IMG/VR virus record: IMGVR_UViG_3300021426_000065
Span: 39,173 to 103,172 of that record
Length of the DNA stretch: 64,000 nucleotides
Direction: 5' to 3' (one strand)
Source of the DNA: a virus
Lineage: Duplodnaviria; Heunggongvirae; Uroviricota; Caudoviricetes
A model generated the notes under the pieces. That model saw only the letters and a list, made by a program, of their open reading frames with translations. It made no database searches and was not told where the DNA came from. Made by a program: the position numbers and the translations under genes. This document shows, piece after piece, positions 1 to 64,000 of the stretch. Within the stretch, counting starts at the first letter, position 1. Each line of letters opens with the position of its first letter.

Positions 1-458
1 ATATTATTATAAAACTCATCAAGGAAAAGCAGTTCATCTTTTGTATACGTGGCTGACCACTCTTTTTTCAATTTCTTTATTTTCGCTTCATTGATAACTT
101 CTATTTCGTCATTAATGGTGCCTTCGGCGCGCGCAATACGCCATCTTTCATTTTCATCCATCCACTACAAGTTATCGTAATGGTCATCTAAAAGTAGGTT
201 GAAGTAGGCCGTTAATGTATGCTCCCCATTCACCTTATAAAGTTGTGTCCATTTGTTAAGGTCAAAAGGAACATCTAGATAGCGGCATAATCTATCAACT
301 TCTCCTAAGTTATCTTGCTATACCATCTTTTCCAAGCATGGTGTACATATTATAGAGCGATGCGCGGGAAAGTATGGTGATGGTGTATAGCAGAAGAAGT
401 TTTCGGGTCGCTCCTACTTACACTTGATACATTTGCGCTTCTTTAGTTCGTCTGTCAT
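1..458 (-). CDS. Zn-finger protein, truncated by window edge (TAG=Gln); resembles proteins found just upstream of terminase large subunits in SPbeta-like phages
   Basis: MTDELKKRKCIKCK(TAG)ERP...CTPC...KKEWSATYTKDELLFLDEFY; open with three TAGs read through; packaging role is recollection-level inference. Confidence 0.6.
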
Positions 459-1719
459 TTACTCCCTAACCTCCTCGTTCAATACGTTTCTTTTTTTCGC
501 ATTCCTTACAAGTGCCCGAGAAGCCATCTTTGCGGCTGCGGTTGCGCACAAAGAATAATGGGTCAACTGGTAGGTAGCGGCCGCAATATTTACATAGTTT
601 AGTTTTTTCGCGCGGCGTGTCTAATAATAAGTGGTACTTGCGTGCGGCCTCCGCGATACGTTCGGGTATTTCGCGCGAAAGTATAGTACATAAATGATTT
701 TCATTATATTTAATGCCAAACTTTAATTGAAGTTCATTTATGATGTCGGAGTATGGAACACGCTCTATTTTAAGCCGCAGTATGTACGCGCGCAATTCAG
801 TTAGGTTGGCCATATCTCTATAACGTTCAAAATCAAATAATAGGGTGCGGCCGTAGGTATCTATTTTCTCTCTGAATTGGTCGCGCAATGCATCATAATT
901 ATTTATAAGCGCTCTTACATGTAGCGGATTTTCCCAGTCAAATGTATGCTTCCTAATAACCCATTTTACCTCCGCCCCATTGTTGCGCGTCTCATAATCA
1001 TTGATGTCGCGGGAGATAGAAGATAGAAGGGCGTTATCGACGCGCTCTTGCCACTACTCGCGCGGCATCCAATATGATGCGTCGGATGTCCAATCATAGA
1101 ATGCGGCCTTGGGATGGTCTATTGTTTGGAAATGCAATGTGGGCTTATATGCGTCTTTTAGGTAGTATTGGTGGCGGCGCACATCAATTAGCATATGTTT
1201 CAACTAATAAAGGCGGTATCCATTATCAAGTAGCCGCGTATCTTCATCTATCGCGGCCTTGCCTTCATTTTGTGCCACAATATGTTCTAGGTGTGCAATG
1301 CGGTCCCAGAGTTCCTACATACCGGGGATGTCCGCATCTCCAATATCAATAAGTTCGCCGGTTTTTTTGTCGTACTTGGGCTTACGGATTTCGGGTTTCT
1401 TTTTTGTATAATTTTGTTTCTATGATATGGGCTTTAATGCTTGTTGGTCGGCCAACGGATTATCAACAATTTCATCAAGTGAAAGTAACTTATCGTCTTT
1501 CTTTTTGAAGGAGCCGTAGCGGCGGTTGCCGTCCGTGGTTTCGCCGCGCTAAACAGCGTTTAGGCCATTTTCATCTTTCCCATACAATATATATGACCCC
1601 ATCTATTCTAATTCTAGCGGCGTGGGGTCAGTTGCCAGCTAGTCTAAAATATCTTTCACAGCTGCTACGCGGTCGATGTCTCGCTCGATGTCGTAGTTTA
1701 GTGAGTATTTCTTTTTCAT
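418..1719 (-). CDS. Hypothetical 433-aa protein with C-terminal HTH-like segment and CxxC Zn finger (TAG=Gln)
   Basis: ATG at 1719 after GAGGTG RBS and leftward promoter (1747-1776); in frame with track ORF 466..888; several in-frame TAGs; true stop TAA at 418-420. Confidence 0.75.
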
Positions 1720-2143
1720 GGGCGTTCACCTCACTTTGGTAATTATATTATAACATAGGGGGTTTTGGCGTGTCAAGTATTTGATTATTGGTTTTACCGG
1801 GTGGTTTCAAAATTTACCGGGTGGGGAAAGAATGGGAGGCCCCATGTCAAATACGGTCAAAATCCGGCCAAATCCTACATGTATGCCCCCCGGGGTATGC
1901 TGACGCGCGAAAACTTGCGCGCGCAATGGTATAAAAAAATTGCACCCTATCGCATTCTGTTATTTTTTTGTATACAACGGTTTAAGGCGTCTAACCGCCG
2001 GTTAAACGTATTTAACTACGGCGGGGATATAGTCAAAAAATTTTTTTCAAAAAATCAAAAAAAACTGTTGACAAGCGCCCGGTTATATGGTAATATATAG
2101 TCAATCAAGGGGCCGGGACACCCGGCCGGGAAGGGGCTTCACT

Positions 2144-2614
2144 ATGACACACGAGAGCATGATTTATTGGTACAACAAGACCGCGGGCGCGCACTCCTAC
2201 ATTGTCGGTTTTATCAAGTCCGGCCGCCTGTATTACGTCAAGCTGACATTCGCTGAGCTGACCGCGCTGCTGAAAGCTGACAAGTGCAGCGCCGCGCGCG
2301 GCGGATATAACAAGATTCGTGTCCGCGTCAACAGCGACCAAGCGTGGATGTTCATCGCAAGCGGTAAAGCTGTGGAAGTCGGGACCGTGGGCGACCTGAG
2401 TGCCGACAGCAAGCACAACAAAGGCGAAAACTTCGAGCGGATTATCACCGAAAAGCTGACCAGCGAAAAGTGGGAAAAGGACAGCGTTCCCTACTACATC
2501 AAGGGCGACATCAACGTAAACGGCGAAGAAATCCAGATTAAGCTCGACGGCGCTGAGCTGACCAACGAAAAAACCCTGAGCAACGTGCTCAACCTGCTGG
2601 GACTGGCTGAATAA
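2144..2614 (+). CDS. Hypothetical protein, family A; possible PD-(D/E)XK-like C-terminal domain
   Basis: GENFE...GDINVNGEEIQIK; clearly paralogous to 6860..7309; own promoter and terminator. Confidence 0.8.
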   Translation: MTHESMIYWYNKTAGAHSYIVGFIKSGRLYYVKLTFAELTALLKADKCSAARGGYNKIRVRVNSDQAWMFIASGKAVEVGTVGDLSADSKHNKGENFERIITEKLTSEKWEKDSVPYYIKGDINVNGEEIQIKLDGAELTNEKTLSNVLNLLGLAE

Positions 2615-2698
2615 GCCAGCCCAGCAAGAAAAAAGTACTTGACAAGCTAAGCAAACTATGATATAATAAGACCAACAAAAGAGAAGGGAGCTACAACA

Positions 2699-2908
2699 AT
2701 GAAGAAGGGCATGACTTATGAGCAGGTAATGGAGCTGGCGCGGGAATATGGTTGGCAGATGCTGGACGAGCAGGATAAAGAAGAAGACGGTTACCAGTGG
2801 AAAGAAATTGACATCCAGATGGATTCAGAATATGGTTTATGCCTATATTTAGTAGATGGTAAAGTAAAAGATATGGACAAATTCGCAATGTGGGATTATG
2901 TGGGCTAA
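2699..2908 (+). CDS. Small acidic hypothetical protein
   Basis: Own promoter, AAGGGAG RBS, terminator hairpin over the stop. Confidence 0.75.
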   Translation: MKKGMTYEQVMELAREYGWQMLDEQDKEEDGYQWKEIDIQMDSEYGLCLYLVDGKVKDMDKFAMWDYVG

Positions 2909-3003
2909 TAGCCCACATAATTTTTTATGCTTGATTAGACCCCTTTAACTTGTATGCCGGCGTAAGAGTTAGAGGCATCTAACCACCAACGAAAAAAGAA
3001 GGC

Positions 3004-3318
3004 TTACTCAGCCTTCTTTTTCTCTTCTGCCTTGCGGGCCTTTTCAGCTTCCTTCTCAGCCTTTTCGGCTTCCTTCTGTGCCTTCTCAGCCTTCCATACT
3101 TCCGCGACTTCAAACGGGTCGAACACGGGCGTTACTTTCGTAGCTTTATACGCTTTGGTTTTCACAGTGACTTCACACCAGACTTCCTGTCCATCGACCT
3201 CTTGCAGAATCGCCCAAGACGCTTCGCCAAACTGTACAGCATCATGCGCGTTCAGCACATCAGTAAAATAAGCAACGGTGTTCGCGCGGGCAACAGACTT
3301 AATCTCAGCAGCGTTCAT
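3004..3318 (-). CDS. Hypothetical protein, family B (Lys/Ala/Glu-rich C-terminal tail)
   Basis: CCAGAAAGGA leader before ATG 3318; similar to 8200..8607 and 14152..14487. Confidence 0.8.
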   Translation of the reverse strand: MNAAEIKSVARANTVAYFTDVLNAHDAVQFGEASWAILQEVDGQEVWCEVTVKTKAYKATKVTPVFDPFEVAEVWKAEKAQKEAEKAEKEAEKARKAEEKKKAE

Positions 3319-3477
3319 AGTGAATCCTTTCTGGTTTTTAGGACTTTTCCTTGTCCTTTGTGTAATCATTATAGCAGATAACTATGATATTGTCAAGGGG
3401 TTTTGAAAAATTTTTTCGCCGGCGCAGTTAGATGATACTAACCGAATGGCATTAAAAAAGAGGGCATTGCCCTCTTT

Positions 3478-3921
3478 TTACGCACACAGCGAATAGATGC
3501 TAATTACGGGAGTAATCCACTTCTTGATTTTTCTATATCCATATCGAAACTGACGAGTTTTATAATAAGGATTATCAATAATATACTTGTTACCTTTTGC
3601 ATCAGTTACTTCAATTTGCAAAGGATAACCTTCATCCTCAAACGGACCATACTCTTCAACTTCAATCTGAATCGGTTCACCCTGTTTGGTATCAACAGTA
3701 ACAATATTATAATTGCGCAGAGTCCGCAGCATGGCCGCGATGTGAGTTGCGTTAGACTGCTTCAAATAGTCCGCACTATCACTATACACTGCCTTGCGAA
3801 TATCAGCAACACTACTACGCGGATTCGCGTGAAGATACTCAATAACTTCGTCCAGTTTTTCAGTTGTCCACTTGGCTTTGGTCACAGCAGAAAACATGTC
3901 TTCATAACGAGTGGTCTTCAT
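3478..3921 (-). CDS. Putative winged-helix DNA-binding protein
   Basis: SSVADIRKAVY...HIAAMLRTLRNYNIV pattern; conserved leader before ATG 3921. Confidence 0.65.
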   Translation of the reverse strand: MKTTRYEDMFSAVTKAKWTTEKLDEVIEYLHANPRSSVADIRKAVYSDSADYLKQSNATHIAAMLRTLRNYNIVTVDTKQGEPIQIEVEEYGPFEDEGYPLQIEVTDAKGNKYIIDNPYYKTRQFRYGYRKIKKWITPVISIYSLCA

Positions 3922-4079
3922 AATCTTTACCTTTCTGGTTTGTTGAGGTTTTCCTTCCTCTTTACGTGTATATAATACCATATAAAAATACGGTTGTCAA
4001 GGGTTTTTTTAAAAAAAGTTTTTTTATTTTTTTTGAAAAAATGCTTGACATTTATCAGGCTTTATGTTATTATATAGTC

Positions 4080-4197
4080 ACGGGGAGAGAGGCAGATACT
4101 CCCGCCGAACCCGCTCTTTAAGGGCGCAGACACAAGGGTTCTCAAAGGTGCAAATAAAAGGTCTGCAATCTAAGCGGTTTTAACCGCTTATTTTTTC
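4080..4197 (+). ncRNA. Candidate small structured RNA (possible pseudoknot)
   Basis: Promoter 4045-4073, no ORF, intrinsic terminator TAAGCGG-TTTTAA-CCGCTTA plus T6; stems GAACCC/GGGTTC and GCAGAC/GTCTGC cross. Confidence 0.55.
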
Positions 4198-4340
4198 TGT
4201 GTCAGTTAGAAGTGTCTAACCATCGTGCCGGCGCAGAAGTTCAATGCATCTAACCAGAAAATTTTTATAAATATACTTGACACGATAGAAAAAACATGTT
4301 ATAATAAACACGTCCAAAGGGCAGAAAGGAAGTAATCATC

Positions 4341-4622
4341 ATGAAGAACAACACTCTTGGTCTTATCATTGCCGCAATCGTCTCTCTTCTTGTTGCTTTT
4401 CTCTGTCTGCATCAACCACAACATAAGACTTATACCTTACAGGGCGAAATCTATAAGGTAGATTATACAGAAAATATAACACTAATACGTGATGAGAACG
4501 GTCATGTGTGGGGTATGAAGGGCACCGAAGTGCGGCCACAAGGCACATCAGTCATCATGACAATGGATAGCATGAACACTACCACAATAGTAGATGATGG
4601 AATAATTGAAATAAAGTATTGA
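4341..4622 (+). CDS. Small membrane-anchored protein with OB-like beta domain
   Basis: N-terminal hydrophobic helix; AGAAAGGA RBS. Confidence 0.75.
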   Translation: MKNNTLGLIIAAIVSLLVAFLCLHQPQHKTYTLQGEIYKVDYTENITLIRDENGHVWGMKGTEVRPQGTSVIMTMDSMNTTTIVDDGIIEIKY

Positions 4623-4676
4623 CATAGTAGAACAGATATGGTATAATAAAGGCATCAAAAGAAGGGAGTAACTACC

Positions 4677-4847
4677 ATGTACGAACTTATCACCGCATGG
4701 AATGACCAGACCACTAAAACAGAAAGAGCCGACTTGCCCAGCATTATGAGAGCGTTAGCAATTTATTATGAAGAACCAGACTTCTTTACTGCACATATTA
4801 CGAATCTCGCCACAGGAGAGGAAATAGCGACTTTTACGAAGAGTTGA
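4677..4847 (+). CDS. Small hypothetical protein (56 aa; not in track)
   Basis: Own promoter from 4619, AAGGGAG RBS, terminator over TGA. Confidence 0.7.
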   Translation: MYELITAWNDQTTKTERADLPSIMRALAIYYEEPDFFTAHITNLATGEEIATFTKS

Positions 4848-4995
4848 CGCAAGTCAACTCTTTTTATTATATCACGATTAGAGCGGTCTAACTAATTCGC
4901 CGGCGAATCTCAAACGGAAAATAATTTCAAAATACTATTGACAAAATCCCGAAACCATGTTATAATATAGTCATCAAATGAAGGAGGACGTTCCA

Positions 4996-5145
4996 ATGAC
5001 TGTCTACTATGTAATTTCATGCCACGGGTTTATCGGCAACATGCACTATGGTACATATGAAGAGGCCCAAAAGGCCGCGGCCATACGACGCGCGATTAGT
5101 GGCCAGCCGTGGGAAGTTAAACAAATTTGCGCAATTTCAAGGTGA
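4996..5145 (+). CDS. Small hypothetical protein (49 aa; not in track)
   Basis: Own promoter, AAGGAGG RBS, terminator over TGA. Confidence 0.7.
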   Translation: MTVYYVISCHGFIGNMHYGTYEEAQKAAAIRRAISGQPWEVKQICAISR

Positions 5146-5347
5146 TTGGAATAATCCAATCACTTTTTTAGTTCATAATTTTAATCCCATAATTTCAAAA
5201 AATTTTTTTAAAAAGGTATTGACAAAGTATCCCGAAAGTGATATAATGGAATTGGTACCCATAAATTATAGTTAGATGACTCTAACTAATATGCCGGCGC
5301 GTGAGTTAAAGACAACTAACTCAATTTCATTTTAAAAGGGTTTGACC

Positions 5348-5515
5348 TTAGAGGTCAAACCCGAAGTAATCATTTTCCCACATTCCTTCCACCAGTCGCT
5401 TGTATTCTTTGATGGTTTCAACGCTCTCGCCGCGTTCCGCCATGCGGAAGGCTTCCACGGTTTCTTCAACTTCCAGGCCCCAGGTCCGCGCGATTTCATT
5501 CAGCAGTTCTTCCAT
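5348..5515 (-). CDS. Small acidic hypothetical protein
   Basis: Conserved CCAGAAAGGA leader before ATG 5515; own promoter. Confidence 0.7.
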   Translation of the reverse strand: MEELLNEIARTWGLEVEETVEAFRMAERGESVETIKEYKRLVEGMWENDYFGFDL

Positions 5516-5579
5516 CTCAGTTCCTTTCTGGTGTTGGGGATTTTCCTTTCCCTTTTGTGACTTTATTATAACACCGATT

Positions 5580-5750
5580 TTAAGATTTGTCAAGCACATT
5601 TTTCAAATTATTTTCTTCATTCCAATGGTCAAACATATTCATTTCAACAAAGCGGAAATGTTCTTCTGCCATTGAATGCGGATATTTCTTCTTCATTTCT
5701 TCAAACCAATTTTTGAGTTCCTGTTCAGTGTAAGTGATTTCCTTCTTCAT
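5580..5750 (-). CDS. Small hypothetical protein
   Basis: AAGGGAG RBS, own promoter. Confidence 0.7.
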   Translation of the reverse strand: MKKEITYTEQELKNWFEEMKKKYPHSMAEEHFRFVEMNMFDHWNEENNLKNVLDKS

Positions 5751-5804
5751 TGTTGCGGCTCCCTTCATTTGATGTATTTATTATAGCACGGGTTTTAGGA
5801 TTTG

Positions 5805-5969
5805 TCAATACTTTTTTTGTTCTTCTTTGTTTAATTTGTCAGCGATTTCTATGACGTTCCTTCTGTACAATCTATCATTAACAATCCATTTACATTCTTT
5901 TTTATCCCACACTCCCCAAGTGTAGAATGTATTCCAGAGATACTGCCGAGTTACGTACCGCTTTGTCAT
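5805..5969 (-). CDS. Small hypothetical protein
   Basis: GGGAGG RBS before ATG 5969, own promoter. Confidence 0.7.
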   Translation of the reverse strand: MTKRYVTRQYLWNTFYTWGVWDKKECKWIVNDRLYRRNVIEIADKLNKEEQKKY

Positions 5970-6048
5970 CGTTTTGTCCTCCCTCTCTTTGATGGCTTTA
6001 TTATAACATGTATCCGGTATTTTGTCAATCCTTTTTTTGAAAAAATTT

Positions 6049-6273
6049 TCAAGAAATTTTTTCAATAACCAACCAAGCGCTATCAATTTCATATGCGTCA
6101 GTTGTTTTTGCTTTGATAGCCTTTCCCCATCCCATTCTGATGCAATGGTCGGCCGAAGAATAGGTATCAAAGATTCCCTTCCATTCACCAAACTTGGTCG
6201 AAAGATCAGGCGTATCACAAAAAGCAATTTTATATCCTTTTTCCTTTTTGCTTTCTTTCTTCAAAAACTTCAT
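6049..6273 (-). CDS. Small hypothetical protein
   Basis: GGAGGA RBS before ATG 6273, own promoter. Confidence 0.7.
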   Translation of the reverse strand: MKFLKKESKKEKGYKIAFCDTPDLSTKFGEWKGIFDTYSSADHCIRMGWGKAIKAKTTDAYEIDSAWLVIEKIS

Positions 6274-6429
6274 TGCTTCGTCCTCCATTTCTTCGGCAGG
6301 TTCTTCCCTTACCGTGATTAAAGTATAACACATAATGGCCGGGTTGTCAACAGTTTTTTAAAAAACTTTTTAAAAAATTTTTTCAAAAACCCCTTGACAA
6401 ATCCGCGCCGGCATGTTATAATATAATCA

Positions 6430-6492
6430 CAGTCGAGGACACCGGGGAGACCGGAGAGAGGCCGGGTAGGTTCAGGAGGGGTCCAACCATAG
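6430..6492 (+). ncRNA. Candidate short G-rich RNA
   Basis: Promoter TTGACA 6394 to TATAAT 6417-6422; no start codon before the repeat at 6493; CCGG-GGAGA-CCGG hairpin. Confidence 0.35.
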
Positions 6493-6592
6493 GTTAGAGG
6501 ACTCTAACAGATGTGCCGGCGCGAAGGTTAAAGGACTCTAACATGACATTAATTAAAAAGGGCCCCGGCCCTTTTTAATATTTTCAATATTT

Positions 6593-6778
6593 TTATGCTA
6601 TGCCTAAAATATTTGCAATAACTACGGCAGGGATAGCAAGGACGAAAGCCGCGATTAGTAGGCGCGCGGGCTTGCCATTATCCAAATCTTTCAAGGCAAA
6701 ATATACACCAAATGGTGTAACCGCGAAGAGTTCAAAGGCGATAATTGCGACGAAGATGATGGTCAAGATAGTGGTCAT
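6593..6778 (-). CDS. Small two-TM membrane protein
   Basis: Two hydrophobic helices; GGGAGG RBS. Confidence 0.75.
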   Translation of the reverse strand: MTTILTIIFVAIIAFELFAVTPFGVYFALKDLDNGKPARLLIAAFVLAIPAVVIANILGIA

Positions 6779-6859
6779 TTGTTTGCCCTCCCGTTTCCTT
6801 TTTACGTATTTATTATACCATACACTTCGGCGCTTGTCAATACCTTTTTGAAAAAAACT

Positions 6860-7309
6860 TTAAGCCGCCATGCGGCTTAAAGTTTTTTCATTGGTGAGTT
6901 CCGCGCCGTTAAACTTAATCTGAATCTCTTTACCATTAACGTTAATATCACCAGCGACATTAAAGGGGACAGAATCTTTTTCCCACTTTTTGTTTGTGAA
7001 CATTTCCGTTATAACCCGTTCAAAATGTTCACCGTCATTATACTTATCTTCAAAGTTCAGCATTGACGCCATACCCAGCGCAATCGCCGCGCCACTGTTC
7101 ACCAGCTTCCACATTTCATCGCTGGACACGCGAACACGAATTTTTGCCCAGCCGCCGCGCTTACTGCTCATCCGGTCCATTTTCAGGTATGCATCATTGA
7201 TATGCTCTTGCATAACATAGTACAGAATACCATTCATAACAAATCCGATAATATAAGCATTGGCGGCGCTCATCAGGTTGTAGAGCTTAATCATCTGTTC
7301 ACGTGTCAT
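6860..7309 (-). CDS. Hypothetical protein, family A (paralogue of 2144..2614)
   Basis: Shared RGG.KIRVRV, FER.ITE..T..KWEKDSVP, GDINVNG.EIQIK..GAELTNEKTLS. Confidence 0.8.
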   Translation of the reverse strand: MTREQMIKLYNLMSAANAYIIGFVMNGILYYVMQEHINDAYLKMDRMSSKRGGWAKIRVRVSSDEMWKLVNSGAAIALGMASMLNFEDKYNDGEHFERVITEMFTNKKWEKDSVPFNVAGDINVNGKEIQIKFNGAELTNEKTLSRMAA

Positions 7310-7576
7310 GGTGTTTACCTTCCTTTCTTATCCCCTTGGGACGCCTTTATTATAACATGCCGGGCGGCACTTGTCAACCCCTTTTTAAAAAAATTTTAAA
7401 TTAATTTTTCGCCGGCAGCTTAGTTAAAGGCGTCTAACTATTCTGCCGGCGCGGGAGTTAGAGGCGTTTAACTCAAAAATTTTTTTCAAAAAGTGCTTGA
7501 CAACCGCGCCCGCCTATGGTATAATTCAAGTACAGAAAGGGGAAGGAAAACCCCACAAACCAGAAGGGACGCGCGC

Positions 7577-8017
7577 ATGGAAAAGATGGTATGGTTCGAC
7601 ATGGATGGCACTATCGCCAACCTCTACGCCGTAGAGGGATGGCTGGAAGACCTGCGAGCTGAACGCACGCGGCCCTATGACGTAGCCGCGCCTATGCTGA
7701 ACTTCTCTCAGCTGGCAAAACTGCTGCATAGGGCACAGCGCAACGGCTGGAAGCTCGGAATTATCAGCTGGACAAGCCGCAACGGCTCTGACCTCTATAA
7801 TGGCGCGGTTGCTCTCTCTAAGCTGTGTTGGCTTCACAAGCATCTTCCAAGTGTCAGCTGGGACGAAATCCGCATTGTAAATTATGGCACCAATAAATAC
7901 ATGGAATGCGGTGGTGGTATCCTGTTCGATGATGAAGAAGGCAACCGCAAGGCATGGCAGGACAAAGCCTTTGACCCCACAGAGATAATCAGTGTATTGC
8001 GCGAACTGGGCGAGTAA
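7577..8017 (+). CDS. HAD-superfamily hydrolase (5'-nucleotidase-like)
   Basis: Motif I FDMDGT, motif II S, motif III K, motif IV LFDD. Confidence 0.85.
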   Translation: MEKMVWFDMDGTIANLYAVEGWLEDLRAERTRPYDVAAPMLNFSQLAKLLHRAQRNGWKLGIISWTSRNGSDLYNGAVALSKLCWLHKHLPSVSWDEIRIVNYGTNKYMECGGGILFDDEEGNRKAWQDKAFDPTEIISVLRELGE

Positions 8018-8199
8018 TCGCCCAGTTAAATACGTTTAACTCCTTCGCCGGCGCAGCGGTTAGAGGCATCTAACCAAGAGCAAAAATTTTTTAAAAATTT
8101 TTTTAGAAAAATACTTGACAACTTTTCAAAATTGCAGTATAATAATAACGTAATCAAGGGAAGGAAAACCCACCAAACCAGAAGGGAAGTAAAAAAACT

Positions 8200-8607
8200 A
8201 TGACACAGACCGCTCTGAACACCAATCTCCGCAACGTTACTCTCCGCGACATTATTGAGTTTGTGTCCCAGAAGTACAACATGGACGCGCTCTCCATTTC
8301 CTCTTCCGCGATTGTGTTCCCCACTACTGACGAAGAGGGCAACGAGAAGTATGTAAAGATTTCCGTTTCTGTTCCTCGCGGTACTCGTGATGGCAAGGGC
8401 GGTTATGAAGCCTTTGACGGTGAGGTTGCCGCTGATGACTACAAGGCCGAACTGGAAGAGAAGGCCGCGAAGAAGGCCGCAGCCGCCGCGAAGAAGGCCG
8501 CGAAGATTGCCGCCGACCAGGCGAAGCGCGAAGCGAAGAAGGTTGTTAAGGAACTGAATGAAAAGGGCCTTGACGGCATGATTCATGAGGACATGGACGC
8601 GGAGTAA
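8200..8607 (+). CDS. Hypothetical protein, family B (KAAKKAA tail)
   Basis: Conserved leader; Lys/Ala-rich tail. Confidence 0.8.
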   Translation: MTQTALNTNLRNVTLRDIIEFVSQKYNMDALSISSSAIVFPTTDEEGNEKYVKISVSVPRGTRDGKGGYEAFDGEVAADDYKAELEEKAAKKAAAAAKKAAKIAADQAKREAKKVVKELNEKGLDGMIHEDMDAE

Positions 8608-8779
8608 CCCGCGCCCCTTTTTATTAAAGCGAGTTAGAGACGTTTAACCACGCCGGCGCGGCAGTTAAGGGGCGCTAACTAAAAAAATTTTCAAAAACCA
8701 TTGACAAACATCCTTTCGCGTGGTATACTATGCCATGAAGTGAAGGAAAACACTACAAACCAGAAAGGAAATTAACCCA

Positions 8780-9445
8780 ATGAATCGTATGGTATTTGAC
8801 TGTGAAACTTGCATGACTGACCGCTTGCCAAATGGCCAACTGGATGTAGAAAATGGTCAGGCTTATGACCTTGGTGGACAGGTTGTTAATGATGGCGGCA
8901 TCATCCTTGATAAGTTAAATCTTATCAACGGGGATGTATTTTATGGTATGCCAAAGGCCATGAGTGACGCATACTATAAAGACAAGTTCCCGCGATACAT
9001 TGAAGAAATCAAGCGCGGCGAACGTCAAGTAGTAGATACATGGAAGATGTGGAAGATTTTCAACCAGATGTGCCAAGACTATCATGTGGAAGAAGTGGTC
9101 GCGCATAATATCAGATTTGACATTACGGTGCTTAATGCGACTATGCGTTACCAGACCAAGAGCAAGAAGCGATTTTTCCTCCCGTATGGCATCAAGACCG
9201 CAGATACCATGAAGATGGCAAGAAAGGTAATTTGTAATACCAAAGACTACATCAAGTTTTGTAAAGAAAATAACTACATGACCGCGCATGAAACCCCGCG
9301 CCCCAAGGCCACAGCAGAAGTTATTTGGCGCTATTTGTCCAACAATAACGACTTTGAAGAAGCGCACACTGGGCTTGCAGATGTAGAAATTGAAACCGAA
9401 ATCCTCATGGAATGTCTCCGCAGAGGGTACACGGAGTTAGAGTAA
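8780..9445 (+). CDS. DnaQ/DEDDh-family 3'-5' exonuclease
   Basis: ExoI FDCET, ExoII AHNIRFD, ExoIII HTGLADV. Confidence 0.88.
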   Translation: MNRMVFDCETCMTDRLPNGQLDVENGQAYDLGGQVVNDGGIILDKLNLINGDVFYGMPKAMSDAYYKDKFPRYIEEIKRGERQVVDTWKMWKIFNQMCQDYHVEEVVAHNIRFDITVLNATMRYQTKSKKRFFLPYGIKTADTMKMARKVICNTKDYIKFCKENNYMTAHETPRPKATAEVIWRYLSNNNDFEEAHTGLADVEIETEILMECLRRGYTELE

Positions 9446-9678
9446 TCTAACTCCGCGGCCGGCGCAGTTAGAGGCGTTTAACCAATTACAAAAAATTTTT
9501 TCAAAAAATGCTTGACAATATCCTAAAATTGTGATATTATATAATTGTTCCAAGGGGAACGAAAGAGAAAAAGAACTTCAAAAAAAGTTAAAAAACTCTT
9601 GACAAACCCCAAAGAACATGATATAATAAACTCACAACAAGGGAAGGAAAACCCTAAAAAACCAGAAAGGAACTTATT

Positions 9679-10047
9679 ATGAAGAAAGCCACTATGCAGT
9701 ATCTCCTGGACATGATGAACGATGAGATCGGCGTCAATGGGGGCGAAAAGAACACTGCTCATGAGTATGTCGCTGTCCGTGATGAAATCCAGGCCGAACT
9801 GAACCGCAACGCGGAGAAAGCCGCGGCGAATCGTGAACTGTACGAATCCGCGAAGTCCGTCATCTTTGAAGGTTTCCGCGTAGCGGGTACTCCTATCACT
9901 ATCGCGGAACTGTATGAGGAAATCAAGGACAAACTGCCGCAGGGATTCAGTAAGTCCAAGGTGCAGTACGCGGTCACTCGTCTGTGGTCTGATGAGATTG
10001 TCAAGACTGAGGGCAAGACTAACACCTATACGGTGAAGGCGGAGTAA
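9679..10047 (+). CDS. Putative winged-helix protein, family C
   Basis: PITIAELYEE...SKSKVQYAV..LWSDEIVKTEGK.NTY; paralogue of 11071 and 16327 genes. Confidence 0.8.
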   Translation: MKKATMQYLLDMMNDEIGVNGGEKNTAHEYVAVRDEIQAELNRNAEKAAANRELYESAKSVIFEGFRVAGTPITIAELYEEIKDKLPQGFSKSKVQYAVTRLWSDEIVKTEGKTNTYTVKAE

Positions 10048-10201
10048 TCCGCCTTCTTTTTTACGCGAGAGTTAAGGGCATCTAACTCGGCGCCCGGCGC
10101 GAAAGTTAAAGACATTTAACTAAAATTTTTTTCAAATAACTATTGACAACAACTTGCTACCATGTTATAATAATAATGTACCAAGGAAAGGGGATGCTAA
10201 C

Positions 10202-10699
10202 ATGCGTAGCAAGAGCAGTTACGAAGTCCGCGCGGAACGTTTCATCAAGATGATTGCCCCGTTCTTGATTACTTGCCGCAGTATTGATGACTATTATTGC
10301 GCAGTAAATACTTTTAACTTCCGTTATCATAGAGCAGTTATTATGAAGCATGGTATTTCCCGCATCGCGCTTATTACTTCTGATTATGTTATTAAAATTA
10401 CTTATGATGAAGAATCTGACTTTGGTACTTGTGAAGATGAGCGTCTGATGTATGAAGAAGCAAAACTTGCAGGATTTGATTATCTTTTCGCCCAGATTAC
10501 ACATGTAGAATATGAGGGAAAAGATTACTATATTATGCCCCGTATCAATGGCATTGGCAAATATGAAGATGATGCTTTTGAATATATGACCGAAGAAGAA
10601 AATGATTGGGTTAGCAATCGTATTTATGACTTACACAATAAAAATTATGGGTGGAAAAATGGTCATGTAGTTTTGATTGATTATAGTGCCCATTATTGA
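10202..10699 (+). CDS. Minimal protein-kinase-like fold protein
   Basis: G.SR, VIK, E, DLHNKN catalytic loop, LIDY. Confidence 0.75.
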   Translation: MRSKSSYEVRAERFIKMIAPFLITCRSIDDYYCAVNTFNFRYHRAVIMKHGISRIALITSDYVIKITYDEESDFGTCEDERLMYEEAKLAGFDYLFAQITHVEYEGKDYYIMPRINGIGKYEDDAFEYMTEEENDWVSNRIYDLHNKNYGWKNGHVVLIDYSAHY

Positions 10700-10798
10700 C
10701 ATGGGCGCCGGCGGCCGAGTTAAAGGCATCTAACTACTTGACAAAAATTTTTTAGAAAAACACTTGACACGGTTCCAAATTTGTAGTATACTTATAGT

Positions 10799-10942
10799 GT
10801 TCCAAGGGACAGAAGATGTGAGTGGGAACGTAGTGCAGAGGTTCAAGTCCTCTCGCGGTGGTACAAAGTAACGGAATTGTCAGCCGTGCTCGCCGCGCCG
10901 AAATGGGGTTGCCGCGTTTGGTGGATTGACTGACCACACCAC
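10799..10942 (+). ncRNA. Candidate structured RNA containing a tRNA-like T-arm
   Basis: Promoter 10764-10792; no convincing ORF; AGAGG-TTCAAGT-CCTCT T-arm at about 10837-10853; further stems GTTCC/GGAAC and CGCGGTG/CGCCGCG. Confidence 0.5.
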
Positions 10943-11070
10943 AAAAAATCTTCAAAAAAAGTCTTGACAAACCAAACAAAGTATGGTATAATCAAGATGT
11001 TCCAAACGAAGGAACGAAACAAAATGAACGGGAAGGAAAACCCAAGACAAACCAGAAAGGAATTAAAACT

Positions 11071-11406
11071 ATGACTAAGAACACCATGAACGCTATCTAC
11101 TCTGTGCTGTCTGGCGCTGACTTCGAGGGCAAGGCCGAGGTTATGGCCGAGGTTGAGAAAGAACTGAATCGCGGTGCTGCGGAGCGTGAGGCCAAGGTCG
11201 CGATGTATGAGGCCGCTCGTCCCGTAGTCTTTGAGGCTATGCGCACGATCGGCGCGCCCGCGACTGTTGCGGACATCTTCGCGGAGGCCGAGAAGGAACT
11301 GCCCGAGGGCTTCACGAAGAACAAGGTGCAGTACGGTCTGCTCCACTACTGGAATGACGCGGTGGTCAAGACCGAAGGCAAAGTCAATATGTACGCGGTG
11401 AAGTGA
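11071..11406 (+). CDS. Putative winged-helix protein, family C
   Basis: TVADIFAE...FTKNKVQYGL.HYW.DAVVKTEGKVNMY. Confidence 0.8.
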   Translation: MTKNTMNAIYSVLSGADFEGKAEVMAEVEKELNRGAAEREAKVAMYEAARPVVFEAMRTIGAPATVADIFAEAEKELPEGFTKNKVQYGLLHYWNDAVVKTEGKVNMYAVK

Positions 11407-11598
11407 GGTAATGGGCGAGAGTTATTCTCGCCCATTCCTTTTGCCTATTAGTTAGAGGACTCTAACTCGCGGCCGGCGAAAAAGTTAGACGTAGTTAACT
11501 AATTTTTTTTAATAAAACTGTTGACAAAATAAAAAATGTATGGTATACTCTTATCAAGAAGTGAAGGAAAACACTGAAACACCAGAAAGGAACCCGCT

Positions 11599-11817
11599 AT
11601 GTATCAGCAAGTAAAGTTTGCAATTATCAACCCCGATTTTATTAACTCTGATGATGACAGAACTATTTTTGGTGGTATTGCTCTTGTCAATGATGATGGA
11701 ACTATTGCAAATGTGATTTGTGGTTGTTGCGGTAGTGTATTTGAACCCGAGGATATTAAGATTCTTGAACGTTATAATGATTGGATGGACTTGACAGAGG
11801 TGATTATCGGTGACTAA
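11599..11817 (+). CDS. Small Cys-containing hypothetical protein
   Basis: VICGCCG motif; conserved leader. Confidence 0.75.
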   Translation: MYQQVKFAIINPDFINSDDDRTIFGGIALVNDDGTIANVICGCCGSVFEPEDIKILERYNDWMDLTEVIIGD

Positions 11818-11962
11818 GAAAAAGAAAACCAAAGTCCGCGACTCTTACGAAGTAAATAGAAGTATTCGCCGCGACTGGGGCGCAATCAGTCCAGTAACCA
11901 AAGTAATTCCAGACAAGCGAGACAAGAAGCCGAAGCATAAGAAAGGATGGGATGAAGAATGA
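11810..11962 (+). CDS. Small basic hypothetical protein (not in track)
   Basis: GTG start after GAGGTG; RRDWGAISPVTKVIPDK; overlaps both neighbours. Confidence 0.55.
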   Translation: MTKKKKTKVRDSYEVNRSIRRDWGAISPVTKVIPDKRDKKPKHKKGWDEE

Positions 11963-12180
11963 ATAACAATGATGCAGAAAAATATATATTATCCAAAGAG
12001 ATTGACGAAGCAGTAAAAATTATTAGTGAAGGAACGCGCAGACGATATATATTGCAATGTGCTAAGAATGACATAGACCGAGGCAAGTTAAATTATATCG
12101 AATTAAATACAGTAATAAGTTGGATGAAACATAGCAATAAAACTTATGATGAAATTATTAGTTGTGTGAAAGGAGAATAA
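11959..12180 (+). CDS. Hypothetical protein
   Basis: Operon-coupled ORF. Confidence 0.65.
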   Translation: MNNNDAEKYILSKEIDEAVKIISEGTRRRYILQCAKNDIDRGKLNYIELNTVISWMKHSNKTYDEIISCVKGE

Positions 12181-12184
12181 TAAA

Positions 12185-12373
12185 ATGAAAATGACTCTTG
12201 TTTACACTGAAAAAGAATATGATACTTGTCAAAACTTTATTACTTTTCTTACTCATCTTTCAGAAGAAATGGACAACGCAGCAGAACTTACTAACGAAAG
12301 AGAAAACATTATAGATAAAACTAAAGACTTAATTACTGACATTATGGATTTTTTTCCAGTGGAAGAAGAATAA
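12185..12373 (+). CDS. Hypothetical protein
   Basis: AAAGGAG RBS. Confidence 0.7.
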   Translation: MKMTLVYTEKEYDTCQNFITFLTHLSEEMDNAAELTNERENIIDKTKDLITDIMDFFPVEEE

Positions 12374-12546
12374 TAAAATAATTTTCATATTGATATTATA
12401 GAAGAAGAGTTAGAGCAATCTAACTCTCACGCCGGCGGCAAAGTTAGATGCATCTAACTAAAAAAATTTTCAAAAAAGTATTGACAACCAATCTTTTATA
12501 TGTTATACTATATTCATCCCAAGGGGATAGAAAGGAAGTAAAAACG

Positions 12547-12762
12547 ATGTACGAAACGACTTGGATAATTAGTAAAGAAAACGAAGATGGTATATTTCCA
12601 ACCGAATTAACCGTATATCATTTTGGAAAGGCCCCTAAGTTCCCCAGTTGGTACATGGAAGCAAATAATTCTTATGTAATTGAAATGATTCAAAACTACA
12701 AGTTGCCAAATCCCTTCTTTACCTTCTTTAAGTGTCTGACCCATCAGTATATTGTTAAGTGA
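12547..12762 (+). CDS. Hypothetical protein
   Basis: Promoter 12481-12509, AGAAAGGA RBS. Confidence 0.7.
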   Translation: MYETTWIISKENEDGIFPTELTVYHFGKAPKFPSWYMEANNSYVIEMIQNYKLPNPFFTFFKCLTHQYIVK

Positions 12763-12776
12763 AAGGAAGTAAGAAA

Positions 12777-13043
12777 ATGAGAGACGCGAAAAAGGGAACC
12801 TATAACGGCGATTATACTTACTGCACCGTTAATGCCTATGGCGATTGCCCTTACTGCGACCAGTGCGGCGTGTGCCATATTGATGACCCTATTGAAGATT
12901 GCGATGACTTCGCGGCGTTCTTTGAGAGTTGGGATGAATGGTTGGACTGTGATGATGTAAACCCAGACGCGCCAGAAGATGAGATTAAATGGGCGGGTGA
13001 TATATACGGATATGAGGATACTTGGGAGGATAATGAAGAATGA
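12777..13043 (+). CDS. Acidic Cys-rich hypothetical protein
   Basis: CPYC..C..C; very Asp/Glu-rich. Confidence 0.7.
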   Translation: MRDAKKGTYNGDYTYCTVNAYGDCPYCDQCGVCHIDDPIEDCDDFAAFFESWDEWLDCDDVNPDAPEDEIKWAGDIYGYEDTWEDNEE

Positions 13044-13210
13044 AAGTGTATATTATTTATCGTTTAGGTGATTATGCGGTACCGCAAGCCATGAGCCTTA
13101 ACTACGATGAAGCAAAAAAGTTCATGAAAGTTCTACAAGATCATGACCCGTATATGCATGATTACTGGATTGAAAGTAAAACATTAAATAATAAGGTAAT
13201 TGAAATCTAA
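13040..13210 (+). CDS. Small hypothetical protein (not in track)
   Basis: ATGA overlap, GGAGG RBS, terminator after TAA. Confidence 0.6.
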   Translation: MKVYIIYRLGDYAVPQAMSLNYDEAKKFMKVLQDHDPYMHDYWIESKTLNNKVIEI

Positions 13211-13353
13211 AACAGACTTCGGTCTGTTTTTCTGCCGGCGCGAAAACTTAACAAAATTGTAATACTTTCGTTATTGTTTTGTAATAATTTCATGTTATAA
13301 TAGTCTCGTAAAGAGGTCAAGGAATAAGACCGAAAAACCAGAAAGGCAACACT

Positions 13354-13758
13354 ATGAAGATTGTAAACATTTTTAGTGAATCTTACCCTCTTAATCCTTG
13401 CGGTCAGGGTGGCATTGAGTTTGATAATAAAACCGCATTGATTGATTACCATGAGCAGGATTGTTGTGAAGAGGTCTATGCTGATTTTTCTAATCTTGAT
13501 AGCGATGTTATGAATTATAATTTTAAGACTATCAATATTAAACCAGTACATTATGGCTTTAAGTTTGGTGATGACCGCCGTATGTTTTTTGTTCCGTGCT
13601 ATAACGTACAGAATGGCTATTATAGCGATGTGCTTAATATTCAGTATGGAGCAATTACAAAGAAAATCATACGCTATGCAAAGGGTAAACCAATATATGG
13701 CAATAGTTTTACTCCGATTAAGTCTTATGATGTCATACCGAAAGATGATATTTATTAA
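13354..13758 (+). CDS. Conserved phage hypothetical protein (HEQDCCE...NGYYS type)
   Basis: Motifs HEQDCCEEVY and NGYYS. Confidence 0.75.
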   Translation: MKIVNIFSESYPLNPCGQGGIEFDNKTALIDYHEQDCCEEVYADFSNLDSDVMNYNFKTINIKPVHYGFKFGDDRRMFFVPCYNVQNGYYSDVLNIQYGAITKKIIRYAKGKPIYGNSFTPIKSYDVIPKDDIY

Positions 13759-13854
13759 AAACTTTTTAAAACCCCTTGACAATCCTTCCCAACTATGATA
13801 TAATAAAGCCATCAAGAGAAGGAAAACTCTTACAAACCAGAAAGGATTCAAACT

Positions 13855-14076
13855 ATGGAAATCAATATTCATGTGGATGAGAATAAAGTATATGAGGCGA
13901 TGGATAAAGCAGAACAGACTATCTGTAATGAGTGGTTTAACGGGAACCGCGATGCTTACGAAGAATGGGCGGGCGACCGCATAAGCGATGGGTTCTGGGA
14001 TCTCATCCAAACTTTAGGCGATATTTGTGGTATCACCATCGACCCCTGTTCCAAAAATCTTCTCAAAAATACTTGA
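13855..14076 (+). CDS. Hypothetical protein
   Basis: Own promoter and conserved leader. Confidence 0.7.
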   Translation: MEINIHVDENKVYEAMDKAEQTICNEWFNGNRDAYEEWAGDRISDGFWDLIQTLGDICGITIDPCSKNLLKNT

Positions 14077-14151
14077 CAAGCGTTTCCGAATATGATATAA
14101 TAATGACATCAGGTGAAGGAAAACACCATTAAACCAGAAAGGAAATTAAGT

Positions 14152-14487
14152 ATGCCGAAACTGACGAAAAATGTTGTTGACACTGACCTTCGTGCTCGCA
14201 TTTTTGATGAGATCATGCCCAAGTATCCCGCAGGTGGCCGCGAATATACGCGCGTTAATGACCGCCAGTATGGCGTCATTCTTGTGGATAAGAACGGCGT
14301 CGAGCGCTACTGCCGCGTGGGCGTTATCGTAGCAGAGGAACGCGAGGACATGACCGCGCGCGAACTCATGCAGAGTGAGATTGACACTTACAACGCCAAG
14401 CAGGAAGAGAAGGCCGAAAAGGCCAAGGCCAAGGCAGAGAAGGCCGCGCACGATAAGGCCGAACGCGAAGCAAAGAAGGGGGAATAA
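14152..14487 (+). CDS. Hypothetical protein, family B
   Basis: Conserved leader; KAEKAKAKAEK tail. Confidence 0.8.
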   Translation: MPKLTKNVVDTDLRARIFDEIMPKYPAGGREYTRVNDRQYGVILVDKNGVERYCRVGVIVAEEREDMTARELMQSEIDTYNAKQEEKAEKAKAKAEKAAHDKAEREAKKGE

Positions 14488-14634
14488 CCCTTCTTTTTTT
14501 CATACTCAGTTAGAAGCGTCTAACTTCCACGCCGGCGCAAAATTTTTTTTAAAAGGTATTGACAAATGCGAGAGCATGTATTATAATATTTATGAAAGTT
14601 GAAGGAAAACAACTTAAACCAGAAAGGGTTTAGC

Positions 14635-15201
14635 ATGTTTACTCTGGATGAAATTAAAGGGCAAGAGCAAGCCAAAAAAGCCATGAATGAACACTATACA
14701 GCTTTACTCGATGCAGATAATACAGAAGATAGAAAAGAACACTTTTCTTTTATGAAAAAGTTGTTTGATAAATATGTATGTATCCGTAAGATTTGGGAAT
14801 ACGTAGAAAACGCGAAGCGTTATGTTTCTCGTTTTTTCAAAAAAATTACAGATGCACTTATTGAACAGGTCAAGCACGATTATTTTTATATTATGAAGTT
14901 TAGAGATTATATCCGCAATGATTCCTTTATTAAAATTGGTTCATCTGTTCATCCAGAAATTAGATTAAAACAGCATGAGCGCTATTATGAGGGATATGAT
15001 GGGGAAATTCTCTACACGTTTGAGACAGGTGATGTGAACTCATCATCTGTTGAAAACGAAGTGCGAGACTATTTTATCCGTAAATACGGCGAAGAAAATT
15101 TTGTTCCAAATGACCGCTTTACTTGTGAAATTGATTTACAAGATATTATTAGTAAGGTTCCTCTTTGCGTAGAACGTCTACGCGCCGCAAAAATTATTTG
15201 A
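14635..15201 (+). CDS. GIY-YIG/T5orf172-like nuclease domain protein
   Basis: YFYIM...FIKIGSS..PEIRLKQ...VENEV. Confidence 0.7.
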   Translation: MFTLDEIKGQEQAKKAMNEHYTALLDADNTEDRKEHFSFMKKLFDKYVCIRKIWEYVENAKRYVSRFFKKITDALIEQVKHDYFYIMKFRDYIRNDSFIKIGSSVHPEIRLKQHERYYEGYDGEILYTFETGDVNSSSVENEVRDYFIRKYGEENFVPNDRFTCEIDLQDIISKVPLCVERLRAAKII

Positions 15202-15286
15202 AAAAGTATTGACAAAATAAAAAAATCATGCTATAATCTATGTGTAAGAAGTCAAGGCCAGACTATAAAACCAGAAAGGTAGTCAC

Positions 15287-15532
15287 ATGTATAAAATTCA
15301 TCGCTATGGTTCCATGTCTTCTACTCTATTTAGCATGGATTTAGAACAATTAAAACGTCAAGTAGAAACACGCGATTATATTAGTTTTTTTAAAAAAGTA
15401 CTTAATTATAAACACGTAGAAATGAAGTGGGAAAAATATCAAAACAAATGGCGTTATTATTGCTATTATTATAGTCCTTATCGTAAAGGTACAAGTAAGA
15501 TGTGTGTAGAAACTATTATTGAATTGAAATAA
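15287..15532 (+). CDS. Hypothetical protein
   Basis: Own promoter and leader. Confidence 0.7.
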   Translation: MYKIHRYGSMSSTLFSMDLEQLKRQVETRDYISFFKKVLNYKHVEMKWEKYQNKWRYYCYYYSPYRKGTSKMCVETIIELK

Positions 15533-15549
15533 GAAAGGAAGTAATAAAA

Positions 15550-15900
15550 ATGAAAATTATTACTACTTATGTCGCTTATGATGACAAAGAGTTTGATACG
15601 CGTGAAGCGTGCGAATCATACGAATGTCTTGCTTGGCAAATAATTGACAAAGCAAATGACACTTATGCTTTTTATGATGCACATTATGATCGTATTTGGC
15701 CAGTATATAAGACTATTGAAGACTGGATAAATTGGTTTGATGCAGTAACAGACACTTGTGATTATGTTAGAGTTCGCGCTATTCCTTCGCATGAGTTACA
15801 TAAGTTTATTTATCGTATCATTGGCGCTTGCTTACCAGAACATAAAATTGGTTGGTTTAAATACGATTATAATACAAATGAATGGGTTAGTGTAGACTAA
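15550..15900 (+). CDS. Hypothetical protein
   Basis: YVAYDDKEFDTREACESYE N-terminus; stop lies inside a repeat box. Confidence 0.75.
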   Translation: MKIITTYVAYDDKEFDTREACESYECLAWQIIDKANDTYAFYDAHYDRIWPVYKTIEDWINWFDAVTDTCDYVRVRAIPSHELHKFIYRIIGACLPEHKIGWFKYDYNTNEWVSVD

Positions 15901-16007
15901 CTCATCCGCCGGCGGCCAAGTTAGAGGACTCTAACTACTATATAAAATTTCTTCAAAAAAATTTAAAAAAGTACTTGACACACTTCCAAATCTATGGTAT
16001 TATATAC

Positions 16008-16103
16008 GTGTCAGGTGAGGGGAGCAACCCTGACAGGTCAAGGTGGTTGCCGAAAGTCAATGGAGACAATACGCATGGACCACGGAAACATTTGGCCACC
16101 AGC
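16008..16103 (+). ncRNA. Candidate two-hairpin small RNA
   Basis: Promoter 15975-16003; TGTCAGG/CCTGACA and GGTGGT/GCCACC stems; no RBS-led ORF. Confidence 0.45.
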
Positions 16104-16170
16104 AAACAAAATGTGCGAAAAAGTTTGCGAAACCCCTTGACAAACAGCAAATCCTGTGCTATAATAAGGA

Positions 16171-16236
16171 TGTAAGCGGTGGCATTAGTTGGGCGGTAAT
16201 GCGTAATTGGGACTGTTAAACCTTCCGCAACTTCCT
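16171..16236 (+). ncRNA. Candidate small RNA
   Basis: Promoter 16137-16165; GCGG/CCGC outer stem and GCATTA/TAATGC hairpin; next promoter follows directly. Confidence 0.4.
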
Positions 16237-16326
16237 AAAAAAAATACTTGACATTCTCCACGAAATGTGGTAGAATATAAAAGAAGAAAGACAAGGACAG
16301 TCTTAAAAACCAGAAAGGGAAAAAGT

Positions 16327-16668
16327 ATGAAGAACTCCACCATGAACACCATCTATGCCACCCTGTCCACCGTTGACTTCGCTGACAAGGAAGCCGTTAT
16401 GACCGAACTGTACAATGAGATTCATCGCGGTGACGCCGCGAAGGAAGCCAAGGCCGCGGAATATGCGAACGCGCGCGAGGTAATCCTTGAAGGTCTGCGC
16501 GTTGCGGGCAAGGCCATCACCCTTGCAGAACTGTGGGATGAGGTAAAGGATTCGCTCCCGAACTTCACGAAGAATCAGGTTTCGTATGGTCTGCGTAACT
16601 ACTGGGCCGATGATGTTGCGGTCACTGTTGGTAAGGTCAACATGTACTCTCTGAAAGAGGGCGCGTAA
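16327..16668 (+). CDS. Putative winged-helix protein, family C
   Basis: ITLAELWDE...FTKNQVSYGLRNYW.DDV.VT.GKVNMY. Confidence 0.8.
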   Translation: MKNSTMNTIYATLSTVDFADKEAVMTELYNEIHRGDAAKEAKAAEYANAREVILEGLRVAGKAITLAELWDEVKDSLPNFTKNQVSYGLRNYWADDVAVTVGKVNMYSLKEGA

Positions 16669-16927
16669 GCGCTCTCTTTTTTCGCGCATAGTTAGACACA
16701 TCTAACTCGGGTGCCGGCACATTGGTTAGAGGCCACTAACCAAAAAATTTTTTGAAAAAAGTATTGACATGCGATATAATCTATGTTATAATACTTATGA
16801 AAGTGAGGGGAGGCAATGATGGAGCAACTTGAAGAACTCTTAATTCAGAATCAGGAAATTTTAATTAGACTGCGAAATGAAGAAGAACACGAAGAAACCG
16901 CATGGTATCGGAAGGATGGGATAAAAG

Positions 16928-17134
16928 ATGATTATGTTCACCGATGATGTTGTCACTGCTTGTCAGACATTTTTTACGACACTTGGTAATTATGGTCTTA
17001 CCATTGCTATCAAAGACATTCAGGCGGCATATGACGGGATTGTCTTCCACACTGATAATGGAGTTAGTTACAAATATTGGTATGTGACTAAAACCGTGAC
17101 TAAACTTGAACCTTGGAGGAGTGTAAAAAGATGA
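16928..17134 (+). CDS. Hypothetical protein
   Basis: Operon ORF. Confidence 0.6.
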   Translation: MIMFTDDVVTACQTFFTTLGNYGLTIAIKDIQAAYDGIVFHTDNGVSYKYWYVTKTVTKLEPWRSVKR

Positions 17135-17292
17135 CTGAAAAACTCGCGCTTCAAATTGCTTACAACATCCTCAACGATGAACTTGACACACAAGATGATG
17201 AGTATGGTTATGGCGCGGCGGATACAGAGTACTATCAGGAAATCAAAGACGCCGCGGCGAAAATCAAAGAAATGATTAAAGAAAGGAAGTAA
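17131..17292 (+). CDS. Small hypothetical protein (not in track)
   Basis: GGAGGAG RBS, ATGA overlap. Confidence 0.6.
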   Translation: MTEKLALQIAYNILNDELDTQDDEYGYGAADTEYYQEIKDAAAKIKEMIKERK

Positions 17293-17296
17293 GAAT

Positions 17297-17500
17297 ATGA
17301 TCGAAGATGAGCGTTGCCCTTATTGCGGTTCTGACAACTTTAACACAGATGATTTTAATGAAAACTATGACATTGACGAAGTATCATTTTATTGGCGTTG
17401 TAATTGTAATGAATGTAAAAAAGTTTTTCATATTACCAAGTGGTATAAATTAACTGAAACATTAGTGCAGACCAATGAGGAACTATATGGGTTAGAGTAA
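17297..17500 (+). CDS. Zn-ribbon protein
   Basis: CPYC...CNEC; stop inside a repeat box. Confidence 0.75.
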   Translation: MIEDERCPYCGSDNFNTDDFNENYDIDEVSFYWRCNCNECKKVFHITKWYKLTETLVQTNEELYGLE

Positions 17501-17629
17501 TCTAACCCATCTGCCGGCGCGAAAGTTAGTCATCTCTAACTTTAAAAAAGTCCTTGACAACCGCAACAATTTATGCTATACTATATCCAGAAGTCAAGGA
17601 AAAGACTCTAACACCAGAAAGGAACCACT

Positions 17630-17833
17630 ATGGAAGTCGTATTCATTAACTCTAATTGCGAAGGTATTTTCCACAGCATGACCGCCGCGGAGATTCATAT
17701 TTGCGCGCTTGCGTCAGAGGGTGATGCAGAGTTCGTCTCGCGGTGGTATGATTATGACCACAAGTGCCATGTTCTCATCTACGACCATTTCATTGCAAAG
17801 ATTTATACCACGGACGTAATTGAAGTAGAGTGA
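17630..17833 (+). CDS. Hypothetical protein
   Basis: Own promoter, leader and terminator. Confidence 0.7.
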   Translation: MEVVFINSNCEGIFHSMTAAEIHICALASEGDAEFVSRWYDYDHKCHVLIYDHFIAKIYTTDVIEVE

Positions 17834-18180
17834 TGCGTAAGCATCACTTTTTGCATAACGGTTAGAGGTCTTTAACTTTCGTGCCGGCAAATTAGTTAGA
17901 GTCGTTTAACTTATATACCGGCGCCAAAATTGTGCCTCTCCCACCACTAACATATTATCACATATCTGTCAAGTTGTCAAGAGGGAAATTGTTAAGAAAG
18001 TGTTACAATTTTATTACAATTTTATTACAAGTCTGTTGCGGAGTTAGTTCACTCTAACTAACTAATTGTGTCAATAATTTGACGCGCGGTCAAAATTATG
18101 GTATACTATATATAGAAAAGGAAAGGAGCAAGCTGGAAAGCTGGGCCTGTCAAGTATTTGACAAGCTGGATAAGCTGGAT

Positions 18181-18561
18181 ATGAAGATTATCGACTTTGA
18201 ACACAAAGGTAACGTCATCCGATTTTATTTAGGTGCGGACGAGCTGGAAAGCTGGTATGGCGACGATTGGGACGATGCTCCCTACGAGCACAACGCAGGC
18301 CGCGTATATGACGAGTTCGTGACGGGCCGCCACGACATGGTAGTCCCCTTTGACTATACCGTAATGGAGCCGTGCGACGGCCAGCTGAATAGCCGCTGGT
18401 GCAAGCTGGATATGGTTACGCGCGCGGTGCCTTGTATTATCATTGTGCCAGGTAAGCTGGAAGAAAAGCTTTGGTATAACAATAATTTTGATGATTACGT
18501 TGGCGCCGCGGAAGTTAAACGTATTTACTTTGGCGATAAGCTGGAACCAAACGTGGACTAA
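18181..18561 (+). CDS. Conserved phage hypothetical protein (WxGDDWDDAPYEHNAG motif)
   Basis: Motif-rich ORF downstream of promoter 18079-18107; start uncertain. Confidence 0.7.
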   Translation: MKIIDFEHKGNVIRFYLGADELESWYGDDWDDAPYEHNAGRVYDEFVTGRHDMVVPFDYTVMEPCDGQLNSRWCKLDMVTRAVPCIIIVPGKLEEKLWYNNNFDDYVGAAEVKRIYFGDKLEPNVD

Positions 18562-18635
18562 AATCCACGTTTATTTTTATATTGACAAGCTGCGCAATTT
18601 ATGGTATACTGAAAGTAGAATCTTTTTTAAAAATA

Positions 18636-19390
18636 TTGACAAATAATAAAAATTATGTTATAATAAAATTAAAAATAAAAATAAATAAAAATAAAATAAA
18701 ATCTAATTTTATTATACCATAATTTTTATTTTATGTCAAGCTGGACCTGCGCCTATTTTTCACGTCTTTAACGGAACTTCCGTTGTTGTAGATGCGGCTG
18801 CATAAAAATTATAACTTTTTTGGTGGAAAAAATTTTGTATATTTTTTTGACTACACCCCTCCCCCCTATATAGGTAGTCAAAAAAATATACACTTTTTTA
18901 TATATATAAATATAATATATATATAAAGAATATTATGAGCAATCCGCGAAGCGGATTGCGAATAATATTCTTTCGGCGGTACGCAGTACCGCGGCATCAA
19001 ATTGTTTAGGTATACTTTATTTTTTGTTTAGTATATGTAAACTTTTAGTATGTCAAATACTTGACAAGCTGCAATTCAATAATTTACTACATCAAATTGT
19101 GTCAAAAGTGTGTCAAAATGTAGTTGAAATGTGTCAAAATATAGTAGCAAAATGCAATTTTCACTACAAAAAAATCGTAGCAAACTGCTTGTGTGCGAAG
19201 GTGTTACGCGTAATTTTGGCACTCCTATCTATTATTACCCATTTTTTCCTATGCCGTCCAAAATTACCCACTACCAAAATTTTTTATATACCAAAAATTG
19301 CCCGTTCCGTTCTCCCGTCCCCTTCGTTTCTTTTAATTCATATAGAGATGTTTTCATATTAATAATATATTATTATATTTTATTTTCTTT
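18636..19390. other. Putative replication origin: AT-rich non-coding region with multiple inverted repeats
   Basis: 36-bp IR 18636-18671/18704-18739; perfect 18-bp IR 18837-18854/18874-18891; GNA-triloop hairpins 18925-18992; GTGTCAAAA x3 near 19099-19139; adjacent helicase gene. Confidence 0.5.
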
Positions 19391-19394
19391 ATAA

Positions 19395-20750
19395 TTATTT
19401 TTCTTCCAATTCCTACTTCGCGGCGACAAGCTGCAAGAATCCATTGTCATCGACTTCTACATCATGCCATTCGCCACATATATAATAGCATTGTTTGAGT
19501 TTGCCATCAACACGCTTCTTCTTTTCTTGTACCGTATATCCAATTGAAGGCAAGCAATCTTTTAGCTTGTTCCAACTCATAATACGATTGGTATTCTTAT
19601 TCTCTTTATCTAGGTCTGGAACGCTCATGTATTCCGCAAGTTCCCTACAACGTTCGAGCGGCAACCACGTATTAAGAAACTCGGAAGGGATTTCGGGTGC
19701 GAATACTTTTAAATGGCGTTGGTAATTAAATGTTTGACGAGCTGCCTAAATACGGTCAGTAGTATTTACAGAATCAACAATTAAGCGGTCAAAACGCTTA
19801 TCATTTATTGTAATTCCTCGCGCCAATGCCTTATTCACAATAACAAAATCATATTCTAATGGTACCATACCAGTTGTTACTATGGTGTTATATACGCGAA
19901 GTTGTTCTTCGGTCATTGGTTTATCCGTATTATTGGGAGAATGCAATTCAATCGCATGAAAACCTCGCGCTTTCGCGGCTTCAACCAAGCGCTAATTGGG
20001 TTCAATAAATGGTGAGAAGCACCAATAGCCGCGGTTTTCTTCTGGTTGAAGTTCATTTACATGCTATATAATATTGGTGAAGTAAACATCATTTAATGCG
20101 CGATAGCCCATCTCTAATTTACCCTAATAGCTTGCGCTGACAAGAGATTTATAATATGTGTAGGCACGTTCTGGTGATGCGGATAAACCTATACATAGAA
20201 TACGTCCATCCTCTATAATACGTTCCCATTCACCTAATATTATTAGTGGCATATATTCCTTCTTGGTTGAGAATGACTATATAACAGAAAGAACTTCGGC
20301 ATTAGATACTGTCTTGCGCGCAAAATCTGTACGTCGCGCGCGAACAAATGCTTGTGTAGCAAAATCAAATACGCTATCACATTCATCCCAACATATTACA
20401 TCAATTTGTTCAAGCCATTGTGTTTGATTATGCATGAACTCCATACCAAGACGCTAATAACACATTATACCTATTTTGTTTTCTTCTATGGAAAATGTAG
20501 ATGGTTCCCATAATATGTCAGCATCAGTACATGAATCACCATACGCGGCAATTATTGAATCTTTTAATGCGGTTGTATCTACTAGGAAAAGAATGCGACC
20601 AGCTTTATTATCGCGAGTAAAGCGCGTTAGATTATTAACTGCCCAATAAGTTTTACCTGTACGCACACCACAATCTAAGATATTGTAATCGCCGCGGCAA
20701 AATACAAGTTTGTTCTATAAATCTAAATCACTTACTTTGAGTTCATTCAT
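19395..20750 (-). CDS. SF2-like helicase / origin-binding-type protein, 451 aa (TAG=Gln)
   Basis: Walker A-like GVRTGKT, Walker B ICWDECD, ARGITI motif V-like; three track fragments join in one frame via TAG; TAA stop at 19395. Confidence 0.8.
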
Positions 20751-21019
20751 ATTTTTCACCTCATTTATATTATACCACATTTTATATTGATTTGTCAATG
20801 CTTTGATGTTGTTCCCGCGGCATCAAAAATGTGTCGGCAACGAAAGTTTCGTTCTCGTATTGCAATTTCATTTTGATTTCAATTTGCAATTTCAATTTCA
20901 TTTTCAATTCTATATACGCCCGAAAATTTCCCCCTTTAAAAACCCATAACCCCACCCACTTGACTTTTTTTAAAAATTGATGTATAATTATTATAAAGAA
21001 AGGGAAGGGGATTTGAAGT

Positions 21020-21721
21020 ATGGACGAAACTTTCAAGTTTTATTCTGAGGCTCTGGACTATGCGATTGAGAATAGTAATTTTTGGGCAAACTATTTCCTA
21101 TCCCCCTATTCGTTTGAGACTCCATTACCTGAGTTTACTATTGATGTAGATGTATGCTGCGGCATTTCTCGCTGCGCGCTCGTTAGTGATAGCATGGATG
21201 AGATTGTTAAGTTTGATTTCGGCGGCGAGTTTTGTCAGAATGAACTGAATATTTATCGCGCGGCAAAAGAGCAGCATCTGGATGAATGCTTCGCGGCGGT
21301 TAGGTATTTGGGAACGTATATTAAGCACATTCGTATCCCTGTAATTTGCGATTTGCCTTACTTTATGGACGAACTTTCAGTTTCAGATTCAATTGAAGAT
21401 AAGATTCTGGATGAGGGCGAAATGCAGGATTGCACGATATGCCTCCCCCTCTATGCGTATGAGAAAATAAGCCATTATTATTGTGGTTCTACCCCTATAA
21501 GTGATGATGATAAGAAGTTTTGCGGCCATAATAGTCCGCTGGTAGAACGCAGCACGGAAGTCGGCGCGGCAATTCGTCATTGCTGGGGCGATGAGGTATA
21601 TTGGGAACTTTCTGATTTCTGCAATGAGTGGAATATTAATGATTTGCATACTGGTAATGTTGGTTGGCGCGGAAATGAGTTTGTAATTATGGATTATGCG
21701 GGGTGGCATGATGAATTTTGA
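21020..21721 (+). CDS. Protein-kinase-like fold protein (relative of 10202..10699)
   Basis: CGISR, IVK, E, DLHTGN, IMDY. Confidence 0.75.
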   Translation: MDETFKFYSEALDYAIENSNFWANYFLSPYSFETPLPEFTIDVDVCCGISRCALVSDSMDEIVKFDFGGEFCQNELNIYRAAKEQHLDECFAAVRYLGTYIKHIRIPVICDLPYFMDELSVSDSIEDKILDEGEMQDCTICLPLYAYEKISHYYCGSTPISDDDKKFCGHNSPLVERSTEVGAAIRHCWGDEVYWELSDFCNEWNINDLHTGNVGWRGNEFVIMDYAGWHDEF

Positions 21722-22067
21722 GACAGTAGCGGTTATTTATATTGTAAAAAATGAAGTAGCAATTGATGCTAAAATCGGCAAATGGATGAACAAGTTTTAT
21801 CATAATGGCCCAGATTATGAGTGGGGCAGACGAGCAATTGAGAAGGTAATACGCAATGCAATTAATGATTACCTCATGCATTGCGACAATATGGGGTTAG
21901 AAGTTACTAGATATTTCTTATATCGTTATGAAAACTTTGTTCATGACGAGTTTAGTGCTATGGTACAATTTATACAGAACATACAAGTAAGACATAATGA
22001 TGAATATATTAATGGTTTCAGTGAAGAACTGTACACAGAAGCGAAAGAGAGTATGAGGGATATATGA
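21708..22067 (+). CDS. Hypothetical protein
   Basis: Operon-coupled ORF. Confidence 0.65.
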   Translation: MMNFETVAVIYIVKNEVAIDAKIGKWMNKFYHNGPDYEWGRRAIEKVIRNAINDYLMHCDNMGLEVTRYFLYRYENFVHDEFSAMVQFIQNIQVRHNDEYINGFSEELYTEAKESMRDI

Positions 22068-22378
22068 GTAAAGAAAAAGATATGCTGCACGACATCGCGG
22101 TTGAAGCACGACGCGAAAAGATTCATAACAGATATAAAGAATGGTTTGATGAAATGCTTGCCGCCGCGAAAGCGGGTAGATTTAGTATCTGTTGGCGCAA
22201 CACAGAAGAAGAGTTTCCACAAGAACTGGCGGAATATTTGTTTATTGATTTGGATTTTAAGTTTTATCGCCTTAGTAATAATAAACTCTTTGAAGGTGTA
22301 ATTGAAAATCTACGCTCCGGTTGGCGCGGTGACACCACTCCTTGTATGGCACCCGGGTATGTAGAGGTAAGTTGGTAA
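22064..22378 (+). CDS. Hypothetical protein
   Basis: ATGA overlap. Confidence 0.7.
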   Translation: MSKEKDMLHDIAVEARREKIHNRYKEWFDEMLAAAKAGRFSICWRNTEEEFPQELAEYLFIDLDFKFYRLSNNKLFEGVIENLRSGWRGDTTPCMAPGYVEVSW

Positions 22379-22647
22379 TGAATAAGAAAGACCTAAGATT
22401 TGAATGTACATGCTTTGCTTGCCCAGAACAGTATAATGTTTTATATAATGGTGATGTTGTTGCTTATGTACGACTTCGCGGTGGCTACCTATATTGCCGC
22501 TGCGGCGATACAGAAAGAATCTATGAGGCCTGGCCGCGCGGCGATGGGTGCTTCTGGGACGAAGAAGAGCGCGAACATTATTTAAATATTATTAAGAATA
22601 AAATTGTAGAATATTATACACGGAGAGATAGGTATGAAGATTTATAA
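22378..22647 (+). CDS. Conserved phage hypothetical protein
   Basis: TCFACPEQY...YVRLRGG motif. Confidence 0.7.
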   Translation: MNKKDLRFECTCFACPEQYNVLYNGDVVAYVRLRGGYLYCRCGDTERIYEAWPRGDGCFWDEEEREHYLNIIKNKIVEYYTRRDRYEDL

Positions 22648-22849
22648 GTGTGATAGATGCGGCCGCGAAATAGTAGAATCCTATTGGGATGATGTATTTG
22701 AAGATAAAGGATGGACAACCGCATGGTATGATGAATATGGCTTTCCTATTCAGTGGGAATATGATGAGAAAACTGGTTCGCACTATACATATCATCCAGT
22801 CACAATTAAACATTTTTGTCCAGCTTGTTATTATAGGAGTGACATATGA
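22634..22849 (+). CDS. Zn-ribbon protein (tandem copy 1)
   Basis: CDRCG...HFCPAC. Confidence 0.75.
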   Translation: MKIYKCDRCGREIVESYWDDVFEDKGWTTAWYDEYGFPIQWEYDEKTGSHYTYHPVTIKHFCPACYYRSDI

Positions 22850-23049
22850 AGATTTATAGATGTGATAAATGTGGCCGTGAAATAGTAGAAACTTTTGGAC
22901 GCGACGTATTAGATGATGAAGATTGGCTAACTATATATTATGATGAAAATGATGAGCCATTTCATTATTACTATGATGATGAATCAGAAAGATATTATAC
23001 TAAGCAACAAATTGCATATGTAAAACACCTTTGTCCTTCTTGTTACTAA
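22846..23049 (+). CDS. Zn-ribbon protein (tandem copy 2)
   Basis: CDKCG...HLCPSC. Confidence 0.75.
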   Translation: MKIYRCDKCGREIVETFGRDVLDDEDWLTIYYDENDEPFHYYYDDESERYYTKQQIAYVKHLCPSCY

Positions 23050-23111
23050 TACTTGACTTTTTTAACTTTCTATGTTATAATAATAACATAAAGAATAAAG
23101 GGGGAATTAGT

Positions 23112-23321
23112 ATGGGTATTCGTAATCTTGACGACCTGGCTCGCATGATTGCCAAGCGCGACGGCATCTCTATGCATGAAGCCAATACGCTAGTAGATGA
23201 TTGCGCAAATGAAATTAATGAACTCGTCGCAACAAATGAAGCCACCTATGATGAGGTCGCAGATATTATTGCGGATTATCTTGGGCTTGAACCTGATTAC
23301 ATGGATTTATTTATTTGGTAA
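23112..23321 (+). CDS. Conserved phage hypothetical protein
   Basis: RDGIS..EA...LGLEPDY motif; own promoter. Confidence 0.75.
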   Translation: MGIRNLDDLARMIAKRDGISMHEANTLVDDCANEINELVATNEATYDEVADIIADYLGLEPDYMDLFIW

Positions 23322-23332
23322 AGGAGAATAGT

Positions 23333-23707
23333 ATGGAACCATATTATAATGAAGACAAGACTAAAATTGCAGTTCTAGTGTCTGGTGGTTTCGGTGCTGG
23401 TTGGTCTACTTGGGGCGCCGAGTCTCTTGCTTGGGATAGCCGCGTAGTAGAATGGTGGCTTAATCATCATAGCCAGGAATATGGTCGCGCGCTTGAACAT
23501 TCCGGCCTGTTCCGCACTCCCCCATCGCGCGAATATGTTGAGTTTGCGGAAAAACTAAAAGAGTGGGGCTACGAGCATGTTTGCATGGGCGGCTATATTG
23601 ATATTTCTCTTCATTGGGTAGACCGCTATCGTAAATGGCGTATTGAAGAATATGACGGAAGCGAATATCTCGTCTACGCAGACGAAGAAAGATGGAACGA
23701 GTTCTAA
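23333..23707 (+). CDS. Conserved phage hypothetical protein
   Basis: SGGFGAGWSTW...IEEYDGSE motif. Confidence 0.78.
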   Translation: MEPYYNEDKTKIAVLVSGGFGAGWSTWGAESLAWDSRVVEWWLNHHSQEYGRALEHSGLFRTPPSREYVEFAEKLKEWGYEHVCMGGYIDISLHWVDRYRKWRIEEYDGSEYLVYADEERWNEF

Positions 23708-23951
23708 TACCGTATTCATATTGGATACATACAATCCCTACGGTATTGATAAGGATTCCGTGCGCTATGTTATATCTATAAATGACCGATAGTGGGCAAT
23801 TAAAGAAGTGGCATTAGATTGGGGCTTGCCGCAACTTATATTGCCTATTGGAGAAGAAGAGCCAGACCCGCACGTATTTTAGTTATATAACACACTAGAT
23901 GAAGCTATTGCCGCGGCAAAATATTTAAAAGTTTTAAATCGTGATAGGTGA
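23652..23951 (+). CDS. Hypothetical protein (two TAG=Gln)
   Basis: Fills the gap only under code 15; start uncertain. Confidence 0.5.
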
Positions 23952-23958
23952 TAAGATT

Positions 23959-24486
23959 ATGAATATGAATGTACTTAAAGATTTCCCGTATTGTAAGCGG
24001 TATTATTGGACCCATCCTTGGAAGTTTTTTAAAGAGTGCTGGGTTAATTTGCAGAACGCATGGATGCGCGCGACCAAAGGCTATTGCTATACCGACCTAT
24101 GGAATACCGATGATTGGTTTCTCACAGTTTTCCCGCGAATGCTGCGGCATCTAGCTAAGGACCACCAAGCATATCCAGGTTCGCCTCCGTTTGAAACACC
24201 CGAGAAGTGGGAACGGTGGCTTATTGAAATGGCAGAGAACCTAGAATATGCGGCTAGTGACCCCGATGAGGAAAATGAATACTCACAGCCATTTATGGAT
24301 GCCATGGATAACTGCCGCGAAGTCAACGATGAAACAAATACCGTTACTTATATGTTAGATGCCGCGGGTGAAGAACTAAAAGATAAGTATTTTAAGCGGT
24401 CAGAAGAACTTACTAAAACGCGGCAGGAAGTATTGGAAGATACGATGCGCGAATTAGCACAAAACCTGCGCGCTCTCTGGGACTAA
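23959..24486 (+). CDS. Hypothetical protein
   Basis: AGGTG RBS; long ORF. Confidence 0.75.
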   Translation: MNMNVLKDFPYCKRYYWTHPWKFFKECWVNLQNAWMRATKGYCYTDLWNTDDWFLTVFPRMLRHLAKDHQAYPGSPPFETPEKWERWLIEMAENLEYAASDPDEENEYSQPFMDAMDNCREVNDETNTVTYMLDAAGEELKDKYFKRSEELTKTRQEVLEDTMRELAQNLRALWD

Positions 24487-24490
24487 TAAG

Positions 24491-24676
24491 ATGATATTAC
24501 TTTCTCAAAAATGCGTCGGAAAAATAGATGAATGCCCCAATTGCGGCGCTGTATTTGCTTATGATATTGGTGATATTTATGAAAATAAATATCTCTACTG
24601 CCCGTAGTGTCGTACAAAGATTTTATCTCGTTTAGATTTAAGTTATGATGGAGTTATAAAGGAGAAAAAGGAATGA
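24491..24676 (+). CDS. Zn-ribbon protein (TAG=Gln)
   Basis: CPNC...CP(TAG)C: the TAG falls inside the second CxxC. Confidence 0.7.
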
Positions 24677-25026
24677 ATATTCTTTATTATGGTTTTCGCG
24701 GTGGAGCCGCAATACCTTATATTGGCTGGCCACTAATTGTTATTGGTGCTGGATTTCTTATTGTTACTTTTATTTGTTGGATACGTGATGCAATAACGAA
24801 CTCAGAGTTCGCGGGCGGGTGCCTTCTTAGCATATTCGCTGTAATACTAGGCGTAATTGCAGTAGTAGATACGCGCGTACCGATTGTCAAGGCAACAGTC
24901 AATAACGAAATACCGTGGGTAGAGGTAGCAAAAGATTATAAATACCTGGACCACGAAGGCGATATTTGTATCTTTGAGGTACTTAATACAACTGTTAGTG
25001 AATGGGAAACAAAAGTTAATGAATAA
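24673..25026 (+). CDS. Two-TM membrane protein
   Basis: Two hydrophobic helices. Confidence 0.72.
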   Translation: MNILYYGFRGGAAIPYIGWPLIVIGAGFLIVTFICWIRDAITNSEFAGGCLLSIFAVILGVIAVVDTRVPIVKATVNNEIPWVEVAKDYKYLDHEGDICIFEVLNTTVSEWETKVNE

Positions 25027-25162
25027 GAGATTTTTGTTCTGGACTATTTTTATTGTCGGATGGCCGCTATGGGGCGTGCTTGCAATTATTCTTGCATTCT
25101 CATTTGGAGTATGCGCTCTTGCAGATTTTTTATTTAATAAATTGTCGGAGAAGTATATATGA
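25019..25162 (+). CDS. Small membrane protein
   Basis: Hydrophobic ORF overlapping both neighbours. Confidence 0.55.
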   Translation: MNKRFLFWTIFIVGWPLWGVLAIILAFSFGVCALADFLFNKLSEKYI

Positions 25163-25677
25163 TTAATATTAGAAGAGGCACATTTGAAACCAACTCATCT
25201 TCATCTCATAGCCTTGTAGTATTTAAAGAGCCTAATGCCGCGGTCGATGACCAACTTTGGCGGCTTAATGATGAAGGTGTATTAGAGATTTTTGATGCTG
25301 GTGATTTAGAGTTTGGCCGCAGTCCATTTGAATTGCTTATTGATTGGTATCGTAGACTTTGTTATGCAATCGCTTCTTGCCCAGATAAAATTGAAGAAAT
25401 TGAAGCCGCATGTTATAGAAATCTGCCAGGGCTAACTGCAATTAAATATCCAAAAGAAAGATGGATTGGTATGGGCGGACCATATTATGGCTATGTTGAC
25501 CATCAGTCTGCTGGATTACTTGAACATTTTTTAAAACAACATCATATTTCTTTTGACGATTTCATCTTTAATAATAAATATATGGTTGTTATTGATGGCG
25601 ATGAATATTGTATTTTTAATACGTTGCGGCAGACACCTGCATGGAACGAAGATAGTGTGGAGGAAGTTTATGATTAA
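25159..25677 (+). CDS. FETNSSS-motif protein 1
   Basis: MINIRRGTFETNSSSSHSL; GYVDHQS. Confidence 0.8.
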   Translation: MINIRRGTFETNSSSSHSLVVFKEPNAAVDDQLWRLNDEGVLEIFDAGDLEFGRSPFELLIDWYRRLCYAIASCPDKIEEIEAACYRNLPGLTAIKYPKERWIGMGGPYYGYVDHQSAGLLEHFLKQHHISFDDFIFNNKYMVVIDGDEYCIFNTLRQTPAWNEDSVEEVYD

Positions 25678-26089
25678 TATTAGATATGGAACATTTGAAA
25701 CTAATTCTTCATCTGTACATAGCCTTATGATTGCGACAGATGAAGAATATAAGCAGCTAGTTGCGGGCACGCTATGCATTGATTCTTATAATGATGAATA
25801 TATCACTAGAACAGAGGCCACAAATCTACTATTGGCTAATGCTTCTGCCGAAGAACTTTCAGATTTTTGGCATAATGAACTTGAAGAAGATACAGAACTA
25901 ATTCCAACAGTAGAATGGTTTAATACTATTTCAATAGATGAGTTTGATGAGTTTCTTCGTGAGTTCTGTGATGGTATTCATTCTTTTGAGAACTATGGCG
26001 GCGAATACTACGAACGGTATGATGAAGAGTATACGTCTGAACATGGTGATAAGATTCATATTTTTGGCTACTATGGTCATGATTATTGA
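25670..26089 (+). CDS. FETNSSS-motif protein 2 (acidic)
   Basis: MINIRYGTFETNSSSVHSL; GGAGG RBS. Confidence 0.8.
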   Translation: MINIRYGTFETNSSSVHSLMIATDEEYKQLVAGTLCIDSYNDEYITRTEATNLLLANASAEELSDFWHNELEEDTELIPTVEWFNTISIDEFDEFLREFCDGIHSFENYGGEYYERYDEEYTSEHGDKIHIFGYYGHDY

Positions 26090-26103
26090 GGAAGGACGAT
26101 AAA

Positions 26104-26979
26104 ATGGAAAACGTACTTGGTACATATACGAATGGCAATTACCGTGTCGTAATGTTTGAAGATGGTACAAAAGTAAGATATAATAACCAGTCTACACTAA
26201 TCCCGCAGTTTCCTGAATCAATTGATTGTAAGATTTCAGATAGATGTGATATGGGATGCGCGTTCTGCCATGAGCAGTCCACACCTAATGGCGCACTTGC
26301 TAATCTAAATCACCCCATTTTTGACAGCCTTCATTCTTTCAGCGAGCTATCATTAGGCGGAGGAAACGCCCTTGAACACCCTGGACTTGAAGATTTCCTG
26401 CGGCGAATGGCGCGGCAGCGAGTCATTTGTAATATCACTGTACATCTTGACCATTTTATGAAAAATGCAAGTCTGTTATACGATTGGACTAATGAGAAAC
26501 TAATTCATGGTCTTGGTGTATCTGTTGACCGCGCAATTACCGCGGAAGAATATGAAATTATGTCCAAGTTTAAGAATCTCGTTGTACATCTTATCGCGGG
26601 CGTATCCACTACACCTCGGGTACTTACTAGTGTGCGCAATATGAAGTTGCTTATTCTGGGATATAAGGATTTCGGCCGCGGCCATAAGTATTTTGAAAAC
26701 AACGGCGACAAAATTAAAGAAGGAATTGATTGGCTTTGTAATGAACTGCCTGAAATCCAGCAGTATTATAAGCTAATCAGTTTCGATAATCTCGCGCTTG
26801 AACAGCTTAAAGTGCGTGATTGGGTTGATAAGAAAATATGGGATACATGTTATATGGGCGATGACGGAAAGTACACAATGTATCTAGATATGGTAAAGGA
26901 AGAGTTTGCTATGTCTTCTGTATCGCCGCGGTATAAGATTAATTCTAATAGCGTTGATGAACTATTTAGACAGGTGTAA
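26104..26979 (+). CDS. Radical SAM enzyme
   Basis: CDMGCAFC (CxxxCxxC), GGGN motif. Confidence 0.9.
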   Translation: MENVLGTYTNGNYRVVMFEDGTKVRYNNQSTLIPQFPESIDCKISDRCDMGCAFCHEQSTPNGALANLNHPIFDSLHSFSELSLGGGNALEHPGLEDFLRRMARQRVICNITVHLDHFMKNASLLYDWTNEKLIHGLGVSVDRAITAEEYEIMSKFKNLVVHLIAGVSTTPRVLTSVRNMKLLILGYKDFGRGHKYFENNGDKIKEGIDWLCNELPEIQQYYKLISFDNLALEQLKVRDWVDKKIWDTCYMGDDGKYTMYLDMVKEEFAMSSVSPRYKINSNSVDELFRQV

Positions 26980-27114
26980 CACCTGTCTATTTGTATTTGA
27001 CTTTTATTTTAATTTTTGATATACTATTTATGATAAATTTTCCTAGTTTCTTTAAGAAAATATAATAATTGAAGAGTAGGATTAATACATATCCTATGGC
27101 GGGAGGTGATAGTA

Positions 27115-27324
27115 ATGAATGTCATAGAAAAAATAGTATATTTGTCTGATAGACAAAACGGTTTGGGCATTCCAATGACAGTTATTGGTAAATATTGTGG
27201 GTGCCATCCAACTTCTATAACTTATTATTTAAAGGGCGCGGTGCCGAAAGATGAAGTTATAGAAAGATATGAGTGGGGTTTACATAACCTATTAAACGAC
27301 ATGAAACAAGTGATAGAAGGGTGA
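27115..27324 (+). CDS. XRE-like HTH regulator
   Basis: MTVIGKYCGCHPTSITYYLKG helix-turn-helix pattern; GGAGGTG RBS. Confidence 0.65.
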   Translation: MNVIEKIVYLSDRQNGLGIPMTVIGKYCGCHPTSITYYLKGAVPKDEVIERYEWGLHNLLNDMKQVIEG

Positions 27325-27333
27325 ATAAATGCT

Positions 27334-27537
27334 ATGCTTACACAAGAACAGTTAATTAATTATATTGATAATAACTATAACTTCCATTTAATGGACTATC
27401 AAAAAATCGCGTTATGGGAGTTTTATAAAAAGTGGATGACTAATAAAGACTTTATTTTTACTTATGGACGCGGCAATGGTAAGATGTTCATATATCAGAT
27501 AATGAAGGAACTTTTGGAATATGAGAATAATCAATAA
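27334..27537 (+). CDS. Hypothetical protein resembling a helicase/terminase N-terminal fragment
   Basis: LMDYQK...GRGNGK. Confidence 0.55.
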   Translation: MLTQEQLINYIDNNYNFHLMDYQKIALWEFYKKWMTNKDFIFTYGRGNGKMFIYQIMKELLEYENNQ

Positions 27538-27564
27538 TTATTAATGAAAAGATAGGTGAATAAT

Positions 27565-27732
27565 ATGTTCTATTATATTGTTTATTCTAAAAAAGTCGCG
27601 CGTGAACTAGAACGGAAAGGGTTTGTAGTTCAAAAAGTTGAGCCAAATAAGAAATATCCCACGCGCGCAGTATATTTCTTTGAAGATACCGCAGAACTTC
27701 GGAGGGCAATTTATCCTCTAATTAATAAATAA
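27565..27732 (+). CDS. Small hypothetical protein (DUF5659-like; not in track)
   Basis: YSKKVARELERKGF...PNKKYP...VYFFEDT. Confidence 0.6.
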   Translation: MFYYIVYSKKVARELERKGFVVQKVEPNKKYPTRAVYFFEDTAELRRAIYPLINK

Positions 27733-27759
27733 ACATCAACATAAACAGGAGTGATTCCT

Positions 27760-28104
27760 ATGGCTAACTACGCTAATCAAACTAGAATAAAAATTACTAA
27801 CATAAAACCTATTTATTATACGCAAGGCAAGACGCAAGGTAATGGATATTATCCTACCTTGTATTATGACTATATTGATAAGGCCGCGTCATTATTGAAT
27901 GGCAATGCATTTAAACTATGGCTATATTTAATCAGATGGCATAATCAAGGCTGGGTTGATTTCTCTCCCGCGGCGTTAAAAGATAGAATGGGCATGAGTA
28001 AGTCAAGTGTATTAGACGCTAAAAAAGAATTAATAAATAAAGGATACTTATCAGAAGATATAGACGGACTAACCTTTACTCCAATATCTACCAAGTTAGT
28101 TTGA
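27760..28104 (+). CDS. Winged-HTH replication-initiator-like protein
   Basis: LNGNAFKLWLYL...MGMSKSSV..AKKELINKGYL; followed by iteron-like repeats. Confidence 0.6.
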   Translation: MANYANQTRIKITNIKPIYYTQGKTQGNGYYPTLYYDYIDKAASLLNGNAFKLWLYLIRWHNQGWVDFSPAALKDRMGMSKSSVLDAKKELINKGYLSEDIDGLTFTPISTKLV

Positions 28105-28110
28105 ATGGGT

Positions 28111-28281
28111 CGGTTTTCGTACCATTCATTGCACCAAAAATTGTACCGTTCATTGGTACGAAAATCGTACCATTCATTGCACCAGAAATCGTTTAGGTTT
28201 GGTACGAAAACCGCACCAAATTGGTACGAAAATCGTACCGTATGGTGCGAAAACCGTACCATATGGTACGAAAACTGGTAT
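28111..28281. repeat. Iteron-like palindromic repeats GGTACG-AAAA(T/C)-CGTACC
   Basis: TGGT(A/G)CGAAAA five times, the last four at 21-22 bp period; CGTACCATTCATTGCACCA twice; AT-rich tract follows. Confidence 0.8.
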
Positions 28282-28416
28282 AGTAATAAAGATATACTAA
28301 ATATATACTAAATATATATTCACTAAATATATTACTAAAAATATGGCGGCACAGCCGCGAAACCCTGTATGAAAAAATAATAAAGCAAAAGACATTTTGT
28401 CTTCGGAGGTATAAAT

Positions 28417-28731
28417 ATGAAAATCTGTAAGCGTTGTGGCGAAGCATGGATTTATCACGATGATAATCCAGAAGTAGATACTTATCGAGTTAATTGCCAA
28501 TGTGGCCGTGCATTCACTGGCCCATACAAAACATTTGAGGCCGCGAAAGAAGCATGGGAAAATAATGTAAACGCAATAGATAAAAACGCGCGTTATTGTC
28601 CTTACTGCTATAAGTTTTTTGTCGCGCCTATAAAATCACAATATGATTCTCAATCATTTATTACTTATTATGAATCTACTTGTCCTACTTGCGGTTTTGT
28701 AGTAGAGTGGGATGATGTTTATTGGAGGTAA
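28417..28731 (+). CDS. Lar-like Zn-ribbon protein
   Basis: CKRCG...VNCQCG...EAAKEAWENN plus a second Zn ribbon. Confidence 0.6.
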   Translation: MKICKRCGEAWIYHDDNPEVDTYRVNCQCGRAFTGPYKTFEAAKEAWENNVNAIDKNARYCPYCYKFFVAPIKSQYDSQSFITYYESTCPTCGFVVEWDDVYWR

Positions 28732-28734
28732 AAT

Positions 28735-28986
28735 ATGTATAGAAGAAATAATACAAACTTTGAAGTAATCGCAATTTTTGCGGGCATCTTAATAATACTT
28801 ATAATTATCGCTAACATTATTTCCGCGAATAATTTTAACAATGGTGTCTGCCGCGTCTGTGGCGGGCAATATGAGTTTAAAAATGCGGTTGGCCATAGAT
28901 ATACAACAGAGTATGTATATGTTTGTAAGCAATGCGGAAATCTAATTACTACAACTTCATATTATAATTTACTTGACAATAAATAA
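28735..28986 (+). CDS. TM-anchored Zn-ribbon protein
   Basis: Hydrophobic helix; CRVCG...CKQCG. Confidence 0.72.
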   Translation: MYRRNNTNFEVIAIFAGILIILIIIANIISANNFNNGVCRVCGGQYEFKNAVGHRYTTEYVYVCKQCGNLITTTSYYNLLDNK

Positions 28987-29022
28987 AAATTATGATATAA
29001 TTTTTACAGAAAGGAGAATAGT

Positions 29023-29319
29023 ATGAAATCTATTTCTGATATTATTTTCGCTGTACAAAATTGCCGTATGGATGCAATTGGTTTAAAGAAGATTTGTGTT
29101 AAGTGTCCTTACCGCGGCAGAATTGATTGTATTTATGATTTAAAAGATGATATTGTTGAAGCATTACAATTGGTAGAAAAATATGTGCCAGATTATTTAG
29201 AATGCGGCGAATGGCTTCCAGTAGATGAAAAAAATGATGCGTGGGATTGTTCACTTTGCGGTGCTATGGTTGGCCGCAAAACAAACTATTGTCCTAGGTG
29301 TGGAAGGAGAATGCGATAA
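29023..29319 (+). CDS. Zn-ribbon protein
   Basis: CSLCG...YCPRCG. Confidence 0.72.
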   Translation: MKSISDIIFAVQNCRMDAIGLKKICVKCPYRGRIDCIYDLKDDIVEALQLVEKYVPDYLECGEWLPVDEKNDAWDCSLCGAMVGRKTNYCPRCGRRMR

Positions 29320-29765
29320 TGCGATTAATTGATGCTGATGCTTTTGATGAATGGCTTCAAAAGCATGAAGAAGCCTCCGCGGCATTAGAAGCTGCGGATT
29401 CAGATGTATTTGTAGATAAAGATAGAAAAACATATTATTCAACACAGGCTTTCCGCGATGTAATGCGTTATAGACCCACTGTTAATCGCGCGAAAAAAGT
29501 TGTTCACTTTCACCAAGAGTTTCCCGAGCATGATTGGGCACGAGATGAGGATGGTAAAATTGATGAGTTTGCGATGGAGTATGAATATCATAATGGTCCT
29601 TATTGTAATCGTTGTGGATATAGTTTCTGCATCAACTGTACACCCCGGGGTTGGGATGCTACGCGATGCATTGTTGATTATAATACTTGTCCAACATGCG
29701 GTGGGCGCGTGGTTCGCTCGCAACATTTCTGCGACAAGTGCGGACAGGAGCTTGATTGGGAATGA
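29319..29765 (+). CDS. Zn-ribbon protein (MRLIDAD type)
   Basis: MRLIDAD...CPTCG...FCDKCGQELDW. Confidence 0.75.
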   Translation: MRLIDADAFDEWLQKHEEASAALEAADSDVFVDKDRKTYYSTQAFRDVMRYRPTVNRAKKVVHFHQEFPEHDWARDEDGKIDEFAMEYEYHNGPYCNRCGYSFCINCTPRGWDATRCIVDYNTCPTCGGRVVRSQHFCDKCGQELDWE

Positions 29766-29941
29766 TTGATGATATTTTAGAGCATGTATTTGAAATACTA
29801 ACTGATTTTAAAAATAGTAATCAAATGACTTATTGGGCTTACTCTACATTATATGATGCAATTTGCATTGGTATATAGCAAGCATACGACCGCGGCAAGC
29901 ACGATGGTATAGAACAAGAACGTGAAAAAGATGAAGAGTAA
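29762..29941 (+). CDS. Small hypothetical protein (one TAG=Gln)
   Basis: ATGA overlap; fills the gap under code 15. Confidence 0.55.
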
Positions 29942-29957
29942 GAAAGTGGTATAAATT

Positions 29958-30248
29958 ATGAGTGAAGAAAAAGTTCTACATGGTTTAGATAATTGTCCGC
30001 TGATGGATATGAGCGGAAATTGTGCCCCAATTGGTAGGTTCTGTACTTCAATTGACGATGAGATTTGCCACGGTATGCGGCAAGCATATGAACGTAGCTT
30101 TGTTGAACCAGAAAAAGTAGATGGCATGCGCTATGCTTATGGGCATACTGATATGATTGGTGACTGTCCCGCGTGCGGCCTTACGGTATATAAAAGAATC
30201 AATACATGCTATTGCGGCGCATGCGGTAAGAGGATTAAGTGGGAATGA
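29958..30248 (+). CDS. Zn-ribbon protein
   Basis: CPACG...YCGACG. Confidence 0.72.
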   Translation: MSEEKVLHGLDNCPLMDMSGNCAPIGRFCTSIDDEICHGMRQAYERSFVEPEKVDGMRYAYGHTDMIGDCPACGLTVYKRINTCYCGACGKRIKWE

Positions 30249-30604
30249 AGAGTAATGAAGATATTATTAAGGGATTAGAAATATGTTCTAAACCAGGGCG
30301 CTCGTGTTGTTCAGATGAGTGCCCATATTATAAACAAAATAGAAATTGTACCAGTATGGAATTGAAGCAAGATGCGCTTGCCTTAATTAAACAATATATT
30401 GTTGCACCAAGTATTCAACTTACTATTCCATATAATGAGCTTCGTGATATTGGGTGCGGCGATTGCGTTTGCCGCATTTGTGCGCGTAATGAATGCTTAA
30501 ATAATATGGCACCCAATGTTCCAGAAACGGAATTATGCCGCGGCTGTAATCTTTGTTACGGGTCTACTAATTATTGCCCTTTTCTACCAGAGGAAGGAGA
30601 ATAA
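30245..30604 (+). CDS. Cys-rich hypothetical protein
   Basis: IIKGLEIC...CPY. Confidence 0.7.
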   Translation: MKSNEDIIKGLEICSKPGRSCCSDECPYYKQNRNCTSMELKQDALALIKQYIVAPSIQLTIPYNELRDIGCGDCVCRICARNECLNNMAPNVPETELCRGCNLCYGSTNYCPFLPEEGE

Positions 30605-30605
30605 A

Positions 30606-30875
30606 ATGATAACACAAGCAGCAGCCAAAGTAATATTAAAAGATGGTAACGTGCACACTATTCCCTTGCATCGCCACGGCGATATGGGGAAGATTCTAAA
30701 AGAGTTTGGTTACGAGCCAACAGGATTTGAAGTTATTAGCCAAGGTTTTCTTGATTCGGAAGGTAATTTCTATACACGTCGAGAAGCCGCGGATTATGTG
30801 CGAAAGCATTGGAACGAGCACCCAACACGAAGTTATTATATTGGGGAAGAATTATATAGTGAGGATTTATATTAA
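30606..30875 (+). CDS. Conserved phage hypothetical protein
   Basis: HRHGD...QGFLDSEGNFYTRREA...LYSEDLY. Confidence 0.75.
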   Translation: MITQAAAKVILKDGNVHTIPLHRHGDMGKILKEFGYEPTGFEVISQGFLDSEGNFYTRREAADYVRKHWNEHPTRSYYIGEELYSEDLY

Positions 30876-31390
30876 TGGAATCATATACATATTCAAATAC
30901 AATTTGTCCAAAATGTCATAGTAATGAAGTAGAATGGTTGTATGACGTTTCAACCGGAACTGGCTCTACTACAAAACTAAGGTGCTTACATTGTAACTAT
31001 GTGTTTGACCCACCTACAATATTACCAGAAAAGAAAACAAAGTATCCAATTATTACCCTATGCGGCAGTACCCGCTACCGCGATATGTTTATGTACATGC
31101 AAAAGGAACTAACACTCGCGGGCTATATTGTAATTAGTGTTGGGTGCTTTGGACATTATGAAACAGAGCAAGAGGCAGAGCGTATCACCGCGAACAAAGA
31201 TATGCTTGATGACATGCATAAGCGTAAAATTGATATGGCGGAATCAATCTATGTAATTAATCCGGGCGGCTACATTGGTTCTTCAACCGCATTTGAAATT
31301 AATTACGCAACAGAACATCATAAGGATGTTTATTACCTAGTGCCGCCGCGACTGGAAGGAGAACATAAAAATGGAACGTACATTAACTGA
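30875..31390 (+). CDS. Zn ribbon fused to a flavodoxin-like / nucleoside deoxyribosyltransferase-like domain
   Basis: ITLCGSTRY...HKRKIDMAESIYVINPGGYIGSST..EI.YA. Confidence 0.65.
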   Translation: MESYTYSNTICPKCHSNEVEWLYDVSTGTGSTTKLRCLHCNYVFDPPTILPEKKTKYPIITLCGSTRYRDMFMYMQKELTLAGYIVISVGCFGHYETEQEAERITANKDMLDDMHKRKIDMAESIYVINPGGYIGSSTAFEINYATEHHKDVYYLVPPRLEGEHKNGTYIN

Positions 31391-31571
31391 TATTACTTGG
31401 GATGAATATGTCGCGCATCCGCCATCCTATGTGAATGGCAAAGAATTAACTAATATTACATGTCCAGAATGCGGCCGCTACATTTACCGTGACCGTAGTA
31501 TGGTATTAACCACTTACCCACCCCAATTTTATTATTTATGTGAGTGTGGTTGGCATGGCGTTGGACATTAA
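31371..31571 (+). CDS. Zn-ribbon protein
   Basis: CPECG...LTTYPPQ.YY.CECG. Confidence 0.72.
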   Translation: MERTLTDITWDEYVAHPPSYVNGKELTNITCPECGRYIYRDRSMVLTTYPPQFYYLCECGWHGVGH

Positions 31572-31639
31572 AATTATATTGACTTGCTTGGGTATATTCT
31601 TTTTTACAATTATTTGTCATATAATTTTGGAGATAATCT

Positions 31640-31864
31640 ATGGTCGCTGAATGGAAACGCCGCGGAGTTTATAATCCGCGCTATTATTGCTCTAATTGTT
31701 TTATGTAGCCACCAGAAATAGAATACATATGCCCCTTTTGCGGCGCCGAAATGACGAATTATATTTCAATTTTAGATGCTGAGTTTCTAGCTTCTTCTAA
31801 CTTGACTGATATTGGGATTTATGGTATAATAAATAAAAAGAAGGGAGAAGAAGAAAATGATTGA
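31640..31864 (+). CDS. Zn-ribbon protein (one TAG=Gln)
   Basis: CSNC FM(TAG)PP...CPFCGAEM. Confidence 0.62.
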
Positions 31865-32024
31865 AGAAATCAAGTAGGCGCTTATTGAAAGCGATATGTC
31901 GCCGCGAGACTTACGTATCGCACTTGATATTATTACTAACATACAAATTAAAGAACTACAAAAAGAAATTGACGAAATGGCCAAAAAGCAATAGCTTATG
32001 AGAAAGGAAAATTGTAATGAATGA
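31857..32024 (+). CDS. Small hypothetical protein (two TAG=Gln)
   Basis: Own promoter 31802-31830, AAGGGAG RBS. Confidence 0.55.
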
Positions 32025-32451
32025 CTCGCACTTGTTTAAGGTCGCGCGCGAATGGAGTATGAAAGCAGACTACACGGGCGGCGGAAAGCCGCGACTTGGT
32101 TGTATTATAGTATATAAAAATACTGTCCTCGCGGGCGGCTTTAACAGTGACAAGACTCATCCATCACAAGAAAAGTTTAATCGTTATCGTTACAAAGCAA
32201 GCGGCAATAATTACTTGCCTGCTAAAACTCACGCCGAGCTTGCGGCGCTTCAAAAAATTAAATATTTGGATATTGATTTTTCTCGCGTTCACATCTATAT
32301 TTATCGTGAAACGCGCGATGGGAAGCTCGCCCTCGCTAAGCCTTGTGCGGCCTGCATGGCCGCAATTCGTTCTATGGGTATTAAATATATCCACTACACA
32401 ACCGAAGATAGTTTAGTATTTGAAAAATTAATTGACAAGAAAGGAATCTAA
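32017..32451 (+). CDS. Zn-dependent cytidine/deoxycytidylate deaminase family protein
   Basis: HAE and KPCAAC motifs. Confidence 0.88.
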   Translation: MNDSHLFKVAREWSMKADYTGGGKPRLGCIIVYKNTVLAGGFNSDKTHPSQEKFNRYRYKASGNNYLPAKTHAELAALQKIKYLDIDFSRVHIYIYRETRDGKLALAKPCAACMAAIRSMGIKYIHYTTEDSLVFEKLIDKKGI

Positions 32452-32455
32452 TATT

Positions 32456-32866
32456 ATGAGTAAGGTACATTATATTGTAAAGAAAGATGAGCGTGTAGTT
32501 GTTTGTGTTATTAGTGACACGGAAGATTATTTCATGGATTATATGGTGCGGCATATGTATGAAAACAACCATCTAATTACTGGTAGGTGGGATGATAAGT
32601 ATTTTCTGAAAAACTCATATAGCGGTGTCGCGAGGTGTGCTCCTGACGATGAGTGGAATGAAGAGATTGGCCGCAAGATTGCGTTTAACAAGGCAAAGGA
32701 GAAGCTAAATAATGCCTTCTTTAAGCGCGCGAAGACTTATGTGAATGCAGCCGATAGTGAGTTTAATCAGCTTATTGGCATCATCAATAACTATGGCGCG
32801 CGGCTTGCAAGCGATGCAGATAAGCGCGGTAAAGAAATTGACGGCCTTCTTGGTAAGAAAGAGTAA
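32456..32866 (+). CDS. Conserved phage hypothetical protein
   Basis: GVARCAPDDEWNEEIGRKIA motif. Confidence 0.78.
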   Translation: MSKVHYIVKKDERVVVCVISDTEDYFMDYMVRHMYENNHLITGRWDDKYFLKNSYSGVARCAPDDEWNEEIGRKIAFNKAKEKLNNAFFKRAKTYVNAADSEFNQLIGIINNYGARLASDADKRGKEIDGLLGKKE

Positions 32867-32908
32867 AAAAATAAAGGGAAGAGCTTATGCTCTCCCCGTT
32901 TTTTTATT
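32866..32908. terminator. Bidirectional intrinsic terminator between convergent genes
   Basis: A-tract, GGGAAGAGC-TTAT-GCTCTCCCC, T-tract. Confidence 0.7.
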
Positions 32909-34430
32909 TGTCTATTTGTTTCTTGCACTCATCTAATTGCGCTTGAATATCATTAAGTTGTTCTTGAAGCCGCGCGAGAACGACATTTAATTCGTCAGAC
33001 TTAGGTTCCTCTTCTTCTTCCTCTGGTGGAACTTCTTCTTCCTCTTCTGGCGGCAATGTAGCTTTATATTTATCTTCAATCTTTGGCCACGTTGCTTGTC
33101 CTACTTTACCGTCTACGCTCAATTTATTTTCTTTCTGGAACTTTTTAACCGCGGCCTCAGTTCCGCTGCCAAATACACCATCGGGTTCGCCACAATCGTA
33201 ACCAATGGCATTTAACATCTGTTGTAATTTTCTTACATTATCTCCCGTGGAGCCGCGTTTCAAAACACCAATGTTTTTATTAATAATCTTTGCTTGCTCT
33301 AAATATTCATCTGTATAATATCCAACTGGTATTGCATAGTGTGTCCATGCTTTATCATCTATGCTGCCTATCATTACTTCGCCCTTGCCGCTGCAATGAA
33401 TGATAATGCCACCGCCAATATGGAAGCCAATGTGGCTCATGCGGTTTCCATCTGCCTAATAGACACAGCACACAACATTAGGCATTTCCGCAATAGGACC
33501 ACGCCGCACAAAGTTCGCGGTGTTGCTCCAATGGTATGTCGCGCCCGCGCCTTTTAAAATAATACCGCACGCTTTATTAACCGCATTAACAAAGCCGATG
33601 CAATCGTATTCATCCATGCCTTCATACTTGCAGCCGCTACATGTTTTCTGCTTGCCACTTAATACTGGGCAGCGCTTTTTTATATTCGCGCGGCTAACTT
33701 CTGTCAATTTAGAAGAACTCATCCTACGTTCACGGTTGGCAACAGTGCATTTTTCACCTGTTGCGCCCCAGACATAAGGAGAACCCATTAAACTTTTTGC
33801 TTTTTCTACTACTTGTTCTGCAACCTAACTCATAAGTACCTCCCCATTTAATCCATATCCATACTATATCAATGTGCCTGGATAGTAAAATGCTAATATC
33901 TCTTTATATGTTTTACCGGCTTTCGCGGCCTAGTTGGCACCGCGTTGGCTCATTCCTACGCCATGGCCGCCGCCATTACCATCATCCCAAGGGTCATTTT
34001 GCTCGATTAGATAGGGTATATTGCTGCCCCATCTTTCTTTCGCAGATGTAGTGCGCCCGCCATTGCTTGAAGAATAAACAGCGGAAATTAATGAGCCATT
34101 GTATATTAATACTTGTCCCTTCGTTGCCTTCGCTGCTTCAACACAGTGCGGATAGCTATTTTTATTATAGCGTTTTGCGCGATATGCCTATGCGACACTA
34201 GAAGAATCTGAAATCTCACGGCCGCGCAGCACGCCGCGGTTGACTGCGAATGTGCGGCAAGCGATTGCCTGTGCTTTACATGCTTCTAATTGACCATTGC
34301 CTATCTCCGATGCGGTAACTGCCGCGACGTATTCTTCAAACTCTACTTCAACAATATCATTTATATTTGCATTAAAATAAGTGGCATTTTCTTGCCTTGT
34401 AATTTTTACTTTAATTTTCAATGGGACCAC
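32904..34430 (-). CDS. Multi-domain endolysin: SpoIID/LytB + NlpC/P60-like + peptidoglycan-binding domain (TAG=Gln)
   Basis: EEYV..V.ASE...KAQAIACRTF, GHGVGMSQ.GA, IL.FYYPG; GSPYVWGA...YDCIGFV...HIG; LKRGSTG.NVRKLQ...DGVFG..TEAAVKKFQ; one frame with five TAGs; start GTG 34430 or TTG 34421. Confidence 0.85.
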
Positions 34431-34596
34431 CCCCTTTATATTTTAGTGATAAAATGCCATACGAAATCTATTAAAAAGTTTTAAAATGGGATATTTAACC
34501 TCATTCTCTACTACTACTTTTATAGAGAGACAACTTTTTAAGTTGTATCAAAAGGATAACCGGCATTAATTGCCGAGATTTTAAGGAGGGAAAGGA

Positions 34597-37500
34597 ATGG
34601 CTTACGATAAACATACTTGGAGTACAAAAGAAGCGATTACCAAGTCAAAGATGTAGCATATTGAAGATGGCATAGAAGCCGCTTCAAATAAAGCGGATGC
34701 TAATGAAACTAATATATCTACATTGAACAATAAAGTTGGTAATATTGATGTCAATAATGGCGGCTCTATAAGTCAACGTCTTAGTAGCATGTCTGGCGAT
34801 ATTCAAACGCTTAAAAATACTAATGTTGGCGCTTTAAGTGCTCGTCTAGAAAGCGTAGAAAATCAAGTAAATGCTGCACGTGGCGATACAGAGCCAAGAC
34901 CAAATCTTGCTTAGGTACTCGCTGATATGCGTTCAGAAACGGCAAGAGTAGAAAGAGAGTATAAAAGTGCTGATACAACTATTAATAGTAATATTACAAC
35001 AGCACAAAATACAGCTGATGCTGCAATTTCTGCTTTAAATCTGGCAAAAGGTAATTCTGAAAGCGTAGCTGACAGAATAGCCGCGATAGAAACTGTTAAT
35101 CGTACTCAAGATACTGATATTTCAACTTTAAAAGGTAGAATGAATACGCCAATAACAGGTGATACAAAGAGTGTAGAATAGCATCTTTCTAGTCTTCATA
35201 CGGATGTTGATACTATTCAAAGTGAAATAGAAACTGCGCGTGGAGTAGATAATTTAAACGTTGCTCGTCAGAATTTAAATGCGCGTTTTGTTGATGAAGA
35301 AACAAGACTTTCCAATGTTGAGGGGCGTTTAGTAACATTAGAAACTTCTACAGGCACTACAATACCAAATAGAATTGGTGCGGTTGAAGGGCGTGTGAGC
35401 ACCGCGGAAGGAAAAATTACTAGTATTGAAAGTGAATTAACAAGTGCAAAAGATACATATGATTCAATTGACGCGCGTTTCGACGAGGTTGAAGCAACAG
35501 CAAATGCAGCAGCGGTTGCTGCGACAGTTAATACTGCTCTTGATGGACTTGATGGTCGTTTAAATGCGATTGATGGTGGATCTGCACTAGATACAACTAA
35601 CGGCACGCTTGCCAGTCGTGTATCCGCGGCAGAAAGTGCTATTAGTCACGCGGTAGATGCTGGCAATAGTGATCCAGGCGGTTTAACTGAACGTTTAACT
35701 GCGGCTGAAACTGCTATTGGAACAAAAGCAAATAGTAGTGATATGGAAACTGCACTTGCAGCAAAAGCAAATACTGCTGATGTAAATACTGCTTTGGCCG
35801 TGAAGGCAGATACTGCAATTGTTAATGCTATTAGTACAACAATTGTTAAAGCAAAAAATGATGTTGCATATACAAATAACGTACCAAGCACTACACAAAC
35901 TTGGACTATTAATGATAAAGATGATTATCTATTACAGGCCGCGAATGATAAATATTATTATTGGAAACATATTAATAATGAGTGGCATCTAATGGGTGGT
36001 GCTGGAAACGGTGAAGGCGGCGGAGGTACTGGTAATAGTGACTCTGAAAATTATACAACTTACGCCGCGTTTGAAGAAGCACAGAAAAAAGATAATAAAG
36101 ATTATTATGTTTTACAAGATGATAATCTTTGGCATCATTATCGTTATATAGCATCTGCTGGTGAAAATGATACAGTTGTTTATACCCGTATTGAAATTGG
36201 ACAAATAATAGATACAAATAAAATTAAGCGATATAACATGGAAAAGGTATATGACGAAGATGAGAAAAAATATTACTTAAAAGTATATCAATATGATTAT
36301 AATGAAAATAATAATGATATTGATACCGACTTATCTGATATTTTACCTTGGAAACCATCTACTACTTATAGTGTAGATGCGCAAGTAGTCTATAATGATG
36401 GATATGTTTATAGATGTATAGTAGCCAATTCAGATGCTGAATGGATAGCAAATAATTGGGAAAAGATTAGTAATATATGTACTATTCAATTTATTGAATT
36501 GCCAGAAGGCGGTGGCGGCGGTGCTTCTGCTGGTATTGTTAAGCGTTTAACTCGTATAGGAGATCAAACGATTGAAACAATTACTAATAATTAGATATTA
36601 CTAGAAGCATTTTATTCTTATCATACTACTGAATTAGATGACAATGGAGCACTTATACCAACAGAATCTAGTTCTGGTACATATGTTTTACGTTCTGGAA
36701 ATACAGTAATAGAAACAGGAACTGTTCCTAGTGGTGCTTATAAAGCAACAAATATTCAACCCGGCGATCCAGGTTATATGCAATTTGATGTTACTAAATA
36801 TTGTAATATTGGTAATACTACTTTTGAATTAGTAGTAACAACGGAAGGGACCCAACAGACTAAAAACTGGACAGTTAGAGTTATTGATTTACATTTAGAA
36901 TCAGAAGCACCAGAAGTATTATTAATTTCTAGTTCCGAAGCATACAATTTCCCATATGCCGCATTTGGCGCATTAACAAAAACATTACATGTTATTATAG
37001 ATGATGATACAGAACATGAAATAACGGCTACCTTAACTTCTATTACCTCTGGCCGCACGGCAACAGTAACAATTCCTGCGCAAGAACATGGTGCTCACAG
37101 CATTGATATGTATTTAGAGGCGACAGTTGGTGGCGTAAGAAGAACAACTGAACATTTAATACGTGAATATATTTGGTATGATGACGAAGTTGGTACCACA
37201 ATTTTAGCATCGCCATATAATGAGCAAACAATTACTGCTCAACAGTATTCTACAATTGAAATTCCATATCAAGTATATAAAAAGAATGCTTCTATAATTG
37301 ATGTAGAATATTATTTAGATTAGAATGCCACACCATTCGGTTCTGTTAGGTTAGATAATACTAACACTGGATTATTAACTTATTTAGCAACAGACAAGGG
37401 CGAACATTCTATAACAATTAAAGTAGATGATATTACTATTACTACTTCTCTAAATATTACTCAATTGGATATAAATATTTCTCCTGTTGAAGGTGCTATT

Positions 37501-40500
37501 ATTGATTTCAATCCGACTACATTAGAAAATAGTTCTACTAATCGTTTACCTTCTTGGACAGTAGGACAAAATCAATATAGTTTTATTGATTCTAATAATT
37601 TCAACTGGTCAGAAGATAGTAATGGTGGCGGATATAAGAGAGAAGAGGATGGTAAAGCATTAGTTATAAAAGCAGGCACTTATATTAATTTAAATTATCC
37701 AATCTTTGCGAATAATATTTTAACTTAGGGTGCGGAATTAAAGATTATTTATAAGACAAAAGCAGTAAGAAAAGCAGACGCTATTTGGTTATCTAGTGTT
37801 GACAAAATGTATAATAAAGACGTTGGATTATAGTTAGGCGCGCATTCTGGTTGGTTAAAAACCACAAGAGCGGTTAATGAAAACGTAGAAATAGAACCAG
37901 ATGAAAATGGCGTTATTGCTATGAATGGTATTAACTATAATATTTGGAAACCAAATACTGCTTATGCCGTTAACGATATTGTCGTTTTATGGGATGAATC
38001 TGATGAAGATAACCATCAGTTAATATTTAAATGTCTAAAAGCCTGGGATAATACACATGATAGTTTCTTAAATAGTAAAGGAAAAGTAGATACAGAAAGT
38101 TGGTTAAGTGTTGGTAAAATTAGTGCTAATATCGCGGCGACTGACTCTTATCTATATCTATCATATTCCGAACAAGATAAGATTGAATTAGATATTAATA
38201 TTGATGCCGCGGCGTAGTTTATTATGTCTTATGAAGATGGTGTGCCTAGTAAAGTATATGCATATTCTATCGGTACTGGCGGAGATGGATTAACTCATAC
38301 AAATACTATTCATATAGGCTCTGATGATTGCGATGTTTATCTATATGGATTACGTATTTATAATAAATCTCTTACTACCGCGGAAATATTACAGAACTTT
38401 ATTGCAGATGGCAGAGATGTAAATGAAAAGATTGATCGTTATAATAGAAACTGTATTTATTGGGATCCAACATAGAATGATGGCGAAGGTGGTTATTTCC
38501 CATCTCCATCTCCAACCGCGACTCTTGACCCAATTAAATTAGCAGAAGTAATGCCAAACGTAAAGGTATTAATGTTAGATACACCAGTTTTTACCACAAG
38601 TAAGAAAGACTTTATAATGAATAGTACACTTCGTTGTATTCATGCTACTGGCGGTAATGTATATACTTCTCGTGGTGATGCAGATAACTGGCTCTTTACT
38701 AATGGTTTCCACAGTGGTCAAGGTACTACTTCTGATAACTATGGACAAAGCGCAAGAAATGTCGACTTCTTATTTGAAGTGGATGCTAAACATTGGCCTA
38801 CTAAATCAAAAAATATGGGTACTTACAAAGTTAAAGATAATCCAGATTATAAATCCACTGTTTATATAGGTAAAGATGCATCCGCTTGGAATGAAGAAAC
38901 TAAAACATGGGTTCCAACCAGAGAGCCAGAAGCAATAGAAGTTTGCGAGGATTGGAAAGGAGATAATTGTAAAGTTAGTTTAACTGAAACCTCTGTCCCA
39001 AATAACTATTTTAACTTAAAAGTTAATGTTGCTTCTTCTGAAAATGTAAATAATGCTTTATTCTAGAAACGCTATGATGATTTCTTAGTATATTCTTCAC
39101 CAGCACAAACAAATCAAATTGCTGAGCATCGTCTTAATTATTAGGCCCTTGGACAAGATGTATCTAAGATTAAAGTTAAAAATAGTATGGAATTTGTTCC
39201 AGCAGTATTATTCGTGCGCGAAAATTAGCAGGATGAAAATGGAAATCCATTAAATCACGTAGAATTTAATGACTGTGATTGGCATTTCTATGCTCTTGGT
39301 AATATTGGTGACTCTAAGAAAACCGATTATACTCGCGCATACGATCCAGAAGATATTAATGAATTCACTTGTGAGAATTCTGATAATAATACTAATAATG
39401 GTCAGTTCCAGTCTGGTGTATTTAATTACAATGGCCATGAAGCAATTGAGACTGATTACCGCGCATGGTCAACTACTGATGAATATGTTGAGAATGATAT
39501 AGTTATTAATGACGGTATTATTTATAAATGTGCAGTAGCTAATGCTACAACTGGCACATGGGAAAATAATCAATGGACAGCAATAATATACACCAATTGG
39601 ACAGAAACAAATTCAGCACCTTATTTTGCTCCGCGTACTAATCCAAACTCTATGGAATATATATTCCCAATTAATCCAAGTCAGTGGAATGTATAGTTAG
39701 ATGGAGAATATTTAAATAGAAAACATAAAACTTTAATTAAAGAAAAGTTTGATGGCAATCATTCATTTGAATTTAGATATGCTTGCTGCGGTGACTATCG
39801 TGATGGTGATTTAATTAATGATACAAATGGAGATAGTACAGTTCCTAATACTGATCCTGAAACAATGGCAAAGAAACCTTTCCTTACAAAAGATGATGTA
39901 TAGGAAAAATTAAATCATGATGTAATGCTTGCTTTCTACGAATGGGTAATAACTTCAACTCCTGAACAATATCAAGCAGAAGCATCACAATGGTTTGTTA
40001 AGAGCGCAATGGAATTCTTCTATGCCTATACTCATTATTATACAATGATGGACAACCGCGCGAAAAATACTTTCTGGCACTTTGCTAAGACCGGTACTTA
40101 TATTGAAGTATCTCGTCCTGTAAAAGAATTATTACATGTATATGAAGAATCTTCTGATAATGGTATTACTTGGAGTCCAGCAACTGGAACAGAAATTGAT
40201 TCTAATAAAAAATATCGTACACAGTATGCTTTTGATATGTGGGCATATGATATGGATACTGCTGCTGGTATTGATAATAATGGTCAACTTTCTTTCCCTT
40301 ATGGTAAAGAGGATGATGATTATCGTGTTGATGGCGTTCCAACTTCTGGTTATGCTTTTAACGGCGCAGGTTCAATTTTCTGGCGCAGATTAAAGACAGT
40401 ATTTGCTTCTGAAATAGCAGATGTTATGAATACTGCATAGAGATGTTTCCGTGCAGAAGATCTAATAAATGAATTTGATAGGTTCCAGAATTGCTTCCCA

Positions 40501-43500
40501 GAAGAAATTTGGCGTCTTGATATTGAGCGTAAATATGTTCGTACATTTACAGGCGCGTCTATTGATGATTCTATTACTGTCGGTAAAAAGAATCCTAGAT
40601 TCTTAACAGCAATGATGTAGGGTCGTAAGAAATATCAGCGTCGTCAGTGGATACGTAATCAAAGTTTGTACTTTAATAGTAAATATCGTTTAAGTGATAT
40701 TACTATTGCTAGTAATACAACAGAATTTAATGTCATTACTCCCGCGAATGCTAATGATCCTAATATTGCGGTTAAACCCAATTATGATTTAAAATTAGTA
40801 CCTTATCAAGATATGTATATTAATGTTACGGTTGGTAATGGTGGGCCAACACCATCGTAGAGAGTAAAAGCCGGAGAAACATATATACTCCCAATTGCTG
40901 ATTATACATCTGCGAATTTTGGTGAAACTCGTATATATATTTATGGATTTAGTGGCATTTCAGAAATCGGAAATCTTGCTTCTATGTATCCATACTCTTT
41001 CACATTAAATGCTCTGGATCACTTAAAGAAACTTGATATGGGAACCGATGCCAGCGGTTATGTCAATGCTAACTTAACTAGTTTGCCATTTACAACAGAT
41101 ACAGAATTACCACTATTAGAATCAATTAATATAAAGAATTGTCATAGTTTATCTGGTGGTTTAAACTTAAATCGCGCGAATAATTTACGAACCGTTGAAG
41201 CCACTGGCACCACTATAACTGGTATTAATTTACCACAATATACTCAGATTGAAACATTACATTTACCATCAACAGTAACTGATTTAGTTTTATATGGTGC
41301 AAAAAAATTAGATGATTTATAGATTATCAATAATAATACAGGATTAGTTGATTATTCTGGATTGTTTAATTTAAATATTTATGATAGTGATTATTCTTCT
41401 AATATAGATTGGATGAGTATCGCTAATTCAATTATTGAAAAATAGAGTTTAGAAACTAATATTTCTTTATTACGTCTTTCTAATGCTACTATTGTTGATA
41501 TTGAATCCTTAGAACCTTTTAAAGAATTTAAAACTATACTTGAAAATAAAGGAAATACATTAGAATTAAGTGGTACAATTAATGTTACTGGTGATTGGTC
41601 ACAAATAGAAAAAGATACTTACAAAACTATTTGGCCTGATTTAACTTTAAATACAACAAATGGCAGCGAAGTAAGTAAAGTATTAGTAAGCTATGTAAAT
41701 AGAGGATATCAAAGTGATACAGAGTGGATACCAGAACAAGAAATCACAACTAGATATATTACAGTGGGTGATCCAATACCAGATATTTATTCTAATGTAT
41801 CTGTTTCTGAATTACCAACAAGAGATGCTACTATTGCTTCTGTTTTTTAGTTTGGTACTATTAATTAGTCTACTTATAGAGTATACTCTGGTTGGACACT
41901 AAGTAAAACTGGAGACAATCCTGTATCACTTTATACTTAGGGTTATACAAATAATAATCCTTATAGAGCCTCGGCGTCTATGAATGGAAAAGTTAGCTTA
42001 TATACTTTATTTAATGCTACTCCACATAAATATACTGTAAACTGGTATTTAGATTCTTCAACTTTAATTAAGTCTGAAAGTAATCAAGATTATGGCGGCG
42101 GTTATGATTTAGAAGCACCAACAGTTAAGGATATCAGAGAAAATTATGAAACTATAAAAGATTTCCATATTAATTCTGATAATACTGTAACATATTCAAT
42201 TTTTGATGGATGGCAAAAATTGCCAACCAATATTAATCCGACTTTAGAAGAAGCAAAAAATAGCGTATACAATATATATGCTAAATGGTATACTAACACA
42301 GTAAGCATTGATGAAGCAGCGGAGAACGGTTTATTTAGCGACACAACTTCTCCTTCATTAGAACAATTACTAGTATTCTCTCGTATGAGTAATACTGATA
42401 GAAATAGTTATCCTAAGAGTAAGACAATTGTTAAAAATAAAAAATTTAATTATTAGATGGGCTTTAATGGAACTAATAACAATGGAACGGTAATTGTTAA
42501 TACAAATGCGGTACAAACCTTTACCAGTGATAATGCTGGCAATAGTATTGCTTTTAATAATATTAAGCCATTCAGTACTAATAATGGATTTACTTTAGCA
42601 ATTGATTATCAATTTGATGATACACAACAAATTTCTACAGACGCCGCAATTTTAATGGGTTGTTATGATAAAGTTAATGGTAATATTACTGGTTTTGCTC
42701 TTTATAATAATACCAAGTCCGAACATGGACCGACTGGCGCGGTAGTAGGATATGGAAATATGTTTAGTATACAAGATAATACAAAATCTGTAGGTGTTCT
42801 AGGGCAACGTAATATGCTGGTTATACGCCATCCAGCTAACTCATCTAGATTATGGATTTATTCTAGTAGAAATACCAATAGTGCCTCATTAGAACAAGAT
42901 TATATTCCAACTTATATTGATTTAACTACATAGACTTTATCAGAAAATGCTGTTCTATGTTTAGGGCATTTACGTACTGATATTAATACTAATAGTAACT
43001 TTAGTAATGAAGAAGGAATTAATACTACTGGTGCACAAGGTACTATTTATTGGTTAAAATATTGGGATGAAGATTTAGGAGCAGGAGAATGTCAACAATT
43101 GGCACAGTGGCCTCATGAAAATATGACGTCAATAATTACTGCTGTAAGTGATGATTTTACTTAGGAAGTAAATGGTAATATTAGACCGGCGCTTTATTTT
43201 ATGGGATTAAATAATTCTAGTCATGGTATGACTAATAGTGCTCGTTTTGATCGTAGTGAAGGTACAAACGTTGGTTGGAATAATTCTGCTATGAAGACTA
43301 TTTGTGATGAGCGTATCTTTAATGGCCTTCCAATTAGATTACAATCTATTTTAAGCAATATTAGAGTAGGACATTTTAATTATTTGGCTCAATATAATAC
43401 TTCAACTGAAAGTATGGGATATGCATTAAGTAATCTTTAGACAAGTACTGGGTACGTTTATTTGCCTTCTATTAGTAGTTTAACATTTAATGTTGCTACT

Positions 43501-44082
43501 TATAATAATGAATCCATATATGAACGTAATGGGAAAACTACTGGTACTTTAGTTACTGATATTACTCCTTATTCATTATATGAAGACGCGGCTTCTATGG
43601 CAGTATATGATTATTATAATACTGGTACTAGATGGCGCGAAGCCAGTGCAGAAAGTGCATATTATAATTTAAGATTTACTAATAAACCAATTAGTTGGAG
43701 TACAAGTTCTCCTTTGCGTATTTATAGAATTGCTCGTAGTGCAATTCCTAGTGGCTCTACGCTACGTAATTTAATTCCTAATTTAGAATCAGGAGATATT
43801 GTGGTTTTAACTAATGAAGCCGCTTATATGTATGTTTCTACGGATGATTTAAGTTATGGCTTATAGCCCGAACCTCAAACTGATATATTTAATACAGCAA
43901 TAGGTAGTGTTACAGAGGGCGGTTGGATTAGAAGTTAGTCTTATATTACTCGTTCAGTTACTGCCTCTAGTAGTCAATATAACAATTTTATATATATTAA
44001 TGCACTAGGGGTGCCAGTTATTCCAGATAATTCTAATTCTTAGCCGGGATTAATTAATTTGGATTATGCTTTTACAATTTAA
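34597..44082 (+). CDS. Giant ~3161-aa protein: coiled-coil N-terminus, CBM5/12-like repeats, LamG-like, CotH-kinase-like and LRR-like regions (TAG=Gln)
   Basis: All 15 same-frame track fragments end in TAG; AAGGAGG RBS; TAA 44080-44082 then terminator; motifs [35 protein letters not shown]. Gaps between fragments only spot-checked. Confidence 0.8.
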
Positions 44083-44134
44083 TGTTATATAGGGAGACGA
44101 GAATTACTCGTCTCCCTTTTAAGGGAGTGATATT

Positions 44135-44863
44135 ATGAAATATTTTAAATTAATAGAAAATAATTCAATTGTCGGGGTTGTCACTTCTGATAATTTTATG
44201 CATTATAATGTATTAACAGATAATTATATTCGTGCTAATGAATAGATTGGAGAATATGTAAATTATAATGGAAAATTTTATCGGGATAATTGGATGCAGC
44301 CCTTTGTTCATAAAGCTAAATATCAAGATATAACAATTATGGAAATTGATGAACAAGAATATTTAATGTTATATGAAGCTTTAAAAACAGAACAGGAAAT
44401 TGAATATGCACAAGAAATATATGACAATACTGAAGAGCCAGAAACTTCTGAAGATACCACTTCTATTGATTTTATTCGTTCTTCAAAAATAAAAGAAATG
44501 TCTTATCAATGCAATAAAACCATTGAAAATGGTTTTGATATTGAAACAGAAGATGGAATCCATCATTATTCTTACGCACTTGAAGACCAGCTTAATTTAA
44601 TGAACCTGTCTGCCGCAATCGCGCGCGGAGAAGAGCAACTTTCTTATCATGCAGATGGCGAACTCTGCAAGTTCTATACCGCCGCGGAAATTAATGAGAT
44701 AATAAGTGCGGGAAATGCGTGGAAAACGTATCATACTACATATTTCAATGCGCTTAAAGCATATATAAACTCATTAGAAACTATTGAAGAAATTGATGCG
44801 ATTACTTATGGTATGGAATTACCAGAAGAGTTTAAATCAGATGTTCTTCGCGTGATAGAGTGA
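44135..44863 (+). CDS. DUF4376-like tail-associated protein (one TAG=Gln)
   Basis: KIKEMS..CN.TI.NG...DQLNL...YHADGELC...YHTTYFN.LK. Confidence 0.72.
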
Positions 44864-44948
44864 CTCAAATAATTGACAAATATAAACAATGTATGATATA
44901 ATAGATATATATAGGAGATGTATATCTCCGTAATTATAGAGGTATTAT

Positions 44949-45128
44949 ATGAAATATACAGAAGAAATTGAAAATGTTCAAGTAGAAGAGGAGTTCGGAT
45001 GCCCTTACTGCTGGAATAAGAAGAAAAAGCAAGAAAAAGAATTATATTTCTTTGATGCTAGTAACAATTTACGTTTATGTCATTATTGCCCCAATTGCGG
45101 CCGCAAATATGAGGAGGAACGCTTATGA
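44949..45128 (+). CDS. Small Zn-ribbon protein
   Basis: CPYC...YCPNCGR; promoter 44873-44902. Confidence 0.65.
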   Translation: MKYTEEIENVQVEEEFGCPYCWNKKKKQEKELYFFDASNNLRLCHYCPNCGRKYEEERL

Positions 45129-45511
45129 GTTTTATGAATGGATATGGACAGCAGCAAATGCAGATGCCTTCTCCAATGCAAATGACTTAGCGTTGGAACT
45201 TGCCGCATTATGAATCCCCACCACTGAATGGGCGCGCAGATGCGAATAATTTTAGCATTGGCCCTAATAGTTCTATCTGGCTACCAGATGCGAATGAGGA
45301 TATTATTTGGTGGATAAGAACTGATAATATGGGAAATAAGAGTATTACATCTTGGGATGTTTCGCCTCATAAAGAGCGCGGCCCAGTTGATTATGATGCT
45401 CTTGAAGCAAGATTAGCAAGTGTGGAGGAATGGATAAATGCCAAGTAGAATAAGTCAAATGCTAAACGAGCCAATCCAGCAGCAAATGCCGCAGCAGTAG
45501 CAACTGAATAA
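45125..45511 (+). CDS. Gln/Met-rich N-terminal hypothetical protein (TAG=Gln)
   Basis: MSFMNGYGQQQMQM...; two TAGs; TAA stop. Confidence 0.72.
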
Positions 45512-45722
45512 TTCTATTGCTTAGGCAAAACAAATGATGCATATGGTTCAAATGTCGCAAAATCCATAGGCAGAATTAGCAAATCTAATTCGTAATAATC
45601 CTAATTCAGCCGCGATTTCCAATATGCTTCAAAACGGTAACAGCTTAGAGCAAATTGCTCGTAATATGGCACAACAAAATGGTATTGATATTAATAATTT
45701 AATAAATCAATTATAGGGATAA
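45438..45722 (+). CDS. Gln/Asn/Met-rich small protein (four TAG=Gln)
   Basis: CAG CAG TAG CAA run; NP(TAG)AEL; EQIARNMAQQNGID. Confidence 0.72.
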
Positions 45723-45944
45723 CGAAAGTTATCCCTTATTTTTTTTACTCTCATAAAAGAAATTACATCATTTTTTCCATAACCTATCTACCTATATATT
45801 AGAGTAGGAAATTGCTGCTTATATCTATGCTTCTTCATAAGAGTATATTTAATTATAGTGAAATAATAGCGCAATAAGACGTAGGTATAAGCAATTTCTA
45901 TAAAGTAATTCTTATATATTAATACTATATGGAGGATGATATTT

Positions 45945-46577
45945 ATGGACAATATGACTCCTGCGGACATCGCCGCTGTTAATGGCAATAATGGTGGAAA
46001 TGGTTGGGGCGGAATGATTTGGTTATTCGCTATCCTTGCGATGATGGGTGGCGGCTTCAACTGGGGCGGTAATCGCGGCGGCTACTATGAACAGTATGCT
46101 ACTCGTGACCAAGTACAGAATGGTTTTGACACACAGAACTTACAGGCTCAGACACGTGACATTTTAGCCGCGGTAAACGCTGCTTCTATGGCCGGTGTTC
46201 AGGCTACCAATCAGGTTTATCACGACGTAGTAAATTATGTTGGTGATAAATACATGGAACTTCAACGTGATGTTGCCGGCTTAGCAGTTGGCCAGGCGAA
46301 TCTACTAGCCAAAGAAAATGAAACTGGTTGCAACATTCTTCGCGCGATTGATGGCGTTAATTACAATGCCGCTATGAATACGGCCGCGATTAATGCTAAT
46401 ACCACTGCTGTTGGCCAGAAGATTCTTGATGCTATTGCTTACAATAAGATGGAAGCAATGCAGAATCGTATTAATCAATTAGAATTACAAAATGCACTAA
46501 ATGGTGTAGTTCGTTATCCACAGGGTTGGACTTATAACGCCGGAAATAGTCCATTCTGCGGCGGATGCAATATGTAA
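45945..46577 (+). CDS. Gly-rich TM plus coiled-coil protein of a widespread Clostridia/phage hypothetical family
   Basis: GGNGWGGMIWLFAIL..GGGFNWGG...ATRDQVQNGFD; GGAGG RBS; terminator follows. Confidence 0.8.
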   Translation: MDNMTPADIAAVNGNNGGNGWGGMIWLFAILAMMGGGFNWGGNRGGYYEQYATRDQVQNGFDTQNLQAQTRDILAAVNAASMAGVQATNQVYHDVVNYVGDKYMELQRDVAGLAVGQANLLAKENETGCNILRAIDGVNYNAAMNTAAINANTTAVGQKILDAIAYNKMEAMQNRINQLELQNALNGVVRYPQGWTYNAGNSPFCGGCNM

Positions 46578-46654
46578 AGAGCGTATTAAGTACGCCAAGA
46601 GGGGACGTACATAGTACGTCCCTCTTTTTTTATTGCTATCTAGGAGGAAAGTAT

Positions 46655-46969
46655 ATGAAGATTATTGAAGAGATTTCCAAAGATATTGAAAAAGAAATAT
46701 GTAGCGCAGAGTGCTATGCAAAGAAAGCTTTGGAATATAAAGATTCTTACCCTCTGGTTGCTGACCATTATTATAAAGTCGCAGCATAGAATATTGCTAA
46801 TATTACTACAAATCTTCATCCCGCGGTTACGGAAGTAATTGATGCTTATAAGAAAGAGAAGGGCGAACCGCCTGAACATATGAAAATGCTATATGACATT
46901 ATTCATAGACAATATATTGAGCATCTAGCAGCAGTGAAAGGCATAATGTCTTTATATAAAGAGATGTAA
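46655..46969 (+). CDS. Helical-bundle hypothetical protein (one TAG=Gln)
   Basis: MKII..I..EI.SAE.YAKKALEYK...GEPPE.M; AGGAGG RBS. Confidence 0.72.
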
Positions 46970-46984
46970 TAGGAGTGATTTATT

Positions 46985-47395
46985 ATGTTTCAAGGATATA
47001 GTTCTAATTTAACTGTCGCGGCAAACACCGCTTTTCCTTTTAATAATACCTATGTGGATAAGGGCAAAGCAGAAACTCTATCTGGGCCGGCTACTGTTCA
47101 GCTAAATCAGCGTGGCGTATATCTTGCTAAAGTTGATGGTTATGCTACTGGCGCGGCCGCAGGACCAGAGACAATTCAATTATATATTAATGGGGTTGCC
47201 CAACCGCAGGCAATTAGTGCATTTGACCTTACTACTACTGGCGCGACGAACTTTAGTTTTGCTAGCTTAATTCAAGTCGCGGCCAATAGTTGCCCTTGCA
47301 ATTATGTGGTTAATCCTACTGTCGTTCAAGTAATGAATGGAGACGCAGACGTGGTTGACGCGCATATTAATATCGTAATTACTAAGATTTGTTAA
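46985..47395 (+). CDS. Beta-sandwich (BclA-C/C1q-like) hypothetical protein
   Basis: Beta-rich; TVQLNQRGVYL. Confidence 0.68.
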   Translation: MFQGYSSNLTVAANTAFPFNNTYVDKGKAETLSGPATVQLNQRGVYLAKVDGYATGAAAGPETIQLYINGVAQPQAISAFDLTTTGATNFSFASLIQVAANSCPCNYVVNPTVVQVMNGDADVVDAHINIVITKIC

Positions 47396-47437
47396 TGTGG
47401 TGCCGCGCTTCGGCGCGGCACTTATAGGAGAAACATA

Positions 47438-47995
47438 ATGACAATAAATGAGATTTTTACTGCGCTTGCGTCGCATATGGAGACTGGTATAAATGTACAC
47501 AAAGATTTTATTAAGGTGTATAATTTTTTATATTTAAAAGGATATAAAAAATGCCATGAATATCATTATCTTGAAGAGATATAGGGATATTATAATTTAT
47601 GTCATTATTATATGGACCATTACCATTAGATGATAGAAGTCGCGGCGGAAAAACCGGTTGAAGTAATACCCACGTCATGGTATAAACATACATAGTTTGA
47701 TGTGGATATTGGCACAAAACGCGGGGCGATACGCGACTTAATGAAATAGTGGGTAGAATGGGAGAAAGCCACGAAAGAATTAATGTAGACTTTATACAAA
47801 GAGCTTTGCGATTTGGGCGAAGTCGCGGCGGCGAAAGAAATTGAAAAGTATATTCGTGATGTAAGCGAAGAGCTTGCGGGCGCCGAAAAGAAGTGGTTAA
47901 AATTGGAAACAATAGGATACGATATTGGACTTATTATGGATGAATAGGAGAGTCTGTATAAGAAGTATTCTAATAAAATAAAAAATCTTTTTTAA
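47438..47995 (+). CDS. Ferritin-like four-helix protein (TAG=Gln)
   Basis: LKGYKKCHEYHYLEE...WVEWEKAT...IRDVSEEL; open only under code 15. Confidence 0.68.
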
Positions 47996-48008
47996 GTAGG
48001 TGGTTGGA

Positions 48009-50594
48009 ATGATTAGACTCATTCAAAGGCGATTAATTATTCCACGCGGAGACACCGGTACTTTTACAGTGCCAGTACTTGCTACTAAAAATACTGGTGA
48101 TGTGGCAGTTTTTTCAATTATTGATACTATGACAGATAAAAAAGTGTTTGAAAAAATTGTGAACGTATCTGGCGACACAATGACGATTGAGTTTAGTCAT
48201 TATGATACTGTAAATCTACCTGTCGGTAAATACGTATGGGATATTAAGTTTTACCAAAATCCAGAGTTTATGGATGGGGTGCTTGTGAATGGTGTTGAAG
48301 TCGATTCTTATTACGCGGCATTTACTATGCCGATTTGCGAGATAAGATAGACTGGTGATAATTTGTTAATGGCAGATGACGCGCCAGGCACCGAACTTAC
48401 CCCAGATTAGTTAGATATTTTAAATGCCGCAGTTAATGAAACTAATGCGGCAAAAAGTCAAGCAAATGAAAGCGCGGCAACCGCAAGTACCGCCGCGACA
48501 ACAGCCTCAGATAAAGCGGATGAGGCGACTGCGAAAGCGGAAGAAGCAACGGTCGCACTTAATGAATTAAAAGAAATCTTGCCTACTCTTGCGGATGTGG
48601 CTACTAGCGGCAGCTATAATGATTTAGAAGATAAACCTTTTATTCCTAGTAGGGTAAGTGATTTGACAGATGATAGCGGCCATTACACTAAGCCCGCGAC
48701 AGGTATCCCCGCGAGTGATTTAGAAGAAACATATTTGACAGAGCATTAGGATATTAGTGGGAAGGCCAATGTTGCAGATTTGGCGGCGGTTGCTACTAGC
48801 GGAGATTATAGTGATTTAAGTGGTACACCAATTATTCCGGATGTCCAAATTAATGGACATAGTGTTATTAATAATGGAATTGCAAATATTCCTGTTGCAT
48901 CAAAGTCAGTATTCGGCACACTAAAACTTTCAGCAGATTCAAATATTAAAACTGGCACAGAAACAGTAAGAGTTATCACACCATCAAATCAACATCTTGC
49001 AGCTTTCTATGGTCTAGCCAAAGTAGCAGGAGTAGATGAAAGGAATAGTGAACTCCCAGTTGGCACTTACACGGATAGCGCCAAAACTGCTATCCAAACT
49101 ATGCTAGATGTCCCATCTAATGCGGCGATGACAACCGCGATTAGCACCGCGATTGAAAGTGTTAATTCCTTCGATATGGCGGTTGTGCAAGAGTTACCAA
49201 CATAGGATATTAGTACACATACTATTTATTTAGTTCCTAAAACCGGGGAAACGAATGATGTGTATGATGAGTATATTTATATTAATAACAATTGGGAAAT
49301 GGTTGGCAATACATAGGTAGATTTAAGTAATTATGTATAGCAACCAGCGGTTGATGATATAAATAATACTATAAATGATATGGAGTATATTAATAAAATA
49401 TACGCCCGCGATGTTATTGGCTCTTCTAACTTAATGACAAATAAAACTTGGAGACATAATGCTAAGTTTAATGATGACGGTACAATAGCTTCTTCAACCG
49501 ATGGTTGGATGGTATCTAGGGAGTATATTGAAACAAGTGGTAATTCATATAAAGTTATATATGATAATGGTGAGCCAGGTTATATTATATAGGTGGCTTG
49601 CTATAAAAATGAAGAGTTTTAGCGTTTCTATATGAATGCGCTTACTAATACTGGTTTTCAAACATTTAGCATTGATACAACCAATTATGACCAAATCAAG
49701 TTTGGAACACGAAAAAATAATCCAGTTGTATATATGTTCCGTAATGATAGCACTATTGTTGGCGCGCTCGCGGGAAAAGCAAATATAGAAGATATACCGG
49801 AAGTTCCTGTACAAGATGTGCGGGTTAATGGCATAAGTGTGTTACAGGGCGGCGTAGCAAATGTGCCGGTAGCGAGTGCATCTACGCCCGGAGTTATTTC
49901 TGTGCGAAATGGATATGATGGGGTGCGATTGGTATCTGGGAATCGTTTAACAATAACACCGACAAACAGTTTGCAAACAAAAAATGGGGATGACGCATAT
50001 TTACCAGTAACAACCTTACATCAGCACGCCGCTGCCTTCTACGGCCTTGCCAAAGCCGCGGGAGCCGACATGGCATCATCGTCAAACCCAGTTGGCCAGT
50101 ATACTGATGCCGCCAAATCAGCCATTAAGAGTATGCTTGGAGTTGGGCAATGGGAACTTATTAAGCAAGTCACAATAGAAGAAGATTCTGCGAGTATTGT
50201 AATAAACACAGATGAACTAAGTCAGAATTTTAAACTCGCTGAACTTGCTTTTTATGTTTCTGCTCAGGCATCTATAAGCACTACTGCAAATACGAATGCT
50301 TATATACGTATTGACCCTAACCATTATGTCATGACAGTGAACGGAGTAGTAAGTACAAGTTCGACAACTTTTTCCGGGTATGTTAAGCCGATTATAATAG
50401 GAGAATCTGCGGCAGACATTATAATGGCGCAAACAAATACTTCTTTGGCTGGCGCTGCATCATTTTATTCTGGTGGTGGGGCGTTGCTTCCATCACAGTT
50501 TGAAAACAGTTGCAAATATTTTGAAGTTTATACAACTGGAACGGCTAAATTCGGAACAGGGACAACCGTATTACTGCTTGGTATTAAAGCATAA
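48009..50594 (+). CDS. Baseplate/tail-fibre protein, 861 aa (TAG=Gln)
   Basis: IPRGDT...GKYVWDI N-terminus; VATSG.Y.DL repeats; four track fragments in one frame. Confidence 0.78.
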
Positions 50595-50607
50595 AAGGAG
50601 GAATATT

Positions 50608-50830
50608 ATGACTTACTATTCTCAGCGTAAATCTATTCTCAATGGAGAACCTCAGGCGGTCAATAATCGTTATGGTGATCGTCGCGCTATGGAGCGCCAA
50701 TTCCATCTCTATTGCGCAAATGCCTGTGACGGCGAGGGCTATTATGAGCCAGTGCTACAAGCACGCCATTCCAGCACAAGAAGAAACCGAGGAACCCGAA
50801 GAGGTGACTCCAAATGAAGAAGGGAATTGA
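50608..50830 (+). pseudogene. Small fibre-associated gene apparently frameshifted near 50740
   Basis: AGGAGG RBS with ATG 50608; natural acidic tail (SQCYKHAIPAQEETEEPEE) lies in another frame. Confidence 0.4.
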
Positions 50831-51299
50831 TTGGAATTACGAACGCTATCGTACTCGCGACCTTCTTTTAGAATATGACTTAAATATAATGCCACCCCAC
50901 CCACGTGCGGGTGGCATTTCTGTTGTATATCCCTGGGGTTCATCTGCTTGGGATAATGTTGTAGATATGTCCATTCCGCGCTAGCCGCATACCACAACGC
51001 TTGCTATGGTATACCCTTGGGAGAATACATCACTAAATATATTAAGTCATCAACTCTATTTACTCGCGGTCGCGAATGGTTTTGATGGCACAGAAGATGA
51101 CTTCAAAGAGCTTTTTAAGGGCTATGTCGGCCCACGCAGTATTATGTTTGCTGTCGCGGCGGATTTCCCCGAAGAAGGCATTGCGTCAAAATTATACTTT
51201 GACTTGGAAGAAAAAGTATTATATTATTGGGACAACGGCTACATACCAGTGAACGCAATGTTGATTGCCAATACGATACTAAACGGGGGTGAGGCTTAA
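50814..51299 (+). CDS. Hypothetical tail-region protein (one TAG=Gln)
   Basis: GAGGTG RBS; extends track ORF 51006; AVANGFDGTEDDF motif. Confidence 0.68.
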
Positions 51300-52006
51300 T
51301 GGCAACTAATAGTGTAAAAGTTACGTTATAGATTAGGCACGACACCGCCAGTAATTGGCTTACAAGAAATCCAGTTCTTGCACAGGGCGAATATGGATTA
51401 GAAACCGATACTTATTTACTTAAAATAGGCGACGGTGTATTAGATTGGGAACATCTACCATATCTAAATAAATTAGATGCTTCTTATTTTAAACATATAA
51501 GTGAAGACGGCTCAATTACTTTAAGTGATGATTTTAAAGATAAAATCGCAGCACTTGAAGCCGCGGCCGGCCAGGCGATTGAACATCTTACTATCACCGA
51601 CCCACCAGTAGAAGATACAGATGCGGTTAATAAGAAATATGTTGATGACAAAGTGGCAGAAGCCGCTGGCATTAAGAGGGCAGTAGTTGAAGAATTACCG
51701 CCTATCGCAGAAGCAGATATTAATACCATGTATATGGTGCCCTCTTCATCTGGAAACTATTATGAAGAATATTTAGTTATTAACGGCGCTTGGGACATGG
51801 TTGGCGAAACAGGTGATGGCGGAAGTGGCGGTTTTACATTACAAATTGCTACTGAATCACGTTTAGGCGGCGTTAAATCTACAACAGCGGATGATGGCGT
51901 TGCCGTCGATATTAATACTGGATTTATGACTCTTAATAGAGTTTCAACAACGAAATTATATGTGCCAACAGGAGATACATTTATTATATATGGCGGCAGT
52001 GCTTAA
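51299..52006 (+). CDS. Tail protein with Mtd-N/hyaluronidase-N-like domain (TAG=Gln)
   Basis: TL(TAG)IRHDTASNW..NPVLAQGEYGLETDT..LKIGDG. Confidence 0.8.
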
Positions 52007-52019
52007 GGGGGTGGTTTAA

Positions 52020-53780
52020 ATGGCGGAACATATGATTGAAACTCGTATTTTGTTACGCTATGACACCTATAGCAACTGGATGAATAGTAATACTATTTTA
52101 ATGTAGGGCGAGGCCGCGATATGTAGCTTTCCAACCGAGAGAGTAATAGATTCTTTATCTAATATTACGCCCGAGCATACTCCTCCCGCGATTGGTATAA
52201 AAATAGGTGATGGGGTGCATTATTTCCGCGAATTGCCTTGGGTATAGGCAGTTGCCGCGGATGTGTATAGTTGGGCAAAAATGGCGGCAAAGCCAATTTA
52301 TACTGCTTCTGAAATTTCTGGTTTACAAAGTTTTATTGAAGAAAATTTTCATATTAGTGGAGATATTACTTTTACTCCTCGTATATACCAAATTATGCGT
52401 GGTACGGGAGAAGATAGCAATAAATATTTTTTAAGATATAAAGAAAATAATGATGATGGCTAGTGGATTGTGGATACAAATCATCCAATTGATTTATCCA
52501 ATTATGATACAATAGTAGAGTGGATTGGTACTTTAACTGAACGTTATCCAACACTTGGTACTTTTACAGCTACTTAGACCGGAAGATTAATAGATGCATT
52601 ATCATATACGGATGCCACACAAAGTAATTAGTTTGTTACCGCTGTTTCAGAAACTAGCGGTATAATTTCTGTAGAAAAAGCTTAGCCTACTTTTTCTAAT
52701 ATTTCAGGAATAGCAAGTGTAGCTTAGGGCGGCACAGGAAGAGATACATTAACAGAAGATTATGTATTAGTAGGAAATGGTTAGAATGCTGTTAAATTAA
52801 TACCAATTGCTGAAAGTATTGCGAATAATAATCATTTGGTTCCGAATAATTTAATAAAAGCTTATGTAGATAATGCGGTTAGCGGTTTAATCGGAGCTAT
52901 GCATTTTATAGGCGATGCTACAGTTGTTATTAATAATAATAGTAGCGTTGATCCGCAAATTAATGGCTATAATTTTTCTAATGCTTAGTCAGGTGATGTA
53001 ATTCTTTATGATTCTAAAGAATTTGTATGGACGGGCGGCAATTGGCGTTTACTTGGTGATGAAGGTAGTTATGCAGTAAAAGGTAGTATTAAAAATGCAG
53101 ATATAGCCGATGACGCTGAAATTTCAGTGAATAAAATTTTTGGCTTGGACCAACTTTTAAATGCTAAAGTAGATAAAATTGATGGTAAAGGCTTATCTTC
53201 TAATGATTTTACAGATGATTTGAAACAAAAATTAGAAGATATAGGGACCAATGCGGAAACGAATGTTATTGAACATATCTTTTTTAATGATAATGAGATT
53301 CTTCCAACAACAATTAATTCACTGCCAAAGTCAATTAATCTTTAGGTAAAAGAATTTGATGATTAGTCAGCGCAAAAATTAGCAGGAATTCAAGCTGGCG
53401 CACAAGTTAATATAATAGAAAAAATAATATACGGTTCAGAAGAAATAAAACCAGACGCGAATAAAACAATAACAATAACCCCGGACCCTCATACTGAGCA
53501 CGAAAATAAAATTGAATCAATAGTAATAAATGGTGTTGAACAAATACCAGATAAAAATAAACAAGTAAAAATAACAATAGATGACGCCGCTCTTAATTTA
53601 CAGGTAATAAAAGGCGCGCGCGTTCCCAAGGGTGGATTATATGAAGATGTAGATATAACCACCGATAAAAAATTAGAATTAAGCCGCATTGCAAAAACGG
53701 GTAATATAGATGATATACTACAAACACCGTATACATATGTTATATTGGATTGCGGCAGTAGCACCGAATTGGTGTCATAA
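52020..53780 (+). CDS. Tail-fibre protein with Mtd-N-like domain (TAG=Gln)
   Basis: TRILLRYDT.SNW...LM(TAG)GE...KIGDG; KVDKIDGKGLSSNDFT. Confidence 0.78.
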
Positions 53781-53813
53781 ATCGGCTGAAATGATGCCGA
53801 GGGAGGATGTTTT

Positions 53814-54338
53814 ATGGCAAACGAAAAAGTCATAAAAACGAGAATTCAGTTGAAAAATGATACTGAAACTAACTGGAATAAAGCTATAAATTTTATTCCC
53901 AAATAGGGTGAGATCATCATTTATTCAGCTGATGATTCTCACCCCTATTCTCGTTTAAAGGTAGGGGACGGCGCGACTACCGTTATAAGTCTCCCTTTTA
54001 TTGACGCGGGAACCATTAATGGTGAAGTTTTAGCCGATGTAATAATTACAGGAGCGAATAGATATTCTTTTCCTCCTATTGGATAGGAACATAAATTGTA
54101 TGTTGATTTGGATAAAAATGTGATATATTGTTATAAACCTAATAATGGCTATACACAATTATCTCACTTTAAATATGCAGCAACAAAAACTTAGATTTCA
54201 ACGATAAATAGTTGGAACCCAGGAGTAATGACCACCGCGGTGGTAAATGGAAATAATTTAGTAATTGAGAATGGCACCGCGCCTATACTTGAACTGGGAA
54301 CATTAAATGTGGTCACAGATATTAGTGAGGTGAATTAA
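53814..54338 (+). CDS. Tail protein with Mtd-N-like domain (TAG=Gln)
   Basis: TRIQLKNDTE.NW...PK(TAG)GE...KVGDG...LPF. Confidence 0.78.
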
Positions 54339-54340
54339 GA

Positions 54341-56716
54341 ATGGCTAATGGATATATAGGTTTAGTAAATATAGGAACCGATTTCCATAAAATTGGTTCA
54401 ACCGCTTTTGCTGTATTAAATCATAATGTTAATGGGACTGTAACAAAATCTGCAACTCAAGTAGATTTTGTAGTACCATTAGATGGATATGTGAATACAG
54501 AAGGCGCTACGGTACATATTAAATTTGTTTAGGCAAACGATGTTAATGATATGCCACTTTATTTAAAAGTTGGTGGCGACAATCCGCACTTAATTGTTAA
54601 TCCAAATGGTACAAAAACTTGGGCGGAAAACTCTGTAATTAGTTTTACATATGATGGAACTAATTGGGTGATGAATAGTTCTCAAATTAGTGTTGATGCA
54701 AGTTAGTTAGATATTCCAGGTTTTGGTAATATTACTAAAGAAGGTAAGCTATCTAACGCCGCGGCTGCTGCGGCGACTGGAGACGCGCTGGTTATTGTAG
54801 ATACAAATGACAATGCTGGTAGAATAGCTAAATCTAGTATATTATTTGATACTACTAAAAATGATTATTTTTTAACACAAGCCGGCGGATGGACGCAACT
54901 TAATAAGTCGGTTTGGGGTTTAGATAATGTAACTAATCATCAACAGGTACATGAAGTCGCTTGGGATAGTACAAATAAGAAAATTACTCGTTCTAAGAAT
55001 GGTACAGCCAATGATGTTGTACAATTTATTTAGGGTAGTAATATCACTCTCACCAGTGAAGCGGGTAAATTAACAATCGCGGGAACGGCTAATAATGCAG
55101 TTACTCAAACAAATACAACAGGTGATGCTACATATAATCTGTTATTTTCTTATTCTACTTCCACAACAGATACTAAAACTGAAGGAGTAAGAAAGCATAG
55201 TACCTTAACATATAATCCTTCTACTGGAACTTTAACCGCGACTAAATTTAGTGGAGATGGCAGTGGTTTAACAAATGTAACCGCTTCTTCTATTCAATGG
55301 AGTGCTATTGATAATAAACCAACAACAATAAGTGGCTATGGTATTACAGATGCGAAAATTAATAATGGAGTAATAACATTAGGTAGTAATACAATAAAAC
55401 CGATAACAAAAGTCAATGGAAAATCGGCTGGAAATGATTCTTCTGTTACTATTACTGCCGGTGATTTAGGTCTTGCCGCGGCATTACGCTTTGTAGGAAC
55501 AACTACAAGTAATGATATACAAGATGGCTGGCAAGGAGTGCCAGCAGGAATTAGCGGTTATACTACTCCAATTGTTGGCGATGTGGTATTAAAAGGTGAC
55601 GCTGAATATGTATGTATTAGTGTTACTGGTACGGGTTCTAATACGGTATATACTTGGGAACTACTTGGCCGCGATGGTTCGTTTGCTTTAAGTACAGAAG
55701 TTATTAATAAATCTGTATTTAATGCTGCTTATCAACTATTATATTCCACAGGGGCTAGTTCACCCGCGGTTTTAGACCCAAATACTACTAGTACACGTAA
55801 ATTTTTACGTATGGTTGGGAACGGAACTGTTGGTGCTGCACCAGAATGGGATACAGTTACTAAAACTGATGTTGGTTTAAGTAATGTAGAAAATACTAAA
55901 TTAAGTACATGGACAGGTTCTAGCTATATCACTACTGTTGGTACAATTACATCAGGCACATGGCATGGTACAGCAATTGAAGCATCTTATATTGGTAGTC
56001 ATAGTACAGATAAATTAACATCTGGCACCTTACCAATCGCGCGTGGCGGTACAAATATTAGTACATATACAAAAGGTGATATTTTATATGCTTCTGCCGC
56101 GAATACATTATCAAAATTATCAGTTGGAACCAATTCAGATGGATATGTTTTAACATTAGATAGTGGAGTTCCCGCTTGGAAAGCAAATCAAGCAACAGAT
56201 GAAAATGTAAAATAGTCACCAATAGCACAGAATAGTACAGATGCGAATAAAGAATATGCAATTTTATTTAAAAATACTCATTCTGCCTGGACAGAAGAAA
56301 CGGCGGGAGTTAAATTTACAAGTACAAATGATTATAGAATAACAATTAATCCAAGTACCGGAACATTAACTGCGAAGAATCTTGTTGGTGCTTTACGTGC
56401 AGTAGATGTAAAAACTGCATTGGGGTATGTCAGTGGTACGGCAAATAGTAGTATTATTTTCTTACATAAAAGCGGTAATTGGAAAACAATTTCTGTTGGG
56501 GTTGGAACAACAAATGAGAATGGAAATGTTCTCACTAATGTTACACAAAGTGCTGGTACAAAACCAAAATTTACTTAGGGAACACTTGCCTCAGCATCTG
56601 TATCAGGCGGCATTTTAACTTTGGTATCTGCAACGGCTGATACATTTAGTGCTGGTGCTTTCCCGACATTAACATTAACAAAAGCAAATGTTACTATATC
56701 GGCAGCAGATACTTAA
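54341..56716 (+). CDS. Tail-fibre protein, 791 aa (TAG=Gln)
   Basis: Thr/Gly/Ser-rich; TKTDVGLSNVEN, LPIARGGT; one frame to TAA. Confidence 0.75.
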
Positions 56717-56729
56717 GGGGGCGAATTAA

Positions 56730-59700
56730 GTGAGTTATATAGATAGAATAAAGGTAGGCAGCGCTACGCACTTAATTGAGCCTACCTTATATGCGAAATG
56801 TGATACAGCCGCGGCAACTGCCACTAAGCAGACCGCGGCAATAAATAATTTTAATTTAGTCGCAGGAGTATAGGTTGCGGTAAAATTTACTGTTACAAAT
56901 ACTGCCGCGGTTGGCGATTTAAAATTATAGATTGGAACGGATACTACAACAGCCAAATCTATTAAATATCGCGGAGGAAATTTACCCTCCATAGGAACTT
57001 TAGCCGCGAATCATATTTATAATTTTGTATATGACGGCACGAACTGGGAATTGGTTGGCGATTTAGATACCAATACTCAAAGTGCATACGGAAATATTAC
57101 GACCGCAGGTAAAATAGGAACTACTGCGGATTTAGCAGTTTATACAACTACTGGTGGATTAGTAACTGCGGGTACGCTTAAAACAGATGCTCCATCTGCT
57201 TCTGGTACTGCTACTGCTTTTATTACATCAGTATCATAGGATAGTAAAGGTAAAATTAGCGCTTCTAAAGCAAATTTACCAACTGCCTCAACAGATATTG
57301 CTGGTATTATTAAAATAGGCACTACTGCTAATGATGCCGCGGCGGGAAATCATAATCATAATGGTACATATGTAAAAGTCGCTGGCGGAGACACGATGAC
57401 TGGTGCACTAACATTTACTAGTCAAACTTCTGCTTTTAATGATAAAAATATATTATTTAGTAATGGCGGTAGAATCGGTGGAAATATTGTTGGAGAAATT
57501 GGTATTTATTCCGCGGAGAAGGTTTATATAAAACCTAGTTCTCGCGCAGCATCTAGTACTACGAAAGGTGTTATCATAGACGATACTGGATTATATCCAG
57601 TTTCTACTAATAGTGATTATTATTTAGGTAGCTCTACAAATAAATGGGGAAATGTATATGGTATTTTAGGTGTGTTTAATGGATATTCTCGTATTGACTT
57701 GACGAATTAGACAGTTGATTTAGATACTTATACATTATCTGACGGAACTGCTAGAATTAGAAGATATATAGAATGTACTAATGGAGGAAGCACGAACATT
57801 TCCCATTTACCAGTTACTGGGTATCCTTTTATTTTAGATGTAGAAGCAATTAGATACGCTAGCTCTACGGATTATATTACATTACAAACATTTAGAAATG
57901 CGAATAATCCAAATAATGAATATGTTAGATATTGTACCAATGGCACTTGGAGTAATTGGACAACACGAGTATTTACGGATACAAATAAATATCATAAATC
58001 AGGCTCTTGGAGCGGTTTAACATATACCGCAGCCGCGGTTAATAGTGCGGATGAATTAAAGTTTACTATTCCTACCGGAACTACTGCTACCACTGTAGCT
58101 CTTGGAAACCATAATCATGATTCTGTATATTTGGGCATAAATGCCACCGCGGCGAAAGCAACTGCGGACGCAAGTGGCAACACTATTACCACTACATATG
58201 CTACTAAAACAGAAGTGGATGGTCTCCTCGCGGCCGCAAACGCAATGACATTTAAAGGCACATTAGGTACTGGTGGCACAGTTACTGCACTTCCCGCATC
58301 TCATAATGCTGGTGATACTTATCGTGTTATAACTGCTGGAACATGGGCAGGAAAGTACTGCGAAGTTGGTACTTTAATTATATGCGTAAAAGATGGTACT
58401 GCCGCCGCGGATGCAGATTGGACATCAGTTGAAACCAATGAAGATGGGGCAGTTATAGGAACTACTCCGACTTCTTCAACCGATAATGCAATTGTACGTT
58501 GGGACGGAAATAGTGGTAGAATTATTTAGAATAGTGGAATTACTATTGATGATAATAATAATCTTACCACAACAGGATATATTAATCAAATTTTATTACG
58601 AAATGTCCATATTAATAATTCAACTTCATATACAACAAATGCTATAACTGAAATTTTTGGATCAACAGATACGGCCAGTGGCGCTAAATTTTCAATATTA
58701 CGTATGCAGGGAAGCGCTCCCGAATCATTACGTAATAATTATGCTACTGGTATAGCTTGGAAAAATTCAGATACACATGGAGCAATTTCTGTTGCTTATG
58801 GCGCTCCAAATATTAAAATTGCTGGTGGTAATGGCACAGGAATGGTTTGGTGGATAGGACTAAACGGTACTTCTGGTCAAACTTATACCTTCCCTTCAAC
58901 AAGCAAAACACTCGCCGCAACAGATGGAACAAATGCTAGCGGTAAATGGTCAATTAATACTAGTGGAAAAGCGGATACGGCTGGAACTGCTGATAAAGCA
59001 ACTGCCGCGAATTTAGCAACCACCACCAATTCATTAGCTTATTATACCGATGGGACCGGAACATTTGGGAATACTGATGCATATGTTAAATATCTAAATC
59101 ATGTCGCGGCAAATGCTGGTACGAATAAAGCCGGTTATATAGATGGCCTTCATATTACTGGGGCCGCATATGGTGAGGCCGCTAATCTTATTAGTAATAT
59201 TGCAGGAAAGATGTCTTATGGTGATGCAGGTGCTCAAATTCGTTTTACTTCTTCTGGCCAAAATGGAGCTATAATATTTAATCATTATGATAATACTACT
59301 CCTAATAGTACTTTTGCCGCTTCTTTTAATTTTGTTACTGATTAGGCAACTGGTGTGGCATTAAAAAGTGATGGATTCATTATTAATGGCGCTACTACAT
59401 GGTTACGTGATAACAATCTTACCTTCTCGCAAGGCGGCGGTTGGTATATGAATGATACCGCATGGATTCGTACTGTCGGTGGAAAATCAGTTTATATGAA
59501 TACTGGTACTTTCCGCAATGATGGGACTACATAGTTAAGATTATTGCTGCATGTTAATCCTAATATTGTTACTGATGGCACTTGGGAAACTGGTGGTACT
59601 GGTACAGACAATAGCGGTGATAACTATGCCACGCGCGGTACACTTGGCACATCAGTATTATCAATTGGTAATGCTATTGCTAGACCAGCAGCGGGCACCG

Positions 59701-62663
59701 CGGGGGGCAAAAATAATTCTAAGGGCTATTTGCGTATTTATGGCGAAGGTACTGGATATGGTGAATTATCATATAACGATTCTATGTTCGCCTTTAATAA
59801 ATCAATTTATTTAACCAATACTACAAATAGTGGTATTAGCAATGAAATTCGCGGTCTTACTGCTACAAATGATTATTGGCGTATTGCGGGTGGAGCAACA
59901 GCATCAAATGCTGGATATATGGAAATTGCTACTGGTGACGATTATAATGAACCAATATATGTAAGACAATATAGTGGTACTTTTGTTACCGTAAAACGAA
60001 CAGCAACATTATTGGATGCGAGCGGTCATACAGAGTTCCCTGTGCAAGTTACAGCGCCAAAATTTATTGGAGCATTAGATGGGAATGCTGATAGTGCTAC
60101 TAATATTAGTAGTAAACTACCTACTTTAGCAGTTGCGACAGAAAATAATGAAATAAAAGTAATTGATTTGGGTAATAGCGCCCCAGAAGCAGGACTAGCT
60201 CACAGGCATGCTATTGATTTTAGATGGTATAATTCACATTGGGCAATTGGTAATTTACGTAGCGGTTCTACGCCAAGCGCAGGATTTGGATTTAGTTACA
60301 GCGCGGATGGCACCACTTATAGTAATGTCGCAATTATTTCTAATGAGGGAGAAATAAACGCGATAAGGGGGTTTAAGGGCGACTATTTTACTGTAACTGG
60401 CGATGCCAACGCTCAAACTGGAAAGGGTATAGATTTTATTTTAAATAGCATAAAGTATGGTCATATTGGTACGAATACCGGCGGTATGCTGGGTATATAT
60501 GGCAATCAAAGCGTAGCAATTCGTCCAAGTCTAACCGCGACAAATCGCGGAATAAAAATTGAAGCAAGCGCAATTACACCCGGAGAAACAAATTAGATTG
60601 ATTTAGGCGCTTCGAATAATGTTTGGAAGAATGTATATGCTACAACCTTTACCGGAGCATTAAGTGGTAATGCTGCAAGCGCGACTTCGTTATATATTAA
60701 TGAAACTGGTGGTGCAGCATATGTAACAGATGATACTCATTATATGGAAATAGGTTATTTAGATTGCTCTTCTCCAGTATATCAAAATGCAGTTTTATTA
60801 ATTTCAAGTGCGTTTTGGGGCAATCAACATGGTTCAATTGATATAATTTCTATATAGTAGGATAGAAGTGCAAATGGTGACAGTAAACCAATAAAATGTG
60901 GTGTATATCAATTACATTGCGGCGGCTCTCATTTACGTGATTTTTATTATAAAAAAGATGATACTAATTATAGACTATATTTATATGTGCATGTAACTGG
61001 TGGTAATAGTTATGGTAAATGGAAAACATCCATAATACAATCTAATGCTATTTGGCACTAGGAATATGCATTTAATCAAAGCAGTACAGATTTAATTGAA
61101 GTTACAAAAACAGTTGCGACTTCTGCTTCAACAATATCCGCCACAGGTGGGTCCGCCGCGAAATTCTGGCGCGGAGATAATACGTGGTCTGATACTATTA
61201 GTGGTGGGTTATTAAAAATTACTAATAATAGTAACACCGTTACCATTGGTTCATAGAATACAAGTTTTACACATATTTATAATAGCGCGAATATTCCTTT
61301 TATTTTTAATAAAAGCGTCCTTACTACAGGTGGCACTTTAGGAAGTGCAACTTGGCCTTGGGGCGGTATTTATAATAAAGGTTATAATTATCATTATGCC
61401 GATAATTCATAGTATATTTCTACTGTGTACGCTAATGCGGCTCAAACGGCTGTTGGTGAGTTTTATTATGATGCAGGTCATAAAACTAATATTGCTAAAG
61501 GACAATTTGGATTAATAGAATGGGCACCGAAAGCTACCGCTGATACCGGGACTAGTGGGCATTATGAGCGTTATTTATTTCCAGCCGCAACCGCTGGATT
61601 AACAGAAAATAAAGAATACAAGATTATTACCACTAAAAATTTAAATAATATTACTAGTATTGGAACATTAACATCAGATATAACAGTAACAAAATCTACT
61701 CCAATTATAAAAGCATCAAGTACCGCTTCTTCGAGTGCGCGAATTGTATTAGAAAGAAAAAATGATAGTAATAATATTATATCAAGTTGGCAATGGGTTA
61801 ATGCTAGTGGGACATTAACATTACAGAATAACTGGACTTCTGGTACATATTTTGATGTTGTTAAATACAATCATACTTCGGGAAATGTAGAAGTCATTAA
61901 AAATTTAGCTGTTGGTGGTGCAAGTACCTTTGGTGATGAAGCAACATTAACAAAAGCAAACGGTGGCGCCAATTTTGGTATATATGTAAATCATACCAAC
62001 CCAAATAATGATACATCAAAAGCAAAGAAAATAGGCTTAATGGTTGGTGGCGCAACCGGTAGTGGCGGCGTATATGATGTTACAAAAGGTAAGTGGATTG
62101 TATATAGTGATACAGCAGGCGATGTTACATTAAACGGTAATGCCTTAACTGCTACAACCGCGACGAGCGCGGGCAGTGCAACCAAATCTGGTGTTACTGG
62201 ACTTTGGTTATATCCAGAAAATAATAATGAAATAAATTTTGGCGGTACAAATACTAGTACAACAATATTTTTTGGCTATCGCGCGAAAGATAGCCGCGCA
62301 ATACCAACTAAATTTGTTTTCGGTAATTCCACAGGCACGGCAGATTTATAGGCTAAAACAGTTTATTTAGGAAGTGGAACAACCTCATATGTGAGCTCTA
62401 CTCAATATACTGGTAATGCTGCGACTGCATCAAAAGTTTCCGCCGCATTAAATCAAACAGCAAAAACTTATTTATTAGGTACATAGACCACAATAACCGC
62501 GACCGCGACAAACGTATCTCTTACTGGGGATACGGGTGTATATCTCACCACGACCGCTGGTGAATTAAGCGCTTTACGTTACTCCTTACATTACGGTTCA
62601 GTAGAAAAAGCGCATTTAATATACAATAATACAGATGATTCAATTGATTTCGTCTTTGTATAA
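56730..62663 (+). CDS. Long tail-fibre protein, ~1977 aa (TAG=Gln)
   Basis: Six track fragments share one frame; GNA.SAT motifs; C-terminal YNNTDDSIDFVFV. Confidence 0.78.
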
Positions 62664-62675
62664 GAAGGTGATTTA

Positions 62676-62978
62676 ATGTATACAATTCAATTTACAAATG
62701 GCACTCAACTTAATGGATTGCAACGCTTAAATAAATCTACATTTGAGGTTGAATCCGAGGCCGCATTAAATCATCTTCTTACTGATGCAAATTTATAGTT
62801 GGCCATCCTTCTTGATGAGGATGGCCAACTTATTGATATATACATAGATTATACATTGCAAAGTTGCTTCTTCCAAAATAATATATTCCATTTTCGTATT
62901 GCGGAAATTAAGGAATTAGAGCAATAGGAATAGCACCGATTAGAAAAGGAGAAGAGGAGGAAGAAACGACATGCTTAA
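62676..62978 (+). CDS. Hypothetical protein (TAG=Gln)
   Basis: AAGGTG RBS; open under code 15. Confidence 0.6.
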
Positions 62979-64000
62979 ATTATGGCTACCTTTTATTGAT
63001 GGATTAAAATAGCAAGGTATAAGTAATGCAACAGTAGAAAATATGGGCGGCGTTTCAACCGCGGCGGCAGGGAAAATTGGAGCTTGCATGTCATTTACTG
63101 GCGCAGCAAATAGTTATTTACGCCTGTCTCCAATATTAGACGCAAATAGCGATTGCACAATTGCTTTTTGGGTTAAATTTAATAATGTAAGCGCTAATCA
63201 GTGTATATTTAGTCAACGTGTTGAAGCGTAGGCAAATGGATATACTATATTTCTAATTGGAACTGGTATTAGATTTGATGAAGGCGCATAGGCAACATAT
63301 GGTACTGTCGCGGCGAATACATGGTATCATATTGCTTGTTGTAAAGATGCGTCTAAAAAATATATTTATATAAATGGAACGCTTGTCGGTTCAACTACAC
63401 GCACAACACAAAGCGCCACAAAAGTTAATACTAATTATTCTTTAATAGGCGGTTCATAGAACTCCGCGACTGGCACACCTTCATAGGGAACTGTTAATGC
63501 TTTAAATGGATATTTAAATGATTTTAGAATATATGATAATTGCCTCTCTGCGGCAGAAGTTAAAGAGATTGCGTAGGGATTGGTATTACATTATAAGTTG
63601 GATGGCGGATTATTTGGTAATCCAAATCTAGTTCTTGGTTCAGGCACCGCCGCGACTTCAACTAATAAATGGATTGGCCATTCTGCAACAGGCGGTAACG
63701 TGTCTACACTAGAATATGATGGTGATACTCCTTGTATTAGAGTAACACGAGATGATGTAGCACAAACCTCTTGGGATTATTTAAGTTATGAAAGGTTATT
63801 ATAGTCATAGATAAAAACTAATACTACTTATACAATTACATTTGATTGTAAGCCAAGCGCAGATGGATCTATTGGATTTACTGGTTTTTCAAATGGCAAC
63901 GCTACAAATTATTTGACAGCTTCTACAACTAATGTACAAAATAATTGTTATGCCAATAAGTGGAATCATATGGTATATAGATGTGTAACAAAATCTTCTT
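62971..64000 (+). CDS. LamG/concanavalin-like domain protein, truncated by window edge (TAG=Gln)
   Basis: LWLPF, TIAFWVK, WYHIAC, LYINGTL, GYLNDFRIYDNCLS..EVKEI. Confidence 0.82.

Follow-up and report, generated by a model that had tools for sequence, protein, structure and literature searches.

Several phages carry sites for the regulators of their hosts: DtxR acts at tox of corynephage beta, Fur at stx1, and phi29 has Spo0A boxes. Repeats next to small genes are familiar from integrons, whose attC sites have RYYYAAC/GTTRRRY cores, and from the RB49-like T4 phages with their PeSL promoter/stem-loop cassettes, while the pre-early region of T5 is an early module in a terminal region. In SPO1, the host-takeover module sits in the terminal repeat (PMC6873191). 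As for iron regulators, IdeR is described as binding the 14-bp TTAGG-N4-CCTAA as one dimer (PMC8464063), and DtxR sites upstream of promoters go with activation in Corynebacterium (C. glutamicum; PMC1382209). The RacA ram site is TGACGCCGGCGTCA, and its terminal TG/CA steps are required for specific RacA binding (PMC4914108).

An early-gene array of paired boxes

The window analysed here (64,000 nucleotides) comes from a large, TAG-recoded gut phage whose 179-kb genome is complete (179,225 bp). Its features of interest are as follows.

1980..18058: early-gene array, with 22 elements, small genes and some 40 promoters of the sigma-70 type
3326..17622: promoter-leader repeats, the second family (AAACCAGAAAGG, 16 copies), every copy within the array
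6860..7309, minus strand: conserved phage protein with invariant E/D/QxK residues; paralogue at 2,144-2,614
9679..10047, plus strand: coiled-coil and winged-helix protein; paralogues at 11,071-11,406 and 16,327-16,668
1980..2016: element 1, two boxes with a 5-nt spacer; upstream of promoter 2,068
2934..2983: element 2, box-N6-GCCGGC-N6-box between convergent gene ends, without promoter
3418..3442: element 3, core and one box; precedes minus-strand promoter 3,396
4205..4254: element 4, full 34-bp form; precedes promoter 4,277
4877..4904: element 5, box and core; precedes promoter 4,938
5271..5320: element 6, full form; lies at a convergent end, 52 nt past the -35 at 5,219
6493..6542: element 7, full form; flanked by convergent units
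7411..7472: element 8, core-box-core-box; separates divergent promoters 7,377 (minus) and 7,497 (plus); two relatives have three boxes here
8025..8074: element 9, full form; precedes promoter 8,115
8633..8679: element 10, two boxes at 31-bp spacing; precedes promoter 8,701
9436..9482: element 11, two boxes at 31-bp spacing; box 1 holds the stop codon of the gene upstream
10071..10120: element 12, full form with core CCCGGC; upstream of promoter 10,143
10707..10734: element 13, core and one box; precedes promoter 10,764
11451..11499: element 14, two boxes at 33-bp spacing; one relative has a 431-bp unit indel with this core as junction
12409..12458: element 15, full form; two relatives differ by a 498-bp unit indel with this core as junction
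13234..13239: element 16, box-less GCCGGC core at a unit border, retained in relatives
14509..14536: element 17, box and core; precedes promoter 14,559
15886..15935: element 18, full form; box 1 holds the upstream stop codon
16691..16740: element 19, full form; precedes promoter 16,764
17491..17540: element 20, full form; box 1 holds the upstream stop codon
17861..17922: element 21, full form followed by ACCGGC; lies at a convergent end
18043..18058: element 22, single box and no core; precedes promoter 18,079

A preliminary description had reported 22 elements confined to 16 kb, and a scan of the complete genome bears this out: all 24 exact matches to GTTARA-N4-TYTAAC fall between window positions 2,001 and 17,910. 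With one mismatch allowed, the window holds 36 (35 in the array) against 1.09 expected, a number equalled in none of 100 shuffles. The 37 boxes form 16 pairs and five singles which, with the box-less GCCGGC at 13,234, make up the 22 elements. Twelve of the 16 pairs keep the 6-6-6 spacing described earlier, 34 bp start to start (one core being CCCGGC), and the other four are spaced by 21, 31, 31 and 33 bp. The N6 arms match at 0-3 of 6 positions and so are non-complementary, as had been stated, and five elements had no common fold (z-scores +1.3 to -5.5, folds differing); the box reads as a pair of half-sites in duplex DNA and not as a hairpin. Comparison of orthologous elements between relatives gave 0/92 substitutions in CCGG and 17/460 in the half-sites, a sign of selection, with 44/184 in N4 and 72/276 in N6. 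The consensus conserved across lineages is GTTAG-N6-CTAAC plus the CCGG core, which adjoins 31 of 32 boxes (background 3%); at positions 5/12 A-C is as frequent as G-T (6 and 7 of 32), and in one relative positions 6/11 are A-A or T-T in 26 of 53.

Promoter-like sites number 40 in the 16.3 kb of the array (2.5 per kb; 0.27 elsewhere) and use both strands from 2 to 7.4 kb, where units had been said to face both ways. The paralogues noted in different slots (2144/6860 and 9679/11071/16327) are indeed there, and the protein at 6860..7309 may be nuclease-like. Of the six unique array contigs in run X1, which may be the source sample itself, four had a depth of 33.6-37.3 and the other two 30.9 and 24.7, against 19.3-21.3 outside; in run X2 the contig depth was 46.7-56.9 against 20.9-24.7. 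This 1.6-2x ratio, from two runs of one study and in a measure that is no copy number, hints at a long terminal repeat. The array is probably such a direct repeat (about 1.9-19 kb) and, as a long terminal repeat, would be first-injected DNA. Small early genes and strong host-type promoters are shared with SPO1 and T5, as a terminal region of > 10 kb would be. In contrast to SPO1, the terminal repeat here is read from contig depth alone, and an operator array is not mentioned in the available part of the SPO1 account (PMC6873191).

The same box at clostridial iron-uptake genes

Among 185,579 genomes, the exact two-box plus CCGG pattern was found in two bacterial-looking contigs, where it precedes feoA/feoB and DUF2325-feoA, respectively. 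The box alone was followed at 40 loci of 19 Clostridia genomes, drawn from the matches listed in a 151-genome Clostridia survey and not a random sample. There, feoA, feoB, a DtxR-family gene or DUF2325 lies within 1.5 kb of 36 of 61 exact boxes, in 14 of the 19 genomes and at nine of 19 first sites, compared with none of 18 reversed-pattern control loci. The box lies where feoAB transcription starts, and a DtxR-family gene adjoins it at eight of the 40 loci; plausible hosts have the motif both at promoters for metal uptake and at the gene of the regulator. Neighbouring host proteins match MntR/DtxR/IdeR structures (E 1e-24 to 1e-17). Of the 16 tandem pairs in hosts, eight have a spacing of 33-35 bp, and the CCGG core is found in hosts only in the two pairs that had been selected by the two-box plus CCGG pattern. 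In genome G090, both feoAB and the DtxR-family gene have 34-bp pairs of GTTAGA-N4-TCTAAC, the variant of the window itself; A at position 6 is also present in G212 and G213. No CRISPR or DNA link between the phage and the family of G090 was found.

By its letters, the box fits the published one-dimer site of IdeR. With the IdeR/DtxR/MntR operators it shares TTAG...CTAA half-sites with six bases between them, tolerance of single C-to-T changes, and a place at iron-uptake promoters and the regulator gene in hosts. It differs in its flanking G/C and free position 6, in a tandem arrangement 33-35 bp apart where those have an overlapped 19-bp box, and in its 37 copies, off the repressing position, on an integrase-less phage. 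Like corynephage beta tox, stx1 and phi29, the phage carries host-regulator sites, but those are one to few sites controlling a promoter or replication, whereas here a region-wide array at unit borders comes with a second conserved motif. The RacA ram centromere site, a 14-bp palindrome with TG/CA ends around CGCCGGCG, resembles the box in its central CGCCGGCG palindrome and its clustering; we rejected it, as the TG/CA ends are not conserved here.

Because the same palindrome stands at clostridial iron-uptake promoters, we prefer a decoy to site-specific cassette shuffling: on present sequence evidence we lean towards the box being the operator of a host DtxR/IdeR-family iron repressor and the 37 copies a decoy that derepresses iron import. 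Several observations count against this reading. No feo, DtxR or DUF2325 match was found at 23 of the 40 host loci; the bare box, as an average across the 151 Clostridia genomes, scarcely exceeds its control, with only a tail of genomes having 8-18 sites and 29 having none. Nor does a decoy need CCGG beside its boxes; the core is probably a second, phage-specific site, which the decoy model leaves unexplained. In favour of a decoy, the array has about 18 exact GTTAG-N6-CTAAC boxes and so equals the richest of the 151 genomes.

Box position, turnover of units and the competing readings

In hosts, 23 of 29 boxes paired with a promoter start 35-44 nt after the -35 start, whereas only three of 292 phage pairs lie at +33 to +44 and 237 are upstream, so the boxes are not a repressing operator of phage genes. 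Phage boxes sit instead upstream of UP tracts or between terminators. The main rival to a decoy is iron-dependent activation or insulation in cis, with the same host repressor, metal-loaded and bound upstream, activating, counter-silencing or insulating early promoters such that their expression tracks host iron; we consider this unlikely. It would suit the 18 of 40 promoter-like sites with a box within 75 nt upstream (29-67 nt from the -35 start), the activation from upstream DtxR sites described for C. glutamicum (PMC1382209), the clustering of box-promoter distances with a period near 8 bp, and the several genes that stop inside box 1 without a hairpin, as at a protein roadblock. In phage G165, the box is held at a -25 offset 16 times, and in G166 it overlaps the -35, which points to promoter control in these two and away from a decoy. 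Two host boxes also lie upstream, about -56 before an Fe-S enzyme and -48 before a DUF134 operon, at distances the phage uses too; both are in terminator-like hairpins. Against this, the early promoters are already near-perfect consensus with A/T tracts, box or no box, and no 10.5-bp phase was found in the window and two relatives. The 22 promoter-like sites without an upstream box, the four elements at convergent ends that face no promoter, and the gene-free 20-bp box lattices of G157 and G163 all speak for a decoy.

A phage-encoded binder of box or core, with the array organizing, protecting or anchoring the first-injected DNA or later shutting early genes off, and perhaps acting on the host iron regulon as well, seems to us quite unlikely. 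Three winged-helix paralogues do lie inside the array, the invariant CCGG is phage-specific, and the replication module has a conserved winged-helix gene with a weak DtxR N-terminal match (E 9e-4) and an alignment to the host family (33 columns, 96% probability), which one source names DtxR-family. Its product, however, has no metal/dimerization domain, reads SVPAVTGS in the recognition helix where the family has SKPSVSxA, and has MarR/DeoR types as its best solved relatives; G156 and G158 have boxes and no PF01325 match, and distant phage lineages keep the same box, as a host target would lead one to expect. The model of the preliminary description, a recombination site with its crossover in GCCGGC at which a host or unrecognized recombinase exchanges or inverts cassettes, we regard as very improbable. 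The core is invariant, several gene replacements end at box 1, and the 8-10-bp CCGGCGCG core is the sole junction homology in two of 17 unit indels and part of two mixed ones. Yet the other 13 junctions lie elsewhere, most commonly in promoter/leader repeats (eight) and otherwise in other microhomology (five), some of it 3-15 bp at an RBS or start. As had been remarked for the window, no recombinase was found, of either the tyrosine or the serine type, in the complete genome, and no tyrosine recombinase was found in five other array phages. Close relatives are collinear, and despite the symmetric site no inverted match of > 200 bp was seen in 15 pairwise comparisons that took in five of them, which speaks against the proposed inversion. 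A Sak4-like annealase is encoded, the elements share no fold, and in hosts the box has a regulatory context.

Known cassette systems compare accordingly. The inner ends resemble RYYYAAC and GTTRRRY, and the repeats flank small genes, as in integrons. We rejected an attC array, since only 18 nt separate the cores, there are no complementary arms, no IntI or other integrase was found, and the cassettes, far from promoterless, co-oriented and reordered, carry their own promoters and face both ways. A shufflon or invertase was rejected for want of inversions in the 15 pairs and of a linked recombinase. PeSL cassettes come closer: repeated promoter-leader units are recombination points for early-gene gain and loss (8/17 junctions, two more mixed), with the difference that this role falls mainly to the promoter/leader repeat and not to the palindromic element.

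The preliminary description is thus partly supported. Its small units with their own promoters stand, but the element does not delimit every one, only 18 of 40 sites being boxed; whole units are gained and lost between relatives, though not by an integron-like, site-specific system. Its protein-bound site with 34-bp spacing on first-expressed DNA, read here as double-stranded and not as an attC hairpin, looks right, and its fallback of an operator or organizer is the better reading, with a host protein, which it did not consider, as the likely binder.

A proposed decoy for the host iron repressor

Under the decoy reading, the 37 early-region boxes would on entry soak up the host's iron-sensing repressor, pulling it off the host chromosome and switching iron import on. 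The binder would be the DtxR-family protein encoded beside the host box, and the metal would be iron, given a regulon of feoAB, FecCD and flavodoxin and a Cys-type metal site. The array would enter first and, present twice as a terminal repeat, bring about 74 boxes per virion genome. Derepressed uptake might then feed the phage's Fe-S or Fe-S-dependent enzymes (NrdD, Fer4_12, FeThRed_B, Fe-S oxidoreductase), whose presence counts for a decoy. No match to PF02742, the metal-binding domain of the DtxR repressor, or to Fur was found in the phage genome (G000), no PF02742 in five other array phages, and none of 17 viral DtxR-like loci is on an array contig. Gain and loss of units is likely ordinary short-homology recombination by the Sak4-like annealase at any shared repeat.

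More tentatively, and short of an even chance, a group of large clostridial phages may use first-injected operator arrays or lattices to strip the host iron repressor from its sites protein-free and turn on ferrous-iron import, the adjacent CCGG docking a phage-made protein. Among the open-access papers searched, we found no report of such a sponge in a lytic phage, nor did our literature search find a characterized clostridial DtxR-family iron regulon; the box survey outlines one for the Clostridia. Position 6 differs between host lineages, so the phage box variant may help to predict hosts. If the decoy reading is true, non-coding phage DNA would serve as a naturally occurring sponge for a transcription factor, rewiring the metal uptake of the host as infection begins, and iron availability in gut communities would be linked to phage success.

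A palindromic element confined to the early region

The 16-bp palindrome GTTARA-N4-TYTAAC (consensus GTTAG-N6-CTAAC; hereafter the box) occurs in 24 exact copies in a pattern scan of the complete 179,225-bp phage genome that contains the window, every one of them inside window positions 2,001–17,910, and with one mismatch allowed there are 36 in the window against 1.09 expected. The 22 elements counted here comprise 37 boxes (16 pairs and five singles) and one GCCGGC that lacks a box. The repeat element of the preliminary description is therefore real, and its spacing is borne out as well: the boxes start 34 bp apart in 12 of the 16 two-box copies, and the N6 spacers between box and core are not complementary. 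In two relatives, CCGG shows no substitutions between orthologous elements (0/92) and the half-sites show few (17/460), and N4 (inside the box) and N6 vary freely, with 24–26% changed. Of 32 boxes tallied in the window, 31 adjoin a CCGG, against a background of 3%.

The element is a real feature, but not an integron, and the idea of an integron-like, site-specific shuffling system for the most part does not hold up. Searches of the phage genome with PF00589 and PF00239, together with a Pfam scan of 189 ORFs (translated for the most part in code 15, the few proteins over 1,400 residues excepted), turned up neither a tyrosine nor a serine recombinase, and five other array phages yielded no tyrosine recombinase. 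When the window was compared pairwise with five close relatives and these with one another, the 15 comparisons gave no inverted match longer than 200 bp. A hairpin, either attC-like or RNA, was rejected, because the N6 arms are non-complementary, five elements folded on both strands had no structure in common, and A-C and G-T are about equally frequent at the variable pair of the box. The RacA ram site, as given in PMC4914108, was also excluded for the element, since the ends do not fit.

What stands is that units are gained and lost, though mostly not at the core. The same 15 comparisons yield 17 distinct unit indels once duplicates are removed by hand: the junction homology lies in promoter or leader repeats in eight, the junction falls in a ribosome-binding site, a start codon or no homology in five, it spans core and promoter in two, and it is the 8–10-bp CCGGCGCG core alone in the remaining two. 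Several gene replacements among the comparisons listed also terminate at box 1; joints in contigs matched to the array, mostly promoter-to-promoter with short sides, were excluded from the evidence. There is turnover of units, with the element as an occasional anchor, yet any shared repeat serves. The phage encodes an annealing protein, which is Sak4-like. A T5orf172-type endonuclease unit (window 14,635–15,201) was seen only in the window and is absent from four relatives covering the site.

The box at clostridial iron genes

Across 185,579 prokaryote genomes, the full element pattern was found on phage-like contigs and on two chromosomal-looking contigs, where it precedes feoA/feoB in one and DUF2325-feoA in the other. 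The genomes of these two contigs (G001, G002) carry more boxes before feoB, a feoAB fusion, a P-type ATPase, ABC transporters and enolase. From 19 genomes in a sample of 151 Clostridia we then surveyed 40 box loci, picked from the listed sites before their neighbours were known and with some listed sites omitted; over all 151, the bare box is only weakly enriched over control. A feoA, feoB, DtxR-family or DUF2325 gene lies within 1.5 kb of 36 of the 61 boxes, as opposed to none of 18 reversed-pattern control loci, and FecCD, flavodoxin/DUF3793 and ZIP genes also occur near host boxes; a feo/DtxR/DUF2325 match is absent at 23 of the 40 loci.

The host box starts 35–44 nt past the start of the –35 in 23 of 29 pairs, which places it at the transcription start. 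A 33–35-bp spacing is found in 8 of 16 host tandem pairs. Another prokaryote genome, G090, has the GTTAGA variant of the window at both feoAB and its DtxR-family gene, in pairs 34 bp apart. On sequence grounds, the box is a host motif. Proteins of 125 residues adjoining host boxes match MntR, DtxR and IdeR, and they retain a Cys-Glu-His motif, which we take to be the DtxR/IdeR metal site. From this adjacency and geometry we infer that a clostridial DtxR-family protein binds the box, and the phage array is most likely an array of host iron-repressor sites. For IdeR, PMC8464063 describes one dimer binding the 14-bp TTAGG-N4-CCTAA, with single C-to-T changes tolerated. In open-access papers we found no characterization of a clostridial regulon of the box.

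A DNA comparison with 38 genomes of the family of G090 gave five weak hits, with no CRISPR array at the two hits checked. G004, a MAG labelled Acutalibacteraceae (L164–L174, L200, L201), includes three or more phage-like array contigs with 77 exact boxes in total; these contigs are possibly mis-binned, and the label is no evidence of host.

The binder is probably not made by the phage, because its genome has no match to a DtxR metal-binding domain or Fur, and five other array phages have none to PF02742. All 17 viral DtxR-like loci are on contigs other than array contigs. A winged-helix protein of the replication module is similar over 33 columns to the DtxR DNA-binding helix; its recognition helix differs from the DtxR family, and it is unmatched in two box-bearing phages. 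Three array paralogues combine a coiled coil with a winged helix of generic fold:

Window 9,679–10,047: coiled-coil and winged-helix paralogue
Window 11,071–11,406: coiled-coil and winged-helix paralogue
Window 16,327–16,668: coiled-coil and winged-helix paralogue

A fold search with the 9,679 protein returned generic winged-helix matches (Z 8–9.6; cullin WHB, Z-alpha, Fur), and DtxR was not among the 50 best, an absence that excludes nothing. These four winged-helix proteins are candidate binders, above all of the CCGG core. RNA-library contigs touch all three array paralogues, as well as several leader-bearing genes, and such contigs cannot show expression.

Related phages and genome setting

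The box arrangement is widespread: each of 25 viral records selected from pattern hits carries the box (2–27 exact copies; control 0–1), mostly in promoter-dense regions, and CCGG lies beside at least half of the boxes in 11 of 17 other sequences tallied. The loose viral scan covered 13 of 64 parts and gave many chance-like hits; only box- or promoter-rich ones were taken further. Two related phages have box lattices in 20-bp steps with no gene between:

L263 (phage G157), 15,152–15,227: box lattice
L267 (phage G163), 6,716–6,932 and 11,825–12,060: box lattices

Rex-like palindromes, 5–11 each, occur in box-bearing regions of L258 (G167), L256–L257 (G166), L201 and L264–L265 (G160), which suggests panels of host operators in related phages. 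Rex-type boxes are not clearly enriched in the window (19 versus 12.6 expected at three mismatches), and none lies in the array at two mismatches.

The phage genome is a single contig whose ends overlap by 144 bp. TAG is likely read as glutamine, because long-ORF coverage is 0.80 in code 15 versus 0.48 in code 11; recoding of this kind is described in 10.1101/2021.08.26.457843. Structural genes often contain in-frame TAG, which was seen in none of the array genes checked, all 26 of which stop at TAA or TGA. Outside the window (L029–L032) the genome encodes a gyrase-type topoisomerase, DnaE polymerase, NrdD, ClpP, PhoH, two purine-permease-family genes and 17 tRNAs.

The array begins just past terminase-side genes and contains 40 promoter-like sites. 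Two DNA runs, both of one study, give unique contigs inside it 1.6–2x the depth of flanking contigs. Although contig depth does not measure copy number, this difference is a hint of a long terminal repeat resembling the SPO1 early module (PMC6873191). At the right array edge, an AT-rich stretch with inverted repeats (window 18,600–20,798), adjoining a helicase-like gene whose reading frame is open in code 15 only, is a possible origin or genome end.

Several smaller features accompany the elements:

Window 2,144–2,614 and 6,860–7,309: two 150-aa paralogues from a phage protein family (481 hits); E97, D121 and Q130-x-K132 are invariant
Window 10,790–10,950 and 16,000–16,240: promoter-led stretches with GC-rich stems, no convincing ORF
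Window 17,917–17,980, minus strand: promoter-driven short stretch, non-coding and with a Shine-Dalgarno-like tract (GGGAGAGG), that runs into element 21

The 150-aa proteins look like PD-(D/E)xK nucleases by sequence; Atlas searches gave phage-only clusters and, for these paralogues, one lead to ThaI-type endonucleases. The two promoter-led stretches may be small RNAs; Rfam and tRNA (ARAGORN) scans of the window gave no matches. The minus-strand unit is kept in four relatives and J77, with two copies each in the two distant ones, and similar short GA-rich units follow the promoters at 4,045 and 6,394.

Possible titration of a host repressor or action in cis

Host operators on phage DNA are known from corynephage tox, stx1 and phi29; we found no report in open-access papers of a region-wide host-operator array on a lytic phage. 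The arrangement fits a decoy that copies the tandem architecture of the host away from the phage's own promoters, because phage boxes avoid the repressing position (3 of 292 box-promoter pairs at +33 to +44, 237 upstream), the window has 22 equally good promoter-like sites without a box besides the 18 of 40 with one 29–67 nt upstream, and four elements of the array lie at convergent ends.

The main rival, which does not exclude a decoy, is that the same repressor acts in cis on early promoters. In Corynebacterium glutamicum, DtxR sites upstream of the –35 activate (PMC1382209); two host boxes lie upstream of a promoter at similar distances, though within terminator-like hairpins, and in two related phages the box is fixed at the –35 or close to it. 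Helically phased class-I activation was not seen: neither in the window nor in two relatives do box-promoter distances have a 10.5-bp phase, and the pooled value, which is not independent, is weak. The distances have a period near 8 bp. Neither a decoy nor action in cis explains the CCGG core.

Each array carries about 18 exact sites, as many as the richest host genome sampled, before any doubling by a terminal repeat or replication. Acting as a decoy, array boxes on phage DNA would titrate the host iron repressor, and this titration would derepress iron import and may thereby supply the Fe-S enzymes of the phage.
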